Source of the DNA: Alphaproteobacteria bacterium
Lineage (GTDB): Bacteria; Pseudomonadota; Alphaproteobacteria; RF32; CAG-239
Assembly (NCBI GenBank): GCA_017477185.1
Contig: JAFUXF010000012.1
Location: 2,850 to 66,849, forward strand
Reading direction: 5' to 3'
Length of the DNA: 64,000 nucleotides
Positions 1-64,000 of this stretch are shown in pieces. Positions within the stretch are counted from its first letter, which is position 1, and each line of letters begins with the position of its first letter. The notes below the pieces were generated by a model. The model saw only the letters and a program-made list of their open reading frames with translations, did no database searches and was not told where the DNA came from. The position numbers were made by a program, and so were the translations under genes.

Positions 1-3
1 TTC

Positions 4-480
4 ATGAAAAAAATCATCAAAAAGCTTTTATATATCTATATCGGACTTATTTTAGGTTTTATTCTAATGGGACAAGCCCTTTTAGAGCATGGCATATTAA
101 CCAAATCAAAGATACACTGTCAAGAAGAGAAATGTAAGGTTGCCGAAAGTTATTTGACAGGAAAACCAATTCGACAATTTTCCTTTAAGCAAAAAGACGT
201 CGCAAATATGTGGCTCCAAGAAGATTTTCGAGGTTATTATAACTTATGGAGTTCTTTTGATAAAATAACGGATTGTTCAAATTGTGGCGACTTAAACCTG
301 ATTCACCTCCCCTTTTCTTGGTGGTGGAAAACAAATGCAGAAAGTTTTATCCATACCCTTAAAACAAAAGATGAAGTACAATACACCCAATATAATCGCT
401 TATTTTCTTGGTTAGGCACAGTAATAACAACAACAATTATTCTAATATTTGGACTATATAAACTGGGAAAAATAAAATAA
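4..480 (+). CDS. hypothetical membrane protein
   Basis: 158-aa ORF with hydrophobic N-terminal (LLYIYIGLILGFILMG) and C-terminal (LGTVITTTIILIFGLY) helices. No recognisable family motif. Confidence 0.45.
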   Translation: MKKIIKKLLYIYIGLILGFILMGQALLEHGILTKSKIHCQEEKCKVAESYLTGKPIRQFSFKQKDVANMWLQEDFRGYYNLWSSFDKITDCSNCGDLNLIHLPFSWWWKTNAESFIHTLKTKDEVQYTQYNRLFSWLGTVITTTIILIFGLYKLGKIK

Positions 481-549
481 TAACAAAAACTGAAAAATAA
501 TTGTTGCAAAATAAAAAGTTTTAAGCTAAATATACCTCTGTTGACTGAT

Positions 550-605
550 TGGGGTGTCGCGAAAACGTAAGGCATCGGCTTTTGGTACCGACACTCAAAG
601 GTTCG
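550..605 (+). pseudogene. decayed 5' fragment of a tRNA-Gln gene, truncated in the T-loop
   Basis: Colinear with the first 56 nt of the intact tRNA-Gln at 748-822, with 8 substitutions by my count. The substitutions break D-stem, anticodon-stem and T-stem pairs. Similarity stops after ...GGTTCG and there is no 3' acceptor strand. Confidence 0.6.
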
Positions 606-747
606 GTCAGCAAGAACCGCTTTCGTGGTTCGTAGCTGGACGAGGTGGCTTTGCCATCCGAGGTCTTGAGCGATAGCGAAAGATGCGTAGTGCGTCAGCG
701 CACGCACCATCCTGCCACAGTGGCAGAGATAGGAAGTTTATTATTGT
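606..747 (+). other. GC-rich structured non-coding element, related to 15146-15300
   Basis: About 140 nt, much more GC-rich than its surroundings. Hairpins include GGTTC/GAACC, GTGCG-TCAG-CGCAC and CTGCC-ACAGT-GGCAG. Shares ordered k-mers (AAGAACC, GGTTCG, ATAGCGAA) with 15146-15300. Confidence 0.35.
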
Positions 748-2304
748 TGGGGTGTCGCCAAGTGGTAAGGCATCGGCTTTTGGTGCCGACATTCGTAGGT
801 TCGAATCCTGCCACCCCAGCCAACTGGATTCAGAGGCTATTGAGAGCAAGCTCTCAATAGCCTTATTCATTGAAAATAAACACTTTTTTCCATCAATTTC
901 TAAGTTCGAATACAAGATTTTTAATAACGCTCTTTTTTTATCAATGTTCGAACTCTCAAACAAATTTTTAGCTTCCAACAGCAAGCTAAGCAAGGCTTTA
1001 AGCGTTATATTGCACTTGCGTGCTATCGGTGCGTAATCTGACAAGTGTTCTGTAATATAATCTTGTCTGTTTCGTATCTCTGTTAACAATTTGTTGTATT
1101 CTATCTGTGTAATACCTCCTTCATCTTCAGGCATGATTCTTAACTCTAATAACTTACTCCTTTTTTCTTCCAATTTTTTATATTCATTTTCTAAACGGCT
1201 TCTATCCATTCTTTCAAGCTGCACATCTTCATTAACCATTTTTTCCAATTCCGGCAGTACTTTTTCAATCTCGCTTTTAGGTAAGTTTTTAAGCCTCTCC
1301 AATAGGCTATTTACTTGCTTAAGGGCATCATTCTCATTCATGGTCGTTTTGCATTTAGGGCAGATTAAATAGCGATATACCTTACCATTTTTCTTGGATT
1401 TATAGTCGGTCGTTATTGTTCTGCCACATTTGGCACAATGCAGTATTCCTTGAAACAAAGCCTCGTTCTTACGCACTTTATGATTCATCTTTCCGTCTAA
1501 TATATCTTGGCACTTTTGCCATGTTTCCTCATCTACCAGTGTTTTATATGTGTGTTTATACATTTGCCCTTTTACCGTCATATAACCGCAATAAAATTTG
1601 TTTCGCAGTATTGTGCTTATTGTTTGCTTATGTAGTCTGGTACTTTGAGTTCTGGTCGTTAATCCCCATTCTTGGGCTTTTTCCGTAATTTGCTGTAAAT
1701 TATAAATCCCTTTTGAAAATTCATAAAACAATTTTTTAAGAATTGGGGCTCTTTCTGAATCTAATATAATATCGTTATTTTTTGCTTTTTTGGTATTCAA
1801 ATAACCTAACGGGGCTAAAAATCCATATTTTCCCTCTTCCAACATTTTATCGGTGCTACGTTTTACATTAGCAACAAAACTATTAATATAAGCATTAGCA
1901 ATCATTATATGAAACTGATACATCATAAGATCTTGTGGCGTTGAAAAGGCATCTAATCGTAAATTTTCGCTTACAAAATGCAACGTTATCCGCTCTTTCA
2001 TTTGCATTGCGTACAATACATTGTATTCCATAAATGTCCTCTGCAAGCGGTCAACTTTATCGCAAACGATAGCAATACACTCTTTTTGTGTTTTGATAAA
2101 ATCCAACATACGATAAAATTCAGGACGTTTTCCTTTTGTTGAACTTTCAACCAAATCAAACGATTTGATAATTTCAAGGTTATTATTTGCACAATAACGC
2201 TTTATTCTGTCCTTTTGTGCCTGTAACGAAAATCCGTCTTCTTGCTCTTTACTCGATACCCTAACGAAACTAACAGCGTATTTTACTTTTTTACAACTAT
2301 ACAT
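607..2304 (-). CDS. large serine recombinase (resolvase/invertase N-domain, recombinase domain, zinc-ribbon, coiled coil)
   Basis: N-terminal motif AVSFVRVSSKEQ...SLQAQ carries the catalytic Ser. Cys pairs CAKCGR...CPKC form the zinc ribbon, followed by a C-terminal coiled coil. The last ~70 codons (607-822) are antisense to tRNA-Gln and the GC-rich element, so that tail is probably not ancestral. Confidence 0.88.
   Translation of the reverse strand: MYSCKKVKYAVSFVRVSSKEQEDGFSLQAQKDRIKRYCANNNLEIIKSFDLVESSTKGKRPEFYRMLDFIKTQKECIAIVCDKVDRLQRTFMEYNVLYAMQMKERITLHFVSENLRLDAFSTPQDLMMYQFHIMIANAYINSFVANVKRSTDKMLEEGKYGFLAPLGYLNTKKAKNNDIILDSERAPILKKLFYEFSKGIYNLQQITEKAQEWGLTTRTQSTRLHKQTISTILRNKFYCGYMTVKGQMYKHTYKTLVDEETWQKCQDILDGKMNHKVRKNEALFQGILHCAKCGRTITTDYKSKKNGKVYRYLICPKCKTTMNENDALKQVNSLLERLKNLPKSEIEKVLPELEKMVNEDVQLERMDRSRLENEYKKLEEKRSKLLELRIMPEDEGGITQIEYNKLLTEIRNRQDYITEHLSDYAPIARKCNITLKALLSLLLEAKNLFESSNIDKKRALLKILYSNLEIDGKKCLFSMNKAIESLLSIASESSWLGWQDSNLRMSAPKADALPLGDTPTIINFLSLPLWQDGACADALRIFRYRSRPRMAKPPRPATNHESGSC
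748..822 (+). tRNA. tRNA-Gln (anticodon UUG), CCA encoded
   Basis: 75 nt. Acceptor TGGGGTG/CACCCCA. Anticodon stem TCGGC/GCCGA with loop TTTTGGT (anticodon TTG). T-arm GTAGG-TTCGAAT-CCTGC. Discriminator G followed by CCA. Closely resembles canonical bacterial tRNA-Gln. Confidence 0.92.
803..822 (+). repeat. left copy of 20-bp direct repeat (3' end of tRNA-Gln), att-like
   Basis: GAATCCTGCCACCCCAGCCA is identical to 23490-23509. Confidence 0.75.
834..863 (+). terminator. perfect 14-bp-arm palindrome immediately 3' of tRNA-Gln (terminator or recombinase-related site)
   Basis: AGGCTATTGAGAGC-aa-GCTCTCAATAGCCT followed by TATTCATT. It lies inside the antisense recombinase ORF. Confidence 0.4.
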
Positions 2305-2371
2305 TATTTAATCCTTTGTTTTAATCTAGTGAGAGCCTATTTAATAATAGGCTCTCGGTATTATTCATATA

Positions 2372-2737
2372 TTACATCGATTTTTTCACATGCTTTCTCA
2401 GATATCCATATGCATAAAAGTCCTTACACTCACTAAGCCAAAGTTCTTTATTTTTAGTTATAAGTGCAATCTCGCCTTTTTGTGCTGATTTCTGTAACCA
2501 TTGGTAAAAACTACCACTTATTATAAAGTCCGATAAATTACGAATCACTATATGTAATGGTCTTTTTTCTTTTTCTGTTTGCCTTAAATACGGCTTCAAT
2601 ATTTCAGGATGTTTGCAGCATATAGCTAAATTAATATACTTATACTCGTTTTTTGAAAATTCTCTTGAATTGTCAATGAGATATTTTCTATCTTTCGGAT
2701 GACAAATTATTAGGCTTTTTATCTGATTTTCAAACAT
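2372..2737 (-). CDS. hypothetical protein
   Basis: I prefer the start at MFENQIK because AAAGGAGA lies 7 nt upstream. The tracked ORF extends to 2815. Confidence 0.5.
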   Translation of the reverse strand: MFENQIKSLIICHPKDRKYLIDNSREFSKNEYKYINLAICCKHPEILKPYLRQTEKEKRPLHIVIRNLSDFIISGSFYQWLQKSAQKGEIALITKNKELWLSECKDFYAYGYLRKHVKKSM

Positions 2738-2789
2738 ATTTAATCTCCTTTGATTATTATTTTTATATATTTTTAAGTTCTGATTTAAA

Positions 2790-3905
2790 TTAATTGCAGA
2801 CATTTTTATCTCCAATTTTTATTATTGTGTTCTGTTCAATAACACGGCTAATTTGAGTGAACACAGCCCCAAAATAGTCGTCCGCAGACACCATATCTGC
2901 TAAATCCTTTTGCAAATTTTTAAGAAAAGGCGTTCTGCTCTTGCCGGTTAATTTTTGCAGGTCTACTCCTTCCATTTCTTTGCATAAAGCCATAAAACCA
3001 ATCAGTTCCATAATTTTGGGTATTTTGTAGCCCTTTTCTTTTAGCATAAGCGCGTACGCCTTATAGCTGTTAGGGTTTTCTAATATGCCTGAAACTCTGG
3101 CTTGTTGAATTTTTCGGAAAATATAAAGATTAATTTTCTGCGATATTGTACTGTTGAATAGATACTTAAAGGTCAAATCCTCTACATTAATCTCGCATTT
3201 TTTTAATAAGTTACGAATGTACCGTTTTCTGTTAAGCCGTACTTCCTGTCTTAAAACCCTGCAGTCGGCATATTGTTTGAAACTAATATTTTGATAAATA
3301 CCGTCATCTTTTTCACAACGGCGGTAACTGTTCTTAGAGCATTCTGTAATTTTATCGTACCAAGCTACTTCAAAAAAACTGGTATGAACTCTAACTGTTT
3401 CTCCTCCGTTTTTATGGGAAGTATCACAAACATCAAAATATCTTTGAAATTTACACCGCTTAAATTCCTGTAAAAGCGAAGAAACACTGACCGTCAAGGA
3501 GATATTTTTACCATAATGAATTCCTACAACGGGAGCATTTCTTAAGCAGTCCTCAGAAATTTCAATTCCAGCGGCACTAGTGTATTCTTTCAGCTTTTCA
3601 ATCAGCCTGTCAAAATCTTCATCGCAAATCTCTTGAAGATTGTTGCCGAATAGCATTTTAGGGGCGGAAAATTCTATTAAAAGAGCAGTCCTGTATCCTC
3701 CAACCCTTATTTGCTTACTGAGTTTTATGCGGGGAACATATCCTCTATACTTTAAAAATAACTTTTTCGGATCATAAATCGCATCGATATTCTTGTTAAT
3801 CCTCTCCACTATTCGAGCATTTGGGATAAAATTTTCCGGTTTCTTAATTTCAATATTAGCGACATCAATACATAGCCGCACAGTATCGCAAATATTATGC
3901 GTCAT
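2790..3905 (-). CDS. putative replication initiation protein (phage/plasmid gene II/X-like), function tentative
   Basis: Start at MTHNICD is preceded by AAGGAGG. The segment LLIEFSAPKMLFGNNLQ resembles the conserved xPK-x-xxG-x-N stretch of gene II/X-type initiators. I could not confirm this without a profile search. Confidence 0.5.
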   Translation of the reverse strand: MTHNICDTVRLCIDVANIEIKKPENFIPNARIVERINKNIDAIYDPKKLFLKYRGYVPRIKLSKQIRVGGYRTALLIEFSAPKMLFGNNLQEICDEDFDRLIEKLKEYTSAAGIEISEDCLRNAPVVGIHYGKNISLTVSVSSLLQEFKRCKFQRYFDVCDTSHKNGGETVRVHTSFFEVAWYDKITECSKNSYRRCEKDDGIYQNISFKQYADCRVLRQEVRLNRKRYIRNLLKKCEINVEDLTFKYLFNSTISQKINLYIFRKIQQARVSGILENPNSYKAYALMLKEKGYKIPKIMELIGFMALCKEMEGVDLQKLTGKSRTPFLKNLQKDLADMVSADDYFGAVFTQISRVIEQNTIIKIGDKNVCN

Positions 3906-4047
3906 GATGACCTCCTTTATTTGGATTTTTATTATCATTTACGGCTTCTAGGGGCTCTAAATCTTGTTTCATTTCATATAAAAGCTTAAGCACGGCGACT
4001 AAAACTTTTGCTGCTTCTGATTTTTTTCTTAAATTTATGATGTCCAT
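3895..4047 (-). CDS. small hypothetical protein (50 aa)
   Basis: Start at MDIINLRKK has AAAGGAG upstream. It overlaps the next gene's start by 11 nt. Confidence 0.4.
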   Translation of the reverse strand: MDIINLRKKSEAAKVLVAVLKLLYEMKQDLEPLEAVNDNKNPNKGGHHDA

Positions 4048-4189
4048 CTCTTCTCCTTTCATAAATGAGAGGTTTTTGAGATACATTTACAAATTTGAAT
4101 TTAGGTAAAACACCAAAAGGGCATTTATAAGACAAATTAAAATAAAATATTTTTTAACTATATTGATAAATCAACGCATTATAAAAATA

Positions 4190-4234
4190 AAAGTAGATTG
4201 TAGCATATAAATTAAAACTATTACAATCTACTTT
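4190..4234. repeat. 13-bp perfect inverted repeat in a ~300-bp extremely AT-rich intergenic region
   Basis: AAAGTAGATTGTA-N19-TACAATCTACTTT. It may be a terminator for the XRE gene or a candidate origin beside the putative Rep. Confidence 0.5.
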
Positions 4235-4383
4235 CATTTAAAGATACTTTATATTTACAATTTTTAAATCAAAAATTCATGATGAAAATCTATTTAATTA
4301 AAAAAATAATACATTTTTTGAAAAATTTTTAGCTTTAATGCAAAATCATAAAACTAATTTTTTATAACTGAAATATTAAAAGT

Positions 4384-4791
4384 TTAGCTTGCTTTACTTT
4401 TAATTTTTTTCTGACGCTCATCTTCTTCTTGCAATTTTTTTACTTGTTTAATCATATGCAACATAAATTTCAGAAAATGCTGCTGATGACCACACTCATT
4501 CTTTATATTCTCTTCTAGTCTTTTGATTTGCTCGTTATTACCACTAATAGGGGCGACCAGAAGATCACCAATGCTGCACCCTAAATAATTTGCTATTTTA
4601 TATAATGACATTAGAGACATATCCTTATTTTCAACATTTTCTATTTTAACTATGGTATTAACGGATAAATCCGCCTGTTTCGCTAAATCGCTCTGACTTA
4701 GGTGCTTTTTCGTTCTTCTGCTTCTAATGTTTTTACCAATTATTTCTAATAACTGATTTTGTCTGTTCGATAACTCGTTACTATGCTTCAT
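4384..4791 (-). CDS. XRE-family helix-turn-helix transcriptional regulator
   Basis: HTH_3-like segment LSQSDLAKQADLSVNTIVKIENVENKDMSLMSLYKIANYLGCSIGDL. Confidence 0.85.
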   Translation of the reverse strand: MKHSNELSNRQNQLLEIIGKNIRSRRTKKHLSQSDLAKQADLSVNTIVKIENVENKDMSLMSLYKIANYLGCSIGDLLVAPISGNNEQIKRLEENIKNECGHQQHFLKFMLHMIKQVKKLQEEDERQKKIKSKAS

Positions 4792-4841
4792 AATATTAAT
4801 CCTTATATTTTTAATAATATTTGTGCATTATTAATTTTTAA

Positions 4842-5171
4842 CTAATATTCATCAGCACGCATAATTGTTAATACTCGATTGGTAACCGCTATTTTGCTTG
4901 GGTCCGGACTTAAATATAAATAGTCAACATCATAGTAATCAATTTTCCAAAAATATTTTATTCCGCAGTAATCAAATGCTCCAAAGTCGTGTTCTCCGTT
5001 AGGGTCGTTATCATGAGTAAATTGATTAAAATTTTTGACTTTTTCCATAATAGCTATTTGCTCTGTCACTGAAAGCTTCGCAACACCCTTTGTTATTAAA
5101 ACTTTTCCCCCTTTAAGGGTTTTACGAAACTCATCATTCAGCTCTCTAATACAAATAATCTCGGCAATCAA
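4842..5171 (-). CDS. DUF3768-family protein
   Basis: Motifs NDPNGEHDFGAF...WKIDYYD...SPDP...VLTIMRADEY. It is a paralog of 27401-27721. Confidence 0.8.
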   Translation of the reverse strand: MIAEIICIRELNDEFRKTLKGGKVLITKGVAKLSVTEQIAIMEKVKNFNQFTHDNDPNGEHDFGAFDYCGIKYFWKIDYYDVDYLYLSPDPSKIAVTNRVLTIMRADEY

Positions 5172-5289
5172 TTGTTTCTCCTTTTTCTTTTATGGTAATT
5201 ACAAAAAAAGAAAAATGGCATTAAAAAACCTTTGAAAATTCATGCACTTACCCAGTGATTCTTTGTTTTTATGATTTTATAATAAGAAA

Positions 5290-5306
5290 TATGTCAGCTT
5301 TTGACA
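5290..5306. promoter_or_regulatory. operator-like palindrome aTGTCA-N5-TGACAc
   Basis: One of four similar sites in island intergenic regions. It contains a TTGACA -35-like hexamer. Confidence 0.3.
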
Positions 5307-5399
5307 CATGAATATTTTATATAAGATTATAATACCACAATAAAACAAGAGAAAAATATGCTTGAAAAGGATAAAAATTTTTAATTATAGAGCAACAAA

Positions 5400-6200
5400 A
5401 TGGTAAATATTAATGATGTTAAGCATATTACCAAACGCAAGGAATTGCTACAATTTGTTAAAACTAAGAAATTTATTAAGGTTTTAACCAATGGCAATGC
5501 CGCCTATGTTTGGCAGTCAAATATTTGGGATATGGACGATATAAAGGCTGATGAAAAAGAAGTTCGTAAACTTCTTCCAAAATTAACAAAAGATTATACC
5601 TGCTATATGATAGATGATATAGGGCGATTAATTCACACCATAAGGGTTAATTATTCGGTTATGAAAAAATTTGTAAGACGGTGGTTTCCCGATTGTTGGT
5701 ATGCTAAACGTATCTGGGAATATGATTCTCATGACGGTTTACCTCTTTTTCAGAAAGAAAGTCCTACACAAAATTATATTAGTCGCTGTTATGAGCTTAA
5801 AATAACTGCCATGGCGGCACCTCACGAAACAAGAGATGAGAATTTCGACTGGAACAGCGGTAAATTTCTTTTATTTACCGAAGACAACAAAATGCCGGAC
5901 AGACAACCGCACGCTCATGTTTGTGTACATTTAAATAATCAGCAATATCGTTGGACTCCCTTAAGAGATGCCTCTTGGGCTGATAGATTTAAGTCTATTT
6001 TCAGCGTGCGTTTAATTAATAATAAAACGACAGAGCCTTATACATCCGACAATTTAATTATTGAAGATGAAGTTGAACAAGATTGCTATTTCAATATGTC
6101 GAACAAAGATAAAAAAGAAATTGTCAAGCTACTAAATCGAAAAAAATTTAATTTATGGAGAAGTTATCAGCTTAGTAATGGAGAGCTTAAAGATGAATAA
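5400..6200 (+). CDS. hypothetical protein
   Basis: 266-aa ORF with no recognisable motif. Confidence 0.6.
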   Translation: MVNINDVKHITKRKELLQFVKTKKFIKVLTNGNAAYVWQSNIWDMDDIKADEKEVRKLLPKLTKDYTCYMIDDIGRLIHTIRVNYSVMKKFVRRWFPDCWYAKRIWEYDSHDGLPLFQKESPTQNYISRCYELKITAMAAPHETRDENFDWNSGKFLLFTEDNKMPDRQPHAHVCVHLNNQQYRWTPLRDASWADRFKSIFSVRLINNKTTEPYTSDNLIIEDEVEQDCYFNMSNKDKKEIVKLLNRKKFNLWRSYQLSNGELKDE

Positions 6201-6888
6201 AATCAGCAATAAACAGCTTAAAACCAAGATAAAATTGGAAAACATTGATAAAAATGATAAGCAATGGTGTATACGACGAGAAAAGCGTATAAAAGTCAGA
6301 CAATGGGCGGCAGATAGATTTTATGACTATATTTCGTATGATTTTCTCTACAACTTGCTCTATATGATGATTCATAAAAAATTTGTTCGGTGGTTTGGTA
6401 TTGATTACCATAGAATTACGAGAATAATTCACTTGTTTCAAGATATTTACTCAAAAAATTTAGAAGAATCGGTACACGAACTGTTTGGCGGTATTGATAA
6501 TGAAGATGAAGTTGAATATTGGATTGGGCGGTATCGTTGGGAGATTATGACTAAAGAAGATAATCTAATTATAACAATAGATGAGGATATAGATTATTTT
6601 AATCCGAACAAGGAGCCGGATACAACAGAATATATTTTACCAAAATATATGTTACATAATTTCTTACAGTTTAAGCAGTTATTCTATGATGTTGTCAGCA
6701 AAAAATATGATGTCGGAGCAGAACCTGATTTCTGGCTTTATGCCTGTCGTTACTTGCTAATGGAGGATAAAGAATTTAAAATATTTTTTTGGGGTGCCGA
6801 TGGTAAGAATTTCCCCTATAAACTGATTGAAAAATATAATCCCAAAGGCTTAGCAGCCATATCTGTGGAAACAAGAAGATCACCTTAA
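6193..6888 (+). CDS. hypothetical protein
   Basis: I prefer the start at MNKISNK (GGAGAG 7 nt upstream). It overlaps the upstream stop by 8 nt, which suggests translational coupling. Confidence 0.6.
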   Translation: MNKISNKQLKTKIKLENIDKNDKQWCIRREKRIKVRQWAADRFYDYISYDFLYNLLYMMIHKKFVRWFGIDYHRITRIIHLFQDIYSKNLEESVHELFGGIDNEDEVEYWIGRYRWEIMTKEDNLIITIDEDIDYFNPNKEPDTTEYILPKYMLHNFLQFKQLFYDVVSKKYDVGAEPDFWLYACRYLLMEDKEFKIFFWGADGKNFPYKLIEKYNPKGLAAISVETRRSP

Positions 6889-6991
6889 AAGGATTATTAC
6901 ACGAAAGAAAGCGACTATTAAAAGGAGATACTAAAACACATAAATAGCAAAAAAAACGATATATAAAAAATATGATTCATTAAATTCAATT

Positions 6992-7008
6992 GTGCCACAT
7001 TTTGACAC
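6992..7008. promoter_or_regulatory. operator-like palindrome GTGCCA-N5-TGACAC
   Basis: Lies upstream of the ankyrin gene. TTGACA with an 18-nt spacer and TATAAA could form a promoter. Confidence 0.3.
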
Positions 7009-7066
7009 ACACTAATATTAAATAATATAAAAAACAGCAATAACTTTATTAGAAAGAGAGATAAAA

Positions 7067-8092
7067 ATGTCAGATATTTATAATCCAATTAATTCGGAAA
7101 CAACAAAAAATACTGAAAAAAAGAAGAAAGCAGATGATTTTAATAAATCTGATGCAAGAGGTTGGACACCTTTAATGCGTTTAGCATACTCATCTCAAGA
7201 TATTCAAGCCATTAAAGATTTAATTGATAAGGGAGCGGATATTAATATAAAAGGAATTAACGGTTGGTCTCCGCTCATGGCTGCAATTATAGGACATAAT
7301 ACACCTGATGTTGTACAAGTATTAATAGATAATGGTGCCGATATAAACAGTATAGATAAAACTTATAAAAATATTTTAATGCGTGCTGTTGCTATCCCTG
7401 CAAATTCTCAAATTATAGAAAAATTGATACAAAACGGAGCTGATGCTAATGCTAAAGACAATAAAGATAAAACTGTGCTTATGAATGCCTTGTATTACTC
7501 TGATGATATTGGAAATATTGAAACTTTAGTCAGAAACGGAGCTGATGTTAATGCCAAAAATAAATATGGCGAAACACCGTTAATGTATGCTTTTCGTAAG
7601 TATGAAAATTTTGATATTATAGAATTATTGCTTAAAAATGGTGCAGATGTCAATGCCAGAGATGATTCAACAGAAACAATTTTAATGAAAGCTCTTGATA
7701 GGCATAAAACACCTGAATTTATAGAAAAATTAATTGAGTTTGGAGCTGATGTTAATTTGAAAAACAAACACGGAGAAAGTCCTTTAATCCGTGCTGTTTA
7801 TCAATCTAAAAATACGGGTATTATTGAAATCTTGTTAAAAAACGGGGCGGATATAAACATCCAAACAAAAGATGGTTTCACGCCTTTAATGAATGCCATT
7901 CGTTGTCCTAAAAAAGATAAAATTACAGAATTACTCATAGAACAAGGAGCTGATGTAAATATAACCAATCATAATGGAGATACAGCCCTCTCTCTTGCGA
8001 TTCAATATTCTAATAAACCTGAAATTATAGATTTATTAATTAAAAAGGCGACTGCTAAAATGAAAACAGTTAACACAGAAAAAGGAGCATAA
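7067..8092 (+). CDS. ankyrin-repeat protein (about 9 repeats)
   Basis: Repeated G-x-TPLM-x-A...LI/LL-x-x-GADVN units appear throughout. Confidence 0.9.
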   Translation: MSDIYNPINSETTKNTEKKKKADDFNKSDARGWTPLMRLAYSSQDIQAIKDLIDKGADINIKGINGWSPLMAAIIGHNTPDVVQVLIDNGADINSIDKTYKNILMRAVAIPANSQIIEKLIQNGADANAKDNKDKTVLMNALYYSDDIGNIETLVRNGADVNAKNKYGETPLMYAFRKYENFDIIELLLKNGADVNARDDSTETILMKALDRHKTPEFIEKLIEFGADVNLKNKHGESPLIRAVYQSKNTGIIEILLKNGADINIQTKDGFTPLMNAIRCPKKDKITELLIEQGADVNITNHNGDTALSLAIQYSNKPEIIDLLIKKATAKMKTVNTEKGA

Positions 8093-8095
8093 AAT

Positions 8096-8677
8096 ATGAC
8101 AAAAGCATTAGAAAAAAAATTTGCAACCTTAGACAAGTACATTCCCGAAGAATTGAAAGAAGCGGCTCTCAATAAAAATTTAGAAAATTATAAAAATATC
8201 CTTATTCCAATGAACATCAGCCATTTACCTTTTAATTTCAAGCTTAATACACGTGGCGGTTGGATTTCTCCGGACGGAACATGGTATGTCGAATCTCTAT
8301 CAGCAGATCCTGATGTCGTTTTACGCCCTAAGCTTAAGGATTCTGCAAAATACAATCACAATCTACGCATACAAGCCTTTAAGGAAGGATGGGTAAGATT
8401 GGATTGGCAACAAGCAATAAGTTCTCGAAAGTTTGAAATAAAAGAAAGTTCTTCCAGGAAATTTATTATTACGCTTGATGGTAATACAAAAATCAATTAC
8501 AAATTGTTTTTAGCTATTCAAACTATAGCTATGGTTTATACCCTTGTTCAGGCAACAAAATTTACATATGAATTAAGGCTCGTCACAAAATATGAAGATA
8601 AAAAAATAACCCATAAAGCCGAACAATCTCAGGGATTTGAATTTTTTAACATTCAGCTTAACAAGATTCGCCGTTAG
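8096..8677 (+). CDS. hypothetical protein, coupled to the ankyrin gene
   Basis: 193-aa ORF that starts 4 nt after the ankyrin stop, with AAAGGAG upstream. Confidence 0.6.
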   Translation: MTKALEKKFATLDKYIPEELKEAALNKNLENYKNILIPMNISHLPFNFKLNTRGGWISPDGTWYVESLSADPDVVLRPKLKDSAKYNHNLRIQAFKEGWVRLDWQQAISSRKFEIKESSSRKFIITLDGNTKINYKLFLAIQTIAMVYTLVQATKFTYELRLVTKYEDKKITHKAEQSQGFEFFNIQLNKIRR

Positions 8678-9624
8678 TTCGTACTTTTAGGCTTGATAAC
8701 TTTAACTTCATTGCCCCAAGTATAAAGAAACCAATCCATTTCCCATTTACCTCCGGCTTTGAATTTAACCGTTAAACTGCCATCGGGATTTTCTGTTATT
8801 GTTTGTGTAGGGTGAAATACATAATTTTTAGCTTCTTCTGCAACTTTCGGACTAAACAGCCATTCAACATCAAAAGGCTTTTCATGATAGGCTCCGAAAG
8901 ACTCTTGTGCATATTTTTCAAGGCTAAATCCGTCATCGGGAGAAACATCAGGCAATATTTCAACTTCTATAATATTTTGCAAAGAATAATTGTGTGCACG
9001 CCCCTCATCCCAATTATCGCTATGTTTTGCAACTAAATAATGGTCTCTCTGTCCATATAAAAAGCCATAAGGGATTAATTGATAATTTGAAATATGACTA
9101 TCGGATTTCTTTTTATATTTTATTTTAATTTGATGACAGCTTAAAATAGCATGCCTGATTTGATTAATAAATTCAGGATTTATTTTTATTTGCGGTGCAG
9201 GTCGTAAAACTAACCCTTCCGCTTTCATAAGCTCTTCAGCATCTACTTCTACTCTGCGTTTTTGTTCCGGTTTAAGTAAATTACGAAGTTTTGATTCTAC
9301 TATTTGTAAAATATCTGCTTTTTCATCCATTCCTTGAGATTTTAATAAATCTTCTGCCGTCTTAAAAACAGATAACTCTAAGGGAGAAAATGAAATTAAA
9401 CTGTTTAAACTGCGTTGTGATATTCGCCACCGCTTTGTCCTCTCCCCCGTATCAACTTCTTCCATTTGCGGAAAACTATCTAATAATGCAGTTTTCATAC
9501 GTTCTGCTGTTCTACGCGAAACATCAAATTCTTTTTTAATTTCTTCTATTGATATACCCTCGCTCGTTTCTTGCATTTGCAAGGCTAGCTTAAATAAGTC
9601 AATTATTTTGCCATATGTTCCCAT
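8674..9624 (-). CDS. WYL-domain transcriptional regulator (HTH-WYL-WCX architecture)
   Basis: N-terminal HTH ISIEEIKKEFDVSRRTAERM. Central WYL-like region IKYKKKSDSHISNYQLIPYGFLYGQRDHYLVA. C-terminal beta-rich extension. Confidence 0.8.
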   Translation of the reverse strand: MGTYGKIIDLFKLALQMQETSEGISIEEIKKEFDVSRRTAERMKTALLDSFPQMEEVDTGERTKRWRISQRSLNSLISFSPLELSVFKTAEDLLKSQGMDEKADILQIVESKLRNLLKPEQKRRVEVDAEELMKAEGLVLRPAPQIKINPEFINQIRHAILSCHQIKIKYKKKSDSHISNYQLIPYGFLYGQRDHYLVAKHSDNWDEGRAHNYSLQNIIEVEILPDVSPDDGFSLEKYAQESFGAYHEKPFDVEWLFSPKVAEEAKNYVFHPTQTITENPDGSLTVKFKAGGKWEMDWFLYTWGNEVKVIKPKSTN

Positions 9625-9746
9625 TATTTCTCCTATTATAAAAAGGGCACTGTTTAAGGAGATTTTATAAGGTAATCTGACAGTGCCCGGATGTGTAAAG
9701 AATCAATTTTCCCTGTTTAGGAGATATTTATATATACTTTATAAGT

Positions 9747-9763
9747 ATGTCAATATCTGGCAC
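9747..9763. promoter_or_regulatory. operator-like palindrome ATGTCA-N5-TGGCAC upstream of the WYL gene
   Basis: Same motif family as 5290, 6992 and 10876. On the minus strand it reads TTGACA, 17 nt, TAAATA. Confidence 0.3.
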
Positions 9764-9886
9764 AAATCTTAAATATCCAATGCTTGACAATATATATTAT
9801 ATAATATCTGATATTTTGCTTTTGTTCTTTCAAACGTTCTATATGCTCGACAATTTCCAGTAACTTATCTGTTGATCCTTTCATCA

Positions 9887-10828
9887 TTATTTTCCCTTTA
9901 ATTGCTTAATAACCCAATCTCCTAACTGATGAGTTGTATAATCAGTACGATATTCCCATTTTTCTTTGTCGCAAATATTTCTCAAGGCTTCTTTGGTATT
10001 ACCGAATAGATTTCCTTCATTATCAACAACCTCTATTCTACCGTTTTTATATTTACGAATAGTATAATCTTCTCCGTACTTTATTTCTCTAAATTCACCG
10101 GTTACTACCTCATTTCTTCGAGATGAAACAGGTTTAACAAAGAAAAACAGAAATGCTTTCAGTGTATGCAATAAATATTCCGGTATCGGAGCAATTTTGC
10201 AGGAACGCTCTTTTTCCATCAAGTTTTCTATCATATTTTTTATAGTCCTACAACTTGTATTGTTCTCATCGGTACTATACCATGTTATCCAAGCAGATGA
10301 ATCATACGATTGTGTTGTAAGTTTTTGATATTCTTCTAAACATTTATCGCTATCCGGCGTTAAATAAATCATTACAATTTTGCTATTATTTTCGTTCTCT
10401 TTACGAGCATTAATAACCGCCTCATATTCTTCCTGTAATTGATTAGGTGTTACGGAATTTACCTTTGTTTTATTTTCTATGCAAAATTTAAATTCTTCAC
10501 TACCATTTTCCGAGTTTTCAAACACTAATTCAAAATCAATAGCACAAGTATTTTTATCTTCTCTTGCAACATTATACTTCGTTTCTAATCGAACCTTAAT
10601 ATCTTTATTTTCATATTTAAGCTGATTCTTATCTATAATATTCTTTAAAATTTCAGATAAATTATCTTTTTTTGCTTGTGCTTGTTCTAATGATGTTAAA
10701 AACTCGCATAAAAAGACATTTCCCAAACCATGATCTTCATTAGGATTTAGCAAATATGCTAAAAATGAACTGGTATTTTCTTCGTTAACCGCCCCCTTAC
10801 CTTGGCTTAAAGCTTTAAAAATATTCAT
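9887..10828 (-). CDS. PD-(D/E)XK nuclease family protein with extra C-terminal domain
   Basis: N-terminal ENTSSFLAYLLNPNEDHGLG. Core AIDFEL...FCIENKTK...QLQEEY matches the D...E-x-K...QL-x-x-Y pattern of PDDEXK-type proteins. AGGAGA RBS present. Confidence 0.7.
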   Translation of the reverse strand: MNIFKALSQGKGAVNEENTSSFLAYLLNPNEDHGLGNVFLCEFLTSLEQAQAKKDNLSEILKNIIDKNQLKYENKDIKVRLETKYNVAREDKNTCAIDFELVFENSENGSEEFKFCIENKTKVNSVTPNQLQEEYEAVINARKENENNSKIVMIYLTPDSDKCLEEYQKLTTQSYDSSAWITWYSTDENNTSCRTIKNMIENLMEKERSCKIAPIPEYLLHTLKAFLFFFVKPVSSRRNEVVTGEFREIKYGEDYTIRKYKNGRIEVVDNEGNLFGNTKEALRNICDKEKWEYRTDYTTHQLGDWVIKQLKGK

Positions 10829-10875
10829 GATGTATCTCCTAATTTATAAAAACAGCTTGTATATAGTTCATAACT

Positions 10876-10892
10876 TTGTCAGTATTTGACGC
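10876..10892. promoter_or_regulatory. operator-like palindrome TTGTCA-N5-TGACGC upstream of the nuclease gene
   Basis: Same motif family as 5290, 6992 and 9747. Confidence 0.3.
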
Positions 10893-10908
10893 ACATATAT
10901 ATTAAAAA

Positions 10909-11061
10909 CAGTCGCCATTAGGGCGACTGGGAGTTTGCAACTGCAGTATAACAGCATGAAGTTTTTAGCTTTACGCTTGGACATCACATCATCTCCCAGT
11001 CATGGGCTGGGAGAAGTGTTTTTGTTTTCGGTCTGCCTTCTCTTAATAAATTACCAGACCG
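10909..11061 (+). promoter_or_regulatory. GC-rich structured leader with mutually exclusive helices (attenuator- or riboswitch-like) or an sRNA
   Basis: Hairpin CAGTCGCC/GGCGACTG (10909-10929). GACTGGGAG (10925-33) can pair with CTCCCAGTC (10993-11001). CTCCCAG can alternatively pair with CTGGGAG (11007-13), which is followed by a T-rich run. A further hairpin is CGGTCTG/CAGACCG (11029-61). Confidence 0.4.
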
Positions 11062-11284
11062 TATACTGAGGAATTGCAAAGTTCCCGCCATTTAAGGCTA
11101 TGTTCACAATATCAAACCTGTTTGAAATGTCAAAAGCTATTTTTATGATTCAGTATATAATTTATATTTTATACTAAGTCCTTATTCTCCATACGATTTA
11201 ACACTTTAATCCGTGCCATCGTGAAAAAACTGATTATAATATATTTATAAAATACGTTTTTATAATCAGTCGTAAGGGTGAAGC

Positions 11285-11884
11285 ATGGCAATAGGTAAAC
11301 AAGCAAAAGTTTTGACAGATAAGCAACAACATCTTATTTTAACGCATTTAGACAATTCTCGTTACCCTTTACGCAATAAAATTATAGTTTTGTTGAGTTT
11401 CAAAGCCGGATTAAGAGCTAAAGAAATTGCAAATTTAACATGGGAGATGGTTTGCGACTCAGCCGGAAATATTGGAAATTCTTTAAATTTAACCAATAAA
11501 GCCTGTAAAGGTCAGCATTCCGGGCGAATTATTCCTATGCATACAGAACTTAAACATTTTTTGTCGCTATATCTTAATGAAGCTAAAGAAAAAACTTATT
11601 TTGACCTAGAAAAAAATGTGATAGGAAGTGAGAGAAATAACCACGTTTCTGCTCAAATGATTGTAAATTTCTTTCAAAACCTTTATAAAACCATTGGTTT
11701 TAGCGGTTGTTCCTCACATAGCGGCAGACGAACATTTATAACTAATGCCGCTAAAATCATAGGACAAGCCGGCGGTACATTAAATGATGTGAAATTATTA
11801 GCAGGGCATTCTTCTCTTAACACTACCCAACGCTATATTGAATATAATACCGAAGCTCAAAAACGTATTATTGAGAAGATTTAG
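11285..11884 (+). CDS. small tyrosine recombinase (catalytic domain only, 199 aa)
   Basis: Carries GLRAKEI (Arg I), HSGRRTF (H-x-x-R) and GHSSLNTTQRYIE (His/Tyr nucleophile). There is no N-terminal arm or SAM-like domain. Confidence 0.85.
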   Translation: MAIGKQAKVLTDKQQHLILTHLDNSRYPLRNKIIVLLSFKAGLRAKEIANLTWEMVCDSAGNIGNSLNLTNKACKGQHSGRIIPMHTELKHFLSLYLNEAKEKTYFDLEKNVIGSERNNHVSAQMIVNFFQNLYKTIGFSGCSSHSGRRTFITNAAKIIGQAGGTLNDVKLLAGHSSLNTTQRYIEYNTEAQKRIIEKI

Positions 11885-11887
11885 AAA

Positions 11888-12628
11888 TCACTTTTTCCTA
11901 TAAATAACCGTGATTTCTTTTGTAGAACTATTATATAATCCTTCTATTCCACTTGATAAAACTATTTCAAATTTACCATCAATTTCTATATACCTATCAT
12001 GAGAATTTTTATATATAAGCTTTTTACACTTTGTTAAGCTACAACTACGCCTAATATCTGAGATACACGCTTGCTCCTCTGGACACAAGTGTTGTGTATC
12101 TTTACAAATTTCATAATAAAAAGTTATATTAGGATTATTTTTTCTTAAATCCTTAAAAAAACTTTTGGTTAATTTAGCATTCTTAGGTAAAAACATATAT
12201 CTATCACAAACAACTACCTGTTTAGCTGAAGCACATAAAGATTTAATCATTTCAATGGCATTATTTCTGTCTTCTCGAATATTAAAAAACATACTATAGT
12301 TTTTCTTCAACTTACTTTCATTTATATTTACACACGGAAAGATATCATTGTTTGTTGTTAATTTTATTTTATAATCTGTCAAATCTAACAAATCTTTCTC
12401 ACTTTTACCATCAAAATTACTAGCTAAAATCTGAGATGCAACGGAGCTATCTTCTGTAGATATTTTATCCCAATAATTGATACGTTCCAATTGAGCTTTT
12501 GTTGTTAAAAAAGTAGGCTGATAAAGGCTAAAAAATTTTTGCACTAAATAAACATCAACAGTTTTTCCTGTTTTAAAATCATAATACAATTTCAACAAAT
12601 TATCGTCTAATAAAAGAGAGTAATTCAT
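11888..12628 (-). CDS. hypothetical protein, third gene of the DUF262/ATPase operon
   Basis: Start overlaps the ATPase stop. The C-terminal HDRYIEIDGKFEIVLSSGIEGL faintly resembles PLD-like/MIT_C-type HDR-x-I...G-x-G-l motifs. That assignment is weak. Confidence 0.6.
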   Translation of the reverse strand: MNYSLLLDDNLLKLYYDFKTGKTVDVYLVQKFFSLYQPTFLTTKAQLERINYWDKISTEDSSVASQILASNFDGKSEKDLLDLTDYKIKLTTNNDIFPCVNINESKLKKNYSMFFNIREDRNNAIEMIKSLCASAKQVVVCDRYMFLPKNAKLTKSFFKDLRKNNPNITFYYEICKDTQHLCPEEQACISDIRRSCSLTKCKKLIYKNSHDRYIEIDGKFEIVLSSGIEGLYNSSTKEITVIYRKK

Positions 12629-13782
12629 TAAGACATTTCCAAAAGTTCAGTTAATGTTGAATCAAAGAAACCACTAGGAAAAGCTACTTCTTTTTTATCA
12701 CTATTTATAAATTTTCCCTTTTCATTTATCTGTAAATTAATGAAATTATCTTTCAGGCTTTTTTTATAATATATATTAACATTTTCATTTTTTATATGCT
12801 TTTTAAAAACTTCATATCGAATTTTATTTATTAAATGTTCGCTATGTGTCTCCAAAATAACTTGAACTCCATTTTCTGCAAGAAAAGAAAAAAACATTCC
12901 TAATCGTGCTTGTGCTTTAGGATGTAAATGTATTTCTGGATTTTCTATTATAACAATATTTCCTTTTTTACATAAAAGGCATAAAATTAAAATTTTAATT
13001 AAATAACTATTTCCAGCTCCGACATTAACCGGATTAATTTTTGAAATACCATCTATATCAAAACTTAATTTTGCATTTTTATCATCAATTCTTTCTGTGT
13101 TTGCGGTTATGTCAATATCTAAAATTTCTTTTAGCCACATATCCACTTGATATGACAACGTATTACTACCTTCAAATTTTACCAATTCTGGGGAGACCTC
13201 TTGTGTTTTATGTGTCTCTAAAAAACCAATTAAATATTCTCCCATTTTACCAACTTTTTTAGATGCATCAACTAATGAAATATCTTCTGGACCGAGTCTG
13301 TTAGCCGACAAATAATATAAATTGTCCTCATAGGTAAATAAATTATTTTCAAAAAAGTCTTTGTTTTTCAAAAGATTGGATATTTCATCATTTTTTACAT
13401 TTTTATTATTATTGATGTGATTTAATAAAACACCTCTTAACTCTTTAGGTAATTGTTTTAAGGCGGCTATATTATGTTGTGGTTCATTTTCTGTATTAAT
13501 TCTATAATTATATACATATTCCTTATCGCATCTTGCTGTTATTTCTATGCTCTTTTCTTCTGTGTATTTATTTCGCACATCAACAAAATTTGAAAAAAAT
13601 GAAACATAATCATCTAAATTTGGATTAGCTGTTAAAGAGTACTTGTGCGACAATAATAATATGCTCTGTAATACAGATGATTTTCCTGTTGAATTCAATC
13701 CAGTAAATATTGTTAAATTATTCAACAAAAAGGTTTCTTCTGTAATATTTTTAAAATTTTTAATTTTAAGCTCTCTTAACAT
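12628..13782 (-). CDS. AAA/ABC-type ATPase with DUF3696-like C-terminus
   Basis: N-terminal LKIKNFKNI. Walker A GLNSTGKSS. Walker B-like IVIIENPEIHLHPKAQ, then ILETHSEHLINKI. Confidence 0.85.
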   Translation of the reverse strand: MLRELKIKNFKNITEETFLLNNLTIFTGLNSTGKSSVLQSILLLSHKYSLTANPNLDDYVSFFSNFVDVRNKYTEEKSIEITARCDKEYVYNYRINTENEPQHNIAALKQLPKELRGVLLNHINNNKNVKNDEISNLLKNKDFFENNLFTYEDNLYYLSANRLGPEDISLVDASKKVGKMGEYLIGFLETHKTQEVSPELVKFEGSNTLSYQVDMWLKEILDIDITANTERIDDKNAKLSFDIDGISKINPVNVGAGNSYLIKILILCLLCKKGNIVIIENPEIHLHPKAQARLGMFFSFLAENGVQVILETHSEHLINKIRYEVFKKHIKNENVNIYYKKSLKDNFINLQINEKGKFINSDKKEVAFPSGFFDSTLTELLEMS

Positions 13783-14903
13783 TATAACAAACCTTCCAAC
13801 ATTTTTTCGACAGCTTCAAATCTATATTTAATTGCTACATTTGAATCTATAATTCTCAAAATTCCCTGTTCATCCATATCCTGTTTTAACAGGTCAATCT
13901 TCTTTTTCAATTCAATTAATCCTATTTTATCTAAATTTATATTAAAACTAAATAAATATGCCAATATCTCAAATAGTCCCATATTAATCGGACGCTTTTG
14001 CGTACCTACTTTAGATCTTTTATCGAATCTAAAACCATCCTTTCCTAAAACCTTATGACAATTTCTCATTGCTGATTCAAAGGTTTGTTCTAGTTGCTCT
14101 ACTTCTTCATCTGAAAACTTATTAATTGCCTTCATAACATTTGCTAAAAAATCATCTATATCACTTTTGTACTCAACATCTATTTTATCTGTTCTATATA
14201 AATAAAAACCTAAATATCTTAATATCATATATCGGTCTTTCATTCTTGCTGTTGGCACCCCTCCTCCTGTTGCAAGAATAAAAAGGCGAGATTTAGCTAA
14301 CCGTTTTAATAATTCAGTTGATTTACCAAGGTACAAAGCATTTCTCATTTCCTGATTATTTAATTGCGTTCCCCCTCTATTAACTCTATCAAATATGTCA
14401 AATTTAACTCTTTCTGGGGTTGGTGGCTGAACAGTATATACTGTCACTTGGTAATCTTCTATTTTAGACTGTAAAACAGGCGGCAAATCCTTAAAATAAT
14501 AAGTATTATATTCACCTAAAATATTTAAATCACTCAATTTAAATTTATTATTCATAAATTTTGTAATACATGTAAGTCTTTGTCGCCCATCTACAACTTG
14601 GCGTACTCCTTTTTCATCTTCAAAAAAATATATAATAGGAATAGGTATCCCCATTATAATAGATTCTATCAATTCAGAATTTTGCTTATGGCTCCAAACA
14701 TTTTCCCTCTGAAATTCAGGATCTATAACTATAAATATATTTTCTGTTAATTTTCTTTTTAACTCATACAAACTATATGTATCTCTACTAAATTTAATAG
14801 AAATATTAGGATAATTTGTTTTTAAATTGTTTAGTGACTTATTATCTAAAGTCTCCTCACCCTCTAGATATGAATCTGTCCTTTGAAGTATATTTTCAGC
14901 CAT
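13782..14903 (-). CDS. DUF262 (ParB/Srx-like) domain protein
   Basis: IDPEFQRENVWSHKQNSELIESIIMGIPIPIIYF...VVDGRQRL matches the DGQQR-type motif. There is no DUF1524/HNH-like C-terminal domain. Confidence 0.85.
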   Translation of the reverse strand: MAENILQRTDSYLEGEETLDNKSLNNLKTNYPNISIKFSRDTYSLYELKRKLTENIFIVIDPEFQRENVWSHKQNSELIESIIMGIPIPIIYFFEDEKGVRQVVDGRQRLTCITKFMNNKFKLSDLNILGEYNTYYFKDLPPVLQSKIEDYQVTVYTVQPPTPERVKFDIFDRVNRGGTQLNNQEMRNALYLGKSTELLKRLAKSRLFILATGGGVPTARMKDRYMILRYLGFYLYRTDKIDVEYKSDIDDFLANVMKAINKFSDEEVEQLEQTFESAMRNCHKVLGKDGFRFDKRSKVGTQKRPINMGLFEILAYLFSFNINLDKIGLIELKKKIDLLKQDMDEQGILRIIDSNVAIKYRFEAVEKMLEGLL

Positions 14904-15102
14904 GTTTCATCCTTTAATATTTTCTTATCTTATATTTTGTTAAAAATCAAGAAATTCCTTATTTTATACACTCCAACACTGTATTTACAATAGATTTAAT
15001 TAAATCTTTATGAAAATGCAAGTTCTCATTAAAAATCTAGCTTCATATTCAATATTTCCTGCTCACATTTTGTTCTAATATCATCAAGTCTCTCCAGCCA
15101 AC

Positions 15103-15136
15103 AAAAAAAGGCCTCCCTTGCGGAGGCTTTTTTTTG
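15103..15136. terminator. bidirectional intrinsic terminator
   Basis: An A7 run, then GCCTCC-cttgc-GGAGGC, then a T9 run. Confidence 0.7.
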
Positions 15137-15145
15137 TTGAATTGT

Positions 15146-15300
15146 GTGTCGCGGAAAGAACCTACCAGGTTCGGAGCGGATAGTTGGTGAAAACGAGCTT
15201 TAATAGCGAAGTTTGAACCTTACAACGCGAGGAGGACCCGCTTTAGCGGGAGTACCCAATCAGGCAGCCGGAGCCAACACAGCCCACACCATCACCACCA
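15146..15300 (+). other. GC-rich structured non-coding element, related to 553-747
   Basis: Ordered shared k-mers are GTGTCGCG, AAGAACC, GGTTCG and ATAGCGAA. Hairpins are GAACC/GGTTC and CCCGC-TTTA-GCGGG. No ORF in any frame. It lies between the restriction-gene stop and the terminator. Confidence 0.35.
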
Positions 15301-15345
15301 GTATGTGAAAGCTGAGCTTAAGGAAGATTTAGCTAAAGTCGATGA

Positions 15346-16083
15346 TTAATCCAGTACTTCATACCAATCATCATCAAAATGTAAGGCATTTAAAACAGCC
15401 TCTCTATCTAAAACATTTGGGTGTTTAATTTGTATATGTAATCGATTACAAGGAATATCTTCAATAATCGTAAATTGACTACCACTTGGTTGCCAAGTAA
15501 ATTTATGAATATTTGACTTTTTTTCATAACCTTCTAAATTCCCTCTACTATTCCAGTTAAAATAATATAATTCAGGATCATAACGAACAGTATCAAATTC
15601 GAAAATTAAAAAATCCCTATAGTCTTTTGATTTCACAAGCACAACTGTACGCACAAATTTAAATACTTGCCGGACAGCTGAGACCCTTTCATTCCATATA
15701 GAAAGGACCATTTTACCTATTTCATTTGGCTCTGAACTTGTTATTTTATCTTGTCCAAAACTAAAAGTTGGAGAATTTCTTCCTGAAATTAATCGTACCT
15801 TTTCTTGACTACATATATTAGATTGCGAAAAAACTGTTTTAGCACCCCAACAACAATTGTTGAGTATAATATCATCTAAACCTACATTTGATGGTTTCCA
15901 CTCTGCGCCTACCGCTTCTGCAAAAATTTGTTCCCATTCATTGCCTTCTAAAGACATACATTTTTTCGTTGCCAGTAAATATACAATATTCTTTGCAAAC
16001 ACATTAATAAAGTGTTTAGGAAAGCTATTTAGTAAAAAAGGTGGAATAGCTTTATTCACTGTTCTTAATTTTGGTTCTAACAT
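15346..16083 (-). CDS. putative type II restriction endonuclease, partner of the adjacent C5-methyltransferase
   Basis: 245-aa ORF 37 nt downstream of the MTase gene, with an AAGGAGG RBS. The call rests on context only; I recognised no family. Confidence 0.5.
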   Translation of the reverse strand: MLEPKLRTVNKAIPPFLLNSFPKHFINVFAKNIVYLLATKKCMSLEGNEWEQIFAEAVGAEWKPSNVGLDDIILNNCCWGAKTVFSQSNICSQEKVRLISGRNSPTFSFGQDKITSSEPNEIGKMVLSIWNERVSAVRQVFKFVRTVVLVKSKDYRDFLIFEFDTVRYDPELYYFNWNSRGNLEGYEKKSNIHKFTWQPSGSQFTIIEDIPCNRLHIQIKHPNVLDREAVLNALHFDDDWYEVLD

Positions 16084-16120
16084 AAGATGCCTCCTTTATA
16101 AGCATCTTAGCATAGTAATT

Positions 16121-17254
16121 TTAAAATGCTATAGGTAAAAAACGTTTTATTACTTCGGCAACCATGTCAACAGGTATTGCATTACCTGCTTGTTTGCGAG
16201 TTTGGCAATCAGATACTACAATTTTAAAAGTTTCTGGAAATCCTTGTAATCTAAGCATTTCTCTAGGGGTTAATCTCCTTTCTCCATTTACTAAAAGGTA
16301 ATTATAACTTGCTCCAGCCCTTAATGCACAACTATATGGATAAGAAGATATATTTCCTGATTTATTTTCGTGCCATATTGCTGGATAATATTTAGAAGTG
16401 TGCATAGCTTTTCTTTTAGAGATAATATCTTTAGATGCATAATATTTTTTATCGACAACTTTATCCAATATATCACTTAAAGTTTTTTGTTTTTCTACTT
16501 TAAAATTCCAATCCATCTTAAAAGGTTTTTTAGCCCCTAATATCAAAACTCTTTCTCTTTTTTGAGGTAGCCCAAAATCTAAAGCATTTAACAAATGATA
16601 ATCTACGTAATAACCTAATTCATCTCTTAGTACTTCTATAATAGTTCTAATAGTCTTTCCATTATTATGACTAGCTAGATTTTTAACATTTTCTAAGACA
16701 AAAGCTTGTGGTTGTTTTGCTTTTATAATACGTGCTATATCAAAAAATAATGTTCCTCTTGTCGTATCTTCGAAACCTTTTCTTAAACCACATATAGAAA
16801 ATGTTTGACAAGGAAATCCTCCAAATAATAAATCAAATGTAGGAATCTGAGAAGCTTTTATTTTTGTTATATCTCCTGCAGGTCTCTCACTAAAATTTGC
16901 TTCATATGCCTCTTGTGCATATTTATCTATATCGCTACTAAAAACACATTTTCCTTTTATATTTAACTGATCAAAAGCTTTTTGAGATGCATATCTGAAA
17001 CCACCTATTCCACAAAATAAATCTACAAAACTCATTTTTTTTGGTAAAATCTTGCCGTGATTATGTTCTATATCCATGAATAACTTATCTATACTAACAT
17101 TTAACATTTTTGATAATTTCATAGCTATTACAATAGATGGTGTTACTGTATTTTTCTCTATTTTAGAAAGATATGTACGACTGATACCTGCTATTTTAGC
17201 AAGTTCAATTTGTGTAATGTGTTTTTCTTTTCTAATTTTAGCGACATTATTCAT
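16121..17254 (-). CDS. DNA (cytosine-5) methyltransferase with N-terminal XRE-type HTH
   Basis: HTH ITQIELAKIAGISRTYLSKIE. Motif I DLFCGIGGF. Motif IV GGFPCQTFS. Motif VI ENV. Also QKRERV, and the C-terminal RRLTPREMLRLQGFP and GNAIPV. Confidence 0.92.
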   Translation of the reverse strand: MNNVAKIRKEKHITQIELAKIAGISRTYLSKIEKNTVTPSIVIAMKLSKMLNVSIDKLFMDIEHNHGKILPKKMSFVDLFCGIGGFRYASQKAFDQLNIKGKCVFSSDIDKYAQEAYEANFSERPAGDITKIKASQIPTFDLLFGGFPCQTFSICGLRKGFEDTTRGTLFFDIARIIKAKQPQAFVLENVKNLASHNNGKTIRTIIEVLRDELGYYVDYHLLNALDFGLPQKRERVLILGAKKPFKMDWNFKVEKQKTLSDILDKVVDKKYYASKDIISKRKAMHTSKYYPAIWHENKSGNISSYPYSCALRAGASYNYLLVNGERRLTPREMLRLQGFPETFKIVVSDCQTRKQAGNAIPVDMVAEVIKRFLPIAF

Positions 17255-17284
17255 TAAGCGTTTCTTTCAAAAATGTAAACTAAG

Positions 17285-17302
17285 ATGTACAGAATATTAC
17301 AT
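17285..17302. promoter_or_regulatory. inverted repeat ATGTA-N8-TACAT upstream of the HTH-methyltransferase (possible C-box-like operator)
   Basis: A third ATGTA lies at 17273-17277. All are within the 98-bp gap before the MTase start. Confidence 0.3.
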
Positions 17303-17352
17303 ATCGCTCTATAAAAGTCTATTTCTTTTTAATATATGCACATTTAATAATT

Positions 17353-17817
17353 TTATTTTCTTTCGTTTTTAATGTTTTCTCTGAAAGATGCAACCAGATC
17401 TTGAACTTGTATTACACAATCACGATCTAATCGAAACATTTGTGTTTGAAATGTCCCTCCTGTTGCTTTTGATTTAATCTCGTTAAAATCTCTAATATAG
17501 TCAACAATATCTCTATTTAGTAAGGTTTTATATTTTTTATTTATGATTGTTAAACTTGAAGAAATATTTTTCCCTTTATATGTAATTTCACTAGCTCTTA
17601 AAGTACGTTCATCTTGTGAAAGTCCCGCAACCATCCAATATTGGCGACAAAGTTCGAGATAAGTATCTATATCTTTAACTATTTCATTTAATTCATCATT
17701 GAATTTATTTAATTTTAATTGTTGTGATAATTTAATTTCTTTATACCAACTAACACCAGCAGCTGCTACTGAACTTATAGCAGAAACTACACTGACAATT
17801 GTACTAATACTACACAT
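17353..17817 (-). CDS. single-pass membrane protein (putative effector of the GHKL/STAS module)
   Basis: N-terminal TM segment SISTIVSVVSAISSVAAAGVSWY followed by ~125 aa predicted helical. AAGGAAG RBS. Overlaps the upstream gene by 8 nt. Confidence 0.6.
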   Translation of the reverse strand: MCSISTIVSVVSAISSVAAAGVSWYKEIKLSQQLKLNKFNDELNEIVKDIDTYLELCRQYWMVAGLSQDERTLRASEITYKGKNISSSLTIINKKYKTLLNRDIVDYIRDFNEIKSKATGGTFQTQMFRLDRDCVIQVQDLVASFRENIKNERK

Positions 17818-18139
17818 TTTTTGCTTCCTTTAAATATCCTTTTAGCAAAGGTATCAATGTATCGTCATCACTGCATGTAAATTCAATTTTTGCAGTCACT
17901 TCATCGTACGAAAAACCATCTTCTGTAATTAAAGAAACAAACGCTTCATCCCAAAAAGAAGAACCAACACCACATAAACCGTTAAGGTTAATAATAATTT
18001 TTTCAACATTCCTATCTCTCAGTGGTTCTACCAAAAACTCTTTTCTAAATTTTTCTCCACTATAAGGTCCGTCATTATAAAAACGCCCCGCAGGGACTTT
18101 ACTAAAGTCATTGGCTATAGATATATTTTTTATTTCCAT
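17810..18139 (-). CDS. STAS-like (DUF4325-type) small protein
   Basis: I prefer the start at MEIKNIS (AGGAGG upstream). IIINLNGLCGVGSSFWDEAF is typical of DUF4325/STAS-like partner domains. Confidence 0.6.
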   Translation of the reverse strand: MEIKNISIANDFSKVPAGRFYNDGPYSGEKFRKEFLVEPLRDRNVEKIIINLNGLCGVGSSFWDEAFVSLITEDGFSYDEVTAKIEFTCSDDDTLIPLLKGYLKEAKNV

Positions 18140-18147
18140 ATGTCCTC

Positions 18148-19161
18148 CTATTGTAAACGAACTTTCCACTGAATTAATGTACCTTTTAGAGATTCTTCTC
18201 TATTCTTTACAGATTCTGTACCTTCAGAAAGATACATATATTCTCCTCGATAACTAAATATTTTTAACATTCCTTCTATATTTGATGTAATATAATCTTT
18301 TATATCCTTCAAGCCTTTTCCTCGAGTCTTCTGTTTTGTTGATGTTCTACTTAGTTGAGTTGCAGCTTGTATCCTCTGTGCATCATCATTAAGTAACCCT
18401 CCAAAACTTTTAAAATATTCCGTATGTGTTCTAGGTAAAGAATTAGGTATTCCTATACCTTCATCATAAAACATTATTGTTAACATCTTATTTTTAATAT
18501 TTAAGGACGCAGACATCCACCATAGTCGTTTTTTTAATAAATTATTTGATAAATAATCTTCTGGATATGCGTGATTTATTGAGTTTGTCATAGCTTCTGT
18601 TAAACCTTTTTGCAGTGCTCTAGGAGAAGGTACAGAACCTTGAATTAAGGCTGATAATAAAGTTCCAAGTTTTAAAGCATCTTCACCTGAAGCTATATCT
18701 CCAGCTTGAAATGGTATATAAAAATCTTCACTATCATTTTTTTCATAATTAAATTTTGCAGGTAGATTACTGACATTTAAGAGCTCAAACATTCCCATGT
18801 CCCTAAGTTGTAATCGAATATTTCTATCCCATTTTTTAAAATCTATTACCCTCATTCTCCTAAAACACTTTATACGTTTTATCCTATCTATTTCGGCTGT
18901 AAAAGCTAATGCAGCTGCCGGAGATATTTTTTTTAATGGTTTAAAATCAATAATGAATCTTTTTTTTGTCTCCTCGCAAGCAGATCTTAATTTATTAAAA
19001 AATTTTACTGTCTCATCATAATTTTCATTAAGATTCATATTTTCTGGTGTCTTAATGTTTTCTAAGGCATACTTTCGATGTCGTTTATTTTTTTTGAAAA
19101 TAGAGCGACGTATTTTATTCAATAAATATTTTTTATGTTCTTCTGATAGTTTTTTCATCAA
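18148..19161 (-). CDS. GHKL-type ATPase (HATPase_c-like) with N-terminal STAS-like region
   Basis: N-box-like EAMTNSINHAYP. G1-like YDEGIGIP. G2-like TRGKGLKDI. The N-terminal half has IIDFKPLKKISPAAALAFTAEIDRI. Confidence 0.7.
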   Translation of the reverse strand: MMKKLSEEHKKYLLNKIRRSIFKKNKRHRKYALENIKTPENMNLNENYDETVKFFNKLRSACEETKKRFIIDFKPLKKISPAAALAFTAEIDRIKRIKCFRRMRVIDFKKWDRNIRLQLRDMGMFELLNVSNLPAKFNYEKNDSEDFYIPFQAGDIASGEDALKLGTLLSALIQGSVPSPRALQKGLTEAMTNSINHAYPEDYLSNNLLKKRLWWMSASLNIKNKMLTIMFYDEGIGIPNSLPRTHTEYFKSFGGLLNDDAQRIQAATQLSRTSTKQKTRGKGLKDIKDYITSNIEGMLKIFSYRGEYMYLSEGTESVKNREESLKGTLIQWKVRLQ

Positions 19162-19236
19162 TAACCTTTACTATTCGTAGCAATTATATTGAGTTATTAT
19201 CTTTCAATCAAGGATATTTTATATCTTTTTATCCCT

Positions 19237-19554
19237 TCACGCCACATAATACGAACTTATCTTTTTACCATTCTTGCATACATTTTCCTGATATAACAAG
19301 CCATTTTCATCATATAATTTAACCGTACCGTGCATTTTACCATTTTTATAAGGTATCGCCATAAATAGCTTTCCGCTCTTTCTATTGTAGACACGCATGA
19401 TCCCATTAAGTGGATTGTTTTGTAAATCATAGCGGATATTATTCTTAAAAACAGTATTCTGCGGTGTATATTCCTCTTGTGCCTGACAATTAAAGCTAAA
19501 CAAACTGATTATAACAACCACTAATATGCTTAATTTATTGAAATACACAAACAT
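19237..19554 (-). CDS. secreted MORN-repeat-variant (YwqK-like) protein
   Basis: I prefer the start at MFVYFNKLSILVVVIISLFSFNCQAQ, which is a signal peptide. Repeats are G-x-x-x-x-Y-x-x-x-G and KNGKMHGTVKLYDENG. Confidence 0.65.
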   Translation of the reverse strand: MFVYFNKLSILVVVIISLFSFNCQAQEEYTPQNTVFKNNIRYDLQNNPLNGIMRVYNRKSGKLFMAIPYKNGKMHGTVKLYDENGLLYQENVCKNGKKISSYYVA

Positions 19555-19672
19555 TTGCGTTCCTCCGTGTTGAACTTGATTATAATAAGTTTTACAGATA
19601 ACGCAAGAATTATCCGATCTACAAATGCCAAATATTGACACTAGTTAAAGATATTAAATTTACGTTGTGGAA

Positions 19673-20995
19673 TTACTCCAACTCCAACAACCACTCTAAC
19701 ACATTCAAACGTTTAATGCCTTTAGTATTGCCTGAGCCATAGTCCATAGAGAGCAAAAACTTCGGGTAATTGTCTTCGATTTCCTCTAATGGAGCTAATT
19801 CGCGTTTTAATACTTCCGGCTCCAGTGCATACAAAGCAACTTGGTAATATTCGACTTCACCAACACTTTTTTGAGCCACAAAATCAACTTCAATATTTTT
19901 ACCGCCTTTATTGATTTTACCGACAGACACTTGATAGCCACGTCGCAACAACTCTAAATATACGACATTTTCTAAAATATGCCCTTGATCCATATCTTCA
20001 TGACCAAGCAGAGCTGTACGCAAGCCAATATCAGCCACATAATATTTAGCACTATTCTCTAAAAGCTGTTTGCCTTTAATATCATAGCGGTCGCATTTAT
20101 ACATCAAATAGCTGTCGATTAAACCTTGTATATAGGTTGATATTGTCGGGACTGAAACACTAAAACCACCTGCTTTCAACCCTTTTTCAATATTTCGAAC
20201 CGACGTTTCATTGCCGATATTATCAAATAAATAACGCACCACCGCATCCAGTTTATTGGTATCACTGATTTTGAAGCGACGAACAATGTCTTTTTGAATA
20301 GTGTTGCGATATACCGTGTCCATCAAGTAGTCATTAATAAGTTGTCTATCGTATAAAAAATCTAATGTCTGAGGAAATCCACTTTTTTTAATGTAATGGG
20401 AATAAACTCCTAGCGGGTTACGAGTATCTTCCATTTCTTTAATCGTTAAAGCGTGTATAGGCGCTCTCATCGTGTAATCTGAATAATACTCTTTGAAAGA
20501 CAATGGTTGCATTTTGATTTCTACATAGCGACCGCCCAAAGTATTTGCCAAATCAGAAGAGAACATATAAGCATTAGAGCCAGTCAAATAAACATCAACA
20601 TTCTCGTGTAACCGAAGTGTATTAGCCACTCTCTGCCAATCACGCAATAATTGTATCTCATCAAGAAAGACATAATTCATTATTTGCGGTTTTAATCGTG
20701 CAACCACATAATCAAGCAGTTTGTTATAATCTGTTAAAAAGCCTTCTTTGTCATACTCTAAACCAATTTCTCTGGTTTTCATCAGGTCTTCAAGATTGAT
20801 ATTAATAATGTTGATTTTCTGTTTTTTATTATGGCTCTCAATTTCAAGATCCATTTGATAAAGTGAAAACAACTTCGATTTGCCGCACCGTCTTACGCCT
20901 GTTATGATTTTAATTAAATCCTGTTGAGACCGCCATTTTTGAAGTTGAGCGATATATGTTGGTCTTCCAATTAAATGTTCGACAGCTTTTTTCAT
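19673..20995 (-). CDS. AAA-superfamily ATPase with DUF4143-like C-terminal domain (COG1373-type)
   Basis: Walker A GVRRCGKS and Walker B VFLDEIQ. Overall architecture is typical of this family. Confidence 0.8.
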   Translation of the reverse strand: MKKAVEHLIGRPTYIAQLQKWRSQQDLIKIITGVRRCGKSKLFSLYQMDLEIESHNKKQKINIININLEDLMKTREIGLEYDKEGFLTDYNKLLDYVVARLKPQIMNYVFLDEIQLLRDWQRVANTLRLHENVDVYLTGSNAYMFSSDLANTLGGRYVEIKMQPLSFKEYYSDYTMRAPIHALTIKEMEDTRNPLGVYSHYIKKSGFPQTLDFLYDRQLINDYLMDTVYRNTIQKDIVRRFKISDTNKLDAVVRYLFDNIGNETSVRNIEKGLKAGGFSVSVPTISTYIQGLIDSYLMYKCDRYDIKGKQLLENSAKYYVADIGLRTALLGHEDMDQGHILENVVYLELLRRGYQVSVGKINKGGKNIEVDFVAQKSVGEVEYYQVALYALEPEVLKRELAPLEEIEDNYPKFLLSMDYGSGNTKGIKRLNVLEWLLELE

Positions 20996-21386
20996 TGTTT
21001 TTCTCCTTTATAGATATTATATTTTACAAAAACACAAAAATCAAGTATTTTGTAAAATACATTTAACAAAATATATAAAATATTATTTTTGTAAAATGGA
21101 ATTGAAATAGTACTCATAATTCGTATTTTTTTGCGATTGTATGCGTTTTTTACTTTTTACGCATAACTTATCGGTTTTGACCGTTTTCGTGCGTGTACGT
21201 GCGAAAAAACCGCATTAAAATCGATTTATAACTTATTGTTATCAACAACTTTTTTCTATATAACACATTGATTTTATTTAATATCTAAAAATAATTTAAT
21301 TTTTTAAAAAATTTTTGAGACATTTTTAATCGAATATGTTATAAAAATTGATATAATCGTGAGGAAGTGTGTCCGAATGATTATGT

Positions 21387-21484
21387 AAGACCCTTAGAGG
21401 TCTTTTTTTATGTCTGAATAAGAAATTTATTCAGGTATTTTTTTAACCGTAAAAGCTGTGCAGTAATGTACAGCTTTTTTTATT
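21387..21484 (+). terminator. three consecutive intrinsic-terminator-like hairpins
   Basis: AAGACC/GGTCTT with T7 (21387-21409). CTGAATAA/TTATTCAG with T8 (21414-21444). AAAAGCTGT/ACAGCTTTT with a T run (21451-21484). A TG-n-TATAAT extended -10 lies at about 21347-21356. Confidence 0.45.
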
Positions 21485-21514
21485 TTAAATTTATTAGAAA
21501 AGGAAAAACTAAAT

Positions 21515-22414
21515 ATGTTTAATAATAACAATAATTACAATTCTCAGGGTGTTCCTTCATATGTGGCTTACGGCGGTGTTCCTGTCGGTATTCCTAAGGG
21601 TTCTGTTCCGCAAAATGCTACCGGAGGGGCTGTCCCTCAATGGAGTTTGGGACAACAAAGCACAACTTCCGCTTTTGGACAGCCAATCCAACTTGTTCAG
21701 AACAATGTACCTATTGAGGAAGAAAAAGCTACTTTAGGTTTTACCAAAGAAATTCCCAATACTATTGCAGGAAGCGGAAATATTCTTCCGCAACCTGATT
21801 ATAGTATACAAAATTCATCTCCTAATCTAGGTTTAGAAGTTCTACAAAATCAGATTAAATCTTTTGAAAGAAAGGTTCCCTATCCATATAAAGATATTGG
21901 CGGATTACCTACTTGGGGATATGGACATATGGATAAAACAGAAGAAGGATTTATGGCTCAGCCTTGGATAAATAAAACGACCGGACTTCCTGCAACAGAG
22001 CAAGAAAAATTATCAGAATATAATAAGTTTTTGCAATTGCCGTATGGTCAAGAATATGGAGCTAATTATTACAAAAATAAAACTAATTTATTTTTATCAG
22101 ACAAAGACATAGATTCATTATTAGCTAAAGATATCTCGGATAAAAATAAAAATCTTCAAAATTTTCCGTATTACAATAATTTCAGCCAAACAATCAAAAA
22201 TGCTCTTATTGATTCTGAATTTAATACAGGGCAAGTTGTTTCAGGTTATCCTCTATTACATAGCGAAGCAAATAAATTAGGAACTAGCAATTTTGATTTA
22301 GATGCTTTCTGCGGAAATCTGCATAGAGCTGATAGTAATAATCCTACAATGCAGGAAAGAAATGATTGGACACTTAATCAATGTCTAAATGGGTATATCA
22401 TTCCAAGAAAATAG
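21515..22414 (+). CDS. lysozyme-like (GH24-type motif) protein with N/Q/G/P-rich N-terminus
   Basis: FERKVPYPYKDIGGLPTWGYGH resembles the E...PY-x-D...G-x-x-T-x-GYGH catalytic region of phage-type lysozymes. There is no classical signal peptide. Confidence 0.55.
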   Translation: MFNNNNNYNSQGVPSYVAYGGVPVGIPKGSVPQNATGGAVPQWSLGQQSTTSAFGQPIQLVQNNVPIEEEKATLGFTKEIPNTIAGSGNILPQPDYSIQNSSPNLGLEVLQNQIKSFERKVPYPYKDIGGLPTWGYGHMDKTEEGFMAQPWINKTTGLPATEQEKLSEYNKFLQLPYGQEYGANYYKNKTNLFLSDKDIDSLLAKDISDKNKNLQNFPYYNNFSQTIKNALIDSEFNTGQVVSGYPLLHSEANKLGTSNFDLDAFCGNLHRADSNNPTMQERNDWTLNQCLNGYIIPRK

Positions 22415-22472
22415 ATGACAAATAAATTATTATGTTTATTATTATATCTATAATTGATTTTAGGGAGTATAG

Positions 22473-23321
22473 ATGAAAAAAATTTTTTCTTGCATATGTG
22501 TGCTTATCTGCCTTTGGAACACTAATACTCTCGCCGAAGCCAAATGTGATACTTACATTATGGGTAAATGTTTTTCATGCCATTCACCTATAACCTTTGA
22601 AATTTCATCTGATGAAATTTGTCAGATGATTTGCCCTGAACGCATTGTTATACATTCTTGGAAAAGTTCTTTTTGCGCTCTGAGCAAATGTCCAAAATCA
22701 TACCCATATCGTGATGAAAAAACAGGAGACTGCCGTTTATCTCAACAAACACCTATGGACATTGAGCTTAATAAAATTAATATTGAAGAACATACAAACA
22801 AAGAAAAATATAGTATTCCTGCAAAAAATAATAAATGTCCTAAGAATAAACCTCTTTTATCAAAAGGCTTTTGTTATCCTTGTGATTATAAATATCCTCT
22901 GTTCATAAATAAAGAATTATTAAAATATTGTCCTAATCGAATAAACATTCCTTATCCTTGGATAAAAGATCATAATGAAATTCTTACGTATCTTATTTGC
23001 CCCAAAGATAGACCTTTATATCACTGGAGCGGAGAATGCTATCCTTGCAATTATCCGGATACCGTACCTGTTTTAACGCAATGCCTTGAAGATAAAAAAA
23101 TATGTGACGTCTGCCCAAATAGAACCATTTTGCCTTTATCTGGAGGCAATAGACCGAGTGTCTTAAATTGTCCGAAAGACAAGCCTTTAATGGATATTAA
23201 CGGGATTTGTTTTAGTTGTGATACACCATTAAAAATTAATATTACTGAAATGGAAGATTCTTGTCATAAAAACTGTTCTAATCAAAGAGTCTTACAAGGG
23301 AATTTATGTGTAAAGAAGTAA
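22473..23321 (+). CDS. secreted cysteine-rich repeat protein
   Basis: Signal peptide MKKIFSCICVLICLWNTNTLA. Four CPK(S/N/D)-x-P-x(7-10)-C-x-x-C units: CPKSYPY, CPKNKPL, CPKDRPL and CPKDKPL. Confidence 0.7.
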   Translation: MKKIFSCICVLICLWNTNTLAEAKCDTYIMGKCFSCHSPITFEISSDEICQMICPERIVIHSWKSSFCALSKCPKSYPYRDEKTGDCRLSQQTPMDIELNKINIEEHTNKEKYSIPAKNNKCPKNKPLLSKGFCYPCDYKYPLFINKELLKYCPNRINIPYPWIKDHNEILTYLICPKDRPLYHWSGECYPCNYPDTVPVLTQCLEDKKICDVCPNRTILPLSGGNRPSVLNCPKDKPLMDINGICFSCDTPLKINITEMEDSCHKNCSNQRVLQGNLCVKK

Positions 23322-23489
23322 ATCACGTCATTCCCGTTGCAAACCGTTACCCGCAGCCGATTAAAGGTGATTTATGTTATTAGCAGTGCTAATAACTTTT
23401 GCTAATAACTTTAAGGTTTACACCCCAGCTTGTTTTTAGTTAAGTGATTGATTTTACGCAATAACAAGGTTTGTGGCTATGTATTGTAT

Positions 23490-23509
23490 GAATCCTGCCA
23501 CCCCAGCCA
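23490..23509 (+). repeat. right copy of 20-bp direct repeat (displaced tRNA-Gln 3' end), att-like
   Basis: GAATCCTGCCACCCCAGCCA is identical to 803-822. The upstream flank is not tRNA-like. Confidence 0.75.
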
Positions 23510-23567
23510 CCACAGACAAAGGACTTAAATTAACATTTAAGCCATTGTTTTTTAATAAAAATATCGA

Positions 23568-23623
23568 GTTCGGATGTCAAAAGTTCAAAAGATAGCTTTT
23601 TTTAAGGACATCCGAACTTTTTT
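23568..23623 (+). terminator. long-stem hairpin with T-run (probable native terminator downstream of the original tRNA-Gln 3' end)
   Basis: GTTCGGATGTC-N28-GACATCCGAAC followed by TTTTTT, located 59 nt after the right direct repeat. Confidence 0.5.
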
Positions 23624-23880
23624 ATGTAACAATCTTGGAAAATCAGCATATTAAGATGGTTTGAATCCAGCCTCTTATTTTGAGCAAACTTTGGCAAAGA
23701 AAAGTTTTTGACGCTTGCAACGATTTATTTAAGCGTTCTTATTACGCGTAGGCAGTCCTGCCAAGTATGCTTTTTTCAGTAAAACAACCTGTGTTTTATA
23801 AAATGCAAGTTTAAATCATTAAAAACTGTTTTACTTTTTCTTAAATCACGTCATTATAATATAGTAGTAGAGGAAATAAA

Positions 23881-24672
23881 ATGACGGCAATACGTGAGAA
23901 CTTTCAAAAATGGCTAATTAGCCAAGGTTATCCATCTAAAGGCATAACAGGAAAAAATAGTACTGTATATGATTATCTGCGCTACATTGATAAGATGTTA
24001 AAGTCTTTGTTTGAAACTGACAGTTGGCAACCTTTAATTGATGAATTTCCGAGTATCTTGCTTTTTTATCTTCTGACAGGAAAAATCAAATATAGGCAAA
24101 ACCTTGTCCCTTTTGATGATATTAATCAATTAGCAAAACGAAGCAAAGAATTTTATATTGCTCCTGACTTATTAAATCAATTCCGTATATATAAAGATAA
24201 AGAGCCTTTTTTTATGCAAAAATTGCATAACCTTAATGAAAATAAGAAAACAGGTGCAGCAATTTCAAAATTTTATCATTTTTTATTTGAAACTCAGAGT
24301 ATATCATCTTATTCTTTTGAGGACTTCACTTTATTGGCTGAAAAAATTGTTGCATGTTGCATATATATAAATAGAGCCATTGAAACTTCTGAAACAGCAA
24401 ATTCACCTAAAGAAATAAAGTCTAAAAATAACAACAACGAGAAGAATATCTCCTTAAAAGAATTAGCTCAATTCCTTGAATGTTCAATACAAAATGCGGT
24501 AAGACTGCTTAAAGACCGAAATATAGAACTTTCTGTGGCCAGTATTAATCAATATTTAAGAGAGCATTATCATCCATCAACAAATTCAAAAATTAAAGAT
24601 TTGAACATTTTTTCTGTGGAATGGTGTACTATGGATGAAGCCGCAACAAAATTACTTAGCCGAATTTTTTGA
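23881..24672 (+). CDS. hypothetical protein with C-terminal HTH-like segment
   Basis: 263-aa ORF with a GAGGAA RBS. Contains ISLKELAQFLECSIQNAVRLL. It ends in a T6 run and may be a frameshifted part of a longer gene. Confidence 0.55.
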   Translation: MTAIRENFQKWLISQGYPSKGITGKNSTVYDYLRYIDKMLKSLFETDSWQPLIDEFPSILLFYLLTGKIKYRQNLVPFDDINQLAKRSKEFYIAPDLLNQFRIYKDKEPFFMQKLHNLNENKKTGAAISKFYHFLFETQSISSYSFEDFTLLAEKIVACCIYINRAIETSETANSPKEIKSKNNNNEKNISLKELAQFLECSIQNAVRLLKDRNIELSVASINQYLREHYHPSTNSKIKDLNIFSVEWCTMDEAATKLLSRIF

Positions 24673-25090
24673 CTCTGACCTTGAAGAAGGTGCTAGAGTC
24701 GAAACTCCTGACGAAGCTGTTGAATTTTATGCTTCGTCAGGAAATTATGGTGTGTTTGCAACTAAAGTTGTACTTGAACTGCAAACAGACACTTTAAGTT
24801 TTAACATTTACCCGAATCATGAACCAGGTGAGGAAGAATTGTTTTCCGCGTTTGATTACGCTATTGATTTTATCGTAAAATTATTATCAATTGGAGTTCC
24901 TTTTGATTTTGCTGAAATTTGCGTTAATTCTCCTGATTGTAAATATATCTTCGGGCACAAAAAAGACTATCAACAAAACAATTCCTTCCTGGATGAAGAC
25001 GATGATAATGAAGACTTCATCGCCACAGGTCCATATTGGGAAGAAGAAAACGATGAATACGAAGCTAATCCTAATTATTGGAGACAATAA
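24635..25090 (+). CDS. acidic hypothetical protein (possibly the 3' half of a frameshifted gene)
   Basis: Overlaps the upstream ORF by 38 nt in the +1 frame, across a T6 run at about 24664-24669. Confidence 0.45.
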   Translation: MKPQQNYLAEFFDSDLEEGARVETPDEAVEFYASSGNYGVFATKVVLELQTDTLSFNIYPNHEPGEEELFSAFDYAIDFIVKLLSIGVPFDFAEICVNSPDCKYIFGHKKDYQQNNSFLDEDDDNEDFIATGPYWEEENDEYEANPNYWRQ

Positions 25091-25247
25091 TGACGGTAGA
25101 AATTATTAATAAATTTATGGAGGGAGGCAAACTCCCTCCGAAAGGAGGCCAAACTGATGGTGAGGCCCCAACACAACTGAAGAACAGAAGCAAAAGCCTG
25201 AGGAAACGAAATCCTTAACTTTTGAAGAGATTATAAGCAAACATCAG

Positions 25248-26039
25248 TTGTCAGCAGAAACATTGGATGAAATGATTGCATCCGCAAGCAATGACAATTT
25301 GTTTCCTTCTGCCAAGTTAAGTGGTAAAGCTTTAATCGATAAAGTCAATGAGCTTCGAGACTGGGTTGATACAGAACAGAACTACTTAACAAATACACCG
25401 TTTTCAATGGATGTTTATAATAAAAAGAGAGCTGTTCTTCAGGCTAGAGCCTCTTTAGTTTTGATTATGGAGTGTTTTATCGGAGAACAATTGCGTAAAA
25501 TTCCAAAATTGAACGGAACCAACAAAAACTCCAAAGGTCGTGCGACAGGACAGCAGAGAACAAAGTCTCAAATCATTAAAGAAGACTATAATCTTTCACC
25601 TCGCCTTGCTCGCGACTTCCAACATTTGACTTGGGAAGGAGTTAAAGCAGCCATTGAGCTTGCTTTGAGACAAAATGATATTGTTACTAGAGCACTTGCT
25701 CTCTCAAAATCTGCTTCAATTAAGGCTAAGCAAAATAGGAACGACCCAAAAATAAAATATGCTAAGTTTGAATTAAACAGTATCGAAGAAACGGAATATA
25801 AAACTTTGGTTCTTGAGGAGCCAATGTACATTACTACTCTTTTTTCAAACATCTCGCTTGGTTTGGCAAGAATCCATGAGTTAAATTTACATTCCGCGGT
25901 AGCTGCAGAATGGGACAAAACAAGAGCTGCTTGGCATGAACTTCTGTTTCCTGATTGTCATATGGTGCAAGGTGATTTCACCTCAGACAAATGCTTTAAT
26001 GAACCTTATCGATTAAAAAAAAAGAGGTTACGTATTTAA
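25248..26039 (+). CDS. hypothetical protein ending in a degenerate, truncated C5-methyltransferase-like N-terminal region
   Basis: TTG start only, though the frame is open from 25164. TLFSNISLGLARIHELNLHSAVAAEWDKTRAAWHELLFPDCHMVQGDF parallels motif I to motif II of C5-MTases, but the G-x-G-G is lost and the ORF stops before motif IV. Confidence 0.5.
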   Translation: MSAETLDEMIASASNDNLFPSAKLSGKALIDKVNELRDWVDTEQNYLTNTPFSMDVYNKKRAVLQARASLVLIMECFIGEQLRKIPKLNGTNKNSKGRATGQQRTKSQIIKEDYNLSPRLARDFQHLTWEGVKAAIELALRQNDIVTRALALSKSASIKAKQNRNDPKIKYAKFELNSIEETEYKTLVLEEPMYITTLFSNISLGLARIHELNLHSAVAAEWDKTRAAWHELLFPDCHMVQGDFTSDKCFNEPYRLKKKRLRI

Positions 26040-26252
26040 AATTATCATTATTTTCAACCTGTATTTTTCAAAAACATAGGTTGTCAGTATAAAAATTAGA
26101 ATTGGAAAATTATTTGAAAAAAAAGTTTTACTTTTCAAGAGAATCGCGACAATACAACACTATCAAAGCAATAATTGATGTTATATCACATTGTGAATAC
26201 GTTTTTATTCTATGCACATAGAGATAGCTTTTACTGACAACTGAGAGACAAA

Positions 26253-27197
26253 CTATTCTCTACGTGTATCTATTAATTTGATATTGTCAATTTGCGACTT
26301 ATCAAACATAGCATATCCTGACGGTGTATACATAACTGGCCTGATTTTACCTTCTTTCATCCAATAACGAATTGTTGAAACAGGCAGTTCGGCCAATTTA
26401 GCAAATTTTGAAATCGTTAGCAATTTATCTTGAGATTCTACTTTTTCTACATCTAATAAATCAATCATCATTTTAAGTGAACGATTGAGTGCCGACAGCA
26501 TAAACTTATAATAAGGCTCGCTATTTTCTTTGGTTTGATATGTTTCTAAAGCAGTTAAATATCTCTTGCGGTCAATTTTTCTGATGATGATTGGTGCATA
26601 ACCATTTTCAAGCAAAATACTATTTAAGAGCAGACGTGCTGTCCTTCCGTTACCATCAACGAACGGATGTATAGAGACTAAACGATAGTGTGCTTCTATT
26701 GCTTTTATGAGCACATCATTATCTTTTTCAAGCAACCATTTGCCAAAATCACTCATTAAATCAGGAACTTTTAGAGGATTAGGTAAAATTGTTTGTGATC
26801 CTGAAATTCGAACTTTGACAGAACGATAAAAGCCTGCATTACTATCATCTATACCTGATAAAATGATTTTATGGATTTGCAGCATGTAATTTTCATCAAT
26901 TTGGACTTTATTTTTAGCGGCTTCACAAATAAAATCAAAAGCGTTTGCGTGATTTCTGGCTTCAAGATAATCATTAATCGGTTTAGCACCGGTTGTAATT
27001 TGCTCTTCAATAGCTAATTCTGTCTCACGTCTGGTTAAAGTATTGCCTTCAATAGCGTTGGAAGTATAAGCAAGCTCTGTTTTAAGCCACTTGTCTAAGA
27101 CTTTCTGATTATCTTTATTTTGCAAAAGTTTTTGTAGTTTTTTGCTGTTTTCTTCAATTTTAGAGCGGATTTCCTGCATAACAACCCCATACTTCAT
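26253..27197 (-). CDS. Fic-family protein with N-terminal inhibitory motif and C-terminal MerR/excisionase-type HTH
   Basis: Fic motif HPFVDGNGRTARLL. (S/T)xxxE(G/N) motif TSNAIEGN. C-terminal LLTISKFAKLAELPVSTIRYWMKEGKI. Confidence 0.9.
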   Translation of the reverse strand: MKYGVVMQEIRSKIEENSKKLQKLLQNKDNQKVLDKWLKTELAYTSNAIEGNTLTRRETELAIEEQITTGAKPINDYLEARNHANAFDFICEAAKNKVQIDENYMLQIHKIILSGIDDSNAGFYRSVKVRISGSQTILPNPLKVPDLMSDFGKWLLEKDNDVLIKAIEAHYRLVSIHPFVDGNGRTARLLLNSILLENGYAPIIIRKIDRKRYLTALETYQTKENSEPYYKFMLSALNRSLKMMIDLLDVEKVESQDKLLTISKFAKLAELPVSTIRYWMKEGKIRPVMYTPSGYAMFDKSQIDNIKLIDTRRE

Positions 27198-27400
27198 GGT
27201 TTTAATATATTTAAACTATAAACATTAAATAGTTTATTGTCAAGATAATACTTTATAGTTTAATAACTTGCTAAGTATAAAGTAAAACATTTCTCATTAC
27301 TCCATAAATGACCCACAGTAAACAAAAGACCTGAAAGGTAGCTAATTATATATGTTTCAGTCTATTGCTTGCCACGGGTCAAATTATGGATTCTGGTTAA

Positions 27401-27721
27401 TTAATACTCATCAGCTGTCATTATTGTCATAACTCTTACTGTCTGGCTTTCATCTGCTGGATCATTTGATAAATAACATAAGGATTTGTCATAATAATCA
27501 ATTTTGAACATGATTTTTTGACCTTTATAATCAAAAGAGCCAAAATCATGCTCTTCATAAGGATCATTTGCGGTGGTAAAAGCGTTGAATTGCTTCACTT
27601 TTCTAATGATTTCTGCAATTTCATTACCTGGTTTTGTGTTAATTCCTAAGGTTAACATTACTCTACCACCTGTAAATGTCTTGCGAAAGTTGTCATTTAG
27701 CCTTTGGATTGCATTAGTCAT
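27401..27721 (-). CDS. DUF3768-family protein (second paralog)
   Basis: NDPYEEHDFGSF...FKIDYYD...NDPADESQTVRVMTIMTADEY. Confidence 0.8.
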   Translation of the reverse strand: MTNAIQRLNDNFRKTFTGGRVMLTLGINTKPGNEIAEIIRKVKQFNAFTTANDPYEEHDFGSFDYKGQKIMFKIDYYDKSLCYLSNDPADESQTVRVMTIMTADEY

Positions 27722-27993
27722 TACTTAGCTCCTTCTGCTAAAAATTCAGAAAAACGACGTAATGCATTCAACACAGAAGAGTGACTTCTTTTACCATAAG
27801 CGTGTTTTTTACCTGTTTTTTCATATTCTGGCAGAATAGATGCAATATTTTTAACTAACATATCTAAATTGATTTTTTCTTTAATCAGAAGTCTTTCAAT
27901 GCGTCCGCGATAATCTTCTGCTGTTAAAGGTTTGTATTTTTGGCTCAATAAATAAGTTTTGAATTCGTTTAACATGGCTTTTTTTCCTTTCAT
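27721..27993 (-). CDS. hypothetical protein (SAM-like N-terminal-domain pattern)
   Basis: 90-aa ORF whose stop overlaps the DUF3768 start. EFKTYLLSQKYKPLTAEDYRGRIERL resembles integrase N-terminal SAM-like helices. Confidence 0.55.
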   Translation of the reverse strand: MKGKKAMLNEFKTYLLSQKYKPLTAEDYRGRIERLLIKEKINLDMLVKNIASILPEYEKTGKKHAYGKRSHSSVLNALRRFSEFLAEGAK

Positions 27994-27999
27994 TATGGG

Positions 28000-28137
28000 T
28001 TAGTCTTGAACAATACAAACGGTGTATTGAGCACAAACTCTTTGCAATGTAGCACGATTAGCTTCTTGCCAAAGAAAATAAGGTTCAGGCAGTCTGATAA
28101 CTGTTCCATTGGTATAGTGTAATTCAAGGTAATACAT
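28000..28137 (-). CDS. small hypothetical protein (45 aa)
   Basis: Not in the ORF track because it is under 60 aa. ATG is preceded by AAAGGAG. It sits directly upstream of 27721-27993. Confidence 0.35.
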   Translation of the reverse strand: MYYLELHYTNGTVIRLPEPYFLWQEANRATLQRVCAQYTVCIVQD

Positions 28138-28334
28138 GGATTTGAGCTCCTTTCATCGTCATTAACTATATTTATTATACCGTGAATTTATGGGTTCGCG
28201 AGCCCCCTTTTTTACTAAAATGGGTGTTTTTTTACTATTTATTGCAGATAGTGAATCAAAGCCTTGTATTTAAAAGAAAAAAATAATACCAAGCCCCGTG
28301 CGTAACTTAATGTTCAAATGAAAAAAACACAAAA

Positions 28335-29084
28335 TTATTGCTGATAAATCAGAGAATAAACTGGTTTCCAACCAGTCCCATGTGTTGCATTTTTGACGAC
28401 TACTATATTTTCTTCCGCTGCAAATTTTTGCGTTAATTCAGACGGAATCACTTCATCTTTGCCGCCAACATAATGTATTTGCGGCACAGTTGCAAATTTC
28501 TCTTTGTCATCAGCTAAATTTAATGAACCTTCAAGGGGTGGTAATTTATGATATTCAGTCCACGTTTTATGATCTAAATTACCGGCAATCGTTATAACCT
28601 TTTTGATTTTTAGATCAGGATATTTCACTGCTATTAAACCGGCAATTTGCGCTCCACCGGAATAACCTATTAAAGTTATATTCTTATTTCCGACAATTTG
28701 CTTAATTGCATCATATTCAGACTCAATAACTTCTGGAGCAAAACGTTTGGTTGTCCAATACGATACAATACAAGCATCATCTTTAACATATTGACATGGA
28801 CGAGCTATATAGATGACATTGGGTGCCGGGTCATTAAAACTTAATTCACGCATTAGTTCCCCGCGTGGCGTTGGATTCTTGCTTGGGAGCCCTCTCGCAT
28901 TAAAAGCATGACCATCACCTTCAATATAAATGCGATAATCAGCATCTTTCTCTGTTATTTTTTGCCAAGAAGCTATTTTGAATTGTGATGTAACAATTTC
29001 TTTATACGCGAAATCTTCCGAAGGCTGAATACTTTGGCATCCGGACAATATTGTTAAAAAACAAAACGTAAAAAATATTCTCAT
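28335..29084 (-). CDS. lipoprotein, alpha/beta-hydrolase fold
   Basis: Lipobox LTILSGC. Nucleophile-elbow GYSGG. Confidence 0.7.
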   Translation of the reverse strand: MRIFFTFCFLTILSGCQSIQPSEDFAYKEIVTSQFKIASWQKITEKDADYRIYIEGDGHAFNARGLPSKNPTPRGELMRELSFNDPAPNVIYIARPCQYVKDDACIVSYWTTKRFAPEVIESEYDAIKQIVGNKNITLIGYSGGAQIAGLIAVKYPDLKIKKVITIAGNLDHKTWTEYHKLPPLEGSLNLADDKEKFATVPQIHYVGGKDEVIPSELTQKFAAEENIVVVKNATHGTGWKPVYSLIYQQ

Positions 29085-29181
29085 AAGACGAAACTAACCG
29101 ATAGTATATAAAAAAGCAACCCCATATCTGAAAACAACAAATATGGGGCTTGTATTATATTGTTAAGCAAAATATTAGTTC

Positions 29182-32100
29182 TTAGAAATTATACTTAGCC
29201 TTTAATGAACCGGTATGGCTGGTATATCCTTGACGAAGATTTGCATTATATTCTGCAGATAGTGTCCAATCTTCAACATCGACATCAACACCAACGCCAG
29301 CTTCCAAACCAATACGATCTAATTTCTCACCAGTAACGTTATAAACATTTGTTCCGACATTAACAGTTGCATTAGAATCATCGCTTAACAGATCATAAGT
29401 CAAAGCAACTCTTGCTCTCGGTGTAAATGTATATGTTTCATTTTCCACCGTACTTGCAAAATTAATTCCTGCAACAGCTGTTAAAATATCAACATCATCA
29501 GCTCTAATACGCTGTCCAACTGTATCTGTATAATCATCACGTTTAATATGAGTATATCTTAAACCAGCTTCAGGGGTAATACCATCTTGCCAATCATAGC
29601 CGACATAAGCACTTGCCCCCATATTTTGAACATTATAATCGCCTTTATTAACAACTCCGCCAATATTGGCTTTTTCCTCATATTTAGCGATACCATACAT
29701 AGCCATAGCACGCACAAACCATTCTGACGGCTGATATTTACCATAAACATAAAAGTTATGACTTGCTATATCTGTATCGCGTCCAGCAGACTCAACATCT
29801 GTATTGCCGTAAGCATAACCGACACCGACCATTGTTTGGCTGTCTTTTTTACCATCTAAACCAAAAGCAACTCCTTTTGTATGCCCTCTAAATCCAGGCA
29901 TTTGGTCTGCTGCATGTTGTTTAGAACGGTTATATAATGTCTGCACCCATGCTCCTTGACGCTCAAATACATCTCCTGAGTTCATACCTTGCGTTTGTAA
30001 GCGATCGGCGACTTGAGCATCTACCATGTTATTAAAGTCTTGTGTGACTCCCACATGAACCAAGCTATCTGTTGGAGCTAAATCAGTTAAAGCTTTGGTA
30101 TAAGCAACAGCATCATGCTGAGATAATTCATTCAAATATTCCTGAACAACAGCTGCAGGTGTTCCTTCCGGAGCATTAAATGAATCCCAAGCTTGAGCTG
30201 CTTTAACATTATTTGTTGAACCGTTTGCCGCTTCAGTAACATCAGCGGCTGAAGATGTATAAGTAATTTTGAATTTACCATCCTCTGTTTGCGTAACCTG
30301 ATAACGATTATTAGACATCAGTTCAGCAAAATCACCTGTTTTTGTTCCGGTGACATTAATCAGGTCAAGACCTTCTGTTGATTGACCTTTTTCGGTCATT
30401 AAACCGGAAGCGACCGTTAATGCTAATTTAGAAGAACTTCCCAAGGTTAAATCATGAGCTGTTAATTTACCACCGGTATAATCACTTGAAGCATCACTAA
30501 GATTTGTAATACCCATTTTCAGTGTCCCATTAATAACCGCATCACCCAATGTAACCTGATTTGTTCCGATATCTAACGAACCATTATTGGCAATTATTGT
30601 GTTAGATGTTGTTAAATCTGCACCATCGCCCCAAATCGCATCACCAATAATGTTGGTTATACCACCATTAACAGCATTACCAATTGTTCCACCATTAATA
30701 TTATATGTGCCATTATTGGTAATAGCGACTTGAATATTATCAGCACTGGAAGTCAAAGACTTATCATTATTAATTGTGATAGCACTTGAAATAACAGCAT
30801 TATTAGCAACTGCACCCTCAACAATTAAATTACCACCACTGACTGCTTTGCCAATTGTACCACCGGTAACCTTATAAGTTCCACCGGTTACTGTGCCTGT
30901 AACATTGCTTGCATTACTTTCTAATGATTGACCATTATTAATGGTAATGTTGTTAGCTATTTGAGCATTATTTACCACATCTCCGGCAACAACTAAAGCA
31001 CCATTACCGGTTACATTCTGAGCAATTGTTCCATCGGTTACATTATATGTTCCTGAGTTAGCAACTGTTCCGCTGATATCATCTGCTGATGAAGTCAATG
31101 TTCCGGTAACAGTAACATTTTCCAGAGTTCCGTTATTGGTAACATTTCCTGAAATTTTCGTCGTACCGGCAATCGTTTTATTTAATGTACCACCAGTTAA
31201 TTCAATCGTTCCGGCATTTGTTGTAATATCATTACTAAATCCGTTTGCGGCTGTCTTTAATGTTCCACCGGAAGCAATTTCAACCATATTCGTCATCGTT
31301 GTATTGTTTTGAACAGTTCCGCTAATCTTGGTTGTACCACCTGTAATTTGTTGGGCTAATGTTCCACCGGTTAAATTAACTATACCACCATTTGTAACCG
31401 CACCGCCAATTTTATCAGCTGCCGTTGTTAATGTCTTATTTGAATTAATTGTAACTTCCTGACTGATTGTACCTGTATTAGTCATGTTATTTGCAATCAC
31501 TGTATGTCCATCACCAGTGATAGCATTTGCATTAGCTGTACCGGTTAAAGTTAAAGTGCCATCATTATCAACACCATTAGCCGTTGTCATAGAAGAAACC
31601 GTCAATCCGCTATTTTCAGCAACAGAAACAGAATCTTGTTCAACAAAATCAATAGTTGTTACGCCACCATCAACATAGAATGTTCCTTCACCTGTCAACT
31701 TATCAAGGGCATTTGTACCTGTAGCATGGACTTCTCCGGTATTAGCAATTCCTGCGTTAATGGTTGAGTCTTTAATATTAACCGTTCCGTTAGATGCAAT
31801 CACATTTGCCGTATTTTCTGCAACAACTACACCATCAAGATTAGCTTCTGCAGTACTATTGGTAATATTAATTAATGAACCGGTTTCAGTTTTTGCATTA
31901 ACAACCTCTACATTTTTCAAATTAACGGTTGTATCTGCTTTTGAAACAGCGAATCCTATCTTTCCATTCATATCCAACTCAGCCAAATCTGTTGCGCTTC
32001 TACCTTCAATAGTAATATCTCCGGCAGCTGTTGTTCCCAGATTTTGAGTTAACTGATAAGCGTTAGAAGACTCTGTTGTTGTGGCTTTCATACTTCTTGA

Positions 32101-35100
32101 ACCGCTTGTTGTATTTAAGGTTGCAAGAGCATCTGCTTGCGTTACACCAGTTTGATGCTTTGCTTCCGTTACATTAACAGCTAATTGTAATGATGTTCCA
32201 TCGACAGATAGTGTTTTTTGTTTTTTCTCGGTATACTCTATAGTATCAAAACTTAGTTTATCAAAATCAATGTCAGCAGCAAAATCTTCTGCTTCATAAG
32301 TAATATCGGTAACCTCATCGCCCTGATATGCTGCTGCTAACTCATCAGAAAGAGCCAACGTAATATTATCTGTTGCACCTTTCAGAACTTGAACAGTAAA
32401 CGAATCTGATGTTGTGCCGATTTCGGTTATATCACTAACCGTAATTGTTCTTTCTGTATCACCAGCAACGGCGATATTGATAGCATCGGCAATCGGTGTT
32501 TCCCCTGTGTAATCAATATCAATCTTAATAGAACCGTCACCAAGCAATTTATTAACAGCCTGTTCTGTAACAGCTTCATCACCAGCCAAATTCAATGTTC
32601 CGTCATTCAAATCCAATGTTCCGGCAACAGAACCGGCAGAAGTCATTACCAGAGCTTCATTAACTTTGGTAACACCCGTTGTACCGGCAACAGCCTTGCT
32701 CAATGTACCGGATAAATTCAAAGTTCCGGCATTTGTAATTGTACTGCCAAAATTAGAAGTATTTGCAGTTAACGTACCTGATGCAATGGTTACAGCCTGA
32801 TTAACAACAGAACCTGATGCGATTGACGATGTTCCCGTAAATTGCGTTGAACCATCACCTGCAACCTTACCAGTTAAAACACCACCATTGACGGTTAAAC
32901 CATTTTCTGTTGCATTGACAATACCTTCTCCTGTGCCTGTTCCTACAATGACATTACCGTTAGCTGTCAATGTTGCATCTGATTCAATATTGATAACTTT
33001 TTGTGTAATTTGACCAACAGTTGTTGCACCTGTCACAACATTAGCCGTACCGGCCGTTCCTGTAATCTTAGAAAGGCTGTTTGTTCCATCTAAGTTCAAG
33101 GTATCGGTATTATTAATATCAGCCGTTGTATTATTTACAAATGTTGAATCTTCAACATTCAATGTGCCGGCATTGTCAACTGCATAATCAGATGCACCCG
33201 AAAACTCATCAACACCGCTGATTGTCAGGGTTGAACCTTCTGCAACTTTAATACCGGTATTTGAATCACCTAATATACTGTTGCCATTACCAAAGATTGT
33301 AAAGGCGGTTCTATCAGCATTATTCAATGATCCGAAAGCTCTGTCTGCCGTGAAATCTTCTGACAATGAGTATGCTGTCGGGTGCATTGTTCCGACATTA
33401 TCAAGAATAGCGTTGATTAAATCACCATCATAATGAAGTTTTCTGCTGATAGACAGTAAACCTGTTGTTTCACTATCCGGTGTAAATGTATAGGCATATC
33501 CATCGGCAATAGTTGTATAAGCTGTCGTTCTTGTGGTTATATTGTCTTTTGCATTGCCATCTAAATACGTTGCCTCTGTATCATCAGCATATTCATCCGG
33601 TGTATTAATAACATTAATTGCATTTAATGTAATGATATTGTCTGCTTTGGTAGAAGATGAAACATTGTTAACTTTCAATTTATCCATAACATTCAATGTT
33701 GCATCATAATCTAAATTCAAATTCAATGTATTCTCATTGCCACCATAAGTCGTAACCGTCAGAACATCACCGGCATGATCGTTTTGCAAGCTTAAAGTTG
33801 CATCACCTGTTACATTCAAAGCTTGAATAGTTGATGTTGCAGGCGTTGTACCAAGTTGCAATGTACCACCGGCAAGGTTAGTTGTTCCGCTATTGTCATA
33901 AGCTCCATTTAATTCAATCGTACCATCATTATATGTTGCGTCAGAATTAATATTTAATGTGCCGGCAACGTAAATTTTATCATTAATTGTTACTTCCTTA
34001 CCTTCAGCTGCATTCAAATTAAGTACACTGCTATTATTATAACTGGTAATACCATAACCATTACCATTTGCTGTTGCATTAACATTATCCGTAAATTCAA
34101 CATCTCTATTTTTAGCAGTTATTGTTACTGTACCTCGATCATTGTATATAGCAGCACCACGGTCAGCAACATTACCGATAAATGAGGTATCGGTAAGATT
34201 AATTATCGCATCGTTTGCTTCGTTATAAATCGCGCCACCATAGTTCACAGATCCTGCTGCTTCATTTCCAATAAATGAAGAATTTGCAATATTAATGGTT
34301 CCTGAAAGATTAGAAATAGCACCACCATAAGAGGTAGATTTATTTTTAATAAAATTACCTAAAATAGAATCAATATTAGTGTTATAGTTATAAATTGCAC
34401 CACCTTGTGCATTTTGGTAGTTGCCGATAAAGTCACCTTTTATTAAACCTATTTTACCTGAACTGTAAGTAAGTATTGCACCACCACCATAGCTGCCACC
34501 CGTTCCTCGGTTACCAATGAAATCTCCTACAATTTCTCCTATCTCACCGGTTGAACTATCATGTCTCAAAACACCAGCATAGCCGGATGCAGAATTACCG
34601 ATAAAGTTACCTGTTATAGAGCCTATGTTATTAGAATTTCCTGCATTGTTAATAGCTGTACCATAAGAACCTGAATTGCCAACGAAATCAGCTGTTATAT
34701 CACCAGTCGGATTCGAAAGGACGCCGCCAGTTTTACCGACATATTCTACGCCTTCTCTTATCGTCGGTGTCAGAGCCGTATTATCGGAATTTTTAACTGT
34801 TAATTGGTTATTTGCCCAAGTATACTTCAACTCTGTATCGTCTTCACCATAAGTTGTCTTTTTAATATCGGTATAGAAAGTCTTATCTCCATAAGCAACT
34901 GGAATGATACCGGTATTTTCTTTGGTAAACTTATAAGCACTATCACTTCCAAGCGTTGGTTTCAGCCAATTTATTCTGTCAGAAAGGCTTAAAACACCGG
35001 TTGTGTTATCATAAGTTGCTGTTGCATAAATACCTGCATCAAAATCATTGGCTAATGCAAGAACACTTTTAAGTGTCCCATCAGCAATGTGGAGTTCTCC

Positions 35101-38100
35101 GTTTTCGGCATCGTCATTTATGAAACTCAAAGAAGAAAGGTAGATTGGAGAAGTCGTATTGTTCAGAGAAGCTGTGATAATATCAGAAACAACCGAAGTT
35201 GCACTTAAATCTACATCAAGAGCAAGTTTCAAACCACCTATATTATCAATACTGTGAGCTAATGTAAGTGAGTCAATATGATTGTTGGCAAGATTTAATG
35301 TTCCGCCGTTAGCAACTAAAGCGCTATTTGTACCTAAAGAAGAAACAGCATTTCCACCAACCGTCAAAGTTGCATCATTATCAAGATTTGCCGTTGTAAT
35401 ATTGTTAGTATCTATCAGGACTAACTCACCGGAATTTATATTAACAGTTCCTTGCGTTAGGTTTGCAATAGTTGTTTTGCCTCCATCAACATCGGTTACA
35501 CCTGTGCCGATAACCTTATCAACAGTATTTGTACCGCTAAATTTCAAAGTCCCGGCATTATTGATAGCATAGTCAGACGTTCCCGAAAAATCAGCAACAC
35601 CATTTACATTCAAAATATCTCCACTTGAAACCGTAATACCGTCATAAGCGCCACGTGCAATGTTATTTCCATTACCAAAGATTGTGAAGCTTGTTCTATT
35701 TTCGTTATTCAGGTTTCCGAAAGCTCTATCAGCAGCGAAATCTTCTGACAATGAGAATGAATTTGGTGTAAGTGTTCCATAGTCATCATTAATCGCATTA
35801 ATTAAGTCACCATCGTAATTTAGCTTTCTTGCAACAGATAATAAACCATGTGTGGTTGTATCCGGTGTGAAAGTGTACAAATAACCTGTATCTGTTGCAC
35901 TATTTATGGCATCTTCAATAACTGTAATATTTGCTCTTTTTGTACCATCTAAATAAGTTGTTTCTGTTCCATCTACAAAATTTTCACCATCATTGACAAC
36001 ATTAACGGCATTTAAGGTAACTATATTATTTGCAACTGTCGCTGAAGAAACACCGTTAACGGTTAGCTTATCCATAACATTATTTTCAGCATCATAATCC
36101 AGATTTAAATTCAATGTTTTGGCATTACCGCCATAATTTGTAATGGTAAGAACATCTCCCGCATGATTATTTTGAAGATCCAATGTCGAATTGCCTGCAA
36201 TATTTAATGCGCTAAACGTTGAAGTAGCAGCTTCTTGACCTAATTTTAAGATACCTCTGTTCAAAGTCATTGACATTGAATTTGTTAATTGACCATTTAA
36301 TTCAACCGTACCGGTATTACTTTCATTAGCATTGATATTATTTGTTGCTGCAGAATAAATATTATCATTGATGACTATTTTTCTGCCTTCATCGGCATTC
36401 AAATTCAATGTGCCATAATCAACATAAATACCCGTTCCTACTCCTGTTGCAGTCCCTGTTGAATTGTTATTGGTAAATTCAATATTTTGATCTTTTGCAT
36501 AAATTGTTGTTTCTACTCCAATGTATTTACCGGCACCTGATTCTCTTACCTGATATATTGCGCCACCTTCTCCACTTGTTGCAATATTTCCGATAAATGA
36601 TGAATCTGTTATATTCAAAGATGCAAGTCTGTTATAACCTGTACTGTTGTATATTGCACCGCCTCTTATTGCCGAATTTTTTTCAAATGTGCTGTTATCA
36701 ACAAATAATTTATAACCGTTCCATATAGCACCGCCACCGATATAGTCTCCTGTACCATTTGCAATGTTTTCGCTAAATGTAGAATCCGAAATATTTAATA
36801 CATCCGAAGAATTGTGTTGTGAACTGTATATTGCACCGCCAGAGGCTCCTGCCGTGTTATTCTCAAATACACCTGTTAAATTATCTAATTTATTACGAGA
36901 ATAGATAGCTCCGCCATTATTACTAGCAGTATTGTTTTTGAAAGTTCCCTCTATCGAACCAACATTGATTAATGCTGAACCTGTTGCACCCGGAGTATAA
37001 TCGCTGGCATAAATAGCACCACCTTCACCATTAGTAGCAGTGTTATTCTCAAAGATACCGTCTATTTTATTGACATTACCTGCAATAAACAAAGCACCAC
37101 CGCTTGAATTAGCAACATTATCCGTAAATGTTCCTTCAATTTCGTTTATGGTATGACCATTATAGTTATATATGGCAGGACCTTGCGTGGCATTGTTAGC
37201 GTAAAAAATGCCTTTGATCTTGCCGGTAATTGAACCATTGTTATATATACCACCGCCGGTTGAAGTTGAATTATTTGCAATGAAATTGCCGTTTATATCC
37301 TTCATCGTTCCGGCATTATAAATCGCACCATTAACATCATTGTTACCAATAAAATCTCCGTTAATTTCTGTTATTGTTCCTGCATTATATATTGCACCTT
37401 GTTTACCGGTAGAAGTATTACCGATGAAATCACCCGTTATAGTTCCGATAGTTCCTCTGTTATCAATTGCAGAACCGGCATTTGCATAACCATAAGTAAC
37501 CTTAGATAAATTGCCGATGAAATTACCTTTTACGGTTGCAATATTACCTGAGGGTTGGTTAAATAAAGCACCGCCGCCATAAGTTCTTTGAATTGTATTA
37601 TTTACAAAATCACCTTCAACACAGGTAATCTCGGCATTATTAACCAATGCTCCGCCTGCGGATGTATCTGTTGATGTTGTAATCCCGACAGTGTCCCCTA
37701 CATATTTTGTACCGTCTAAAGTTGCAACGGTTGATGCCCCGCTGTTTGTTGCAGTTAATTTTTTGTTTTCGTTATCCCAAGTATATGAGATATCACCATT
37801 TATATAGTTTTTCTTCTTAATATCTGTATAGAAAGTCTTATCTCCGTAGGTTACAGGAATAATACCGGTATTTTCTTTGGTAAACTTATATCCGCTTTCA
37901 CTCCCTAATGTCGGTCTAAACCAAATCACTCTGTCAGAAAGACTTAAAACACCTGTTGTATTATTATAATTTGCTGTTGCATAAATTCCGGAATCAAAGT
38001 CTGTGGCAAGTTGTATTGCATCTTTGAGACTACCATCCGCGATTTGAAATTCACCGTTTTCGGCATCGTCATTTATGAAGTTCAAAGAAGAAAGATAAAT

Positions 38101-40332
38101 CGGAGAAGTCGTATTGCTCAGAGAAGCTGTGATAATATCAGAAACAACCGAAGTTGCACTTAAATCTACATCAAGAGCAAGTTTCAAACCACCTATATTA
38201 TCAATACTGTGAGCTAATGTAAGCGAGTCAATATGATTGTTGGCAAGATTTAATGTTCCGCCGTTAGCAACTAAAGCACTATTTGTACCTAAAGAAGAAA
38301 CAGCGTCTTTATCAACCGTTAAAGTCGCATCACTGCTTAGATTTACGGTTGAAATATTATTCGTGCCGGTCAAAGCCAATTCACCGGATACAACATTTGC
38401 CTCATCTTGATCAACAAATTCAACAGTCGTTACTCCGCCATCAACATAAAATGCTCCTTCACCGGTTATTTTATCAAGACTATTCGTGCCGGTAAAATTA
38501 ACTGTTCCATTATTGTTGATGTCTGCCGTGTCATTATTCGTAAATGTTGAATTGGTAATATTTAATGTTCCGCCATTGTCAATTGCATAATCAGAAGCTC
38601 CTGAAAATTCTGCAACTTTATTGATATTTAGGATATCTCCACTCGCAACTTTTATACCAGTATTGTTTTCTCCCAAGATTTTGTGATTATTACCAAAAAT
38701 AGTAAATCCGTCAGGTCTGTTTTCATTGTTCAATGCTCCCAAAGCCCTGTCTGCTTCAAAATCAGCTCTCATAGAATAAGCATTCGGGTGCATTTCGGCA
38801 ACATCATCCGCAACAGCATTGATTAAATCACCTGTATATTCTAGTGCCCTTGAAACAGAAACAAGTCCATGATTTGTTGTATCCGGTGTAAATTCATAGA
38901 CATAGCCGTCATAAACGGTTGAAGTTATATCACCCGAAACTGTGATATTAGCTTTTGCACTGCCGTCTAAATATGTTGTTTCAGTTCCGTCAACAAAGCT
39001 TTCATTATCAGCTGTTATATTTACAGCATTCAATTTAATACTGCCAGAACCATTATTAACAGTTATCTTATCCATATTGTTTTGAGCAGCATCATAGTCA
39101 ACATTGAGCTTTAATTCTCCCGAACCGGCTAAAGTTGAAAATGTAACAACATCTGTTGCATTATCATTTTGCAAATCAAGAGTTGAATCATCTTCTGAAA
39201 CGGTTAATTTTGTAAATGTAGTATTAGCCGCTTTCTGTCCCAGTTTTAAAGTTCCGGAATTAAGGTTAACATTTGAAGTTCCACCCAAATTCATACTGTC
39301 ATTTATTTCAATTTTATGATTATTATTTGCATTAAATGTGATAGTTCCGGTGTTATGAATCCCTGTTCCGGTACCGGTTGAAGTTCCGTTACTATTATTG
39401 TTTTCAAATAATACATCTTTATTTTGTGCTGTAATACTAATATTACCGGTAGAATAAATAGCAGCACCATAATTAACAGGAGCGATATTTCCAATAAAGC
39501 TAGAATCATAAAGATTAATTGTACCGGTATTATATATGGCCCCACCAGAACTTGTTGATTTGTTAGCAATAAAATTACCGGTCAAAGATGTGATTGTACT
39601 TGAGGTATTACTTATAGCACCACCTGTATCGTCTGCATAATTGCCGATGAAATCTCCAATAGCATTACCTATCGTAGCAGATGCATAAAGCATAATCGCT
39701 CCACCACCCATATAACTGCCGGTAGTGTAGTTACCTATAAAATCAGCATTGATAGAATTTATTGTTGCTCCGGAATTGGTTATAGCGCCACCATACCTCC
39801 CATGATTTCCAACAAAAAGCCCTGTTACAGAATTTAAGGTACCACTGGTTTTGGCTATACCACCGCCACCGTAGCCTGCATTTGCGTAGTTTCCAATGAA
39901 ATAACCTGCAACATCTCCTGTGGGATTAGATAAAGCCCCTCCGGCACTATTATTAACATTATTATAAATATAATCTCCGCCTTGTATTGTTTGAACTAAA
40001 TCTGGTATGTTCAATTTATGATTTTGAGAGCTCCAATTATATTCTATTGAATGTTCAGCTTCACCTTTAGTATAAGTCGTCTTATCAATATCAACATAAT
40101 ATTCATCATTGCCGATTTGTACAGGAATAGAAGTATTTGCCCCTGTTTGTTTCCAACTATAAGCGGCATCATTTCCTCTTGTCGGATTAAGTACAGTAGG
40201 AACTTCCGCCATAACATTTTCAGCTATACCTGTAACCCCAACAAAAACCGCAGCATTTAGCCATGCACACTTAAGCAAAATGCTTCTGTACATTTGAGTT
40301 AAGCGAGTAATAGCAGAACGAGTATAACGCAT
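29182..40332 (-). CDS. giant autotransporter (3716 aa) with Pmp-type (GGAI / FxxN) repeats and a C-terminal beta-barrel
   Basis: Extended signal region ending VMA. Dozens of GGAI(Y/S)N and F(I/E)(G/N)N motifs. The C-terminal ~280 aa has alternating amphipathic strands and ends in ...KAKYNF. Confidence 0.9.
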   Translation of the reverse strand: MRYTRSAITRLTQMYRSILLKCAWLNAAVFVGVTGIAENVMAEVPTVLNPTRGNDAAYSWKQTGANTSIPVQIGNDEYYVDIDKTTYTKGEAEHSIEYNWSSQNHKLNIPDLVQTIQGGDYIYNNVNNSAGGALSNPTGDVAGYFIGNYANAGYGGGGIAKTSGTLNSVTGLFVGNHGRYGGAITNSGATINSINADFIGNYTTGSYMGGGAIMLYASATIGNAIGDFIGNYADDTGGAISNTSSTITSLTGNFIANKSTSSGGAIYNTGTINLYDSSFIGNIAPVNYGAAIYSTGNISITAQNKDVLFENNNSNGTSTGTGTGIHNTGTITFNANNNHKIEINDSMNLGGTSNVNLNSGTLKLGQKAANTTFTKLTVSEDDSTLDLQNDNATDVVTFSTLAGSGELKLNVDYDAAQNNMDKITVNNGSGSIKLNAVNITADNESFVDGTETTYLDGSAKANITVSGDITSTVYDGYVYEFTPDTTNHGLVSVSRALEYTGDLINAVADDVAEMHPNAYSMRADFEADRALGALNNENRPDGFTIFGNNHKILGENNTGIKVASGDILNINKVAEFSGASDYAIDNGGTLNITNSTFTNNDTADINNNGTVNFTGTNSLDKITGEGAFYVDGGVTTVEFVDQDEANVVSGELALTGTNNISTVNLSSDATLTVDKDAVSSLGTNSALVANGGTLNLANNHIDSLTLAHSIDNIGGLKLALDVDLSATSVVSDIITASLSNTTSPIYLSSLNFINDDAENGEFQIADGSLKDAIQLATDFDSGIYATANYNNTTGVLSLSDRVIWFRPTLGSESGYKFTKENTGIIPVTYGDKTFYTDIKKKNYINGDISYTWDNENKKLTATNSGASTVATLDGTKYVGDTVGITTSTDTSAGGALVNNAEITCVEGDFVNNTIQRTYGGGALFNQPSGNIATVKGNFIGNLSKVTYGYANAGSAIDNRGTIGTITGDFIGNTSTGKQGAIYNAGTITEINGDFIGNNDVNGAIYNAGTMKDINGNFIANNSTSTGGGIYNNGSITGKIKGIFYANNATQGPAIYNYNGHTINEIEGTFTDNVANSSGGALFIAGNVNKIDGIFENNTATNGEGGAIYASDYTPGATGSALINVGSIEGTFKNNTASNNGGAIYSRNKLDNLTGVFENNTAGASGGAIYSSQHNSSDVLNISDSTFSENIANGTGDYIGGGAIWNGYKLFVDNSTFEKNSAIRGGAIYNSTGYNRLASLNITDSSFIGNIATSGEGGAIYQVRESGAGKYIGVETTIYAKDQNIEFTNNNSTGTATGVGTGIYVDYGTLNLNADEGRKIVINDNIYSAATNNINANESNTGTVELNGQLTNSMSMTLNRGILKLGQEAATSTFSALNIAGNSTLDLQNNHAGDVLTITNYGGNAKTLNLNLDYDAENNVMDKLTVNGVSSATVANNIVTLNAVNVVNDGENFVDGTETTYLDGTKRANITVIEDAINSATDTGYLYTFTPDTTTHGLLSVARKLNYDGDLINAINDDYGTLTPNSFSLSEDFAADRAFGNLNNENRTSFTIFGNGNNIARGAYDGITVSSGDILNVNGVADFSGTSDYAINNAGTLKFSGTNTVDKVIGTGVTDVDGGKTTIANLTQGTVNINSGELVLIDTNNITTANLDNDATLTVGGNAVSSLGTNSALVANGGTLNLANNHIDSLTLAHSIDNIGGLKLALDVDLSATSVVSDIITASLNNTTSPIYLSSLSFINDDAENGELHIADGTLKSVLALANDFDAGIYATATYDNTTGVLSLSDRINWLKPTLGSDSAYKFTKENTGIIPVAYGDKTFYTDIKKTTYGEDDTELKYTWANNQLTVKNSDNTALTPTIREGVEYVGKTGGVLSNPTGDITADFVGNSGSYGTAINNAGNSNNIGSITGNFIGNSASGYAGVLRHDSSTGEIGEIVGDFIGNRGTGGSYGGGAILTYSSGKIGLIKGDFIGNYQNAQGGAIYNYNTNIDSILGNFIKNKSTSYGGAISNLSGTINIANSSFIGNEAAGSVNYGGAIYNEANDAIINLTDTSFIGNVADRGAAIYNDRGTVTITAKNRDVEFTDNVNATANGNGYGITSYNNSSVLNLNAAEGKEVTINDKIYVAGTLNINSDATYNDGTIELNGAYDNSGTTNLAGGTLQLGTTPATSTIQALNVTGDATLSLQNDHAGDVLTVTTYGGNENTLNLNLDYDATLNVMDKLKVNNVSSSTKADNIITLNAINVINTPDEYADDTEATYLDGNAKDNITTRTTAYTTIADGYAYTFTPDSETTGLLSISRKLHYDGDLINAILDNVGTMHPTAYSLSEDFTADRAFGSLNNADRTAFTIFGNGNSILGDSNTGIKVAEGSTLTISGVDEFSGASDYAVDNAGTLNVEDSTFVNNTTADINNTDTLNLDGTNSLSKITGTAGTANVVTGATTVGQITQKVINIESDATLTANGNVIVGTGTGEGIVNATENGLTVNGGVLTGKVAGDGSTQFTGTSSIASGSVVNQAVTIASGTLTANTSNFGSTITNAGTLNLSGTLSKAVAGTTGVTKVNEALVMTSAGSVAGTLDLNDGTLNLAGDEAVTEQAVNKLLGDGSIKIDIDYTGETPIADAINIAVAGDTERTITVSDITEIGTTSDSFTVQVLKGATDNITLALSDELAAAYQGDEVTDITYEAEDFAADIDFDKLSFDTIEYTEKKQKTLSVDGTSLQLAVNVTEAKHQTGVTQADALATLNTTSGSRSMKATTTESSNAYQLTQNLGTTAAGDITIEGRSATDLAELDMNGKIGFAVSKADTTVNLKNVEVVNAKTETGSLINITNSTAEANLDGVVVAENTANVIASNGTVNIKDSTINAGIANTGEVHATGTNALDKLTGEGTFYVDGGVTTIDFVEQDSVSVAENSGLTVSSMTTANGVDNDGTLTLTGTANANAITGDGHTVIANNMTNTGTISQEVTINSNKTLTTAADKIGGAVTNGGIVNLTGGTLAQQITGGTTKISGTVQNNTTMTNMVEIASGGTLKTAANGFSNDITTNAGTIELTGGTLNKTIAGTTKISGNVTNNGTLENVTVTGTLTSSADDISGTVANSGTYNVTDGTIAQNVTGNGALVVAGDVVNNAQIANNITINNGQSLESNASNVTGTVTGGTYKVTGGTIGKAVSGGNLIVEGAVANNAVISSAITINNDKSLTSSADNIQVAITNNGTYNINGGTIGNAVNGGITNIIGDAIWGDGADLTTSNTIIANNGSLDIGTNQVTLGDAVINGTLKMGITNLSDASSDYTGGKLTAHDLTLGSSSKLALTVASGLMTEKGQSTEGLDLINVTGTKTGDFAELMSNNRYQVTQTEDGKFKITYTSSAADVTEAANGSTNNVKAAQAWDSFNAPEGTPAAVVQEYLNELSQHDAVAYTKALTDLAPTDSLVHVGVTQDFNNMVDAQVADRLQTQGMNSGDVFERQGAWVQTLYNRSKQHAADQMPGFRGHTKGVAFGLDGKKDSQTMVGVGYAYGNTDVESAGRDTDIASHNFYVYGKYQPSEWFVRAMAMYGIAKYEEKANIGGVVNKGDYNVQNMGASAYVGYDWQDGITPEAGLRYTHIKRDDYTDTVGQRIRADDVDILTAVAGINFASTVENETYTFTPRARVALTYDLLSDDSNATVNVGTNVYNVTGEKLDRIGLEAGVGVDVDVEDWTLSAEYNANLRQGYTSHTGSLKAKYNF
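35095..35350. repeat. near-identical ~250-bp block inside the autotransporter (copy 1)
   Basis: Almost base-for-base identical to about 38052-38305, for example ...GAAGCTGTGATAATATCAGAAACAACCGAAGTTGCACTTAAATCTACATCAAGAGCAAG.... Confidence 0.8.
38052..38305. repeat. near-identical ~250-bp block inside the autotransporter (copy 2)
   Basis: See 35095-35350. The offset is about 2.96 kb, which equals one passenger module. Confidence 0.8.
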
Positions 40333-40512
40333 AGCACATTCCTTATTTTAGACAAAGAAGAACAATGATGTTTAGAGTATATAGATATCAATAAAAGAAT
40401 CAAGTAAATTCCGCTATTTTCCAAAGATTTTACGGTCATTACATCCATAAAAAATCATCGAAATGGAAAAATAAATCAGTAGAAATTATGAATTATACGA
40501 ATTCTATAATAT

Positions 40513-40701
40513 ATGACTGATACATATACACAACTCAAAGATGAGTTATCGATTCTCTATCCCGATGTTACGGATACAGAACTCAACGAAATGACTGATA
40601 ATTTGATAAATTTTTATAAAACAGCCGTAAAAGCTGTCTTAAATAGTGAAAATAATCAAATTGAAAAACTTGACGCTGACGACAATAACTTCAATACATA
40701 G
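40513..40701 (+). CDS. small acidic hypothetical protein
   Basis: 62-aa ORF with no motif. Coding status is uncertain. Confidence 0.3.
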   Translation: MTDTYTQLKDELSILYPDVTDTELNEMTDNLINFYKTAVKAVLNSENNQIEKLDADDNNFNT

Positions 40702-40831
40702 ATTTATCAGCTAACATTTTGAAAAATCTTAATGTTATTTGCAAAAAAGTGCATGTAACATATGTTTTTTTGCGTACTTTCTCAAAATAACACATTATAA
40801 TAAATATTATGGAAAAACAAAAGGATAAGTT

Positions 40832-41065
40832 ATGGAAAAGAAATATACTCAAGTTATAGAAATCGAAGAATGCAACCAGGCAGTTATGCTTGCTCGTGTG
40901 TCAAGCCGTAAACAGGAACGCGGTGCTAGCTTAGATGCTCAAGTAGAAAGAATAGAAGAATATTGTAAAAAGAATAATTTTTCTATTATTGAACCAACCC
41001 CAAAAGCGTTTGTCTTTACAGAAAGTTCAACTCGTGGTGGTCGTAAAAAATTTAAAGATTGGCTG
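40832..41065 (+). pseudogene. N-terminal fragment of a serine recombinase
   Basis: AVMLARVSSRKQERGASLDAQ...ESSTRGGRKKF is colinear with the island recombinase N-terminus (VSFVRVSSKEQEDGFSLQAQ...ESSTKGKRPEF). Similarity ends at about 41062. Confidence 0.75.
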
Positions 41066-41478
41066 CCATATATGACCAAAATGGACAGTTAATTGCTAAA
41101 GAGGCAAACAGCGTGGTAACTGAAGTTTGTAGCCACAATCATGCTGAAATGAATGTTATTAAAGCTGCAGAAAAAGTTTTAGGAACATACGATTTATCTC
41201 CTCATAATTTACGTTTATATATTTCAGCCGAACCATGCCTCATGTGCTTAGGTGGCATTATGTGGTCTGGAATTAAAGAAGTTTATTATGGCGTTCCTTC
41301 TAAAATTGTAGAAGAAATTACGGGTTTTGACGAAGGATTTAAACCTGATTGGTTAACGGAATTTAAAAAAAGAGGAATTACTGTATATGGTAATATTGAA
41401 ATTGAAGCAGGAAAAAAAGTGCTTCAAGAATATATATCAAAACAGTATATCGTTTATAAACCGACCAGAAATAAGTAA
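41059..41478 (+). CDS. CDA-fold guanine-deaminase-like protein, 5'-truncated
   Basis: HAE (SHNHAEMNVI) and PCLMC zinc motifs. The GuaD-like tail is GFDEGF. About 25-30 N-terminal residues seem to be missing compared with typical family members. Confidence 0.7.
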   Translation: MAAIYDQNGQLIAKEANSVVTEVCSHNHAEMNVIKAAEKVLGTYDLSPHNLRLYISAEPCLMCLGGIMWSGIKEVYYGVPSKIVEEITGFDEGFKPDWLTEFKKRGITVYGNIEIEAGKKVLQEYISKQYIVYKPTRNK

Positions 41479-41511
41479 TACCTTTTATCTAAAAAGGAGA
41501 TAATATTTTAA

Positions 41512-42849
41512 ATGACTTCGACTAGCCTAAAAACCTCAAACAAAAAAAATTTGAAAAATATTTATTCTCTGGACGGCAAAGTCCCCCATAAAGCAGCTTT
41601 TCTGTTTGGATTACAGCATGTATTGGCAATGTTTGTTGCCAATATTGCCCCTATTTTTATTGTTGCGGCAGCAAGCGGCTTAAAAGAGACTGAAACTGTT
41701 TTTCTGATCCAAACCGCCATGATTTTTGCTGCTGTCGGGACATTTTTACAGTTATTTCCCGTTTGGCGATTAGGAGCTAAGATGCCGATTGTAACAGGCA
41801 TTAGCTTTACTTTTGTAGCTGTTTTTTGCCAGATAGGAGCAAAATTCGGATACGGAAGCATCTTAGGAGCTGTTTTACTCGGAGGAACATTACAATGTTT
41901 ATTAGGGTTAACCGCCAAATATTGGATTAAAATAATATCCCCGATTGTTGCAGCATGCGTCGTTACTTCTATCGGCATATCTCTGCTTCCGGTTGGAGCA
42001 CAAACTTTCGGCGGAGGACTGGGAACTGCCGATTTTGGCTCACTGGAAAATTTATTCTTAGGATCAATAACCTTACTATGCTGCTTGCTGTTTCAAATGA
42101 CCCTAAAATCAGATTTAAGACAGCTTTCTGTCCTGTTTGGCTTAATTGTCGGCTACGTTATAGCTTTATTTATGGGAAAAGTTGATTTCAGTGCCTTAGA
42201 AAATTTATCTTTCCTTTCTTTTCCGCACTATATGCCGTTTGCTCTGGAATTTAGAGCTGAAGCCGTTTACCCGATTTTGATATTATTTTTAGTATCATCG
42301 ACAGAAACCATCGGTGATGTTTCTGCTTTAGCGGAAGTCGGGTTTAACAGACAAGCCACCCTAAAAGAAAAATCAGGGGCACTGGCCTGTGATGGCTTTG
42401 TTAGCGCAATCTCTTCTTTTTTCGGATGTTTGCCGATTACATCATTTAGTCAAAACGTCGGTTTAGTCGCCATGACAAAGGTTATTAATCGACAAGTTAT
42501 AGCTTCCGGTGCTTGCATTATGCTCTTAGCCGGTCTTGTTCCGCTCTGTGGAGGCATATTAGCAACTCTCCCAAACGCTGTATTGGGTGGCACTGTCATT
42601 ATGATGTTCGGAAACATTCTTGTTTGCGGACTTCGTATGATTTCTTCTTGCGGCTTTAACAACCGCAATATGACGATTGCGGCTGTTTCTTTAGCAATAG
42701 GCGTCGGCTTTGCACAAGAACCCAAATTATTTGTTTATTTTCCCGATATGATACAAAACATTGCTACCAACAACTGCGTTGTTCTTACTTTCGTTGTTGC
42801 TGTTCTCCTAAATAGCCTCCTTCCTCAGGAAAAAGAAAAACATGATTAA
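41512..42849 (+). CDS. nucleobase:cation symporter-2 (xanthine/uracil permease) family transporter
   Basis: 445 aa and polytopic. N-terminal GLQHVLAMFVANIAP and later SSTETIGD are typical of NCS2 permeases. Confidence 0.85.
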   Translation: MTSTSLKTSNKKNLKNIYSLDGKVPHKAAFLFGLQHVLAMFVANIAPIFIVAAASGLKETETVFLIQTAMIFAAVGTFLQLFPVWRLGAKMPIVTGISFTFVAVFCQIGAKFGYGSILGAVLLGGTLQCLLGLTAKYWIKIISPIVAACVVTSIGISLLPVGAQTFGGGLGTADFGSLENLFLGSITLLCCLLFQMTLKSDLRQLSVLFGLIVGYVIALFMGKVDFSALENLSFLSFPHYMPFALEFRAEAVYPILILFLVSSTETIGDVSALAEVGFNRQATLKEKSGALACDGFVSAISSFFGCLPITSFSQNVGLVAMTKVINRQVIASGACIMLLAGLVPLCGGILATLPNAVLGGTVIMMFGNILVCGLRMISSCGFNNRNMTIAAVSLAIGVGFAQEPKLFVYFPDMIQNIATNNCVVLTFVVAVLLNSLLPQEKEKHD

Positions 42850-42887
42850 CTTCGGAGAAAAAGCATCCTCTCTAGCCAACAAAAAAC

Positions 42888-43100
42888 CTAAATTCTCAAC
42901 CCTTTTAAGATAATTTCAGAAATATCATAGACTTTAACAAAACTACCCTTTAGAGAATGAGCTCTCGAATGCGTATTGGTACAGTAGATATTTTTTATTA
43001 GGCCGCATTTTTTGAGCTTTTCCAATGCATCTCCGGCAAAAACACCATGCACGCAAACAACATAAATATTTTTTGCAGCTGATTGACATTTTTGTTGATT
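42888..43100 (-). pseudogene. remnant of a ribose-phosphate pyrophosphokinase/phosphoribosyltransferase-like gene (C-terminal part)
   Basis: The minus strand translates to ...SAAKNIYVVCVHGVFAGDALEKLKKCGLIKNIYCTNTHS...VKVYDISEIILKGLRI*. This parallels the Prs C-terminus (ya-x-x-tHgvfsg-x-a...vtnt...). There is no start codon and the upstream frame is broken. Confidence 0.4.
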
Positions 43101-43144
43101 ATGATAACTTCGACAACAAATTTTACCTAAAGGAGAAAATCATT

Positions 43145-43546
43145 ATGAAAAAATATATCATGGCTTTTTTATCTCTTATCTTGAGCTTTAATGCTCAAGC
43201 ATCATCCTCTGAAATTTTACAAAAATCACAAACAACATGGAACAAAACACCACTTCCACATATGAATCTTACCCATCCTGAAGTAACGGTTGTCAGAATT
43301 CGAATTCCTAAGGGTGAAAAATTACCTCTTCACAAACATCCTATCTTAAACGTCGGCTACTTAACCAAAGGCGAATTAACCGTCCGTACCGAAAATGATG
43401 AGGTTTTGGTTCTAAAAGCCGGAGATCCTATCATTGAGGTTATCGACACATGGCACTACGGAGAAAGCACCGGCAATGAAGATGCGGAAATTATCGTTGT
43501 TTACGTTGGCAACAAAGGCGACGCAATAACTAAATTAAAAGAGTAA
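43145..43546 (+). CDS. secreted cupin-domain protein
   Basis: I prefer the start at MKKYIMAFLSLILSFNAQA, a signal peptide with an AAAGGAG RBS. Cupin motifs are LPLHKHP and HYGE. Confidence 0.7.
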   Translation: MKKYIMAFLSLILSFNAQASSSEILQKSQTTWNKTPLPHMNLTHPEVTVVRIRIPKGEKLPLHKHPILNVGYLTKGELTVRTENDEVLVLKAGDPIIEVIDTWHYGESTGNEDAEIIVVYVGNKGDAITKLKE

Positions 43547-43551
43547 ATTGA

Positions 43552-44946
43552 CTACCTTGCCGCAACCAAAGAAACAGAGGAAATAGTATCTCCCATTCCA
43601 ACCAAAGTGACTGGTTTTTCAACCAGTATTGTCGGCACCGCAATCACATCAAATCCGGCACATTGGGTTAACCCCGTACTGAGGAAATTTTTGTCCTCAA
43701 TAATCTCACTGATAGTCTTCATCTCTTTCAGTCCGACATCAGAAACTTTTTGCCCCATTGCCCATAACAAATGATTTTCGTGCGTAATATCGCCCGTTCC
43801 GGCCTTTCCGGCAGCAACTGTTGCCGCCAGAATCATCCCATTGCGATTTTGCTCCGGCGTAATCCGAAAACTTTTATTTTGAATTGTCAGATAAAGTCCG
43901 AAAAAGTGCAGTTGAATACGAGGAGTTTTCAAAACTTCTTTTATCCGAAGCAAAGAGCGGAACAAATTTTCAGCATGACAATCTTCAGCGCACATCTTTG
44001 CCAGTTTATCTTCACCGATAACCTCTAAAATATCAATTAATTCACGTTCGTTTATTCCTATAGAATCAACATTCGTTGCCAGCTTTTGAATAATAGCCTT
44101 ACGAACTTCTAAATCTTGAGTAGACGCAATTTCTAAATGAACAATTGCTCCATGCGTATGCCAAGTGTTAATAATTGGCAAAACTTTTTCAACCAATGCA
44201 ACGCCATCATTATTTGCCGTTAAAGCGTGCATACCTGACAAGACAACATAATCTGCCTTTTGCTCTGTAACCGATTCTAAAAAATGTTTATCAATAACTA
44301 AGCGCAAATTCAAAGGATCATAAGTTGCAATAAAGCGGTTTGACTTTGGGCAAATAAATTTCTGCCCGTCAATTTCCAAGCTATCACCTTTATCAAATTC
44401 AATAATCCAGTGAACCATCGGCACATCTTTAACGCGGTTAATTGTATAGGCCGGACGCTCCATCCCTTGTTCATCAAAAGAAACGATATTGTCCCACTTA
44501 ATGAATTGTTCCGCCTGCTCACGAGGCAGAGAGTTTGTATGAGCTACAACTTTTTGCACGCCCAAAATTCCCAAAACATTAGCAACAATACCGCCCTGTC
44601 CGCCCATTTGCAAACGATCATAACCGAGATTCTGCATCATCCAATCATAAACTTCTTTTTCCTCAGAGAGCCACTCTTCTGCTATACCGCCCTTAAAGCT
44701 CTTAAAAATTCCTTTCAGAACATCATTTGGTTCCAGTAATTTAGTTTGCTTAATATTTTGTAAGTCAGCCAACGATAAACCGGCATTTTTTACCAACTCT
44801 GCCAATTTTTTACCGCTGATTTTAAGCACTGCATCAACATTTGTATTAAAAGCAGTCACCGCTGTTTCAACATCACTGACTTTTTCCAAAGTTTCCGGAG
44901 CATTTCCATACAATTCAAGCCATGTTTTCTTTAACTCTTCTGACAT
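43552..44946 (-). CDS. ADP-dependent sugar kinase (ADP-PFK/ADP-GK family)
   Basis: Family hallmarks in order are NTNVDAV, QMGGQGGIVAN, NRFIATYD, VLSGMHAL, VHLEIAS, SIGINERELIDI, LHFFGLYL and VGMGDTISS. Confidence 0.85.
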   Translation of the reverse strand: MSEELKKTWLELYGNAPETLEKVSDVETAVTAFNTNVDAVLKISGKKLAELVKNAGLSLADLQNIKQTKLLEPNDVLKGIFKSFKGGIAEEWLSEEKEVYDWMMQNLGYDRLQMGGQGGIVANVLGILGVQKVVAHTNSLPREQAEQFIKWDNIVSFDEQGMERPAYTINRVKDVPMVHWIIEFDKGDSLEIDGQKFICPKSNRFIATYDPLNLRLVIDKHFLESVTEQKADYVVLSGMHALTANNDGVALVEKVLPIINTWHTHGAIVHLEIASTQDLEVRKAIIQKLATNVDSIGINERELIDILEVIGEDKLAKMCAEDCHAENLFRSLLRIKEVLKTPRIQLHFFGLYLTIQNKSFRITPEQNRNGMILAATVAAGKAGTGDITHENHLLWAMGQKVSDVGLKEMKTISEIIEDKNFLSTGLTQCAGFDVIAVPTILVEKPVTLVGMGDTISSVSLVAAR

Positions 44947-44948
44947 AT

Positions 44949-45935
44949 CTAATCCTTGTTTTTCAAATTATTAACTTTCATTTCAGCAAGACTATAAGCG
45001 GCAATATTTCTGACAGCCTTTTCAAAAGAAATATGATTTTTAGCGCTTGCCAACCAATTTTGCAAATCTTGATTCTGCTTTATATCATCACTCTCTGAAG
45101 ATTCTATTAACTTGACGGCCTTTTTTATTTGGCCATCATTAACCAATTCTGCCAACTTTTTCCAATTGCGATTTATTTCAGCCTGAGGCTTTTCTTCTCC
45201 TGATTTGCGAATTTTGATATATTCGCTAACCTTCTGATTCAAACGCTCTTTCCAATTTTCACCTTGATTCTGCTCACTTTGTACAGCTTGAAGATAATAT
45301 TGGTTAACCTGTTCTGCCAACTCTTTCTGCGAGACAACTCCTTGCGCCGCAAAATTAACAATCGTCTCAACATCCTTTTTTATAGATGCTGTTGCCGGTG
45401 TTAACTGATTTAAAATTTCAGCCTCATAAATAAATTCTCCACCTTCTGCCGCCGCTTGCTTAACCAACATTGCCGCACTCAATATCAATGCGCCGTCATC
45501 ACTGATTTTAATCATTTTATCCAAACGGTTTTCCACTTTATCCAGTCTGGTTAACATTCCCAAAACTATTCCGGCATCAGCTTTTGAATCAATAACATTA
45601 AGCGTTTGTTTTTCTAAAGATTCAACTTTATTTTCAAAGGCAGATACATCAGGCTCAGGCAAATTAAGAATTTGAGCTTGCAACGTTGCAACCTGATTTT
45701 GGAGCTGATTGATTTGTAAAGCAATCGCATTCTCTGCTTCTGTTTTTACCTCTGCTCTTTTTGCAAAAATTTGCGGATTCTGATATACCCAATACGCCCC
45801 TCCGCCTAAAACAGCAAGCCAAAATAAACACAACACCGTTTGCCTTATTTTTACCGACAATGGTACCATACTGTCATTTTGGACATCACTATCTTCTTTT
45901 TGCTTTTTTTCCTCGAGCTGTACTTTCTTTGCCAT
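44949..45935 (-). CDS. Mic60/mitofilin-like inner-membrane coiled-coil protein (alphaproteobacterial type), tentative
   Basis: N-terminal TM segment VLCLFWLAVLGGGAYWVY, then a long coiled coil. The C-terminal LAELVNDGQIKKAVKLIE...NWLASAKNH matches the mitofilin-domain pattern. The gene is divergent from tsaD. Confidence 0.5.
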   Translation of the reverse strand: MAKKVQLEEKKQKEDSDVQNDSMVPLSVKIRQTVLCLFWLAVLGGGAYWVYQNPQIFAKRAEVKTEAENAIALQINQLQNQVATLQAQILNLPEPDVSAFENKVESLEKQTLNVIDSKADAGIVLGMLTRLDKVENRLDKMIKISDDGALILSAAMLVKQAAAEGGEFIYEAEILNQLTPATASIKKDVETIVNFAAQGVVSQKELAEQVNQYYLQAVQSEQNQGENWKERLNQKVSEYIKIRKSGEEKPQAEINRNWKKLAELVNDGQIKKAVKLIESSESDDIKQNQDLQNWLASAKNHISFEKAVRNIAAYSLAEMKVNNLKNKD

Positions 45936-46011
45936 AATCGAATTTCCTTTACATTAACAAATTGTGCGATATATATAATATACATAAGAAAAACAAAATT
46001 GAAAGAAACAA

Positions 46012-47088
46012 ATGATAGTTTTAGGCATCGAAAGCAGTTGCGATGAAACCGCCGCCGCAATTGTTAATGATAAAAAAGAGATTTTAGGGCAAAGCCTTCT
46101 CTCACAAGAAGAACATAAGGTTTTTGGTGGGGTTGTCCCCGAAATTGCAGCACGTTCACACCTTGATCATATTGATGAAATTATAGAACATTGTATTAAA
46201 AAATCAGGTATTTCTCTGAAGGATATTGATACCATCGCCGCCTCTTCCGGTCCTGGGTTAATCGGAGGAGTTGTCGTTGGGGTTATGGCAGCAAAAGCAT
46301 TAGCTCTCGCTCTCAATAAACCTTTTGTTGCTGTTAATCACTTAGAAGGACACGCTCTCTGTGCACGCCTGACAAGCAATGTTGAATATCCTTATTTACT
46401 CTTACTGGTTTCCGGCGGGCACTGCCAAATTCTGATTGTCAAGGATGTCGGCGACTTTGAGCGCCTCGGCACAACCATCGACGACGCCGCCGGTGAAGCC
46501 TTTGATAAAGTTGCCAAAATGCTCAATCTCGGCTACCCCGGAGGCCCGATGATTGAAAAAATGGCTTCCGTCGGTAACGAAAACAGATTTGTTCTTCCTC
46601 GCCCATTACATAATTCCGGAGATTGCAATTTGTCTTTCTCCGGATTAAAAACCGCTGTTCGCAAAATCATTGAATCTTATGCTCAAGACGGTAATATTGC
46701 CCACACCATTATCAACAAACAAGACACCGCCGATATTTGTGCCTCGTTTCAGTATGCCGCCACGCGCAGTTTATGCGAAAAACTGGAATTAGCCATTAAA
46801 ATTTTCAAGCAAAAATATCCTCAAGGCAAAGATTTAGTCGTTTCCGGTGGTGTCGCCGCCAATACTTATTTACGCTCGCACCTTAAAGAATTGGCAGAGC
46901 AAAACGGATTAATATTTTCCGCTCCACCTATTCAATATTGTACAGATAATGGTGTTATGATTGCCTGGGCCGGCTTAGAACGTTTTGCCAAAGGCTATAC
47001 CAATGAACTGGACTTCAAACCGCGCCCGCGTTGGCCGTTGGATGAAAATGCCCCCAAAGCCGCCGGTGCCGGAGGAGTTAAGGCATAA
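46012..47088 (+). CDS. tsaD: tRNA N6-adenosine threonylcarbamoyltransferase
   Basis: MIVLGIESSCDETAAAIV, HLEGHAL and SGGVAAN. Confidence 0.95.
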   Translation: MIVLGIESSCDETAAAIVNDKKEILGQSLLSQEEHKVFGGVVPEIAARSHLDHIDEIIEHCIKKSGISLKDIDTIAASSGPGLIGGVVVGVMAAKALALALNKPFVAVNHLEGHALCARLTSNVEYPYLLLLVSGGHCQILIVKDVGDFERLGTTIDDAAGEAFDKVAKMLNLGYPGGPMIEKMASVGNENRFVLPRPLHNSGDCNLSFSGLKTAVRKIIESYAQDGNIAHTIINKQDTADICASFQYAATRSLCEKLELAIKIFKQKYPQGKDLVVSGGVAANTYLRSHLKELAEQNGLIFSAPPIQYCTDNGVMIAWAGLERFAKGYTNELDFKPRPRWPLDENAPKAAGAGGVKA

Positions 47089-47724
47089 ATGAGAAGCAAA
47101 AAAGAAGCCCTCGAAATTATGAAAATTTTCCGGCAACGAGACCCTAACCCTCGTTGTGAACTGGATTATGTTAATGCCTACACCCTGCTTGTGGCTGTTG
47201 TTCTTTCGGCACAAAGCACCGACAAAGGGGTAAACAAAGCAACTGAAACACTGTTCAAAATTGTCGATACACCGCAAAAAATGATAGATTTGGGTCTGGA
47301 AAAATTGAAAGAGCATATCAAAACCATTGGCTTATATAACAATAAAGCTAAAAATATTATTGCTCTAAGCAACGAACTGGTCGCAAAGTATAATGGCATT
47401 GTTCCCGATAATCGCGAGCAATTGGAAAGCCTTGCCGGTGTCGGACGCAAAACAGCAAACGTTGTTTTAAACGTCTGGTTTAATCAACCGACATTAGCTG
47501 TCGATACTCACGTTCTTCGCATTTCTCACCGCCTTGATTTCAGCCACGGGAAAACCCCTCTGGAAGTAGAAAAAGACCTGATAAAGTTATTACCGAAAGA
47601 CGACATCAAAAATACAAATCACTGGTTGGTTTTGTTCGGTCGCTATATTTGTAAAGCCCAAAAACCGGATTGCCTCAATTGCCCGATAAGCGATTATTGC
47701 CATAGTCAAGATAAGAGATTATAA
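47089..47724 (+). CDS. nth: endonuclease III
   Basis: HhH-GPD segment LAGVGRKTANVVL. The C-terminal 4Fe-4S cluster is C-x6-C-x2-C-x5-C (CKAQKPDCLNCPISDYC). Confidence 0.95.
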   Translation: MRSKKEALEIMKIFRQRDPNPRCELDYVNAYTLLVAVVLSAQSTDKGVNKATETLFKIVDTPQKMIDLGLEKLKEHIKTIGLYNNKAKNIIALSNELVAKYNGIVPDNREQLESLAGVGRKTANVVLNVWFNQPTLAVDTHVLRISHRLDFSHGKTPLEVEKDLIKLLPKDDIKNTNHWLVLFGRYICKAQKPDCLNCPISDYCHSQDKRL

Positions 47725-47725
47725 A

Positions 47726-48040
47726 ATGCAAAATATAAACTTGACCCTTAAACGTGTTATAAAATTCATTTTCCTAGCTTTAACGGTTCCATGGCTGAAT
47801 GTAGCGTTATTCTTTACGCTATATTCTGTTTCTGCAGACAAAGAAATGATAGATTTAATCCAAGAAGAAGGAGAAATATTATTTGAAAACTGCTATATAA
47901 TCTCATTCATTGCTTTTGTTTTAACTTATATTATAGCAATTCATTTTATTAACAAAAAAACTAAAAAGAGACTTCTGCAACTTGTTCTTTATTTTTTAAC
48001 CAATACTATTCTCTTTTTTGCTCTATGTTTTTTCCCATAA
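47726..48040 (+). CDS. small membrane protein (paralog of 48493-48807)
   Basis: 104 aa with three hydrophobic segments. Shares SxDxEM(I/L)(D/E)L and (I/L)AF(V/I)LTYI with its paralog. Confidence 0.6.
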   Translation: MQNINLTLKRVIKFIFLALTVPWLNVALFFTLYSVSADKEMIDLIQEEGEILFENCYIISFIAFVLTYIIAIHFINKKTKKRLLQLVLYFLTNTILFFALCFFP

Positions 48041-48138
48041 ATAACAAAATGTGAATAAAATAATAAAATATATTGCATTTTGTTATATTAATGCTTATAA
48101 TGTTTATATAATTAATCTTATATTGTAAGGAAAAACTT

Positions 48139-48488
48139 ATGGGAAAATTATCACTTGCATTAAAATTCGCTAAATTTGCAGGCAAACAATATCTAAAAAA
48201 TACAGCATTAAAAAACTAAACTCCAAAGGTATCCATTCTCTCAATTCCAGAGAACTCTGTGCCGAAAGAACATATTTTAATAAGAAATCACCTGCATACA
48301 AAAACAAGCAAATATTAAAAGAATGTTATGATAAAAAAATCCCTTTAGATAAACAACCACAAAAATGGGACGCCGATGATTTATTCAACGCTATAGAATC
48401 TCCTCTATACAAGTATGATAAAAAATTGCAAGATATGAGCAAAGAATATATCAGACACAGATCAAATACAAGATACAATAAAAGGTAA
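48139..48488 (+). pseudogene. possible frameshifted small basic protein gene
   Basis: An ATG-initiated 26-codon ORF stops at 48217-19. An overlapping frame is open from 48174 to 48488 with no start codon. The two frames meet at A6 runs (48195-200 and 48210-215). Confidence 0.35.
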
Positions 48489-48492
48489 TAAA

Positions 48493-48807
48493 ATGTCCAC
48501 ATTTACAAAAAAGATACAGAAAATAATTACTTTTTTTCTACTTCTCATTATCACAAATTGGTTAACGGTTAAATTAATGTTTGCTTTCTTAAAGCATTAT
48601 AGTGATGACGAAATGTTAGAATTACTCTATAACAATAAAGACACTCTTTTTGGGAGTATTTCATTTTGTTCCTTACTGGCTTTTATACTAACTTATATTC
48701 TCGTAAAGTTTCTTAATAAATACAAACCACAAAAACATATATCTAATCTGATATTATATTTTTTACTTTATCTAGTTCTTTTTATCGGAGTAACTTGCCT
48801 GTTATAG
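48493..48807 (+). CDS. small membrane protein (paralog of 47726-48040)
   Basis: 104 aa with the same topology and length as its paralog. Confidence 0.6.
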   Translation: MSTFTKKIQKIITFFLLLIITNWLTVKLMFAFLKHYSDDEMLELLYNNKDTLFGSISFCSLLAFILTYILVKFLNKYKPQKHISNLILYFLLYLVLFIGVTCLL

Positions 48808-48924
48808 CCTCATAATCCTCCTTTCTTTCCAAACAAAACAGTAACTGTTTGCCTCGCTGTCTCTTTTTTGGTTCAGTTAATTTTAAGCATTATTTGCTTC
48901 AAATCAACAAACGAGCTCCTAACA

Positions 48925-49047
48925 ATGCCTTTTTTCTTTTTTATTGTAGCATTAGTTGGAGCTTATCTTCTCGCTTTCTGGGTGTTTGTTTCTCAAATAT
49001 GCGATTATGAATTACCCGAAGACAGTAAAACTAAAAAAATCCGTTGA
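48925..49047 (+). CDS. small hydrophobic peptide (40 aa)
   Basis: MPFFFFIVALVGAYLLAFWVF.... It ends inside a strong terminator. The frame is continuous with the upstream gene across a single TAG. Confidence 0.35.
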   Translation: MPFFFFIVALVGAYLLAFWVFVSQICDYELPEDSKTKKIR

Positions 49048-49072
49048 GATAATAATCTCAACGGATTTTTTA
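49033..49072 (+). terminator. intrinsic terminator
   Basis: ATCCGTTGAGA-taataa-TCTCAACGGAT followed by TTTTT. Confidence 0.75.
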
Positions 49073-49113
49073 TTATCGCACAGACAACACCTTAATCGAC
49101 CACAAATTTTTAT

Positions 49114-49262
49114 AAAAACTCAGATAATGCGTCGAGTAGCAATTTTTACAAAAGAAAAAGCGATAGATGTTGTTTATAGTAAGAAATAAGGAATTTTGCG
49201 AACGGAGTGTACATAGAGGTACATGAGCATTTTTTCAGCTTGCAAACGACGCCCTGATCGAC
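49114..49262. repeat. palindromic extragenic repeat unit U1
   Basis: Left arm AAAAACTCAGATAATGCGTCGAGTAG, a central hairpin, and right arm AAACGACGCCCTGATCGAC. Confidence 0.55.
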
Positions 49263-49276
49263 TTTTCTCTATTCTT

Positions 49277-49384
49277 AAAAACTCAGGTAATGCGTCGAGT
49301 AGTAGGAGTTAAGGGCAGAAGTACCGCAGCGTACAAATTAGTACGTGAGGACACTTCTGACCCGTAAACGACGCCCTAATCGAC
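49277..49384. repeat. palindromic extragenic repeat unit U2 (overlaps the aroK stop codon)
   Basis: Left arm AAAAACTCAGGTAATGCGTCGAGTAG. Hairpin CAGAAGT...GCGTACAAATTAGTACGTGA...ACTTCTG. Right arm AAACGACGCCCTAATCGAC. Confidence 0.55.
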
Positions 49385-49912
49385 CATTAGATGAGTTTTT
49401 AACGCAGCGATAACGCGAGCAACCGTATTCTCCACCTGTTCTTCTTTTGTCTCAACCACAATATCCGCCTCTGAGTAATAAGGATATTCTTCTTTAATGT
49501 AGGATTCTAGTTTGCTTTTGAGATGATCTTCCGCACCTTCTAAAAAAGGACGATGTTTCCGCCCCGCTGTTCGGCTATAAAGAATATCAACATCTGCTTT
49601 TAGCCAAACAGTAATAGCGTGCTCTTTTGCTAATTTGCGCGTTTGCTCCGCAACAAAAGACCCCCCACCGGAGGCAAGAACACAAGGTTCTCCCTGTAAA
49701 AGACGCTTCATCACGCGAGCTTCACCGGCACGATATTCTTTTTCTCCAAAACACTTAAGAACATCAATTAAAGACAAACCGGCAGCCTTTTCGATTTCTT
49801 GATCCCCATCAACAAATGGTAAATTCAGCTTTTTTGCCAGGCGTTTTCCAACACTGGTTTTACCGCTTCCCATCAGACCAACCAAAAGAATTATTTTATT
49901 TTTTATCATCAT
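49376..49912 (-). CDS. aroK: shikimate kinase
   Basis: Walker A GLMGSGKTSVGKRLA and the DGDQEIE motif. 178 aa. Confidence 0.92.
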   Translation of the reverse strand: MMIKNKIILLVGLMGSGKTSVGKRLAKKLNLPFVDGDQEIEKAAGLSLIDVLKCFGEKEYRAGEARVMKRLLQGEPCVLASGGGSFVAEQTRKLAKEHAITVWLKADVDILYSRTAGRKHRPFLEGAEDHLKSKLESYIKEEYPYYSEADIVVETKEEQVENTVARVIAALKTHLMVD

Positions 49913-50002
49913 TTTAAAAATTTTATATTGCTTTCCTAAATATTATGATAAATATATATAAAGAGTTTAATATTTGGCAAATATTTTTTTAGGTTATGCA
50001 TC

Positions 50003-50146
50003 ATGAGACAAAAAAAATCAAAATTTATCTATTACATTGCCGGAGCTGCTGTATTATTGGGGCTGATTTTTGCATCTATGCTTGAATTTCCGGTTAAATC
50101 CGAACATGTTGAAGAAGTCATCCCAAACGATTTTCTTTCTAAATAA
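50003..50146 (+). CDS. small membrane protein (47 aa)
   Basis: MRQKKSKFIYYIAGAAVLLGLIFASML.... Its stop lies 2 nt before the xerD start. It is below the ORF-track cutoff. Confidence 0.35.
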   Translation: MRQKKSKFIYYIAGAAVLLGLIFASMLEFPVKSEHVEEVIPNDFLSK

Positions 50147-50148
50147 GT

Positions 50149-51048
50149 ATGAAACAGGCTATTTCTGATTTTTACAACATGATTATTGCCGAAAAAGGCG
50201 CGTCAGTCAAAACGGCAGACGCTTATATTCATGATGTGGAGGATTTTTCACAAACATTCAATATTTCTGATTATCACCAAATAACACCAACCAATATAAC
50301 TGATTTTATGAGCTATCTTTCTCAGCGGGGATTTGCCCCTAAAACCCAAGCGCGAAAACTGTCCGCCATTCGTGAGTTTTGTAAATTTCTATTTTCTGAA
50401 AATCTTATTGAGCAAAATCCCGCCGCCGACATAGACAGCCCCAAATTAGAAAAACCTTTACCAAAATTTCTGAATGAGACAGAAATGGATGCCCTTATTG
50501 ATGCCGCCAAAACGGCTCAAGACATCCGCCACCGCCGAATTGCAGTCATGCTGATTTTGATGTATCATTGCGGCTTACGCGTTTCAGAATTAGTCTCTCT
50601 GCCGATTAATGCCATTAACCCGATAAAAAAACAGATTCTCGTTTTCGGTAAAGGCGCAAAAGAAAGGTTAATTCCCGTTTCTGACGCCGCTCTGGAAGAA
50701 ATTGAAGATTATTTAAGTTATCGCCACTGTTTTTACAAAGAAAAAGAAAACAAATGGCTGTTTCCTTCTCTTACGGCTAAAGAAGGTCATCTGACGCGCG
50801 ATTCTTTTTATAAACAACTCAAAGAACTGGCTGTTCGCGCCGGCATTTCGCCGTCTCGTATCACACCCCACGTTCTAAGGCACTCTTTTGCAACCCAACT
50901 GTTAAGACACCATGCCGATCTGCGCTCTGTCCAAAAAATGCTTGGTCACGAAAGTATTGGAACAACCCAAATTTATACGCATATTATTTCTGAAGAACTG
51001 ATTGAAACAGTCCAAAAACTTCATCCGCTCAGCCATTATAAAAAATGA
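50149..51048 (+). CDS. xerD: site-specific tyrosine recombinase XerD
   Basis: N-terminal SAM-like domain. Catalytic GLRVSEL, HVLRHSFATQLL and GHESIGTTQIYTH. The XerC versus XerD call is based on the N-terminal pattern and the aroK neighbourhood. Confidence 0.8.
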   Translation: MKQAISDFYNMIIAEKGASVKTADAYIHDVEDFSQTFNISDYHQITPTNITDFMSYLSQRGFAPKTQARKLSAIREFCKFLFSENLIEQNPAADIDSPKLEKPLPKFLNETEMDALIDAAKTAQDIRHRRIAVMLILMYHCGLRVSELVSLPINAINPIKKQILVFGKGAKERLIPVSDAALEEIEDYLSYRHCFYKEKENKWLFPSLTAKEGHLTRDSFYKQLKELAVRAGISPSRITPHVLRHSFATQLLRHHADLRSVQKMLGHESIGTTQIYTHIISEELIETVQKLHPLSHYKK

Positions 51049-51108
51049 CTTGCATTTCATAAATTTTCTTTTATAGTGTTTTTTGCAGGCAGAGATGCCT
51101 GCAGGGGT

Positions 51109-51236
51109 CTAGAAAACTCCTCAGAGAAAAAAGAACAACTCCTTCAAATGAGGGAGATGGTAGAATATGTTGAATATACCATACTGTTCTCTGACAGTTT
51201 TCTAGCTCCCTCGCCTTTATTTAAGGCGAGTTTTTT
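51109..51236 (+). other. long imperfect hairpin element plus intrinsic terminator downstream of xerD
   Basis: CTAGAAAACT..TCAGAGAA (51109-28) pairs with TTCTCTGA.AGTTTTCTAG (51187-205). Terminator CTCGCCT-ttatttaa-AGGCGAG with T6 (51210-36). Confidence 0.4.
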
Positions 51237-51266
51237 GTTATAGCCTCTCTGAATTTTTACGGCTCC

Positions 51267-53036
51267 TTATTTTTTTTGCATTTCCCAAAGACGCTGAAAA
51301 GGACCGCCTGCTATCATCAAATCTTCAATTTTTCCCTCTTCAACAATTCTGCCCTTATCCAAAACAATAATTCTATCCATTTCTTTGAGTGTCGACAGAC
51401 GATGCGCTATCGCAATCACTGTTTTCTTTTTCATTAAATTTTTCATTGCTTTTTGAATATATTTCTCTGCCTCACTGTCAAGCGCCGATGTTGCCTCATC
51501 TAAAATCAAAATCGGACTGTTTTTCAAAATCGCCCGCGCAATTGCAATACGTTGCCTTTGCCCACCGGAGAGTTTAATTCCTTTTTCCCCGACTTTGGTT
51601 TGATAGCCTTTGGGAAGTTTTTTGATAAATTCCTCGGCATAGGCTGATTTTGCTGCTTTTTCTATTTCTTCTTGCTTTGCTTTTTGATTACCATAAGCAA
51701 TATTTTGACTGATTGTCCGATGAAACAAGCTGGTATCTTGCGGAATTAAAGCAATATAATCATGCAAACTGCTTTGCTTAACCATGGCAATATTTTGCCC
51801 ATCTATTAAAATCTCTCCCCCTTGAATATCATAAGCCCGCTGCAACAAATTAACCAATGTTGTTTTACCGCTTCCCGAAGCACCGACAATCCCGACTTTC
51901 TCTTTTGCTGAAATCTTCAGGTTTAACTTTCGAAACACTGTTTTATTGTCATAAGAAAACTTAACATTCTTAAATTCAATATCTCCGCTTTTAACCTTGA
52001 TGTTTTTTGCTTGAGGCGTATCAACAATATCATGTTTTGCTTCAAACGGAAGCATTGCCGCCTTCAAACTCCCGAAAGTCGCGTTCAAATCAAAAATATC
52101 TCCCATTGTTCGCACAACACACATAATAACAGTGTTCAACAAAAGCATAACCAAGGTAACATCCCCAACCGATATTTTTTGCTGATACCATAAACAAAGC
52201 AACAAAGATAACGCACAAACTTCAAAACAAACAATTGCCGTATTCTGGATTCTCAACAAATCTTGAGCCTTATTTAATGAAGCTATACGAGCATCTCTTG
52301 CCTTTCGATAGGCTTTTTGCACAAAAGAAATCTCATAATCTTCACTACCGAAGGTTTTGACCGTTAAGGCATTTCCGATACTATCCGCTTTTGTGCCGGT
52401 AAATGAATCCCACATACTCTCAACTTCATTATTCAACTCACGAATTTTAAAACTCGAGCGATAAGAAAAATAAAAAGACAAACAACCAAATGTCATAACC
52501 AACAACAAAAACCACAAGCTGACACGCCCGATCAGATAAAAATCTATCAATGCTAAAAAGATATTACTGTACATACGAGAAATCATAGAATGCAACCAAC
52601 CGGCCTCTTGCGCACAACGAATAACTTTTTGCGACAATTCTCCTGTTTTCTGTCCTGCAAAATAGCCTTCAGAATGTTTGGAAAGATAGTCAACCCCGAA
52701 TATTTTGATTTTAGCATTGATGTAATTGCGTATCCGATTTTCCTCCAAAACTTCTCGAACCATACGAAGAACAGATTGCATAATAAAAGCCCCGAAAATA
52801 CCCAGTAACAAATACCCCATTTTCGCCCAAGAAAACTCTTGCGGCGTAATCTTTGAAAAATAGTCAATCATATCCGAGAAAAATACCGGCACACAAACTT
52901 TCATCAACTGCAAACAAAAGGCCAAAAACATTCCCGCCAAAGCCCATTTTCTGACCCCGTATAAACATTCCCACAAAAAACGCATAGGATGACTGTACAT
53001 TTTTCGCATTGGCTGTATGGTCTCAAAAAGCTTCAT
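51267..53036 (-). CDS. ABC transporter, fused permease/ATPase (exporter half-transporter)
   Basis: Six-TM N-domain. Walker A GASGSGKTT, signature LSGGQRQR, Walker B ILILDEATSALD. Confidence 0.9.
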   Translation of the reverse strand: MKLFETIQPMRKMYSHPMRFLWECLYGVRKWALAGMFLAFCLQLMKVCVPVFFSDMIDYFSKITPQEFSWAKMGYLLLGIFGAFIMQSVLRMVREVLEENRIRNYINAKIKIFGVDYLSKHSEGYFAGQKTGELSQKVIRCAQEAGWLHSMISRMYSNIFLALIDFYLIGRVSLWFLLLVMTFGCLSFYFSYRSSFKIRELNNEVESMWDSFTGTKADSIGNALTVKTFGSEDYEISFVQKAYRKARDARIASLNKAQDLLRIQNTAIVCFEVCALSLLLCLWYQQKISVGDVTLVMLLLNTVIMCVVRTMGDIFDLNATFGSLKAAMLPFEAKHDIVDTPQAKNIKVKSGDIEFKNVKFSYDNKTVFRKLNLKISAKEKVGIVGASGSGKTTLVNLLQRAYDIQGGEILIDGQNIAMVKQSSLHDYIALIPQDTSLFHRTISQNIAYGNQKAKQEEIEKAAKSAYAEEFIKKLPKGYQTKVGEKGIKLSGGQRQRIAIARAILKNSPILILDEATSALDSEAEKYIQKAMKNLMKKKTVIAIAHRLSTLKEMDRIIVLDKGRIVEEGKIEDLMIAGGPFQRLWEMQKK

Positions 53037-53039
53037 AAC

Positions 53040-54794
53040 TTATTTCTCCACCTGTTGCATCTTCCAAAGTTTCGCAAACTTGCCGTTTTTCTTTCTTGCC
53101 AACGCCTTAAAAGTTCCCTCTTCAACAATCTTCCCCTGCTCCAAATAAACGATTCTATCCATTTCTTTGAGCGTCGATAAACGGTGCGCAATAGCAATCA
53201 CTGTCCGCCTTCCTAGCAAATTACTGATTGCCTGTGCCACTATATGCTCGGATTCGCTATCCAAAGAAGAGGTTGCCTCATCTAAAACCAATATCGGACT
53301 GTTTCGTAAAACCGCACGCGCTATCGCTATTCTCTGCCGTTCTCCGCCCGAAAGTTTGCACCCTCTGTCTCCGACCATAGAATTATACCCCTCAGGCAAT
53401 TCCCTGATAAATGCATCGGCACAAGCGGTTTTCGCTGCCTGAATAATTTTTTTGTCACTTACATTTTCTGTTCCATAGGCAATATTTTCTTTCAAGGTCC
53501 GATGGAACAAAACCGATTCTTGAGGAATAAAGGCTAAATTTCGGTGCAAACTCTGTTGTGTAACGGATTTTATATCTTGCCCGTCAATGAGAATTTCTCC
53601 ACCCTGAATATCATAAGCACGTTGCAACAAATTAACTAAAGTGGTTTTACCATTCCCCGACAAACCAACGATTCCAACCCTCTCTCCGCTTTCAATTTTC
53701 AAATTAAAACCATCAAAAAGTTTTTCTCTGTTCGGATAAGCAAAAGTAACATTCTTAAATTCAACCTCCGCTTTTTTAACTTTCAAGGATTTTGCATTCG
53801 GCACATCTTCAATTTCATGCTTATCATTAAACGGCTCTAAACCGGCTTGAATACCGGCCAAATTAACCTGAAATCGCCTGAAATGAACGCATAATTCCAT
53901 TAAATACATAAAGCCGCCGTTAACAATCATTAATACAAAAACAATATCCCCGATATTGATTCGGGCAACACTCCACAAATAAACCGCATAAACAAGCATT
54001 GCTGTTGAACAAAGATGCACAAAGCACCCGACACCGGTATATGAGGCAAACCAGGCAATCATTGACCGCGCCTTGATGTTGATATATTGCCTCAACAAAA
54101 CCGATAATCTTTTCTTTTCATAATCCGCACGATTAAATTGCTTCACCAAACGAATGTTAGAAATCGCATCAACCAACCACCCCGTATAAATAGATGAGGC
54201 TTTATTTTCCATTTTTGATAAACGTTCACTCGTCTTATTAGCATAATAATTCACTACTGCCGTCAAAATCACGCACCCGATAAACATCAATCCGAGATAA
54301 ACATTAATAGAGAGCAACAAAACGGTTTTAATCACCATCTCGCATAGGTGAAACCAAAAAATAACAATCAATACCGACAATATTTGATCTGTAGCTGAAA
54401 TCTGTTCAGACTTAGCAAGTAACGATCCTGTCTGCTTATTCACAATATAATTGGTCGAATGCCCGAAAATATAGCGCAAGGATTTGGTTAAAATTCGCTC
54501 TCGCACAGGAAAATAAAGTTCTTTCTGCCGATACATCAAAACCTGTTTAGGCAGATAAATATTAAAAATATCACAGACAATGATTGCCCCAATCATTAAC
54601 AACGCTTGGTGCAAAGCCTCTTCCGATACACCGCCCTTAACCGCATCAATCAAGCGCGCCATAAACCAGTTCAGCGCATTCATCACCGCAGAATTTACCA
54701 AAACCAACAGCATACACCCGACAAACGCCCATTTAAACGGCGCAATACACTCTTGATAAACAAATTTTAAGGCTGATTTTGAAAACGGTTGCAT
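53040..54794 (-). CDS. ABC transporter, fused permease/ATPase (probable heterodimer partner)
   Basis: Walker A GLSGNGKTT, signature LSGGERQR, Walker B ILVLDEATSSLD. Only 3 nt separate it from the downstream paralog. Confidence 0.9.
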   Translation of the reverse strand: MQPFSKSALKFVYQECIAPFKWAFVGCMLLVLVNSAVMNALNWFMARLIDAVKGGVSEEALHQALLMIGAIIVCDIFNIYLPKQVLMYRQKELYFPVRERILTKSLRYIFGHSTNYIVNKQTGSLLAKSEQISATDQILSVLIVIFWFHLCEMVIKTVLLLSINVYLGLMFIGCVILTAVVNYYANKTSERLSKMENKASSIYTGWLVDAISNIRLVKQFNRADYEKKRLSVLLRQYINIKARSMIAWFASYTGVGCFVHLCSTAMLVYAVYLWSVARINIGDIVFVLMIVNGGFMYLMELCVHFRRFQVNLAGIQAGLEPFNDKHEIEDVPNAKSLKVKKAEVEFKNVTFAYPNREKLFDGFNLKIESGERVGIVGLSGNGKTTLVNLLQRAYDIQGGEILIDGQDIKSVTQQSLHRNLAFIPQESVLFHRTLKENIAYGTENVSDKKIIQAAKTACADAFIRELPEGYNSMVGDRGCKLSGGERQRIAIARAVLRNSPILVLDEATSSLDSESEHIVAQAISNLLGRRTVIAIAHRLSTLKEMDRIVYLEQGKIVEEGTFKALARKKNGKFAKLWKMQQVEK

Positions 54795-54864
54795 AAATAG
54801 TCCTTATTTATCAAATAACTACCGGCAACTCTAACACTATTTCTGTTAATATTATGCTAACGCC

Positions 54865-55107
54865 TTATTCCTCCAATGGCTCAAGTTTAAGTTCATATCC
54901 ATAATACACGAGCAACTTTTCGTATGTGCGCCAACTCGGCATAAGCCCCAATTCTATATTCTCAAGTTGCCCTGCTTTAATATCATTGTCCTGTTCAACT
55001 TGTTCTAACGATAAATTTTTCTCATATCTTATTAAGCGCAACTGTAGCCCTATGATACGTGCAAACTTACGCCCATATCCTTGATAACACTTTGGTCTTT
55101 TACTCAT
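54865..55107 (-). CDS. small XRE-like HTH protein
   Basis: 80 aa with LRLIRYEKNLSLEQVEQDNDIKAGQLENIELG. AAGGAG RBS. Confidence 0.6.
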   Translation of the reverse strand: MSKRPKCYQGYGRKFARIIGLQLRLIRYEKNLSLEQVEQDNDIKAGQLENIELGLMPSWRTYEKLLVYYGYELKLEPLEE

Positions 55108-55405
55108 AATTCTGAACTCCTTATTTTTGTTGATAAAATAACAAAAAACTCACCCCGTTATAAAACGAAGTGAGGGAGTTCGAAACTGTTGTAAGCACAG
55201 TCTTGTCTATTCAATATATTCAACAAGCTCCCTCTTACAAAGAAGGAGTTTTTCTTACAAGGAGTTTCGACACTCCGCAAACGGAACACCCGCTTGCAAA
55301 CTTGATAATAAAGAAAAACACACAAATTGCAACAAAAAGCTTAAGTCTTCACAAAAAATCCCCAAGTTATATAAACTCAGGGATTTTTACAGCCATCTTA
55401 ATATT

Positions 55406-55475
55406 CCTCCCCTGCTTGAGGGGAGGTTAGGTAGGGTAAAACAACCCACCCTAACCCTCCCTCACATAGGGAGGG
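55406..55475. repeat. three adjacent GC-rich hairpins
   Basis: CCTCCCCT-gcttg-AGGGGAGG. GTTAGG...CCTAAC. CCCTCCC-tcacata-GGGAGGG. Confidence 0.5.
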
Positions 55476-55533
55476 AATGCAGATTATTAGATTAATAATC
55501 AAATACACGTTCTTCATTAAATTGCGATAGATG

Positions 55534-55700
55534 TTGTTTATTGTAAAATATTGAATAAATTGTGATAGCGCGCACAATTATTAAAGCGTAGATAATTAGA
55601 TTAGTAGTAGGAAATAAGGTTTTTGAAAATTTTAGCGTACAAAATAGTACATGAATTTTCAAAATACCGATATTGACGCACTAATAATCAATTAGATACG
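55534..55700. repeat. palindromic extragenic repeat unit U3 (same family as 49114-49384)
   Basis: Shares GCGATAGATGTTGTTTAT, AGGAAATAAGG and the central GCGTACAAAATAGTACATGA. The flanking stem covaries as TTTTGAAAAT/ATTTTCAAAA. Confidence 0.55.
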
Positions 55701-55702
55701 CT

Positions 55703-56842
55703 TTAATCCTTGCCGATTTGAATATTACGATTAATATGTACACACAAAATAATCCCAAATGACGCCATTATTGAGAGCATAACCGTTCCACCGTAAGAGA
55801 TAAGAGGTAACGGCACACCGACCACCGGAATCAAACCTAACACCATCGCGGTATTAATAAAAACATACAGAAAATAATTCGTCGCTAACCCTATAGCCAC
55901 CAACTTACCGAAATAGCTGGCACAACGAATTGCAAACGCATAACTGTAAATCAAAATAAGCATATTCAAAACAATAATAACAACCCCACCAATCATGCCA
56001 AATTCTTCAGACAACATCGTAAAAATAAAATCCGTATGTTTCTCGGGTAAAAAGTTTAAGTGACTTTGTGTCCCGTTCATAAATCCTTTACCGAAAATAC
56101 CGCCCGAACCAAGTGCAATTTTTGACTGAATAATATGATATCCCGCTCCCAACGGATCTCTCTCCGGATCCAAAAAAGTCAAAACCCGATTTTTTTGATA
56201 ATCATGCAAAAAATGCCAAGCTATCGGCATAACACTTAATGCTCCCGCCCCGACAAGAGCAAATTTCCATAGCTGAACACCCACTGCAAAAAAGATAGCA
56301 ACCGTTGTAAAAACAAGCATCAAAGACGTTCCCAAATCCGGTTGCATAACAATCAACGCTGCAGGAAACAAAGCCATCAACGCCGGAGGAATAATCCCCG
56401 GAATTGTCCGGATAGTTTGTAAAGAAGTTGCATGAAAATAACGTGCCAAAGCCAAAACAAGAGAAATTTTCATTAACTCAGACGGCTGTAATTTTATAAT
56501 ACCCAGATTTATCCAACGTTGTGCTCCCATACCGATATGCCCACCGACTTCAACCGCGATGAGTAACAATAACGTAATAAAATACAGCACATATGCATAA
56601 CGCATAAAAAACCGAATATCTGTCAAAGCCAACACAATCATTAAACAAAAACCCATACCAAAACGGATTAACTGTTTAATCGCCCACGGATTCCAATTTC
56701 CATTTGCCGCAGAATATAAAACCACAAAACCAATACCGGCTAAAACACAAATAAATAACACATAACTAAAGCTGATATTGGCAAACTTCTCGCCTAATGT
56801 CTGCGCTTGATTATTGATTGTTGTTTCATATGGCTTATACAT
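55703..56842 (-). CDS. rodA: peptidoglycan glycosyltransferase RodA (SEDS family)
   Basis: Polytopic FtsW/RodA/SpoVE-type sequence (QPSELMK, GSGG) located immediately downstream of mrdA. Confidence 0.9.
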   Translation of the reverse strand: MYKPYETTINNQAQTLGEKFANISFSYVLFICVLAGIGFVVLYSAANGNWNPWAIKQLIRFGMGFCLMIVLALTDIRFFMRYAYVLYFITLLLLIAVEVGGHIGMGAQRWINLGIIKLQPSELMKISLVLALARYFHATSLQTIRTIPGIIPPALMALFPAALIVMQPDLGTSLMLVFTTVAIFFAVGVQLWKFALVGAGALSVMPIAWHFLHDYQKNRVLTFLDPERDPLGAGYHIIQSKIALGSGGIFGKGFMNGTQSHLNFLPEKHTDFIFTMLSEEFGMIGGVVIIVLNMLILIYSYAFAIRCASYFGKLVAIGLATNYFLYVFINTAMVLGLIPVVGVPLPLISYGGTVMLSIMASFGIILCVHINRNIQIGKD

Positions 56843-56851
56843 TTTTCTTCC

Positions 56852-58672
56852 TTATTTCAGAATATCCAAATTGATAGCTTCTTGTAAAATAGCACTGGCA
56901 ATCGGTGCCGCCACAGATGAACCTCCACCGCCATGTTCAACCAAAACAGCTATTCCGTAAAGCGGATTATCATATGGCGCAAAAGCAATAAACAAAGCAT
57001 GATCTCTAAACTTCCAAGGTAATTCATCTTGCCTTAAAATACGCGTCTGCCGTTCTTTCATGGTAATTCGACGAACTTGCGTAGAACCGGTCTTTCCTGC
57101 CATTTCTTTGCCATCTATATTAAAATGAGAGCGATATGCCGTTCCTCCCGGAACATTAACCACGTCATACATACCTTGCTTAACAGTATCAATATATTCA
57201 CTGGAAATATCCATTTTTTTGATCTTACTTCTATCAGCTATTTTTGTAAAAGTCGGTTTAACTTCATAGCCACCATTTGCAATTCTTGCAACCATTGTAG
57301 CAAGTTGTAAGGGGGTTGTTAAAACATATCCCTGACCAATACCTGCAATAACTGTTTCTCCTTGTTGCCAAGTTTCACCAAACCGCTTTAATTTCCATTT
57401 TTTATCAGGAATCAGACCTGATTTTTCATTATCCAAGCCAATATTAAGCTCTTTACCCAAACCAAAACGTCTTGCCATCTCAGCAATTCGTTCAATTCCA
57501 ATTCGCTGTGCAACCTCATAAAAATAAATATCGCAAGAGTGCATCAAAGCCTCAACCACATTCAAAGGCCCATGACCTGCTCGCCGCCAACAGTGAAAAG
57601 CATGATTTCCGACATACATTTGCCCTGAACAGAAAAATCTCATCTGGGGCTTAATAATCCCTGATTCCAATGCGGCCAAGGCAACAACTGTCTTAAACGT
57701 AGACCCCGGAGAATATTGACCGGCTATAGCCTTATTTGATAAAGGATTCCTTTCATTGGCAACTAAATCTTTCCATTCCTGAGAGGACAACCCTTTTGCC
57801 ATCGCATTCGGATCATAAGAGGGAGCTGAAACAAAAGCTAAAATTTCCCCCGTCCGAACATCCAAAACAATTGCCGCACCACTTTGTTCTTGCTCCTTAA
57901 ATAAATCATACGCTTTTTGTTGCAAGCGCGAATCAATGGTTAAAGATAGTGCCCTCCCTGGAACGCCTTCGATTCTTTCAATTTCTTTCATCACCCGACC
58001 ATAAGCATTAACCTCTAACTTAAGACTACCACCTCGCCCACGCAACTCTTTTTCAAATAACTTCTCAACCCCTGCCTTACCAATCTTAAAACCGGGAACC
58101 TGTAATAACGGATCATTATCCAATTTTGCCTCTTTTTCCGAAACAGAAGAAACATATCCCAAAATATGCGCCATACTCTCACCAAACGGATAATCTCGAC
58201 TTAATCCTTCATCAATATATATACCTTGAAGATCAGGTGCATTAAGCTGAATTTTTGCCACTTCATCCCATGTCAGATTATCTTTTATTTTTATCGGCAC
58301 AAAACTTCTGTTACGTCTTAAATCACGTTTAATTCTCTCTTCCTCATCCCCTGCAAGCGGCATAATTTTTTTAAATTTATTTAACGTTTTTTGCACATCA
58401 GGTGTCTGTTCTGCAACAATCATGACCTGAAAATTTTGACGATTACTGGCAATCATAACACCATTACGATCATAAATAATTCCTCTTGGCGGAATCAACA
58501 AACGAGTTGAAATTCTGTTCTCATCCGCTAACATTTTATACTTATCTGCCTGAAAAACTTGAAGATAATACAACCGCAAAATAATAACAGTCAGCAAAAC
58601 AAGTTTTGCTATTATCATAATGAATGATCGATTAATTAAAACCTTACCTTTATCTTTATCTCTATTCATCAC
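56852..58672 (-). CDS. mrdA: penicillin-binding protein 2 (elongasome transpeptidase)
   Basis: N-terminal TM segment. SxxK motif SPGSTFK and KTG motif GKTGSTQ. Sits in the mreBCD-mrdA-rodA gene order. Confidence 0.93.
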   Translation of the reverse strand: MMNRDKDKGKVLINRSFIMIIAKLVLLTVIILRLYYLQVFQADKYKMLADENRISTRLLIPPRGIIYDRNGVMIASNRQNFQVMIVAEQTPDVQKTLNKFKKIMPLAGDEEERIKRDLRRNRSFVPIKIKDNLTWDEVAKIQLNAPDLQGIYIDEGLSRDYPFGESMAHILGYVSSVSEKEAKLDNDPLLQVPGFKIGKAGVEKLFEKELRGRGGSLKLEVNAYGRVMKEIERIEGVPGRALSLTIDSRLQQKAYDLFKEQEQSGAAIVLDVRTGEILAFVSAPSYDPNAMAKGLSSQEWKDLVANERNPLSNKAIAGQYSPGSTFKTVVALAALESGIIKPQMRFFCSGQMYVGNHAFHCWRRAGHGPLNVVEALMHSCDIYFYEVAQRIGIERIAEMARRFGLGKELNIGLDNEKSGLIPDKKWKLKRFGETWQQGETVIAGIGQGYVLTTPLQLATMVARIANGGYEVKPTFTKIADRSKIKKMDISSEYIDTVKQGMYDVVNVPGGTAYRSHFNIDGKEMAGKTGSTQVRRITMKERQTRILRQDELPWKFRDHALFIAFAPYDNPLYGIAVLVEHGGGGSSVAAPIASAILQEAINLDILK

Positions 58673-59190
58673 TAACCCTCGTCATTCATCAAATACTTTC
58701 GAGCAGCATCGTTAAAGAAACTGACCACAGGATACCATGCTATCGTAAATAAAATCGTAAATAGCAATCTTTCTAAAGGTAAGAACTCCGTATAAAAGAT
58801 TGAAACAATTAACCACTTTAGAAATTCAACTAAAACAAGAACAAATCCAAAACCATACCAAAATGCCTGAAATGACTTATTTACAAAAAACGATGATAAA
58901 TTTGTAATAACCAAATAAATAGTTAAATAAGCAATTATGTCTGAACCAAGCGGTGCAGAAGATAAAATATCGCTAACAAATCCCAAGAAAAACACCGTAA
59001 ACAAATTAAACAAATCCGGACGATGCAACACCCAATAAAAAACACAAATCATTCCAACATCCGGACGAATTACATGAGAAACACTAACACCGGAAGGAAT
59101 ATAAGTGCAGAAAATAAACAATAATGACAAAAGAAAAGGTAAAATCTTTTGAATAGATAAATTGATAGCTTCTTTCAAGTCTTCGCGCAT
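58672..59190 (-). CDS. mreD: rod shape-determining protein MreD
   Basis: 172-aa polytopic membrane protein between mreC and mrdA. It overlaps the mrdA start by 1 nt. Confidence 0.8.
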   Translation of the reverse strand: MREDLKEAINLSIQKILPFLLSLLFIFCTYIPSGVSVSHVIRPDVGMICVFYWVLHRPDLFNLFTVFFLGFVSDILSSAPLGSDIIAYLTIYLVITNLSSFFVNKSFQAFWYGFGFVLVLVEFLKWLIVSIFYTEFLPLERLLFTILFTIAWYPVVSFFNDAARKYLMNDEG

Positions 59191-59191
59191 C

Positions 59192-60070
59192 TTATTCTCC
59201 TAAATCAACAGCTTGCGCGATATCTTCTTCATAAGAAATATCAGCCAAATGATAGTCAACAATTCGAACATATTCTAAACGATCTAAATCTCCCAAAGGT
59301 TTAATTTTAATCACTCCATTTTCTATCGCCGAAATTTTGCCAACCGGCAACCCCGGAGGAAAAATTCCTGCAACACCTGATGTGATTATTTTATCTCCGA
59401 CTCTTAGATCAGCTTCTAATGGCGTAAATATAAGTTTTGGAACAGACGTATTATCCCCAGACAAAATCCCCCGAACACGACTGTTTTCAATCATAACCGG
59501 AATTTTTGAGTTAATATCTGTTATTAAAATAACCTTAGAATAAACAGATCCCACACGCTCTATTCTTCCGACAACCCCGTTGTCACTCAAAACAATCTGC
59601 CCTTTTTTAACTGTTTTATTGCCGGCTGTATAGATAATCAGTGCATGAGAAAAACTATCCCCTTCTTCAGCAACAACCCGAGCTGCCGAATAGCTAGCAC
59701 CCTCAGGCGGAACATAATTCAATAAATTCGATAATAAATGGTTTTCAATTTCCAAAGCTGTTACCCGACTGCTTCGAATAACCAACTCCCTGTTTTCTTC
59801 TCGGAGCTTTTTGTTTTCCTCTCGTATATTCTTAAAATCATAGAAATAGTTCAATGTTCCAGAAACGACCCTCGCCGGAACAGCCAACAAATCAACAATA
59901 GGGAAAAAAATATTTGCTGCCACAGAAGATGTTTTATCAATAAAAAACGAATCAGTTTTATTAAAAAGCATCATTACAAAAGCAATAAAAAACAACAGAA
60001 CAATGGCAAACTTCTTTACCATCAACCGAATACGGCTCAAATGCACAAATAATGCTCTGCGTCTTTTCAT
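59192..60070 (-). CDS. mreC: rod shape-determining protein MreC
   Basis: N-terminal TM segment, coiled coil (IREENKKLREENREL) and a beta-rich C-domain. Position fits the operon. Confidence 0.85.
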   Translation of the reverse strand: MKRRRALFVHLSRIRLMVKKFAIVLLFFIAFVMMLFNKTDSFFIDKTSSVAANIFFPIVDLLAVPARVVSGTLNYFYDFKNIREENKKLREENRELVIRSSRVTALEIENHLLSNLLNYVPPEGASYSAARVVAEEGDSFSHALIIYTAGNKTVKKGQIVLSDNGVVGRIERVGSVYSKVILITDINSKIPVMIENSRVRGILSGDNTSVPKLIFTPLEADLRVGDKIITSGVAGIFPPGLPVGKISAIENGVIKIKPLGDLDRLEYVRIVDYHLADISYEEDIAQAVDLGE

Positions 60071-60151
60071 ATAGCCCCTTAATATTTAACAAGAAAGCCG
60101 AAAACAATCACTAAACGCGTTTATTTTCGGCTTTAACATAGTCTCTATCAA

Positions 60152-61261
<1,110 letters not shown>

Positions 61262-62200
61262 CTATAATTGATTTTTAACACCAAAAACGATATTTTTTAT
61301 CAAATCATTATCTGTATGGTAGCAATAACAAATTTCTTTATCAGCTTTAAGCTGTTTTTTAAACCATGTCAACTGTCTTTTTGCATATTGGCGCGTGTGC
61401 AACTTTGCCAACTCAATTGCTTCTTCTAAAGACATTTTTCCATCTAAATAAGACATAAGTTCTGGCACACCCAAAGCCTTCATTGCCGGTAAATTTTTAT
61501 CAAGATTCTGTTCTTTGAGATTTTTTACCTCTTCCAATGCGCCTTGTGTCATCATTTTATCAAATCGCAAATAACATCTCTCATCTAATTCTTTTTGTGT
61601 CGGCATAATCTTTATTACAAAAAATTTTGCTTCCGGCAATTTTTTAATTTTTTCTTTTTTATGCCATACCGACAATGGAATTTTGGTATCCAAATAAACT
61701 TCATAAGCTCGCCTTATCCGTGTAGTATCATTTGGACTTAATTTTTGAGCAATCTCTTTATCTATAACCTTTAGCCGCTCATGCAAAGCATTAACGCCTT
61801 CTTGCTTTAAAAGTTCCATGACTTGCTGCCGCGCTTGGTTTGATGTTTCCGGAACCGGTGTTGTACCATTTATAAGATTATCAATATACAACCCTGTTCC
61901 GCCAACCAAAATAGGAACTTTATCTTCACTCCAAATTTTTTTGATTTCAGGAACAACCTTATCCAACCAATCGATCACCGAACCATTAAAAAAATTAGGG
62001 AATATCTCATATAAACAGTGTTTAACCTTTTGTTTATCCTTAGTATTCGGTGCGGCGGATAAAACGGAAATACCTTTGTAAATCTGCATAGAATCAGCAT
62101 TTAAAATAACACCGTTCACAGCCAAACTCAAATCAATTGCTAACTGTGACTTTCCTGATGCTGTCGGTCCGGCAATAACAATAACAGTTTTTTTATTCAA
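61262..62200 (-). CDS. miaA: tRNA dimethylallyltransferase
   Basis: P-loop GPTASGKS, SMQIYKG and GGTGLY. Confidence 0.93.
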   Translation of the reverse strand: MNKKTVIVIAGPTASGKSQLAIDLSLAVNGVILNADSMQIYKGISVLSAAPNTKDKQKVKHCLYEIFPNFFNGSVIDWLDKVVPEIKKIWSEDKVPILVGGTGLYIDNLINGTTPVPETSNQARQQVMELLKQEGVNALHERLKVIDKEIAQKLSPNDTTRIRRAYEVYLDTKIPLSVWHKKEKIKKLPEAKFFVIKIMPTQKELDERCYLRFDKMMTQGALEEVKNLKEQNLDKNLPAMKALGVPELMSYLDGKMSLEEAIELAKLHTRQYAKRQLTWFKKQLKADKEICYCYHTDNDLIKNIVFGVKNQL

Positions 62201-63115
62201 CTATCCTTCCTTATGTCTGTATATGGCATTTTCTACTAAAAAAGCACAGAGTTGTTCATAACTCAAACCGGCATATTTAGCCTGTTCAGGTACCAAAGAT
62301 AACGGTGTCAACCCCGGATTCGTATTTATCTCAAGCAAAACAACACCATCTTTTTCATTATACCTAAAATCACAGCGTGACACAGTATTACACCCCAAAG
62401 CCTGATGCAAAATCTCTGCATATTTTTTTGCTGTTTCATAAATATCTTCAGAAATTTCAGCCGGTAAAACATGTTGTGTCATTCCGTCCGTATACTTAGC
62501 CCTATAATCATAAAAACCTTCTTTCGGACGTAATTCTGTAACCCCAAGAGCCTTATCATCTAATACAGCAACTGTTAGTTCCTTTCCTTCAACAAATTTC
62601 TCGACCATAATCTCTCTTGAATCATCTTCATAAAAAACCTTCTTTTTATCCTCATCATGAGCAACAATAAACACGCCGACCGATGAGCCGTCACTGACAG
62701 GCTTTACAACATAAGGTGCTTTTATTGTAAAATTATCCTTCTTAAATTCAGCATACGTCATTGTCTCGGATTTAGCAATCTTAACACCATTTGCTTTGGC
62801 AATTGCTTTAGTTAAATTTTTATCCATCCCCAAAATTGAAGTTTTTAACCCCGAATGCGTATAAGGAATTTGCAAAATATCAAGTAACCCTTGAATCTCT
62901 CCATCTTCACCGAAATTACCGTGTAAAGCATTAAAAACGACATCCGGTTTTTCCTCTTTTAACACATCAACCAAACGAAAACCGTCTTGCAAATCATGAG
63001 TAACAACCTGATATCCCCACTTTTCAAGAGCCTCTGCTGCACATTTTCCCGTTACTAAACTGACTTCTCTTTCAGCAGAAAAGCCTCCCATAACAACCAA
63101 CACTTTTTTAGTCAT
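62201..63115 (-). CDS. ddl: D-alanine--D-alanine ligase
   Basis: MGGFSAEREVSL, an ATP-grasp core and C-terminal LLEINTNPGLT. Confidence 0.93.
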   Translation of the reverse strand: MTKKVLVVMGGFSAEREVSLVTGKCAAEALEKWGYQVVTHDLQDGFRLVDVLKEEKPDVVFNALHGNFGEDGEIQGLLDILQIPYTHSGLKTSILGMDKNLTKAIAKANGVKIAKSETMTYAEFKKDNFTIKAPYVVKPVSDGSSVGVFIVAHDEDKKKVFYEDDSREIMVEKFVEGKELTVAVLDDKALGVTELRPKEGFYDYRAKYTDGMTQHVLPAEISEDIYETAKKYAEILHQALGCNTVSRCDFRYNEKDGVVLLEINTNPGLTPLSLVPEQAKYAGLSYEQLCAFLVENAIYRHKEG

Positions 63116-63186
63116 AAATTTTTTCCTTTTATATTTAAATTTTTATGCTATTTTAGGCTCAAAGTTTAAATAAAGAGTGAAAAAAA

Positions 63187-63969
63187 ATGAAAAAATTTAT
63201 ATTGTGCTTATTGTTTTTTTTATTTTCTACCAATCAAACACAGGCTTATCAAATCATTCATAACGCCACCGCTTTTCTTGGTCCGTTTAATGCCAGTGAT
63301 GCGAGTTTTAAATATGATATAACACCTCAATCATACCTCATTCAAACCAACATAAAAACCAATAATGTTTTCGGAGCTTTATATCCCTTTGCTGCTGAAT
63401 ACAAAACAACCGGCAATATTAACCATAACAAATTTATAACAACAAGCTACAAATCTAATTCTAAATCTCGCTTCAACACACGTTCAAAGGAAATGTTTTA
63501 TGATAATAACGGCAAACCCATTTACAGAATGAGCAATAAAAATAGTTCTAATCAAAAAAAAGTTGAAATATTACCTCCGCCGGATAATATTCATACAACC
63601 GATCTCCAGACTGTTTTGGCTGAAATGATTGTTCAGTACACAAATATGAATTTTTGCAAAGCGCGTTTGCATGTTTTTGACGGTAAGAAAAATTTCGATA
63701 TTGTTTTTAATGATGAAGGTAAGGAAACTCTTTCCCCAAACGAATATTCTCCATATGAAGGAACTGCCGCAAAATGTTCTTTCTATGCCGATGATTTAGG
63801 ACAAAATCATGACGATTTAATTTTTCAAATAACCCCTGACAATCCCTTTTACGTTTGGATACTAAAAGATAAAAAAAGCAACCGCCCCTTTATTGCCAAA
63901 TTAGAAAAACCATCAACCATTCTCGGTAAACTAACCGTTTATACCCAAAATATAGAAATTAAGGACTAA
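63187..63969 (+). CDS. secreted hypothetical protein (DUF3108-like, tentative)
   Basis: Signal peptide MKKFILCLLFFLFSTNQTQA followed by a beta-rich sequence. The family assignment is not verified. Confidence 0.5.
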   Translation: MKKFILCLLFFLFSTNQTQAYQIIHNATAFLGPFNASDASFKYDITPQSYLIQTNIKTNNVFGALYPFAAEYKTTGNINHNKFITTSYKSNSKSRFNTRSKEMFYDNNGKPIYRMSNKNSSNQKKVEILPPPDNIHTTDLQTVLAEMIVQYTNMNFCKARLHVFDGKKNFDIVFNDEGKETLSPNEYSPYEGTAAKCSFYADDLGQNHDDLIFQITPDNPFYVWILKDKKSNRPFIAKLEKPSTILGKLTVYTQNIEIKD

Positions 63970-64000
63970 AAATGTTAGATAAAGCTGAATTATTACTGCC

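Follow-up and report, generated by a model that had tools for sequence, protein, structure and literature searches.

RESULTS

Organization of the tRNA-Gln locus

The window analysed here is a stretch of 64,000 nt, and all coordinates are positions in it; G-numbers denote the compared genomes and C-numbers contigs of the same genome. An intact tRNA-Gln(UUG) gene, called as tRNA-Gln(ttg) by both ARAGORN and Rfam, lies on the plus strand at 748-822, on the attL side, and is the sole tRNA-Gln(UUG) gene of the genome. Its last 20 nt, GAATCCTGCCACCCCAGCCA, extend from the T-loop, starting at the T-loop G, to the CCA/3' end of the tRNA and occur in two exact copies, at 803-822 on the left and, as a displaced tRNA-Gln 3' end on the plus strand, at 23490-23509 on the right. 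This perfect direct repeat and the non-tRNA-like flank upstream of its second copy, both part of the original prediction, held up on sequence inspection: two matches were obtained in 0 of 100 shuffles, and no further copy was found in the window at up to 3 mismatches or elsewhere in the 1.58-Mb genome at up to 2 mismatches. The 22.7-kb interval next to the tRNA gene consists of two stacked mobile elements, E2 (823-15100) and E1 (15101-23489). A third, diverged copy of the tRNA end, overlooked in the original prediction, lies at 15083-15100 and divides the interval in two. The interval is poor in GC: its GC content is 0.311 (E2, 0.308; E1, 0.317), compared with 0.378 in the genome.

To the left of the intact gene, the native tRNA-Gln promoter/leader (468-547, plus strand) has counterparts of 83-90% identity in G002, G006 and G009, three genomes of the same genus, where they stand directly upstream of the intact tRNA-Gln. 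It is followed by a decayed 5' part of a tRNA-Gln copy in the native position (548-605, plus strand; 86% identity over 57 nt to 747-803), where G002 has an intact tRNA, and by the remnant of a tRNA-trailer mini-element (606-718, plus strand; scaffold type 2) that ends in CATCCTGCCAC. The remnant is 93% identical to a G002 element located after tRNA-Gln and its terminator, and its form in the window could derive from the G002 form through a deletion between two copies of GGTTCG. Structured, tRNA-specific mini-elements are present after many tRNA genes in the genome.

On the right, the repeat is followed by the ancestral tRNA-Gln trailer, flank B (23510-23680, plus strand), which stands directly after the tRNA in G019 and G023 and also follows island ends in G017 and G114. 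A hairpin with a U-run (23514-23550) lies directly after the right repeat, and the hairpin is kept in relatives. The native terminator had been placed at 23568-23623; there is indeed a stable hairpin (23566-23619; -22.4 kcal/mol, z = -5.6), but the conserved terminator right after the tRNA end is that at 23514-23550. A remnant of an old T-arm, GGTTTGAATCCAGCC, is found at 23658-23672.

The large serine recombinase

The gene abutting the tRNA encodes, as anticipated, a large serine recombinase (LSR; 823-2304, minus strand), arranged tail-to-tail with tRNA-Gln. The protein matches the Resolvase domain (PF00239, 3.4e-20, residues 10-159), the Recombinase domain (PF07508, 4.3e-13) and a zinc ribbon (PF13408, 5e-5), the last at 24 bits, just below the 25.3-bit cut-off, with its Cys positions conserved. 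Residues R15-V16-S17, the catalytic RVS motif, and Q21 are invariant in an alignment of 11 relatives; a match to NCBIfam CcrA is weak (1.7e-17, far below the cut-off). The protein measures 494 aa to the tRNA border, and in the integrated state the ORF continues through the tRNA to position 607, reaching 565 aa; in a circle it would have 517 aa (823-15100) or 504 aa (whole interval). Its catalytic domain, Recombinase and zinc-ribbon domains and short core place the protein in the LSR family, and integrase activity is predicted.

Within this family of gut alphaproteobacteria the LSR clade occurs in 125 of 282 genomes, and it has relatives in at least 10 phyla. About 80 LSR relatives in total abut tRNA or tmRNA 3' ends tail-to-tail; those of Chlamydiae and Planctomycetota abut tmRNA. 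At the tRNA-adjacent loci examined in detail the ORF always enters the tRNA (9/9), and at 24 of 27 further LSR loci from the same bacterial family the tRNA 3' end lies exactly 40 nt past aligned residue 481. In other phyla, a tRNA or tmRNA 3' end is found no more than 10 nt from the projected C-terminus for 53 of 80 relatives.

Gene content of E2 and E1

The conserved partner gene of the LSR (2790-3938, minus strand) may encode a distant relative of G2P/CRI-type rolling-circle replication initiators. Five of about 20 homologues match PF05144 (best E 2.6e-6), which lends some weight to the earlier call of a putative Rep, but the window protein itself gave no direct Pfam or PHROG match. A fold search with its AF2 model (pLDDT 82.6) gave as best matches unnamed viral proteins equal to it in length (E 3e-9) and no PDB match, and its homologues adjoin the LSR in G011, G114, G126, G147, G267 and G015. 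A second, smaller serine recombinase is present in the elements of G011, G114, G126 and G147; none was found in the window between the LSR and the Rep-like gene. Further along, domain matches identify an HTH regulator (4384-4791) and a DUF3768 protein (4842-5171), both on the minus strand. The plus-strand cargo at 5400-8677 comprises two unknowns, an ankyrin-repeat protein (7067-8092) and another unknown, and is followed on the minus strand (8674-10828) by a WYL/WCX regulator (8674-9624) and a PD-(D/E)XK nuclease (9887-10828) with a partial PDC-S26 match. A 199-aa tyrosine recombinase that consists of the catalytic domain only (11285-11884, plus strand; PF00589, 5.6e-17) is single-copy in the genome, lies 10.5 kb from the tRNA and is Xer/FimB-like in size; copies that are 63-64% identical reside inside the LSR elements of G011, G114, G126, G147 and G267. 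An NsnC-NsnB-NsnA defence operon (11888-14903, minus strand) is made up of three adjacent, full-length genes (PADLOC: NsnA 7e-109, NsnB 8e-89, NsnC 5e-50), with overlaps of start and stop codon at 12628 and 13782. The backbone genes of E2 recur in five other elements.

E1 is 8.4 kb long, contains no integrase and ends in the 20-bp repeat. Its first part (15101-15276, plus strand), alignable to G002 and G009, consists of a genus-type tRNA-Gln trailer (terminator 15099-15139), 97% identical to that of G002, and a mini-element of scaffold type 3, whose last 19 nt (15258-15276) reproduce the tRNA-Asn 3' end perfectly. The minus strand carries a type II restriction-modification system (15346-17254) composed of a candidate endonuclease (15346-16083) with no family match and an HTH-fused C5 cytosine methyltransferase (16121-17254), a module of three genes (17353-19161) for a GHKL-type ATPase, a STAS-like DUF4325 protein and a small membrane protein, for which PADLOC gave no match, and an AAA_14/DUF4143 ATPase (19673-20995) that was recognized by Pfam and corresponds to the PADLOC candidate system PDC-S01 (2.4e-128). 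On the plus strand are a lysozyme-like protein and a Cys-rich secreted protein (21515-23321) and a conserved right-end module (23340-23480) that has counterparts of 75-87% identity on C8, at the right end of the tRNA-Asn island, and on C28. The C8 island at tRNA-Asn is a second island of the E1 type, with a homologous right end, an 18-nt repeat and no LSR, and a paralogue of the lysozyme-like gene lies beside it. Only one other integrase-like match exists in the genome, a partial one about 1 kb from tRNA-Leu on C44. The predicted defence content is thus confirmed by PADLOC (NsnABC, the type II methyltransferase, PDC-S01 and the partial match to PDC-S26), and the ankyrin and lysozyme-like genes by domain matches.

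Element boundaries and empty sites

Relative to the same-genus genome G002, E2 is a clean 14.3-kb insertion. The left copy of its short core, CCAGCCA, is formed by the last seven bases of the tRNA gene (816-822, plus strand), and its right junction (15083-15100, plus strand) reads ATCAAGTCTCT followed by CCAGCCA, with the core at 15094-15100; the sequence common to both ends is CCAGCCA(A), at 816-823 and 15094-15101. Taken as a whole, the diverged tRNA-end copy at the right junction, ATCAAGTCTCTCCAGCCA, matches the tRNA end at 13 of 18 positions, and downstream of it lies the genus-type tRNA-Gln trailer. An empty site made of 748-822 and the sequence from 15101 onward can be aligned with the G002 tRNA and trailer for about 150 nt, differing by one indel and two mismatches (BLAST: 97% over 70 nt). 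The 7-bp repeat is not significant in itself, and the boundary rests on trailer homology to G002, G006 and G009 together with the analogy to G114 and G147. In G114 a 13.5-kb LSR element is followed by '...gacgtct CCAGCCA' and then flank B, and in G147 a 12.0-kb LSR element is followed by the core and a terminator. An architecture of '...CT CCAGCCA' plus tRNA trailer is seen in both genomes and in G017, and a tRNA-Trp LSR element in G228 has the core CCTGCCA and a terminator. A short core suits the LSR of E2, and the crossover probably falls within it. The doubt voiced in the original prediction as to whether a 20-bp identity fits an LSR was well placed, since the LSR's own element shares only CCAGCCA(A) and ends at 15100.

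The predicted empty site was also found for the whole interval: in two other genera (G019 and G023) the tRNA is joined directly to a homologue of the sequence from 23510 (23510-23577). Empty sites were seen in four genomes, and the interval cargo is missing from relatives. The interval represents DNA gained by horizontal transfer that entered at the tRNA-Gln 3' end; the empty sites of G019 and G023 and the low GC content uphold the predicted acquisition, but what was acquired is probably two elements and not one island. All sampled conspecific metagenome contigs carry E2 integrated here, with no excision product or empty site among them, and a pattern across the left end of E2 had no match in metagenome contigs; no circle junction was found in the collections. 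Other islands end differently. The LSR elements of G011, G267/G015 and G126 end in 13-18-nt repeats that begin in the T-loop, and G008 has, at the same tRNA, an island with a 17-bp repeat and a 600-aa tyrosine integrase.

DISCUSSION

Building on the observed element boundaries, empty sites, gene content and family-wide pairing of LSR genes with tRNA ends, we propose that the interval probably arose when two integrative elements accreted in tandem at the sole tRNA-Gln(UUG) gene. E1, laid out as genus trailer and mini-element, restriction-modification system, GHKL/STAS module, PDC-S01, right-end module and 20-bp tRNA-end copy, would have arrived earlier, and E2 would be the younger insertion. 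E2 appears to combine a backbone of LSR, distant G2P-like replication initiator, HTH regulator and 199-aa tyrosine recombinase with cargo that includes NsnABC, the WYL-regulated nuclease and the ankyrin protein. Its LSR would have recombined the element with the final seven bases of the tRNA gene at the short core CCAGCCA. Because the crossover would lie within these bases, the tRNA gene would be left intact, and because the LSR gene ends exactly at the core, its reading frame continues into the tRNA upon integration. The 20-bp repeat may then be the record of an earlier integration by another recombinase, which could be a tyrosine integrase of the kind found in G008 or a T-loop-crossing LSR, as proposed for Dehalococcoides DsiB; the 13-18-nt T-loop repeats of the LSR elements in G011, G267/G015 and G126 make an LSR origin possible. 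Observations that count against our model include the location of the intact tRNA at 748-822 downstream of the decayed copy in the native position, the lack of an excision product or empty site among the conspecific metagenome contigs, and the perfect identity of an outer repeat that would belong to the older element, E1.

The perfect match of the outer repeat (20/20) could also be explained if 823-23489 were one LSR element whose attP carries the 20-bp tRNA-end copy and recombines by a T-loop crossover, with 15083-15276 as a scar from an earlier host. Repeats beginning in the T-loop at the ends of the LSR elements in G011, G126 and G267 are in keeping with this, as are the Dehalococcoides ssrA islands, in which an LSR overlaps attL, the repeat measures 20 bp and insertion is inferred to occur in the T-loop (McMurdie et al. 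2011, PMC3146451). We nevertheless judge it unlikely. The trailer after 15100 is 97% identical to that of G002, yet the adjoining 18-mer matches the tRNA end at only 13/18 positions, which is not what neutral decay of a displaced tRNA end would leave. Moreover, G114 and G147 share the backbone but have only the 7-bp core, and the LSR-less tRNA-Asn island has a right end homologous to the distal one.

Slightly less probable still is movement of the 22.7-kb unit by a tyrosine recombinase, either the 199-aa enzyme or an integrase acting in trans, through a 20-bp T-loop core, the LSR being a passenger or resolvase. Tyrosine-integrase islands typically carry repeats of 17-20 bp that extend from the T-loop to the tRNA 3' end (Williams 2002; Islander paper), and G008 has such an island at this very tRNA. 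All related elements conserve the 199-aa protein, which, read by eye without a reference alignment, retains the Arg, His-x-x-Arg, His and Tyr positions. However, it is devoid of any N-terminal DNA-binding domain and resembles Xer/FimB-size enzymes, its gene lies mid-element in every relative, distant from both ends, and the sole other integrase-like match in the genome is the partial one on C44. The placement of the LSR at tRNA ends is conserved across phyla, which is not expected of a passenger gene. Finally, a non-mobile syntenic core with a chance repeat, to which the presence of the region at the same site in all sampled conspecific contigs might point, is refuted by the empty sites in four genomes, and the repeat exceeds chance, the cargo is absent from relatives and the GC content is 7 points lower.

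What does the pairing of such an LSR with tRNA ends imply for integration at tRNA genes? Use of these sites is treated as a hallmark of tyrosine integrases. The fixed geometry of the LSR at tRNA and tmRNA 3' ends generalizes a precedent known from the Dehalococcoides ssrA locus only. We tentatively speculate that the LSR belongs to a pan-bacterial, so far unrecognized clade of integrases dedicated to the last bases of tRNA and tmRNA genes, in which the gene always ends at the CCA end, targets are switched through a core of about 7 nt and the mini-elements are non-autonomous partners or footprints. The targets would comprise the tRNAs for Gln, Trp, Pro, Glu, Asp, Leu, Ser, Arg, Val, Ala and Lys as well as tmRNA. 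If true, such a clade would overturn the textbook view of tRNA genes as targets of tyrosine integrases alone. As LSRs are valued in genome engineering, a clade with universally conserved tRNA termini as its natural attB and a target-variable short core could be useful. For island callers, the locus illustrates that a perfect long repeat can mislead delimitation where elements stack at one tRNA, and it adds to the record of defence-system travel in small-genome gut bacteria.

Several known systems share parts of this organization. In tyrosine-integrase tRNA islands (P4-like; Islander/Williams T-loop sublocation) an outer 20-bp repeat likewise runs from T-loop to CCA and the tRNA is regenerated; unlike those islands, the interval has no full-length tyrosine integrase, and it is a serine recombinase that adjoins the tRNA. 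SCCmec/CcrAB resembles the locus in that a serine recombinase places the cassette at the 3' terminus of a gene that is conserved and single-copy, short direct repeats bound it and tandem composites occur, but the SCCmec target is protein-coding (rlmH/orfX) and two recombinases are needed, which is not evident here. The accretion of Streptococcus CIMEs with ICEs or IMEs also places an integrase-less element with att-like ends in tandem with an autonomous one at a single att site; there the recombinase is a tyrosine enzyme, whereas our tandem involves a serine recombinase and its co-mobilization is hypothetical. Of the known systems, the Dehalococcoides ssrA island family (DsiB; McMurdie et al. 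2011, PMC3146451) comes closest, through a likeness of layout drawn from the published description. In both, an LSR encoded on the strand opposite to that of the RNA gene occupies the left edge, its ORF extends across attL and meets a stop codon only beyond it, the repeat copies the 3' terminus of an essential RNA gene present in one copy, and tandem arrays include integrase-less members (cis-mobilizable elements); the elements are integrative and mobilizable, the latter presumably so at our locus, and lack conjugation genes. The locus differs from DsiB in its target, tRNA-Gln instead of the tmRNA gene ssrA, in its host, an uncultured gut alphaproteobacterium, and in the absence from the window of a second small serine recombinase (DsiA). 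Its backbone includes the G2P-like protein and the 199-aa tyrosine recombinase, and the core of E2 consists of 7-8 bp at the extreme 3' end rather than a 20-bp T-loop repeat, a feature of DsiB that only the outer repeat fits.

A composite interval at tRNA-Gln

The single tRNA gene in the window, tRNA-Gln(UUG) at 748-822 (ARAGORN and Rfam), is single-copy in the genome (1.58 Mb, 51 contigs). As the original prediction had claimed, its final 20 nt, GAATCCTGCCACCCCAGCCA, recur exactly at 23490-23509; no further copy was found in the window at up to 3 mismatches or in the genome at up to 2, and two matches occurred in 0/100 shuffles. Base composition differs as well: GC is 0.311 across 823-23489 against 0.378 for the genome, and a reduced GC (0.332) continues to ~28.3 kb. 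An empty site of the kind to be looked for exists in G019 and G023, members of other genera of the same family, in which tRNA-Gln is followed directly by the homologue of 23510-23577. This trailer, here called flank B, consists of a hairpin with a U-run after it. It lies 12.5 kb from tRNA-Gln in G017 and comes after a 13.5-kb large serine recombinase (LSR) element in G114. These placements show flank B to be the ancestral trailer of tRNA-Gln, and all DNA between 822 and 23510 to have been inserted. The hairpin proposed beyond the right repeat folds at 23566-23619 (-22.4 kcal/mol), preceded by another at 23514-23550 (-10.6 kcal/mol); a terminator consensus scan missed both, their stems being rich in AT. 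G019 also keeps a T-arm remnant that lies at 23658-23672 in the window. A synteny comparison of tRNA-Gln with the core gene downstream (43552-44946) was uninformative, as the two lie on separate contigs in every relative.

Is this interval a single island? The original prediction treated it as one ~22.7-kb unit bounded by the 20-bp repeat. Inserted DNA at tRNA-Gln is indeed present, but the single unit does not hold, as an internal junction at 15100 marks the end of a proximal element, E2 (823-15100, 14,278 bp). Immediately before this junction, 15083-15100 reads ATCAAGTCTCTCCAGCCA, which matches the tRNA end at 13/18 positions, namely the final 7 nt and scattered others. The terminator and spacer that follow from 15101 share 97% identity with the DNA directly after the intact tRNA-Gln of same-genus G002, and joining 748-822 to 15101 reproduces the G002 tRNA and trailer over ~150 nt, with one A-run indel and two mismatches. 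A trailer of this type is also found in G006 and G009, which a core gene (81% amino-acid identity) places as the closest relatives. E2, which is bounded by CCAGCCA(A) only (816-822 and 15094-15100), was thus inserted cleanly between the genus-typical trailer and the tRNA end. We ruled out ATCAAGTCTCTCCAGCCA as a neutrally decayed, displaced tRNA 18-mer, since its five changes sit beside a nearly unchanged trailer; the 11 nt preceding the core (15083-15093) are accordingly the element's own arm. Right junctions elsewhere read '...gcaagacgtct CCAGCCA' and then flank B in G114, and '...gcacgtcgtct CCAGCCA' and then a terminator in G147. The arrangement of arm, CCAGCCA and trailer occurs twice in G017, and a tRNA-Trp element of G228 has the core CCTGCCA followed by a terminator. 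The inverted-repeat symmetry of attP, judged by eye, points to a crossover in the 5' part of CCAGCCA, though not decisively. The 822-23510 interval is thus a composite and not one island, which resolves the puzzle raised at first reading of a long repeat accompanying an LSR.

Origin of the 20-bp repeat

What enzyme left the 20-bp repeat? The distal element, E1 (15101-23489), has no integrase. It starts with the trailer and a mini-element, a short structured module found after tRNA genes, whose last 19 nt match the tRNA-Asn 3' end perfectly (15258-15276). It closes with a ~135-nt right-end module (23340-23480) that is 75-87% identical to the right end of a tRNA-Asn island on contig C8 of the source genome and to a copy on C28. 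The C8 island (C8:1142-6905, L095) is a 5.7-kb insertion at tRNA-Asn(GUU), again without an integrase and with an 18-nt repeat, ATCAGGCAGCCGGAGCCA. G008 has an island at this tRNA-Gln as well, with a 17-bp repeat that is likewise of the T-loop type and a 600-aa tyrosine integrase adjoining the tRNA. Viewed alongside the C8 and G008 islands, the 20-bp repeat of the integrase-less E1 would most simply have been left by another enzyme in an earlier integration. The alternative is that an LSR made the repeat: the LSR elements of G011, G126 and G267/G015 end in 13-18-nt repeats starting in the T-loop, and T-loop insertion was inferred for DsiB of Dehalococcoides by its authors (PMC3146451). The footprint of another enzyme is the reading we prefer.

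Many relatives (G019, G147, G114 and others; e.g. L080 159-174) have GAATCCAGCCACCCCAGCCA as the 3' part of tRNA-Gln, so that one CCAGCCA lies in the T-stem and a second, 9 nt away, at the 3' end. If the same recombinase used the upstream CCAGCCA, longer repeats starting near the T-loop could result. The cargo of the C8 island includes a Fic protein and a 1242-aa type IIG R-M enzyme; immediately beyond the island is a paralogue of the lysozyme-like gene.

The serine recombinase and its clade

The LSR predicted to abut the tRNA does so: a 494-aa protein with Resolvase, Recombinase and Zn-ribbon domains and a catalytic RVSS motif is encoded tail-to-tail with tRNA-Gln, its frame open through the tRNA to 607. 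The ORF measures 565 aa in the integrated state, 517 aa in an E2 circle and 504 aa in a whole-interval circle; in tRNA-Trp elements it ends four codons into the tRNA, read from the tRNA-Trp 3' sequence. The read-through ORF is a by-product of a gene that ends at the att core.

Homologues are present in 125/282 genomes of the family. Among the first relatives, every LSR with a nearby tRNA (Gln, Pro-UGG, Pro-CGG, Asp, Glu and Leu) adjoins the tRNA 3' end, and its ORF runs into the tRNA. In 24/27 further family loci the 3' end of the tRNA (Gln, Pro or Trp) lies exactly 40 nt past aligned LSR residue 481, the same border as in the window. A related-locus search from the single LSR sequence returned one match, which was unrelated. 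A profile search of GTDB species genomes gave 80 loci from gut Alphaproteobacteria, Rickettsiales, Melainabacteria, Fusobacterium, Chlamydiae, Planctomycetota, Patescibacteria, Atribacteria, Acidobacteria and Bdellovibrionota. In 53/80, the LSR is tail-to-tail with a tRNA or tmRNA gene no more than 10 nt from its projected C-terminus, and about nine of the other loci have insufficient flank to judge. The geometry held down to 23-30% identity; such persistence is unlike that of a passenger gene, and on this basis we assign the integration of E2 to its own LSR. The island proper is an ordinary defence-carrying mobile element. The more interesting outcome is a phylum-spanning LSR clade specific for tRNA and tmRNA 3' ends. 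The source genome also holds a second, decayed LSR-type element at C2:19914-20717 (L097), where the C-terminal half of a degraded homologue (28-30% identity) lies ~350-430 bp from the tRNA-Lys(UUU) 3' end.

Gene content and mobility

The E2 backbone, consisting of the LSR, a 382-aa Rep-like protein (2790-3938, minus strand), an HTH regulator and a 199-aa tyrosine recombinase, recurs in G011, G114, G126, G147 and G267. The 'putative Rep' of the original prediction is weakly supported: its family gives weak matches to PF05144 (G2P/CRI replication initiator), but the protein itself has no Pfam, PHROG, NCBIfam or PDB sequence match and no PDB fold match, and its confident structure model matches only unnamed viral proteins of similar length. 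The tyrosine recombinase (11285-11884), a catalytic domain only, is the best-conserved backbone gene, with 63-64% identity across these five genomes, exceeding the LSR. Its size resembles that of FimB/FimE-type invertases, and it could act as a switch or dimer-resolution enzyme. The foreseen defence-type, ankyrin, lysozyme-like and Cys-rich secreted proteins are all present. E2 carries DUF3768, the ankyrin protein, a WYL regulator with a PD-(D/E)XK nuclease, and NsnABC; E1 carries an HTH-fused Dcm methyltransferase with a candidate endonuclease, PDC-S01, a GHKL/STAS/membrane-protein trio, the lysozyme-like protein and the Cys-rich secreted protein.

Conspecific metagenome contigs were retrieved via the Rep-like protein and a left-flank protein from ENA assemblies (ERZ28654170, ERZ27256838, ERZ28653820, ERZ28655174) and Logan (SRR12529321, SRR12529324, SRR12529326, SRR12529337, SRR12529373). 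E2 is integrated in every contig reaching the site; short Logan contigs break inside the tRNA. An exact-pattern scan of a metagenome contig collection for the E2 left end gave zero matches and no attP-type junction. In one sample (L180, ERZ28653820), the genes for the 199-aa recombinase and for a 231-aa cargo protein are both broken up, each into two ORFs (2013-2611 and 7008-7713).

Mini-elements and neighbouring accessory DNA

Mini-elements of ~150 nt follow many tRNA genes on the same strand. In the source genome they lie at C30:32855-33000, C44:67289-67420, C51:35156-35290, C39:104560-104728, C32:6236-6280 and 7226-7286, C23:15040-15230, and window 606-718 and 15101-15276. In each, a terminator is followed by the 3' half of the tRNA in inverted and diverged form, a short loop, the 5' strand of the T-arm copied directly, a scaffold that is conserved (caaggaggagcaggcgagacggaagtatcgccgc..ttgcgacgacgcagcggcg), and the 3' part of the tRNA copied from the T-loop onward; the arms correspond to the particular tRNA upstream. 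Compensatory changes are seen in the GGCGA...TCGCC hairpin, and 5/7 type-1 copies begin 73-79 nt past the tRNA end. An Rfam scan of these modules gave chance-level matches only; a spurious miRNA match revealed the long palindrome. The module also forms the right end of LSR elements in G011, G015 and G267. A role for this scaffold as an RNA guide for the LSR is unnecessary, as it is absent from E2, G114 and G147. At 548-747, a decayed tRNA-Gln 5' fragment occupies the native promoter-proximal position, its T-loop fused to a mini-element, with the intact tRNA 140 nt beyond; a deletion between two copies of GGTTCG in the G002 arrangement would be enough to give this fusion.

Past the ancestral trailer, 23700-28300 is a low-GC (0.33) accessory stretch. 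Besides unknown ORFs it holds a second DUF3768 gene (27401-27721) and a Fic-MerR fusion (26253-27197) that shares 79% identity with a gene carried by the LSR element of G015. At 40880-41074 (plus strand), just upstream of the start of a 3716-aa autotransporter gene, a 65-aa fragment is 48% identical to the LSR N-terminus. The autotransporter C-terminal part (~42%) and a hydrolase at 28335-29084 (55%) have homologues inside the LSR elements of G011 and G126. On this basis, 28-41 kb may be another decayed element.

Comparison with known systems

Among described systems, the ssrA genomic islands of Dehalococcoides come closest: the ORF of their CcrB-like LSR always overlaps attL, their repeat copies the tmRNA 3' end, and their tandem arrays include integrase-less members (PMC3146451). 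A literature search of incomplete coverage found no later paper on a clade of LSRs that target tRNA genes. In contrast to those islands, the window has no small serine recombinase, its backbone genes differ, its core is short and its target is a tRNA gene.

Follow-up and report, generated by a model that had tools for sequence, protein, structure and literature searches.

Three minus-strand open reading frames, confirmed in the ORF listing at 373, 384, and 246 aa, follow one another within the window, by which we mean the whole 64,000-nt stretch of DNA that was analysed (Table 1). At both the nsnA/nsnB and the nsnB/nsnC junction the coding strand reads TAATG, the stop codon and the next ATG sharing 1 nt (at 13782 and 12628, respectively), as a first-pass annotation of this DNA had described. 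The gene order nsnA-nsnB-nsnC is translationally coupled, and the motifs that the annotation quoted for the three genes are all present in the translations.

Table 1. Features of the nsnABC locus, in window coordinates
Feature	Position	Strand	Remarks
nsnC	11888..12628	-	246-aa effector candidate
NsnC C-terminal domain, predicted PLD/MIT_C-like	~11891-12304	-	
NsnC S226-G227	11948-11956	-	SSG = residues 225-227
NsnC HDRY motif, HxR(x)4D arrangement	11978-12001	-	HDRYIEID = residues 210-217
NsnC D142	within 12197-12217	-	
NsnC N-terminal module, ~105 aa	12305-12628	-	mostly helical, short strands
nsnB	12628..13782	-	384-aa ABC-type ATPase
NsnB conserved C-terminal tail FPSGFFD	12664-12681	-	putative DUF3696 counterpart
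NsnB H-loop ETHSEH	12835-12852	-	residues 311-316
NsnB Walker B VIIEN	12940-12954	-	E-N for D-E
NsnB GAG signature	13006-13020	-	
NsnB R162	13297-13308	-	replaces Q-loop glutamine
NsnB insertion, ~40 aa	13363-13485	-	residues ~100-140; 19-sequence alignment
NsnB Walker A GLNSTGKS	13678-13701	-	residues 28-35
nsnA	13782..14903	-	373-aa sensor candidate
NsnA C-terminal region, ~180 aa	13785-14327	-	corresponds to published ParBDB domain; by profile alignment
NsnA ParB-like DUF262 domain	14328-14747	-	residues 53-192; Pfam
NsnA motif III FDRVN	14379-14393	-	residues 171-175; FxxxN
NsnA motif II DGRQR	14577-14591	-	residues 105-109; DGxQR
NsnA motif I QRENVW	14694-14711	-	residues 65-70; QRxxxW; FQRENVW = 64-70
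Upstream untranslated region of nsnA	14904..15098	-	sequence and promoter scan
Bidirectional intrinsic-terminator hairpin	15099..15139	both	repeat search and terminator scan, both strands

The annotation had proposed a three-gene defence operon, possibly of the Menshen (NsnABC) type, and the PADLOC models bear this out over the full length of each protein: NsnA (7.4e-109, residues 14-371 on profile positions 25-381 of 385), NsnB (7.9e-89, residues 1-382 on 1-341 of 345), and NsnC (4.8e-50, residues 1-245 on 1-240 of 242). The next-best PADLOC systems score far lower, namely PD-T4-2_A (1.3e-37, on gene 1) and HEC-03B (2.3e-29); gene 2 also has partial matches to the AriA, Old, GajA, and PtuA profiles (1e-22 to 1e-11). 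All three genes thus hit one described system at full length, the outcome that the annotation had said would make the operon known rather than novel. Indeed, the system, its three-gene architecture, and its PLD-type effector are already known from the literature and the PADLOC models.

In Pfam, GmrSD_N/DUF262 is the only match of NsnA (2.5e-25), and neither DUF1524 nor HNH is found in the 373-aa protein at E ≤ 0.1, in agreement with the earlier description of gene 1 as a DUF262 protein lacking the nuclease half. By the definition of Types I and II given in PMC12065111, the locus is a Type I Menshen, because its NsnA is without an extra N-terminal domain.

NsnB matches Pfam AAA_15 and AAA_21, which together with the full-length PADLOC match upholds the assignment of gene 2 as an ABC/OLD-like ATPase. 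No Toprim match to Pfam is found in its 384 aa. The stretch that had been quoted from it, IIENPEIHLHPKAQ, contains the Walker B motif with E280-N281. In a 19-sequence alignment the columns G28-K34, R162, G255/G257, E280-N281, and H313 are invariant, as is the tail F368-P369-x-G371-F372-F373 among the relatives, while the ~40-aa insertion is common only to this NsnB and its four closest relatives. A Walker B with EN, an Arg for the Q-loop residue, and a GxG signature are NsnB variants already published, and the Walker B, signature, R162, and H-loop seen here agree with that description (PMC12065111). The DUF3696 match of this tail is below threshold: the profile aligns at the extreme C terminus over positions 1-51 of 52 but scores 12.2 bits (E = 0.22), short of its cut-off of 22.

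The third gene had been said to have no clear family. This stands for Pfam, where the whole NsnC has no match and its last 120 aa reach MIT_C only below threshold (15 bits, E = 0.023, the cut-off being 25), and falls for PADLOC, where the NsnC model matches throughout. A word-index homology search returned NsnC itself as the sole match; members of the family have diverged too far to share the 5-mer seeds that such a search requires. An exhaustive HMMER search at E ≤ 1e-3 recovered at least 188 cluster representatives. No NsnC relatives were found in phage genomes. Among 110 NsnC sequences, H210, D211, R212, Y213, and G227 are invariant, and D142 (99%), S226 (97%), and D217 (79%) are conserved. 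In the N-terminal module, D9 is the sole conserved acidic residue.

The AF2 model of NsnC (pLDDT 93.7, pTM 0.85) places D142 after the strand 137-141 and H210-D211-R212 before the strand 212-216. Its best Foldseek match is the MIT_C domain of MITD1 (4a5z_A, E = 3.4e-6, TM 0.64 on the target), with further matches to 2ymb (1.1e-5), 6ehi (1.3e-5), and Tdp1 entries (~1e-3). NucT, PLD3, Zucchini, and Nuc are among the top matches, and the one-motif PLD nucleases are matched with a Foldseek probability of 1.0 and E values of 1e-5 to 4e-4. Against PDB sequences the single NsnC sequence gave noise only, whereas the family profile gave MITD1 as its sole match, with D142, HDR, and G227 aligned, at an NsnC-MITD1 identity of ~13-15%. 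The C-terminal domain is predicted from these comparisons to adopt a PLD-like fold, which sustains the PLD/MIT_C hint and the candidate effector role given to gene 3 in the annotation. The canonical pattern HxK(x)4D(x)6GSxN is not matched, as each NsnC chain carries one HxR(x)4D, with S-G lying 8 residues further on. Judged by its sequence, the motif is a putative variant of a PLD half-site with the spacing kept and Lys replaced by Arg, and not a canonical HKD.

In the NsnC class termed PB-PLD1, a D/E residue follows β2 and HDR precedes β5, and the structural neighbours are MIT_C, NucT, and Tdp1 (Li et al. 2025, NAR, PMC12065111). The Foldseek list and the D/HDR site of the NsnC modelled here are the same as those reported, and by the published description of the class rather than by direct alignment, the predicted structure places this protein in PB-PLD1. 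The reservation that the third gene might differ from what had been described can therefore be dropped, as PB-PLD1 already has the acidic residue, the HDR, and the same neighbours. The N-terminal domain of NsnC carries the published label inPIN, for an inactive PIN with a target-recognition role (PMC12065111). A separate, confident model of the N-terminal module of our NsnC gave a best Foldseek E value of 1.1, with no match to a PIN or any other fold.

An AAGGA lies 6 nt 5' of the nsnA ATG, and the operon's own promoter should, to go by the sequence, lie within the upstream untranslated region. The -35/-10-like sites there (14990-14961 and 14943-14916) do no more than match the consensus, and the promoter scan of the region found matches no commoner than in shuffled sequence. 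The adjoining hairpin is a 41-nt palindrome with an 18-bp stem, 7 G-C pairs, and T-runs on both strands. Because this terminator parts the operon from the upstream restriction-modification genes, nsnABC forms its own transcription unit. Three Logan contigs break off ~230 bp upstream of nsnA, exactly where this palindrome lies, and the simplest reading of the breaks is that the hairpin disrupted assembly. Beyond the palindrome, nothing but weak A+T-rich pairs emerged from an inverted-repeat search, and an invertible promoter or a recombinase-flanked cassette was rejected on these grounds and because the recombinase described below is unlinked to Menshen elsewhere. The spacer at 15140-15345 has 50% G+C. 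A structured RNA was considered there and rejected, since Rfam searches at gathering thresholds or E ≤ 1 returned terminator look-alikes only and the folding z-score of -2.1 is driven by the terminator.

The operon has a G+C content of 26-29% against a window mean of 35%. Its defence-gene neighbours are an HTH-C5 methylase with a probable nuclease, PDC-S01, a PDC-S26-like PD-(D/E)XK protein, and a WYL regulator, and the Menshen locus is part of a defence island in an uncultured rumen bacterium. Linkage of Menshen with methylase-nuclease pairs has been reported previously, and the pair at this locus fits that report. In the window a small tyrosine recombinase gene abuts nsnC; a recombinase next to Menshen was seen in none of the other loci compared.

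To establish whether the third gene is conserved with the first two, genomes were found with an NsnB alignment and the ORFs downstream were scored with the NsnC HMM. A member of the NsnC family lies directly 3' of nsnB in 68 of the 80 species-representative genomes with NsnB relatives, and 65 of these 68 downstream proteins have the exact HDRY. The nsnABC synteny extends across phyla, being seen in Deefgea, metagenomes, rumen MAGs, and a conjugative Campylobacter plasmid. Since the HMM E-values range from 1e-50 to 1e-109 and the gene order is conserved in dozens of genomes, chance is excluded. Identity to the nearest relatives is 78% for NsnA, 55-57% for NsnB, and 39-41% for NsnC. The Campylobacter relatives reside on conjugative plasmids beside RepL and toxin-antitoxin genes, and those of the rumen MAGs near resolvases and DUF3768.

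Taken together, the operon is very probably an intact Type I Menshen anti-phage system with a PLD/MIT_C-type NsnC of the PB-PLD1 class, set in the defence island of this rumen bacterium. That the genes instead form another DUF262 system (GmrSD/SspE/BrxU-type, PD-T4-2, or Dazbog) or an OLD/Gabija/PARIS/Septu-type ATPase-nuclease pair is scarcely credible. The PD-T4-2_A match of gene 1 and the AriA, Old, GajA, and PtuA matches of gene 2 point that way, but they are partial and 60 to 70 orders of magnitude weaker than those of the Nsn models; moreover, DUF1524, HNH, and Toprim domains are absent and gene 3 matches NsnC from end to end, and the PADLOC model scores refute the identity. It is also very unlikely that the operon is a selfish addiction or maintenance module, in which a ParB-like protein, an ATPase, and a toxin stabilise their mobile element. 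Such a module would suit the plasmid and resolvase surroundings of the Campylobacter and rumen-MAG relatives, the recombinase abutting nsnC, and the low G+C of the operon. Defence systems, however, are normally found on mobile elements, the recombinase is not kept beside Menshen elsewhere, and the locus is set among restriction-modification and other defence genes. Furthermore, a homologous system protects against T2, T4, T6, and Fado. Anti-phage activity was shown only for the Menshen of Solibacillus silvestris (Millman et al. 2022, as cited in PMC12065111); our search of the literature found no experiment on this locus or on any PLD-type Menshen system.

Within the Menshen identification, the PLD-like domain of NsnC could serve as something other than a nuclease, through membrane binding, phospholipid hydrolysis, or a non-catalytic adaptor role, the cell in the former cases being killed or arrested by membrane damage. 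The MIT_C domain of MITD1, which is both the best structural and the only sequence-profile match, was reported to be a PLD fold that binds membranes (Hadders et al. 2012, as cited in PMC12065111), and the lysine of HKD is an arginine in NsnC. Against this, the near-strict conservation of H-D-R-Y, D142, and S-G in 110 divergent sequences suggests a catalytic or ligand pocket rather than a surface patch, the closest structures after MITD1 are the one-motif nucleases NucT, Nuc, Zucchini, and PLD3, and 12 of the 15 C-terminal families of NsnC are predicted nucleases at the same position (PMC12065111). A non-nuclease NsnC is accordingly judged unlikely, although less so than the two identities discarded above.

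In a Menshen system with a nuclease NsnC, following the published model and related ABC-ATPase systems, NsnA would act as a ParB-like NTP- and DNA-binding protein that senses incoming phage DNA and thereby switches the ATP cycle of NsnB. NsnB is predicted in the published model to be a tetramer whose C-terminal tails clamp the N-terminal module of NsnC. Once freed or remodelled, NsnC would cut nucleic acid with its PLD-like phosphodiesterase domain, so that the phage is destroyed or the infection aborted. This chain of sensor, transducer, and effector is a bioinformatic model, and AlphaFold 3 gave no contact of NsnA with NsnB or NsnC (PMC12065111).

Nuc, NucT, and Zucchini are one-motif PLD nucleases that are active only as dimers. 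As the single HxR(x)4D half-site of NsnC resembles theirs, we infer that sequestration of NsnC monomers on NsnB may keep the effector off, and that release followed by dimerisation might form the active site. MIT_C domains have also been reported at the C terminus of many BrxL proteins. A further proposal, which we put forward tentatively and consider rather doubtful, is that PLD-type Menshen departs from the RNA-centred model in the literature. Rather than a PIN relic, the N-terminal module of NsnC would be a docking domain peculiar to this family, to which the NsnB tails attach, and NsnC would act as a one-motif HxR(x)4D phosphodiesterase, inactive while held on NsnB as a monomer and cutting DNA only after release and homodimerisation. 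If true, the MIT_C domains of BrxL, and perhaps of MITD1, would also be catalytic.

As a discovery the locus matters little; it is a real but ordinary find that any standard defence-finder would label. What value remains is as material: this PLD-type Menshen is intact, compact, and divergent, its NsnC shares no more than 41% identity with any other cluster, its host belongs to a poorly sampled rumen lineage, and the operon occupies a tidy defence island as a transcription unit bounded by a terminator.

Several known systems share parts of this design. MITD1 is a eukaryotic ESCRT-III-associated membrane binder for which we know of no demonstrated catalysis; the acidic residue, HDR motif, and glycine of its MIT_C domain all align with NsnC. 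Nuc, NucT, Zucchini/PLD6, and the BfiI catalytic domain have in common with NsnC the PLD fold and a single H-x-basic-(x)4-D half-site, in a small single domain of ~140-160 aa like the NsnC C-terminal domain. However, NsnC has Arg where HKD has its lysine, and in place of GSxN an S-G follows the Asp at a distance of 8 residues; its PLD-like domain is also fused to a putatively regulatory N-terminal module and would be under ATPase control. GmrSD, SspE, and BrxU have the same DUF262 ParB-like NTPase sensor (QRxxxW, DGxQR, FxxxN) followed by a helical DNA-binding region; there a DUF1524 HNH is fused to it, whereas in Menshen the nuclease role falls to a separate, ATPase-gated protein. In the OLD/GajA class the ATPase is fused to Toprim, and the Old and GajA profiles fit only the ATPase segments of NsnB.

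Septu (PtuAB), PARIS (AriAB), and Gabija (GajAB) likewise combine an OLD-type ABC ATPase with a small nuclease effector, and the predicted placement of NsnC, flanked by a pair of NsnB tails, resembles the way in which PtuB and AriB are bound by the ATPases of their own systems (PMC12065111). Menshen differs from them in its extra ParB-like sensor gene and in an effector of another fold, with no Toprim or HNH. The closest likeness is to Type I/PB-PLD1 Menshen itself (Millman et al. 2022; Li et al. 2025), with which the locus shares the A-B-C order of coupled genes, an NsnA in which ParB-DUF262 is joined to a C-terminal DNA-binding region and no additional sensor precedes it at the N terminus, and an ABC-ATPase NsnB that has the EN form of Walker B, the GxG signature, and the conserved C-terminal tail. 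NsnC is likewise of two modules, with the C-terminal D/HDR site and MIT_C, NucT, and Tdp1 as neighbours, and a methylase-nuclease pair likewise adjoins the operon. In the validated S. silvestris Menshen, NsnC is of the BECR RNase type as opposed to the PLD type here, and from Type I/PB-PLD1 Menshen the present locus differs in sequence and in the clade-specific ~40-aa insertion of its NsnB.

By profile match against PADLOC-DB, the operon is a divergent member of Menshen, the described three-gene anti-phage system NsnA-NsnB-NsnC, of Type I and of the sub-class with a PLD effector. The NsnA, NsnB and NsnC models are matched end to end, as the first-pass annotation had tentatively proposed. With three genes matching one described system at full length, the system is known rather than novel, an outcome for which that annotation had allowed, and this includes its PLD-type effector class. 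The runner-up PADLOC systems, PD-T4-2_A for nsnA and HEC-03B, AriA, Old and GajA for nsnB, give partial matches that are tens of orders of magnitude weaker. Because Pfam sees generic domains only (GmrSD_N/DUF262 in NsnA, with no DUF1524, and AAA_15 plus AAA_21 in NsnB; no match for whole NsnC) and NCBIfam lacks specific models for the three genes, ordinary annotation leaves the locus anonymous.

The three ORFs are all on the minus strand at the positions first reported, and every motif quoted from them is found in the proteins. As the coding-strand sequence is TAATG at both the nsnA/nsnB and the nsnB/nsnC junction, the stop and the next ATG have one base in common; such codon overlap is the usual sign of translational coupling. 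A bidirectional terminator hairpin with an 18-bp stem lies between the putative upstream restriction-modification genes and nsnA, and the nsnA start has a Shine-Dalgarno-like AAGGA ahead of it; from these features nsnABC looks like a transcription unit of its own. The operon, at 26-29% G+C, is more A+T-rich than the whole window (35%). Three independent Logan contigs (L004, L005 and L006) stop ~230-240 bp upstream of nsnA, within this 41-nt palindrome; the simplest reading is that the assemblies broke there, not that it marks a biological junction. The 206-nt spacer beyond it has 50% G+C (vs 26-31% around) and is restricted to copies of this locus (L001-L003). Rfam gives no match for it, and it folds with a z-score of just -2.1, the terminator contributing most.

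Features of the operon and its surroundings (window positions)
Feature	Position	Strand	Length	Match or remark
HTH-WYL-WCX regulator	8674-9624	-		Island member
PDDEXK_4 nuclease (PD-(D/E)XK, PDC-S26-like)	9887-10828	-		Partial PDC-S26 match, 1.4e-14
Tyrosine recombinase, catalytic domain only	11285-11884	+	199 aa	Pfam Phage_integrase, 5.6e-17
nsnC (gene 3)	11888-12628	-	246 aa	PADLOC NsnC, E 4.8e-50; residues 1-245, profile 1-240 of 242
nsnB (gene 2)	12628-13782	-	384 aa	PADLOC NsnB, E 7.9e-89; residues 1-382, profile 1-341 of 345
Insertion in nsnB	13363-13485		~40 residues	Asn/Lys-rich; NsnB residues ~100-140
nsnA (gene 1)	13782-14903	-	373 aa	PADLOC NsnA, E 7.4e-109; residues 14-371, profile 25-381 of 385
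Terminator hairpin	15099-15139		41 nt	
Spacer	15140-15345		206 nt	Between 245-aa ORF stop and terminator
ORF after methylase, directly upstream of operon	15346-16083	-	245 aa	No Pfam or PADLOC match
HTH_3-fused C5 cytosine methylase	16121-17254	-	377 aa	PADLOC MTase_II, 2.4e-105
DUF4325/HATPase_c pair plus 154-aa protein, co-directional	17353-19161	-	337, 119 and 154 aa	337 aa with weak HATPase_c; overlapping 119-aa DUF4325 (STAS-like)
AAA_14/DUF4143 ATPase	19673-20995	-		PADLOC candidate PDC-S01, 2.4e-128, full length
Giant ORF	29182-40332	-	3716 aa	

In the survey of 1997 Menshen loci by Li, Tan, Basu, Corbett and Zhang (NAR 2025; PMC12065111), NsnA is a ParB-DUF262 protein with a DNA-binding "ParBDB" domain, and Type I, 77% of loci, has NsnA without an extra N-terminal sensor. 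The window system is classed as Type I on the basis of its NsnA sequence, because just ~50 residues stand ahead of the DUF262 domain. NsnB is described as an ABC ATPase with a Walker B "EN", an R in place of Q, the signature GxG and then a DUF3696 helical tail (PMC12065111). At the residue level, the window NsnB has all of the peculiar positions, invariant among its relatives (E280-N281, R162, G255-x-G257, H313 and an FPxGFF motif in the tail), and the NTP-binding motifs of both NsnA and NsnB are intact. The insertion in NsnB is common only to its four closest relatives, from gut and rumen metagenomes; typical NsnB, of 335-350 aa, is without it.

Searched by word seeds against 5.8 billion proteins, NsnC matched only itself; exhaustive HMMER over 1.84 billion cluster representatives gave 188 relatives (E<=1e-3), nearly all full-length at 230-260 aa, with the closest at 41% identity. 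When 110 of these were aligned, H210, D211, R212, Y213 and G227 were invariant, and conservation was found at D142 (109/110), S226 (107/110), R121 (105/110) and P98 (104/110). The pattern H210-x-R212-(x)4-D217 has the spacing of a PLD "HKD" half-site, with lysine replaced by arginine. In an AlphaFold2 model built from the family alignment (pLDDT 93.7, pTM 0.85), D142 ends the strand 137-141 and HDR immediately precedes strand 212-216. The top Foldseek match in the PDB is the MIT_C domain of MITD1 (4a5z_A, E=3.4e-6; 2ymb), followed in order by Helicobacter NucT (6ehi), PLD3, FAM83/BJ-TSA-9, Zucchini, Salmonella Nuc (1byr) and Tdp1. MITD1 is also the sole protein matched when the family profile is run against all PDB sequences (E=0.013), with Asp, HDR and Gly placed in register, and the last 120 residues give a Pfam MIT_C match below threshold (E=0.023). 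As these three lines agree, the PLD/MIT_C resemblance of the third gene, called "faint" in the first-pass annotation, is correct, and the model gives NsnC a PLD-like fold with an invariant pocket.

Published NsnC proteins join an N-terminal "inactive PIN" domain to one of 15 C-terminal effector families (PMC12065111). Modeled alone, the N-terminal module of the window NsnC (residues 1-108; pLDDT 92.2) has no significant Foldseek match in the PDB and none to PIN (best E=1.1), which leaves the "inPIN" label without confirmation in this family. D9 is its sole conserved acidic residue; if PIN-derived, the module is inactive. A 2026 preprint contests the "inactive" reading for another NsnC class.

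Five divergent NsnC relatives that were looked up have the order DUF262, AAA_15-21, NsnC-like wherever upstream assembly sufficed; the triad also recurs around the closest NsnB relatives, which come from rumen and other gut metagenomes (55-57% identity), and on a Campylobacter plasmid. Scanning one genome per GTDB species, a set from which the host species of the window is absent, with the NsnB alignment returned 80 loci, spanning Pseudomonadota, Bacteroidota, Campylobacterota, Desulfobacterota, Melainabacteria and others, whose downstream ORFs were scored with an HMM from the NsnC alignment. At 68 of the 80, a member of the window NsnC family starts no more than a few bases from the stop of nsnB, and HDRY is exact in 65 of these 68. 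Most of the other 12, whose NsnB sequences are the most distant, encode another protein after nsnB, of ~285-299 aa (120 aa at L097); in the rest, the stretch compared has no ORF after nsnB and is not informative on the effector. The different proteins behind distant NsnB read as effector swapping, which fits published effector shuffling. They occur at L080, L083, L084, L088, L093-L095 and L097, and those of L088, L093-L095 and L097 have the common C-terminal pattern KFR.S.K.R..GYR...F.V..F...H..SD.G.

Identity to the nearest other locus, L016, is 78% for NsnA, 55% for NsnB and 39% for NsnC, the two halves of NsnC being equally diverged. Relatives of NsnC are found on 19 plasmids (Campylobacter, Klebsiella) and on none of the phage genomes in the collection searched. 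Identical NsnC is present on 14 metagenome contigs, with identical neighbors where assembled, and among named genomes the nearest is a water-buffalo rumen MAG labeled Alphaproteobacteria bacterium (57% identity in NsnB). In the closest named relative, a rumen Alphaproteobacteria MAG (L015, 5893-7004, in the contig region of L018), nsnA is split into ORFs of 184 and 186 aa with nsnB and nsnC intact, either a pseudogenized sensor or an assembly frameshift.

The flanks of nsnABC are a defense island. The methylase and the 245-aa ORF (15346-17254) probably form a type II restriction-modification pair whose nuclease is unclassified, in agreement with the report that methylase-nuclease pairs are often linked to Menshen (PMC12065111). 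The recombinase gene and nsnC are convergent, their stop codons 3 nt apart; the recombinase is broken into 88-aa and 111-aa ORFs in a metagenome copy of the locus (L002), and no recombinase-Menshen linkage was found in the other loci compared. None of the genes in the DUF4325/HATPase_c trio matches PADLOC and the 154-aa protein has no family, and from its island context the trio could be an uncharacterized defense module. Giant ORFs similar to that of the window (3277-3325 aa, weak bactofilin match) lie near the Menshen loci of related MAG contigs.

Drawing on the literature, NsnA would be the sensor of phage DNA, using its ParB-like NTPase and its DNA-binding regions, and NsnB would form a GajA-like tetramer whose C-terminal tails, in pairs, grip the N-terminal module of one NsnC. 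DNA-bound NsnA would then lead to ATP binding or hydrolysis, and NsnC would be released or remodeled. One-motif PLD nucleases act as dimers, and because each NsnC chain carries just one HxR(x)4D half-site, we infer that holding its monomers apart on NsnB would be an effective off-state, with dimerization after release as the on-switch. The PLD relatives matched by NsnC are for the most part phosphodiesterases of DNA or of ssDNA/RNA. A minority reading is that the PLD-like domain binds or hydrolyzes membrane lipid, as MITD1, its closest relative, binds membranes.

A 2025 preprint assayed 16 nuclease-NTPase systems for phage defense, a Menshen system being one of those selected, and its mass photometry gave higher-order complexes whose stoichiometry was not resolvable. 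Our literature search found no paper that resolves the Menshen mechanism, and the window operon would suit a first experiment on a Menshen effector of the PLD type. Its NsnC agrees with the published description of PB-PLD1, the PLD-like class of NsnC C-terminal domains, which is defined by likeness to MIT_C (2YMB), NucT (6EHI) and Tdp1 (PMC12065111). As substrate, the published model favors RNA because most NsnC effectors are RNases (PMC12065111), whereas the PLD relatives of the window NsnC mostly act on DNA or ssDNA/RNA.

Follow-up and report, generated by a model that had tools for sequence, protein, structure and literature searches.

Three tightly packed genes encoding a kinase, a STAS-like protein and a small membrane protein lie in a defence island of an Alphaproteobacteria bacterium contig, raising the question of what this trio controls and whether it belongs to a family that already has a name. 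The whole 64,000-nucleotide stretch of this contig that was analysed is hereafter called the window. A first-pass annotation had placed the trio between a restriction-modification (R-M) system and other defence-type genes of a mobile island. This setting is supported by PADLOC, which detects in the window a type II methyltransferase, a complete Menshen system (NsnABC), a PDC-S01 gene and a SoFic-like protein, and by the presence of a recombinase nearby. The trio is flanked by the type II methyltransferase with a putative nuclease, by the Menshen system and by the PDC-S01 gene, and an R-M pair lies immediately downstream of it on the same strand. None of the three proteins has a match in PADLOC-DB v2.0.0 at E ≤ 1, and their NCBIfam and Pfam scans return no named system.

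Organization of the three genes

The first gene, g1 (18148..19158, minus strand), codes for a 336-amino-acid kinase, counted from an ATG. Its ORF was confirmed; the length of 337 amino acids given previously was not, as it counts a TTG one codon upstream of this ATG, which we take as the true start because MKKLS begins all homologs. The second gene, g2 (17810..18139, minus strand), is predicted by a confirmed ORF and by Pfam to encode a 109-amino-acid single-domain STAS-like protein (DUF4325). The third, g3 (17353..17817, minus strand), is a confirmed ORF coding for a 154-amino-acid bitopic membrane protein, the putative effector. The tight packing reported for these three minus-strand ORFs was verified in the sequence: the TAG stop codon of g1 (18150-18148) and the ATG of g2 at 18139 are separated by an 8-nt gap, and 8 nt (17810-17817) are shared by the reading frames of g2 and g3. 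An AGGAGG motif, the ribosome-binding site of g2, is read at 18144..18149 on the minus strand, 4 nt from the ATG. It is located at the end of g1, as had been noted, but not wholly inside the gene, since it straddles the stop codon, and this overlap indicates translational coupling of g1 and g2. A motif scan of the 75 nt that precede g1 identified a promoter-like TTGATT-17-TATAAT (19183..19211, minus strand), which is the best promoter match of the region (10/12 positions). In this AT-rich DNA, promoter-like sites are not enriched (8 found versus 16 expected in shuffles), and the assignment of this motif as the g1 promoter is only suggestive.

The kinase

The g1 protein consists of a basic N-terminal helix (residues ~1-30), a STAS-like domain (~32-172) and a SpoIIAB/RsbW-type GHKL Ser/Thr kinase domain (~175-336). 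Its HATPase_c match in Pfam is weak (E 1e-4). The N box (E188, N192), the G1 box (D232xGxG) and the G2 box (R279-G-x-G282) show no variation in 45 homologs. RsbW and SpoIIAB are the top PDB sequence matches, and the N-box motif TEAMTNSINHAY is almost the same as the N box of RsbW. The protein was modeled with AlphaFold2 (AF2; pLDDT 89), and the top Foldseek matches of this model are SpoIIAB structures (E 9e-6, TM 0.72). The protein also matches phrog_3364 (E 7e-49), and its kinase clade, with roughly 3,800 members, falls into more than 2,000 clusters when grouped at 50% identity.

A kinase described by its authors as STAS plus GHKL, VapK, belongs to the recently reported VapKSC system, which is active against phage and whose genes are ordered kinase, STAS, effector: the STAS-GHKL kinase phosphorylates a DUF4325 antitoxin, and a PIN toxin is freed (Chambers et al., EMBO J 2026; PMC13373217). 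CapK and CapS, a GHKL kinase and a STAS protein regulating immune operons, also use a serine-phosphorylation switch (PMC13373217). The sequences of VapS and VapK were taken from the AlphaFold files of this study (PMC13373217) and compared directly with the trio. The g1 family aligned with VapK (hhalign 97.3%, E 1.8e-11) over 266 columns covering both the STAS-like and the GHKL parts. The STAS-like nature of the g1 N-terminus is supported by this full-length homology and by the beta-alpha-beta pattern of the AF2 model, and the fusion of STAS-like and GHKL regions described initially is thus retained, with domain matches, AF2 model and VapK homology in agreement.

The basic N-terminal helix is conserved among g1 homologs; a Pfam-type scan and the AF2 model reveal this single helix at the N-terminus and no HTH. 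In VapK and CapK, ssDNA is contacted by an aromatic residue (F54 and W68, respectively; PMC13373217). VapK F54 aligns to K77 of g1, in a column that is variable in the 45-sequence alignment, and therefore the VapK/CapK trigger is not simply transferable to g1. Sensing of ssDNA was not adopted for g1, as the contact residue is not conserved.

The STAS protein

The earlier description of g2 as a DUF4325/STAS-like protein of 109 amino acids agrees with its Pfam match, which is above the cut-off (E 2e-8); VapS belongs to the same family (E 2.7e-17). The direct hhalign comparison of g2 with VapS is weak (E 0.007), and the link between them rests on their common Pfam membership. Searching PDB sequences with a profile of g2 retrieved neither VapS, present in the VapS-VapC structure 9Z7O (Chambers et al., PMC13373217), nor CapS, which are either too divergent or absent from the copy searched. 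Residues P16, R19, G28, F31, G59, S61, F62, E65 and F67 of g2 are invariant. Within the motif GxGSSFxxEAF, Ser60/Ser61 is the putative phospho-acceptor site: S60 aligns with VapS S48 and S61 is one of the invariant residues. Fold, N box and DUF4325 all agree with the proposed pairing of a SpoIIAB/RsbW-type kinase with a STAS partner, in which g2 is a putative kinase substrate and effector inhibitor.

Neither the Pfam scan nor the family alignment revealed a wHTH or any other additional domain in g2. This result bears on whether the trio could be a regulator of the CapKS type. CapKS is a homologous kinase-STAS pair that often adjoins R-M systems (PMC13373217), and an R-M pair occupies the corresponding position in the window. 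However, g2 is a 109-amino-acid STAS domain alone, without the wHTH, g1 has no N-terminal HTH, and the genes downstream vary at every locus while g3 is constant. We consider a CapKS-like role very improbable, and rejected it on the lack of a DNA-binding domain in g2.

The membrane protein

In the output position, as recognized in the first-pass annotation, stands a small single-pass membrane protein: g3 is the third gene and its product has one transmembrane (TM) helix. Hydropathy and the AF2 model agree with the N-terminal TM helix and helical soluble domain attributed to it. There is one hydrophobic segment (residues 4-22, Kyte-Doolittle 1.93), the rest being all-helical; the TM helix, spanning residues ~4-24, is rich in Gly, Ala and Ser, and the C-terminal four-helix bundle carries conserved Y60-W61 and T119-G-G-x-F123 motifs. 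The AF2 model, also all-helical (pLDDT 79), was built on a shallow 10-sequence alignment. Positive-inside statistics (3-6 K/R residues after the TM helix versus 0-2 before) predict a cytoplasmic soluble domain, which would therefore be within reach of g2.

We found no family match for g3 in Pfam, NCBIfam, PADLOC or PHROG, no PIN or other Pfam domain in g3 and its homologs, and no recognisable pore-forming or enzymatic domain by domain scans and Foldseek. The Foldseek comparison of the model with the PDB gave no significant fold match, and as it returned generic or designed helical bundles alone (best E 0.07), every fold assignment was dropped. A word-index search for g3 homologs was insensitive (7-10 matches), and family membership was assessed with a local HMM on fetched loci. 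Mean pairwise identity is 20% for g3 versus 43% for g2. A g3 less conserved than g2 is the reverse of typical toxin-antitoxin pairs and counts against the membrane-effector model, as do the generic fold of g3 and the shallow alignment behind its structure prediction.

Conservation and genomic context

The three genes co-occur in other genomes, as had been anticipated, and are collinear in every complete related locus examined; the arrangement is therefore not due to chance. The genome scan used 12 closer sequences, the 45-sequence alignment having no sufficiently conserved block, and the trio is intact in 14/14 complete genome loci. It is also present in all loci from the protein look-up and in six of the seven IMG/VR loci, the third gene being not resolved in the remaining one (L036). 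Among metagenome loci with enough sequence, g2 comes after g1 in 29/30 and g3 is next in 24/24. Genes outside the trio are not conserved, and those downstream differ in every locus while g3 is constant. Housekeeping neighbours are encountered at some loci, which speaks against a defence cassette. The trio is a conserved, mobile cassette, spread patchily over several phyla and carried by plasmids, phages and defence islands. In two loci g1 is broken, by an IS1595 insertion (L003) and by a frameshift (L070), with g2 and g3 intact; this loss of g1 with g2 and g3 kept fits the kinase as an activator.

The homologs proved to lie in mobile or defence contexts without sigma-factor neighbours, as expected from the initial reading. 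The same domain families make up the RsbW/RsbV switches, and the trio could accordingly be imagined as a housekeeping partner switch of the stress response. Yet the absence of a sigma factor, already remarked upon, extends from the window neighbourhood to the recurrent neighbours of related loci, and no PP2C phosphatase was found in either; moreover, phages, plasmids and variable islands all carry the trio, between unrelated flanking genes, and its distribution across phyla is patchy. A housekeeping role is extremely improbable.

In prophages, for example L011, L022 and L036-L041, a CI/LexA-like or HTH repressor in the same orientation immediately precedes the trio. It is also found behind a repressor in Marinobacter phage AS1 and in a Pasteurella phage-plasmid. 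This post-repressor position is the slot used by lambda for rexAB. The trio likewise follows a repressor in Francisella phage KIRK (PMC7924643). It could serve the prophage itself rather than abortive host defence, g3 being a superinfection-exclusion, injection-blocking, holin- or antiholin-like protein that g1 and g2 would tune to lysogeny, induction or lysis timing. Its repeated location in the immunity region behind CI-like repressors and the membership of g1 in a PHROG family are consistent with such a service, as is the fact that small bitopic membrane proteins in the post-repressor slot are often exclusion factors. However, the trio is also carried by plasmids and by non-phage islands, the window included, and phage structural or lysis genes are not nearby; in AS1, the lysozyme gene is on the opposite strand, 2.7 kb from the trio, where it adjoins a Q-type antiterminator gene outside the trio operon. 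We regard a module dedicated to the prophage as quite unlikely.

Proposed mechanism

The reading that we favour, with a confidence slightly better than even, is that of a self-contained mobile anti-phage or exclusion cassette, with a kinase-STAS switch like that of VapKSC and a membrane effector. In the resting cell, g2 would be bound to the cytoplasmic four-helix bundle of g3, keeping g3 inactive. An infection cue would switch on the SpoIIAB-like kinase g1, which would phosphorylate g2 at Ser60/61, where STAS helix 2 begins with a conserved serine, and phosphorylated g2 would release g3. Self-association of g3 via its Gly/Ala/Ser-rich TM helix could then compromise the inner membrane, and this damage would abort the infection or block superinfection. 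By analogy with VapS-VapC, we infer that g2 binds g3 and gates its membrane-disrupting activity, and that g3 is toxic; we also infer that g1 responds to a trigger and that the cassette protects against phage.

The switch could also operate in the reverse direction. In that case, g1 would hold g3, as SpoIIAB holds sigma-F, or g3 would be a sensor or anchor recruiting g1 to the membrane, and unphosphorylated g2 would compete for g1; as the output, g1 would either phosphorylate proteins of the phage or the host, or set g3 free. Among solved structures, those nearest to g1 are anti-sigma kinases with two alternative partners, and its conserved basic N-terminal helix, which VapK does not have, could contact membrane lipids or g3. 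In addition, g3 looks adaptor-like rather than toxin-like, since its four-helix bundle is of a generic kind and poorly conserved. On the other hand, the PP2C phosphatase needed to reset a classical switch is outside the conserved unit, and the two loci that keep g2 and g3 with a broken kinase are hard to square with a g1 neutralising a toxic g3. Furthermore, in VapKSC the STAS protein binds the effector and not the kinase (PMC13373217). We consider this reversed arrangement unlikely.

Building on the favoured cassette, in which phosphorylation of g2 would release a membrane effector, we tentatively propose, with a confidence just short of even, that the trio founds a large and so far unnamed anti-phage family, namely the branch of kinase-STAS phospho-switches that acts through a membrane effector. 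In temperate phages, this family may routinely lie behind the CI repressor, in a slot like that of rexAB. It may respond to an infection input other than the ssDNA sensing of VapK/CapK, perhaps via the basic N-terminal helix that is specific to the g1 clade, and may kill or arrest cells with a single-pass membrane effector of a new kind, built as a four-helix bundle. Compared with the nuclease branch, the membrane branch looks far commoner, with thousands of kinase clusters versus 289 reported vapKSC operons (PMC13373217), and the trio sits in the lysogen-expressed exclusion slot of temperate phages from Francisella, Pasteurella, Marinobacter and gut Alphaproteobacteria. If the switch model is true, STAS serine phosphorylation would be a general and portable trigger that bacteria and their prophages couple to different killing devices, namely a nuclease in VapKSC, a repressor in CapKS and a membrane protein in the trio. 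The membrane branch would also extend the defence catalogue by a new effector fold and perhaps by a new infection sensor, provide an annotation for genes now called hypothetical or DUF4325, and offer a simple three-gene model of phospho-switch control over a membrane toxin.

Comparison with known systems

Lambda RexAB, whose genes belong to the prophage immunity region and share the orientation of the repressor, is related to the trio by functional analogy alone. In this pair, a sensor in the cytoplasm acts with a membrane protein that is proposed to collapse the membrane potential on superinfection; RexB is a polytopic membrane protein, and RexAB has no kinase or STAS component. We found no sequence or fold relationship between RexAB and the trio.

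The SpoIIAB-SpoIIAA and RsbW-RsbV pairs are similar to the trio in their kinase fold and N-box motif, which match g1, and in their STAS partner, whose serine is at the same structural position as in g2. The trio differs in having neither a sigma factor target nor a PP2C phosphatase, in the STAS-like domain that g1 itself carries, and in being mobile and prophage-borne.

The CapKS pair is homologous to g1/g2 and often adjoins R-M systems. However, CapK possesses an N-terminal HTH that g1 lacks, and CapS is a DNA-binding repressor with a C-terminal wHTH, whereas g2 is a STAS domain alone. CapKS is found upstream of a variable immune operon, whereas the constant partner in the trio is g3.

VapKSC differs from the trio in its third protein, a PIN nuclease (VapC) in place of the single-pass membrane four-helix-bundle protein encoded by g3. 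In addition, g1 has a basic N-terminal helix that is absent from VapK and belongs to a distinct clade, VapK scoring only 38.7 bits against the g1 clade profile, and position F54 of VapK falls in the variable K77 column. The g2 protein has an invariant N-terminal PxGR...G..F motif that is absent from VapS, and lacks the C-terminal inhibitory helix of VapS. The initial view that no named family has such a composition does not stand, given that VapKSC and CapKS use the same kinase and DUF4325/STAS switch (PMC13373217); the trio is therefore related to a named system, with the effector exchanged, rather than being an unassignable novelty. It shares with VapKSC the order of a kinase gene, a STAS gene and a small third gene, a STAS-like plus GHKL kinase homologous over its full length, a second protein of ~110 amino acids that is a DUF4325 STAS whose conserved Ser caps helix 2, and a location near other defence genes and on mobile DNA. 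Taken together, we propose that the trio is probably an unnamed membrane-acting branch of the VapKSC-type defence family.

Gene organization and protein features

The three genes of the trio are genuine open reading frames on the minus strand, namely g1 (18148..19158, 336 aa counted from ATG), g2 (17810..18139, 109 aa counted from ATG) and g3 (17353..17817, 154 aa). The ORF list and the sequence bear out the spacing described in the first-pass annotation: the ATG of g2 at 18139 leaves an 8-nt gap to g1, and that of g3 lies 8 nt within the 3' end of g2. The 337 aa previously given for g1 include a TTG one codon upstream in the ORF list; we retained the ATG as the start because MKKLS opens every homolog. 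The reported AGGAGG Shine-Dalgarno is present in the sequence (18149-18144), but straddles the TAG stop codon of g1 (18150-18148) rather than sitting wholly inside the gene. A TTGATT-17-TATAAT site in the 75 nt that precede g1 is the region's best promoter-like match, but only a suggestive one, as such matches are not enriched over shuffles in this AT-rich DNA.

The HATPase_c match of g1 is weak (E 1e-4, under the Pfam cut-off). The Bergerat-fold motifs (E188/A189/N192, D232-x-G234 and R279-G280-x-G282) are invariant in an alignment of 45 homologs, RsbW and SpoIIAB head the profile search of PDB sequences, and the N-box is nearly identical between the g1 profile (tEAmtNvvqHAYpee) and RsbW (SEACTNAVQHAYKED). 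g1 was modeled by AF2 with confidence (pLDDT 89, pTM 0.85) and the best structural matches of the model are SpoIIAB chains (E 9e-6, TM 0.72 over target), before CheA and GyrB. The first 30 residues make up a helix that is conserved and strongly basic, and the modeled beta-alpha-beta-alpha pattern of residues 32-172 fits a STAS-like domain. The g2 protein is a STAS-like DUF4325 over the Pfam threshold. Across 20 homologs its G59-S-S61-F-x-x-E-A-F motif is invariant or nearly so, and the N-terminal P16-x-G-R19 ... G28-x-x-F31 is equally conserved.

No family match was found for g3 in Pfam, NCBIfam, PADLOC or PHROGs. It has a single hydrophobic segment (residues 4-22), of which 39% is Gly/Ala/Ser/Thr. 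In 20 homologs, 3-6 Lys/Arg residues occur just after this segment and 0-2 before it, from which an N-out, C-in topology is predicted. The AF2 model (pLDDT 79, shallow alignment) comprises a long N-terminal helix followed by three helices, a predicted four-helix bundle anchored in the membrane, and gave no significant match in Foldseek. Y60-W61 and T119-G-G-x-F123 are conserved.

Conservation and spread of the trio

A genome scan returned 17 loci, spread over Alphaproteobacteria (Rhodospirillales, Kordiimonas), Magnetococcales, Pseudomonadales and Phycisphaerae. In the 14 whose sequence is complete, g1 is always followed by a DUF4325 protein and then by a third protein of 142-183 aa, which has a hydrophobic N-terminal helix and bears both the YW and the TGGxF motif. 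The trio was also present in all gut, rumen and marine contigs obtained from protein look-ups, one of them from a Flavobacteriaceae. In an independent metagenome scan, g2 followed g1 in 29 of the 30 loci with room for it, and a g3-family HMM match came next in 24/24. Distant members keep this layout (Vibrio, Pasteurella and Novosphingobium plasmids, a Helicobacter prophage and Marinobacter phage AS1), with a small third gene carrying a hydrophobic segment at its start; the Vibrio scophthalmi protein has an additional C-terminal segment, more hydrophobic than the N-terminal one, and a g3 variant of ~210 aa with two TM segments is found on IMG/VR contigs. Mean pairwise identity over the same 19 loci is 37% for g1, 43% for g2 and 20% for g3, and no gene beyond the trio is conserved across the compared loci. 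Searched in full with HMMER, 1.84 billion representatives yielded 2,157 clusters matching the g1 profile at E <= 1e-30, rising to 3,816 when the threshold is relaxed to E <= 1e-10; both tiers correspond to the g1 clade and not to VapK, the kinase of the VapKSC system, since VapK would reach only 38.7 bits (E 7e-5).

Several loci depart from this arrangement. In L003 (8909-11021) g1 is split by an insertion that brings in an IS1595-family transposase along with a TM2-domain ORF, and in L070 (227-1425) it is frameshifted, g2 and g3 being intact in both; in L025 and L026, g3 is cut to 125 aa with g1 and g2 intact. The Nostoc plasmid pANSO36B (L035, 1914-4308) encodes a 414-aa fused kinase-STAS protein followed by a DUF5895 protein, and g2 has a further match in the 441-aa profile phrog_5816, over the C-terminal 100 residues of that profile; single-chain kinase-STAS versions with other partners thus exist. 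Genes for NUDIX/NrtR, NAMPT, Macro and PRPP synthetase adjoin the trio homolog in L024 (8464-12014), a cluster reminiscent of gene sets for NAD salvage or counter-defence.

Genomic neighbourhood

A genuine defence island surrounds the trio in the window. The next gene downstream, likewise on the minus strand, encodes a C5 cytosine methyltransferase fused at its N-terminus to an HTH_3 domain (16121-17254), followed by a 245-aa ORF without family match (15346-16083, minus strand), probably its cognate restriction enzyme. Next comes a complete Menshen system (11888-14903, minus strand) whose start and stop codons overlap: NsnA (13782-14903, PADLOC E 7e-109), NsnB (12628-13782, E 8e-89) and NsnC (11888-12628, E 5e-50). 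Just upstream of the trio, beyond a small protein (19237-19641) that has a hydrophobic N-terminal segment and matches MORN repeats weakly, is an AAA_14/DUF4143 ATPase (19673-20995, minus strand) that matches the PADLOC candidate defence gene PDC-S01 (E 2e-128). Farther out are a PDC-S26-like nuclease, a WYL regulator and a SoFic/PDC-S04-like Fic-MerR fusion (26253-27197, minus strand, E about 1e-38). The fusion adjoins a DUF3768 protein (27401-27721, minus strand); a DUF3768 gene is also found near the trio homolog on a Novosphingobium plasmid (L031).

A short tyrosine recombinase (199 aa, 11285-11884, plus strand) shares 64% identity with one following the trio in related genomes. In the close relatives L018, L021 and L043 this recombinase follows the trio directly, convergent with it, and the genes after it correspond to window 28335-29084 and to a giant 3,716-aa ORF (29182-40332, minus strand) as their homologs. 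From this layout, the window has gained the about 5.4 kb of R-M and Menshen genes that separate trio and recombinase and is rearranged, which marks the junction as a cassette hot-spot. The giant ORF is probably a surface adhesin, given the Autotransporter domain of its L018 homolog. A 341-aa ankyrin-repeat protein (7067-8092, plus strand) hints at a host-associated lifestyle of this alphaproteobacterial MAG, and a tRNA-Gln gene (748-822, plus strand) lies within a predicted 565-aa ORF of the opposite strand.

Outside the window, the most striking pattern is the presence of the trio in the immunity regions of prophages. In L011, L022/L023 and L036-L041, as well as in phage AS1 and a Pasteurella element, g1 is preceded within 1 kb by a repressor gene in the same orientation, of the HTH-Peptidase_S24 or another HTH type. 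In lambda, rexAB occupies this post-repressor position. Francisella phage KIRK belongs to the same group: its gene table gives, in this order, a CI repressor, a 293-aa protein, a DUF4325 protein and a 125-aa TM protein (PMC7924643). A rival explanation is that the trio serves the prophage, in exclusion or lysis timing.

Comparison with known kinase-STAS systems

A literature search returned one directly relevant paper (Chambers et al., EMBO J 2026, PMC13373217) and no other describing the trio. There, ssDNA-activated CapK (HTH-STAS-GHKL) phosphorylates the repressor CapS (STAS-wHTH). The related VapKSC is a three-gene anti-phage toxin-antitoxin of VapK (STAS-GHKL), VapS (STAS, Ser48) and the PIN toxin VapC, which VapS binds and inhibits until it is phosphorylated; membrane or TM variants are not mentioned (PMC13373217). 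The trio lacks a DNA-binding domain and a sigma factor and its flanks vary, which contradicts CapKS-like control of transcription as well as a housekeeping signalling role.

VapK and VapS sequences were transcribed from the supplementary model files of PMC13373217; the alignment of the g1 family with VapK covers 266 columns at a probability of 97.3%. DUF4325 membership is common to VapS and g2, and the gene order is that of the trio. The direct comparison of g2 with VapS is weak (E 0.007); in its register VapS S48 falls on g2 S60, neighbour of the invariant S61. The ssDNA-contact residue F54 of VapK falls on g1 K77, a variable column.

Taken together, the best-supported reading is that the trio may work as a VapKSC-type switch with an exchanged effector, the putative membrane-damaging g3. 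The kinase g1 would phosphorylate g2 on Ser60/61, this would free g3, and the freed protein would damage the membrane. We favour this reading because g1 and g2 are homologous to VapK and VapS in a shared gene order, g2 and g3 are translationally coupled, the g3 bundle is predicted to be cytoplasmic, and g1 is broken in L003 (IS1595) and L070 (frameshift) with g2 and g3 intact. The generic fold and low conservation of g3 weigh against it, and in a rival, reversed partner switch g1 would instead hold g3 or be anchored by it.

The interpretation of the first-pass annotation is partly supported: its partner-switch idea was broadly right, but the trio, which it could assign to no named system, has a named close relative in VapKSC. 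The trio differs from VapKSC in the effector and the ssDNA-contact residue, both criteria of membership, and is therefore filed as a variant beside it. It is best seen as an effector-swapped relative of VapKSC, widespread, uncharacterised and experimentally tractable.
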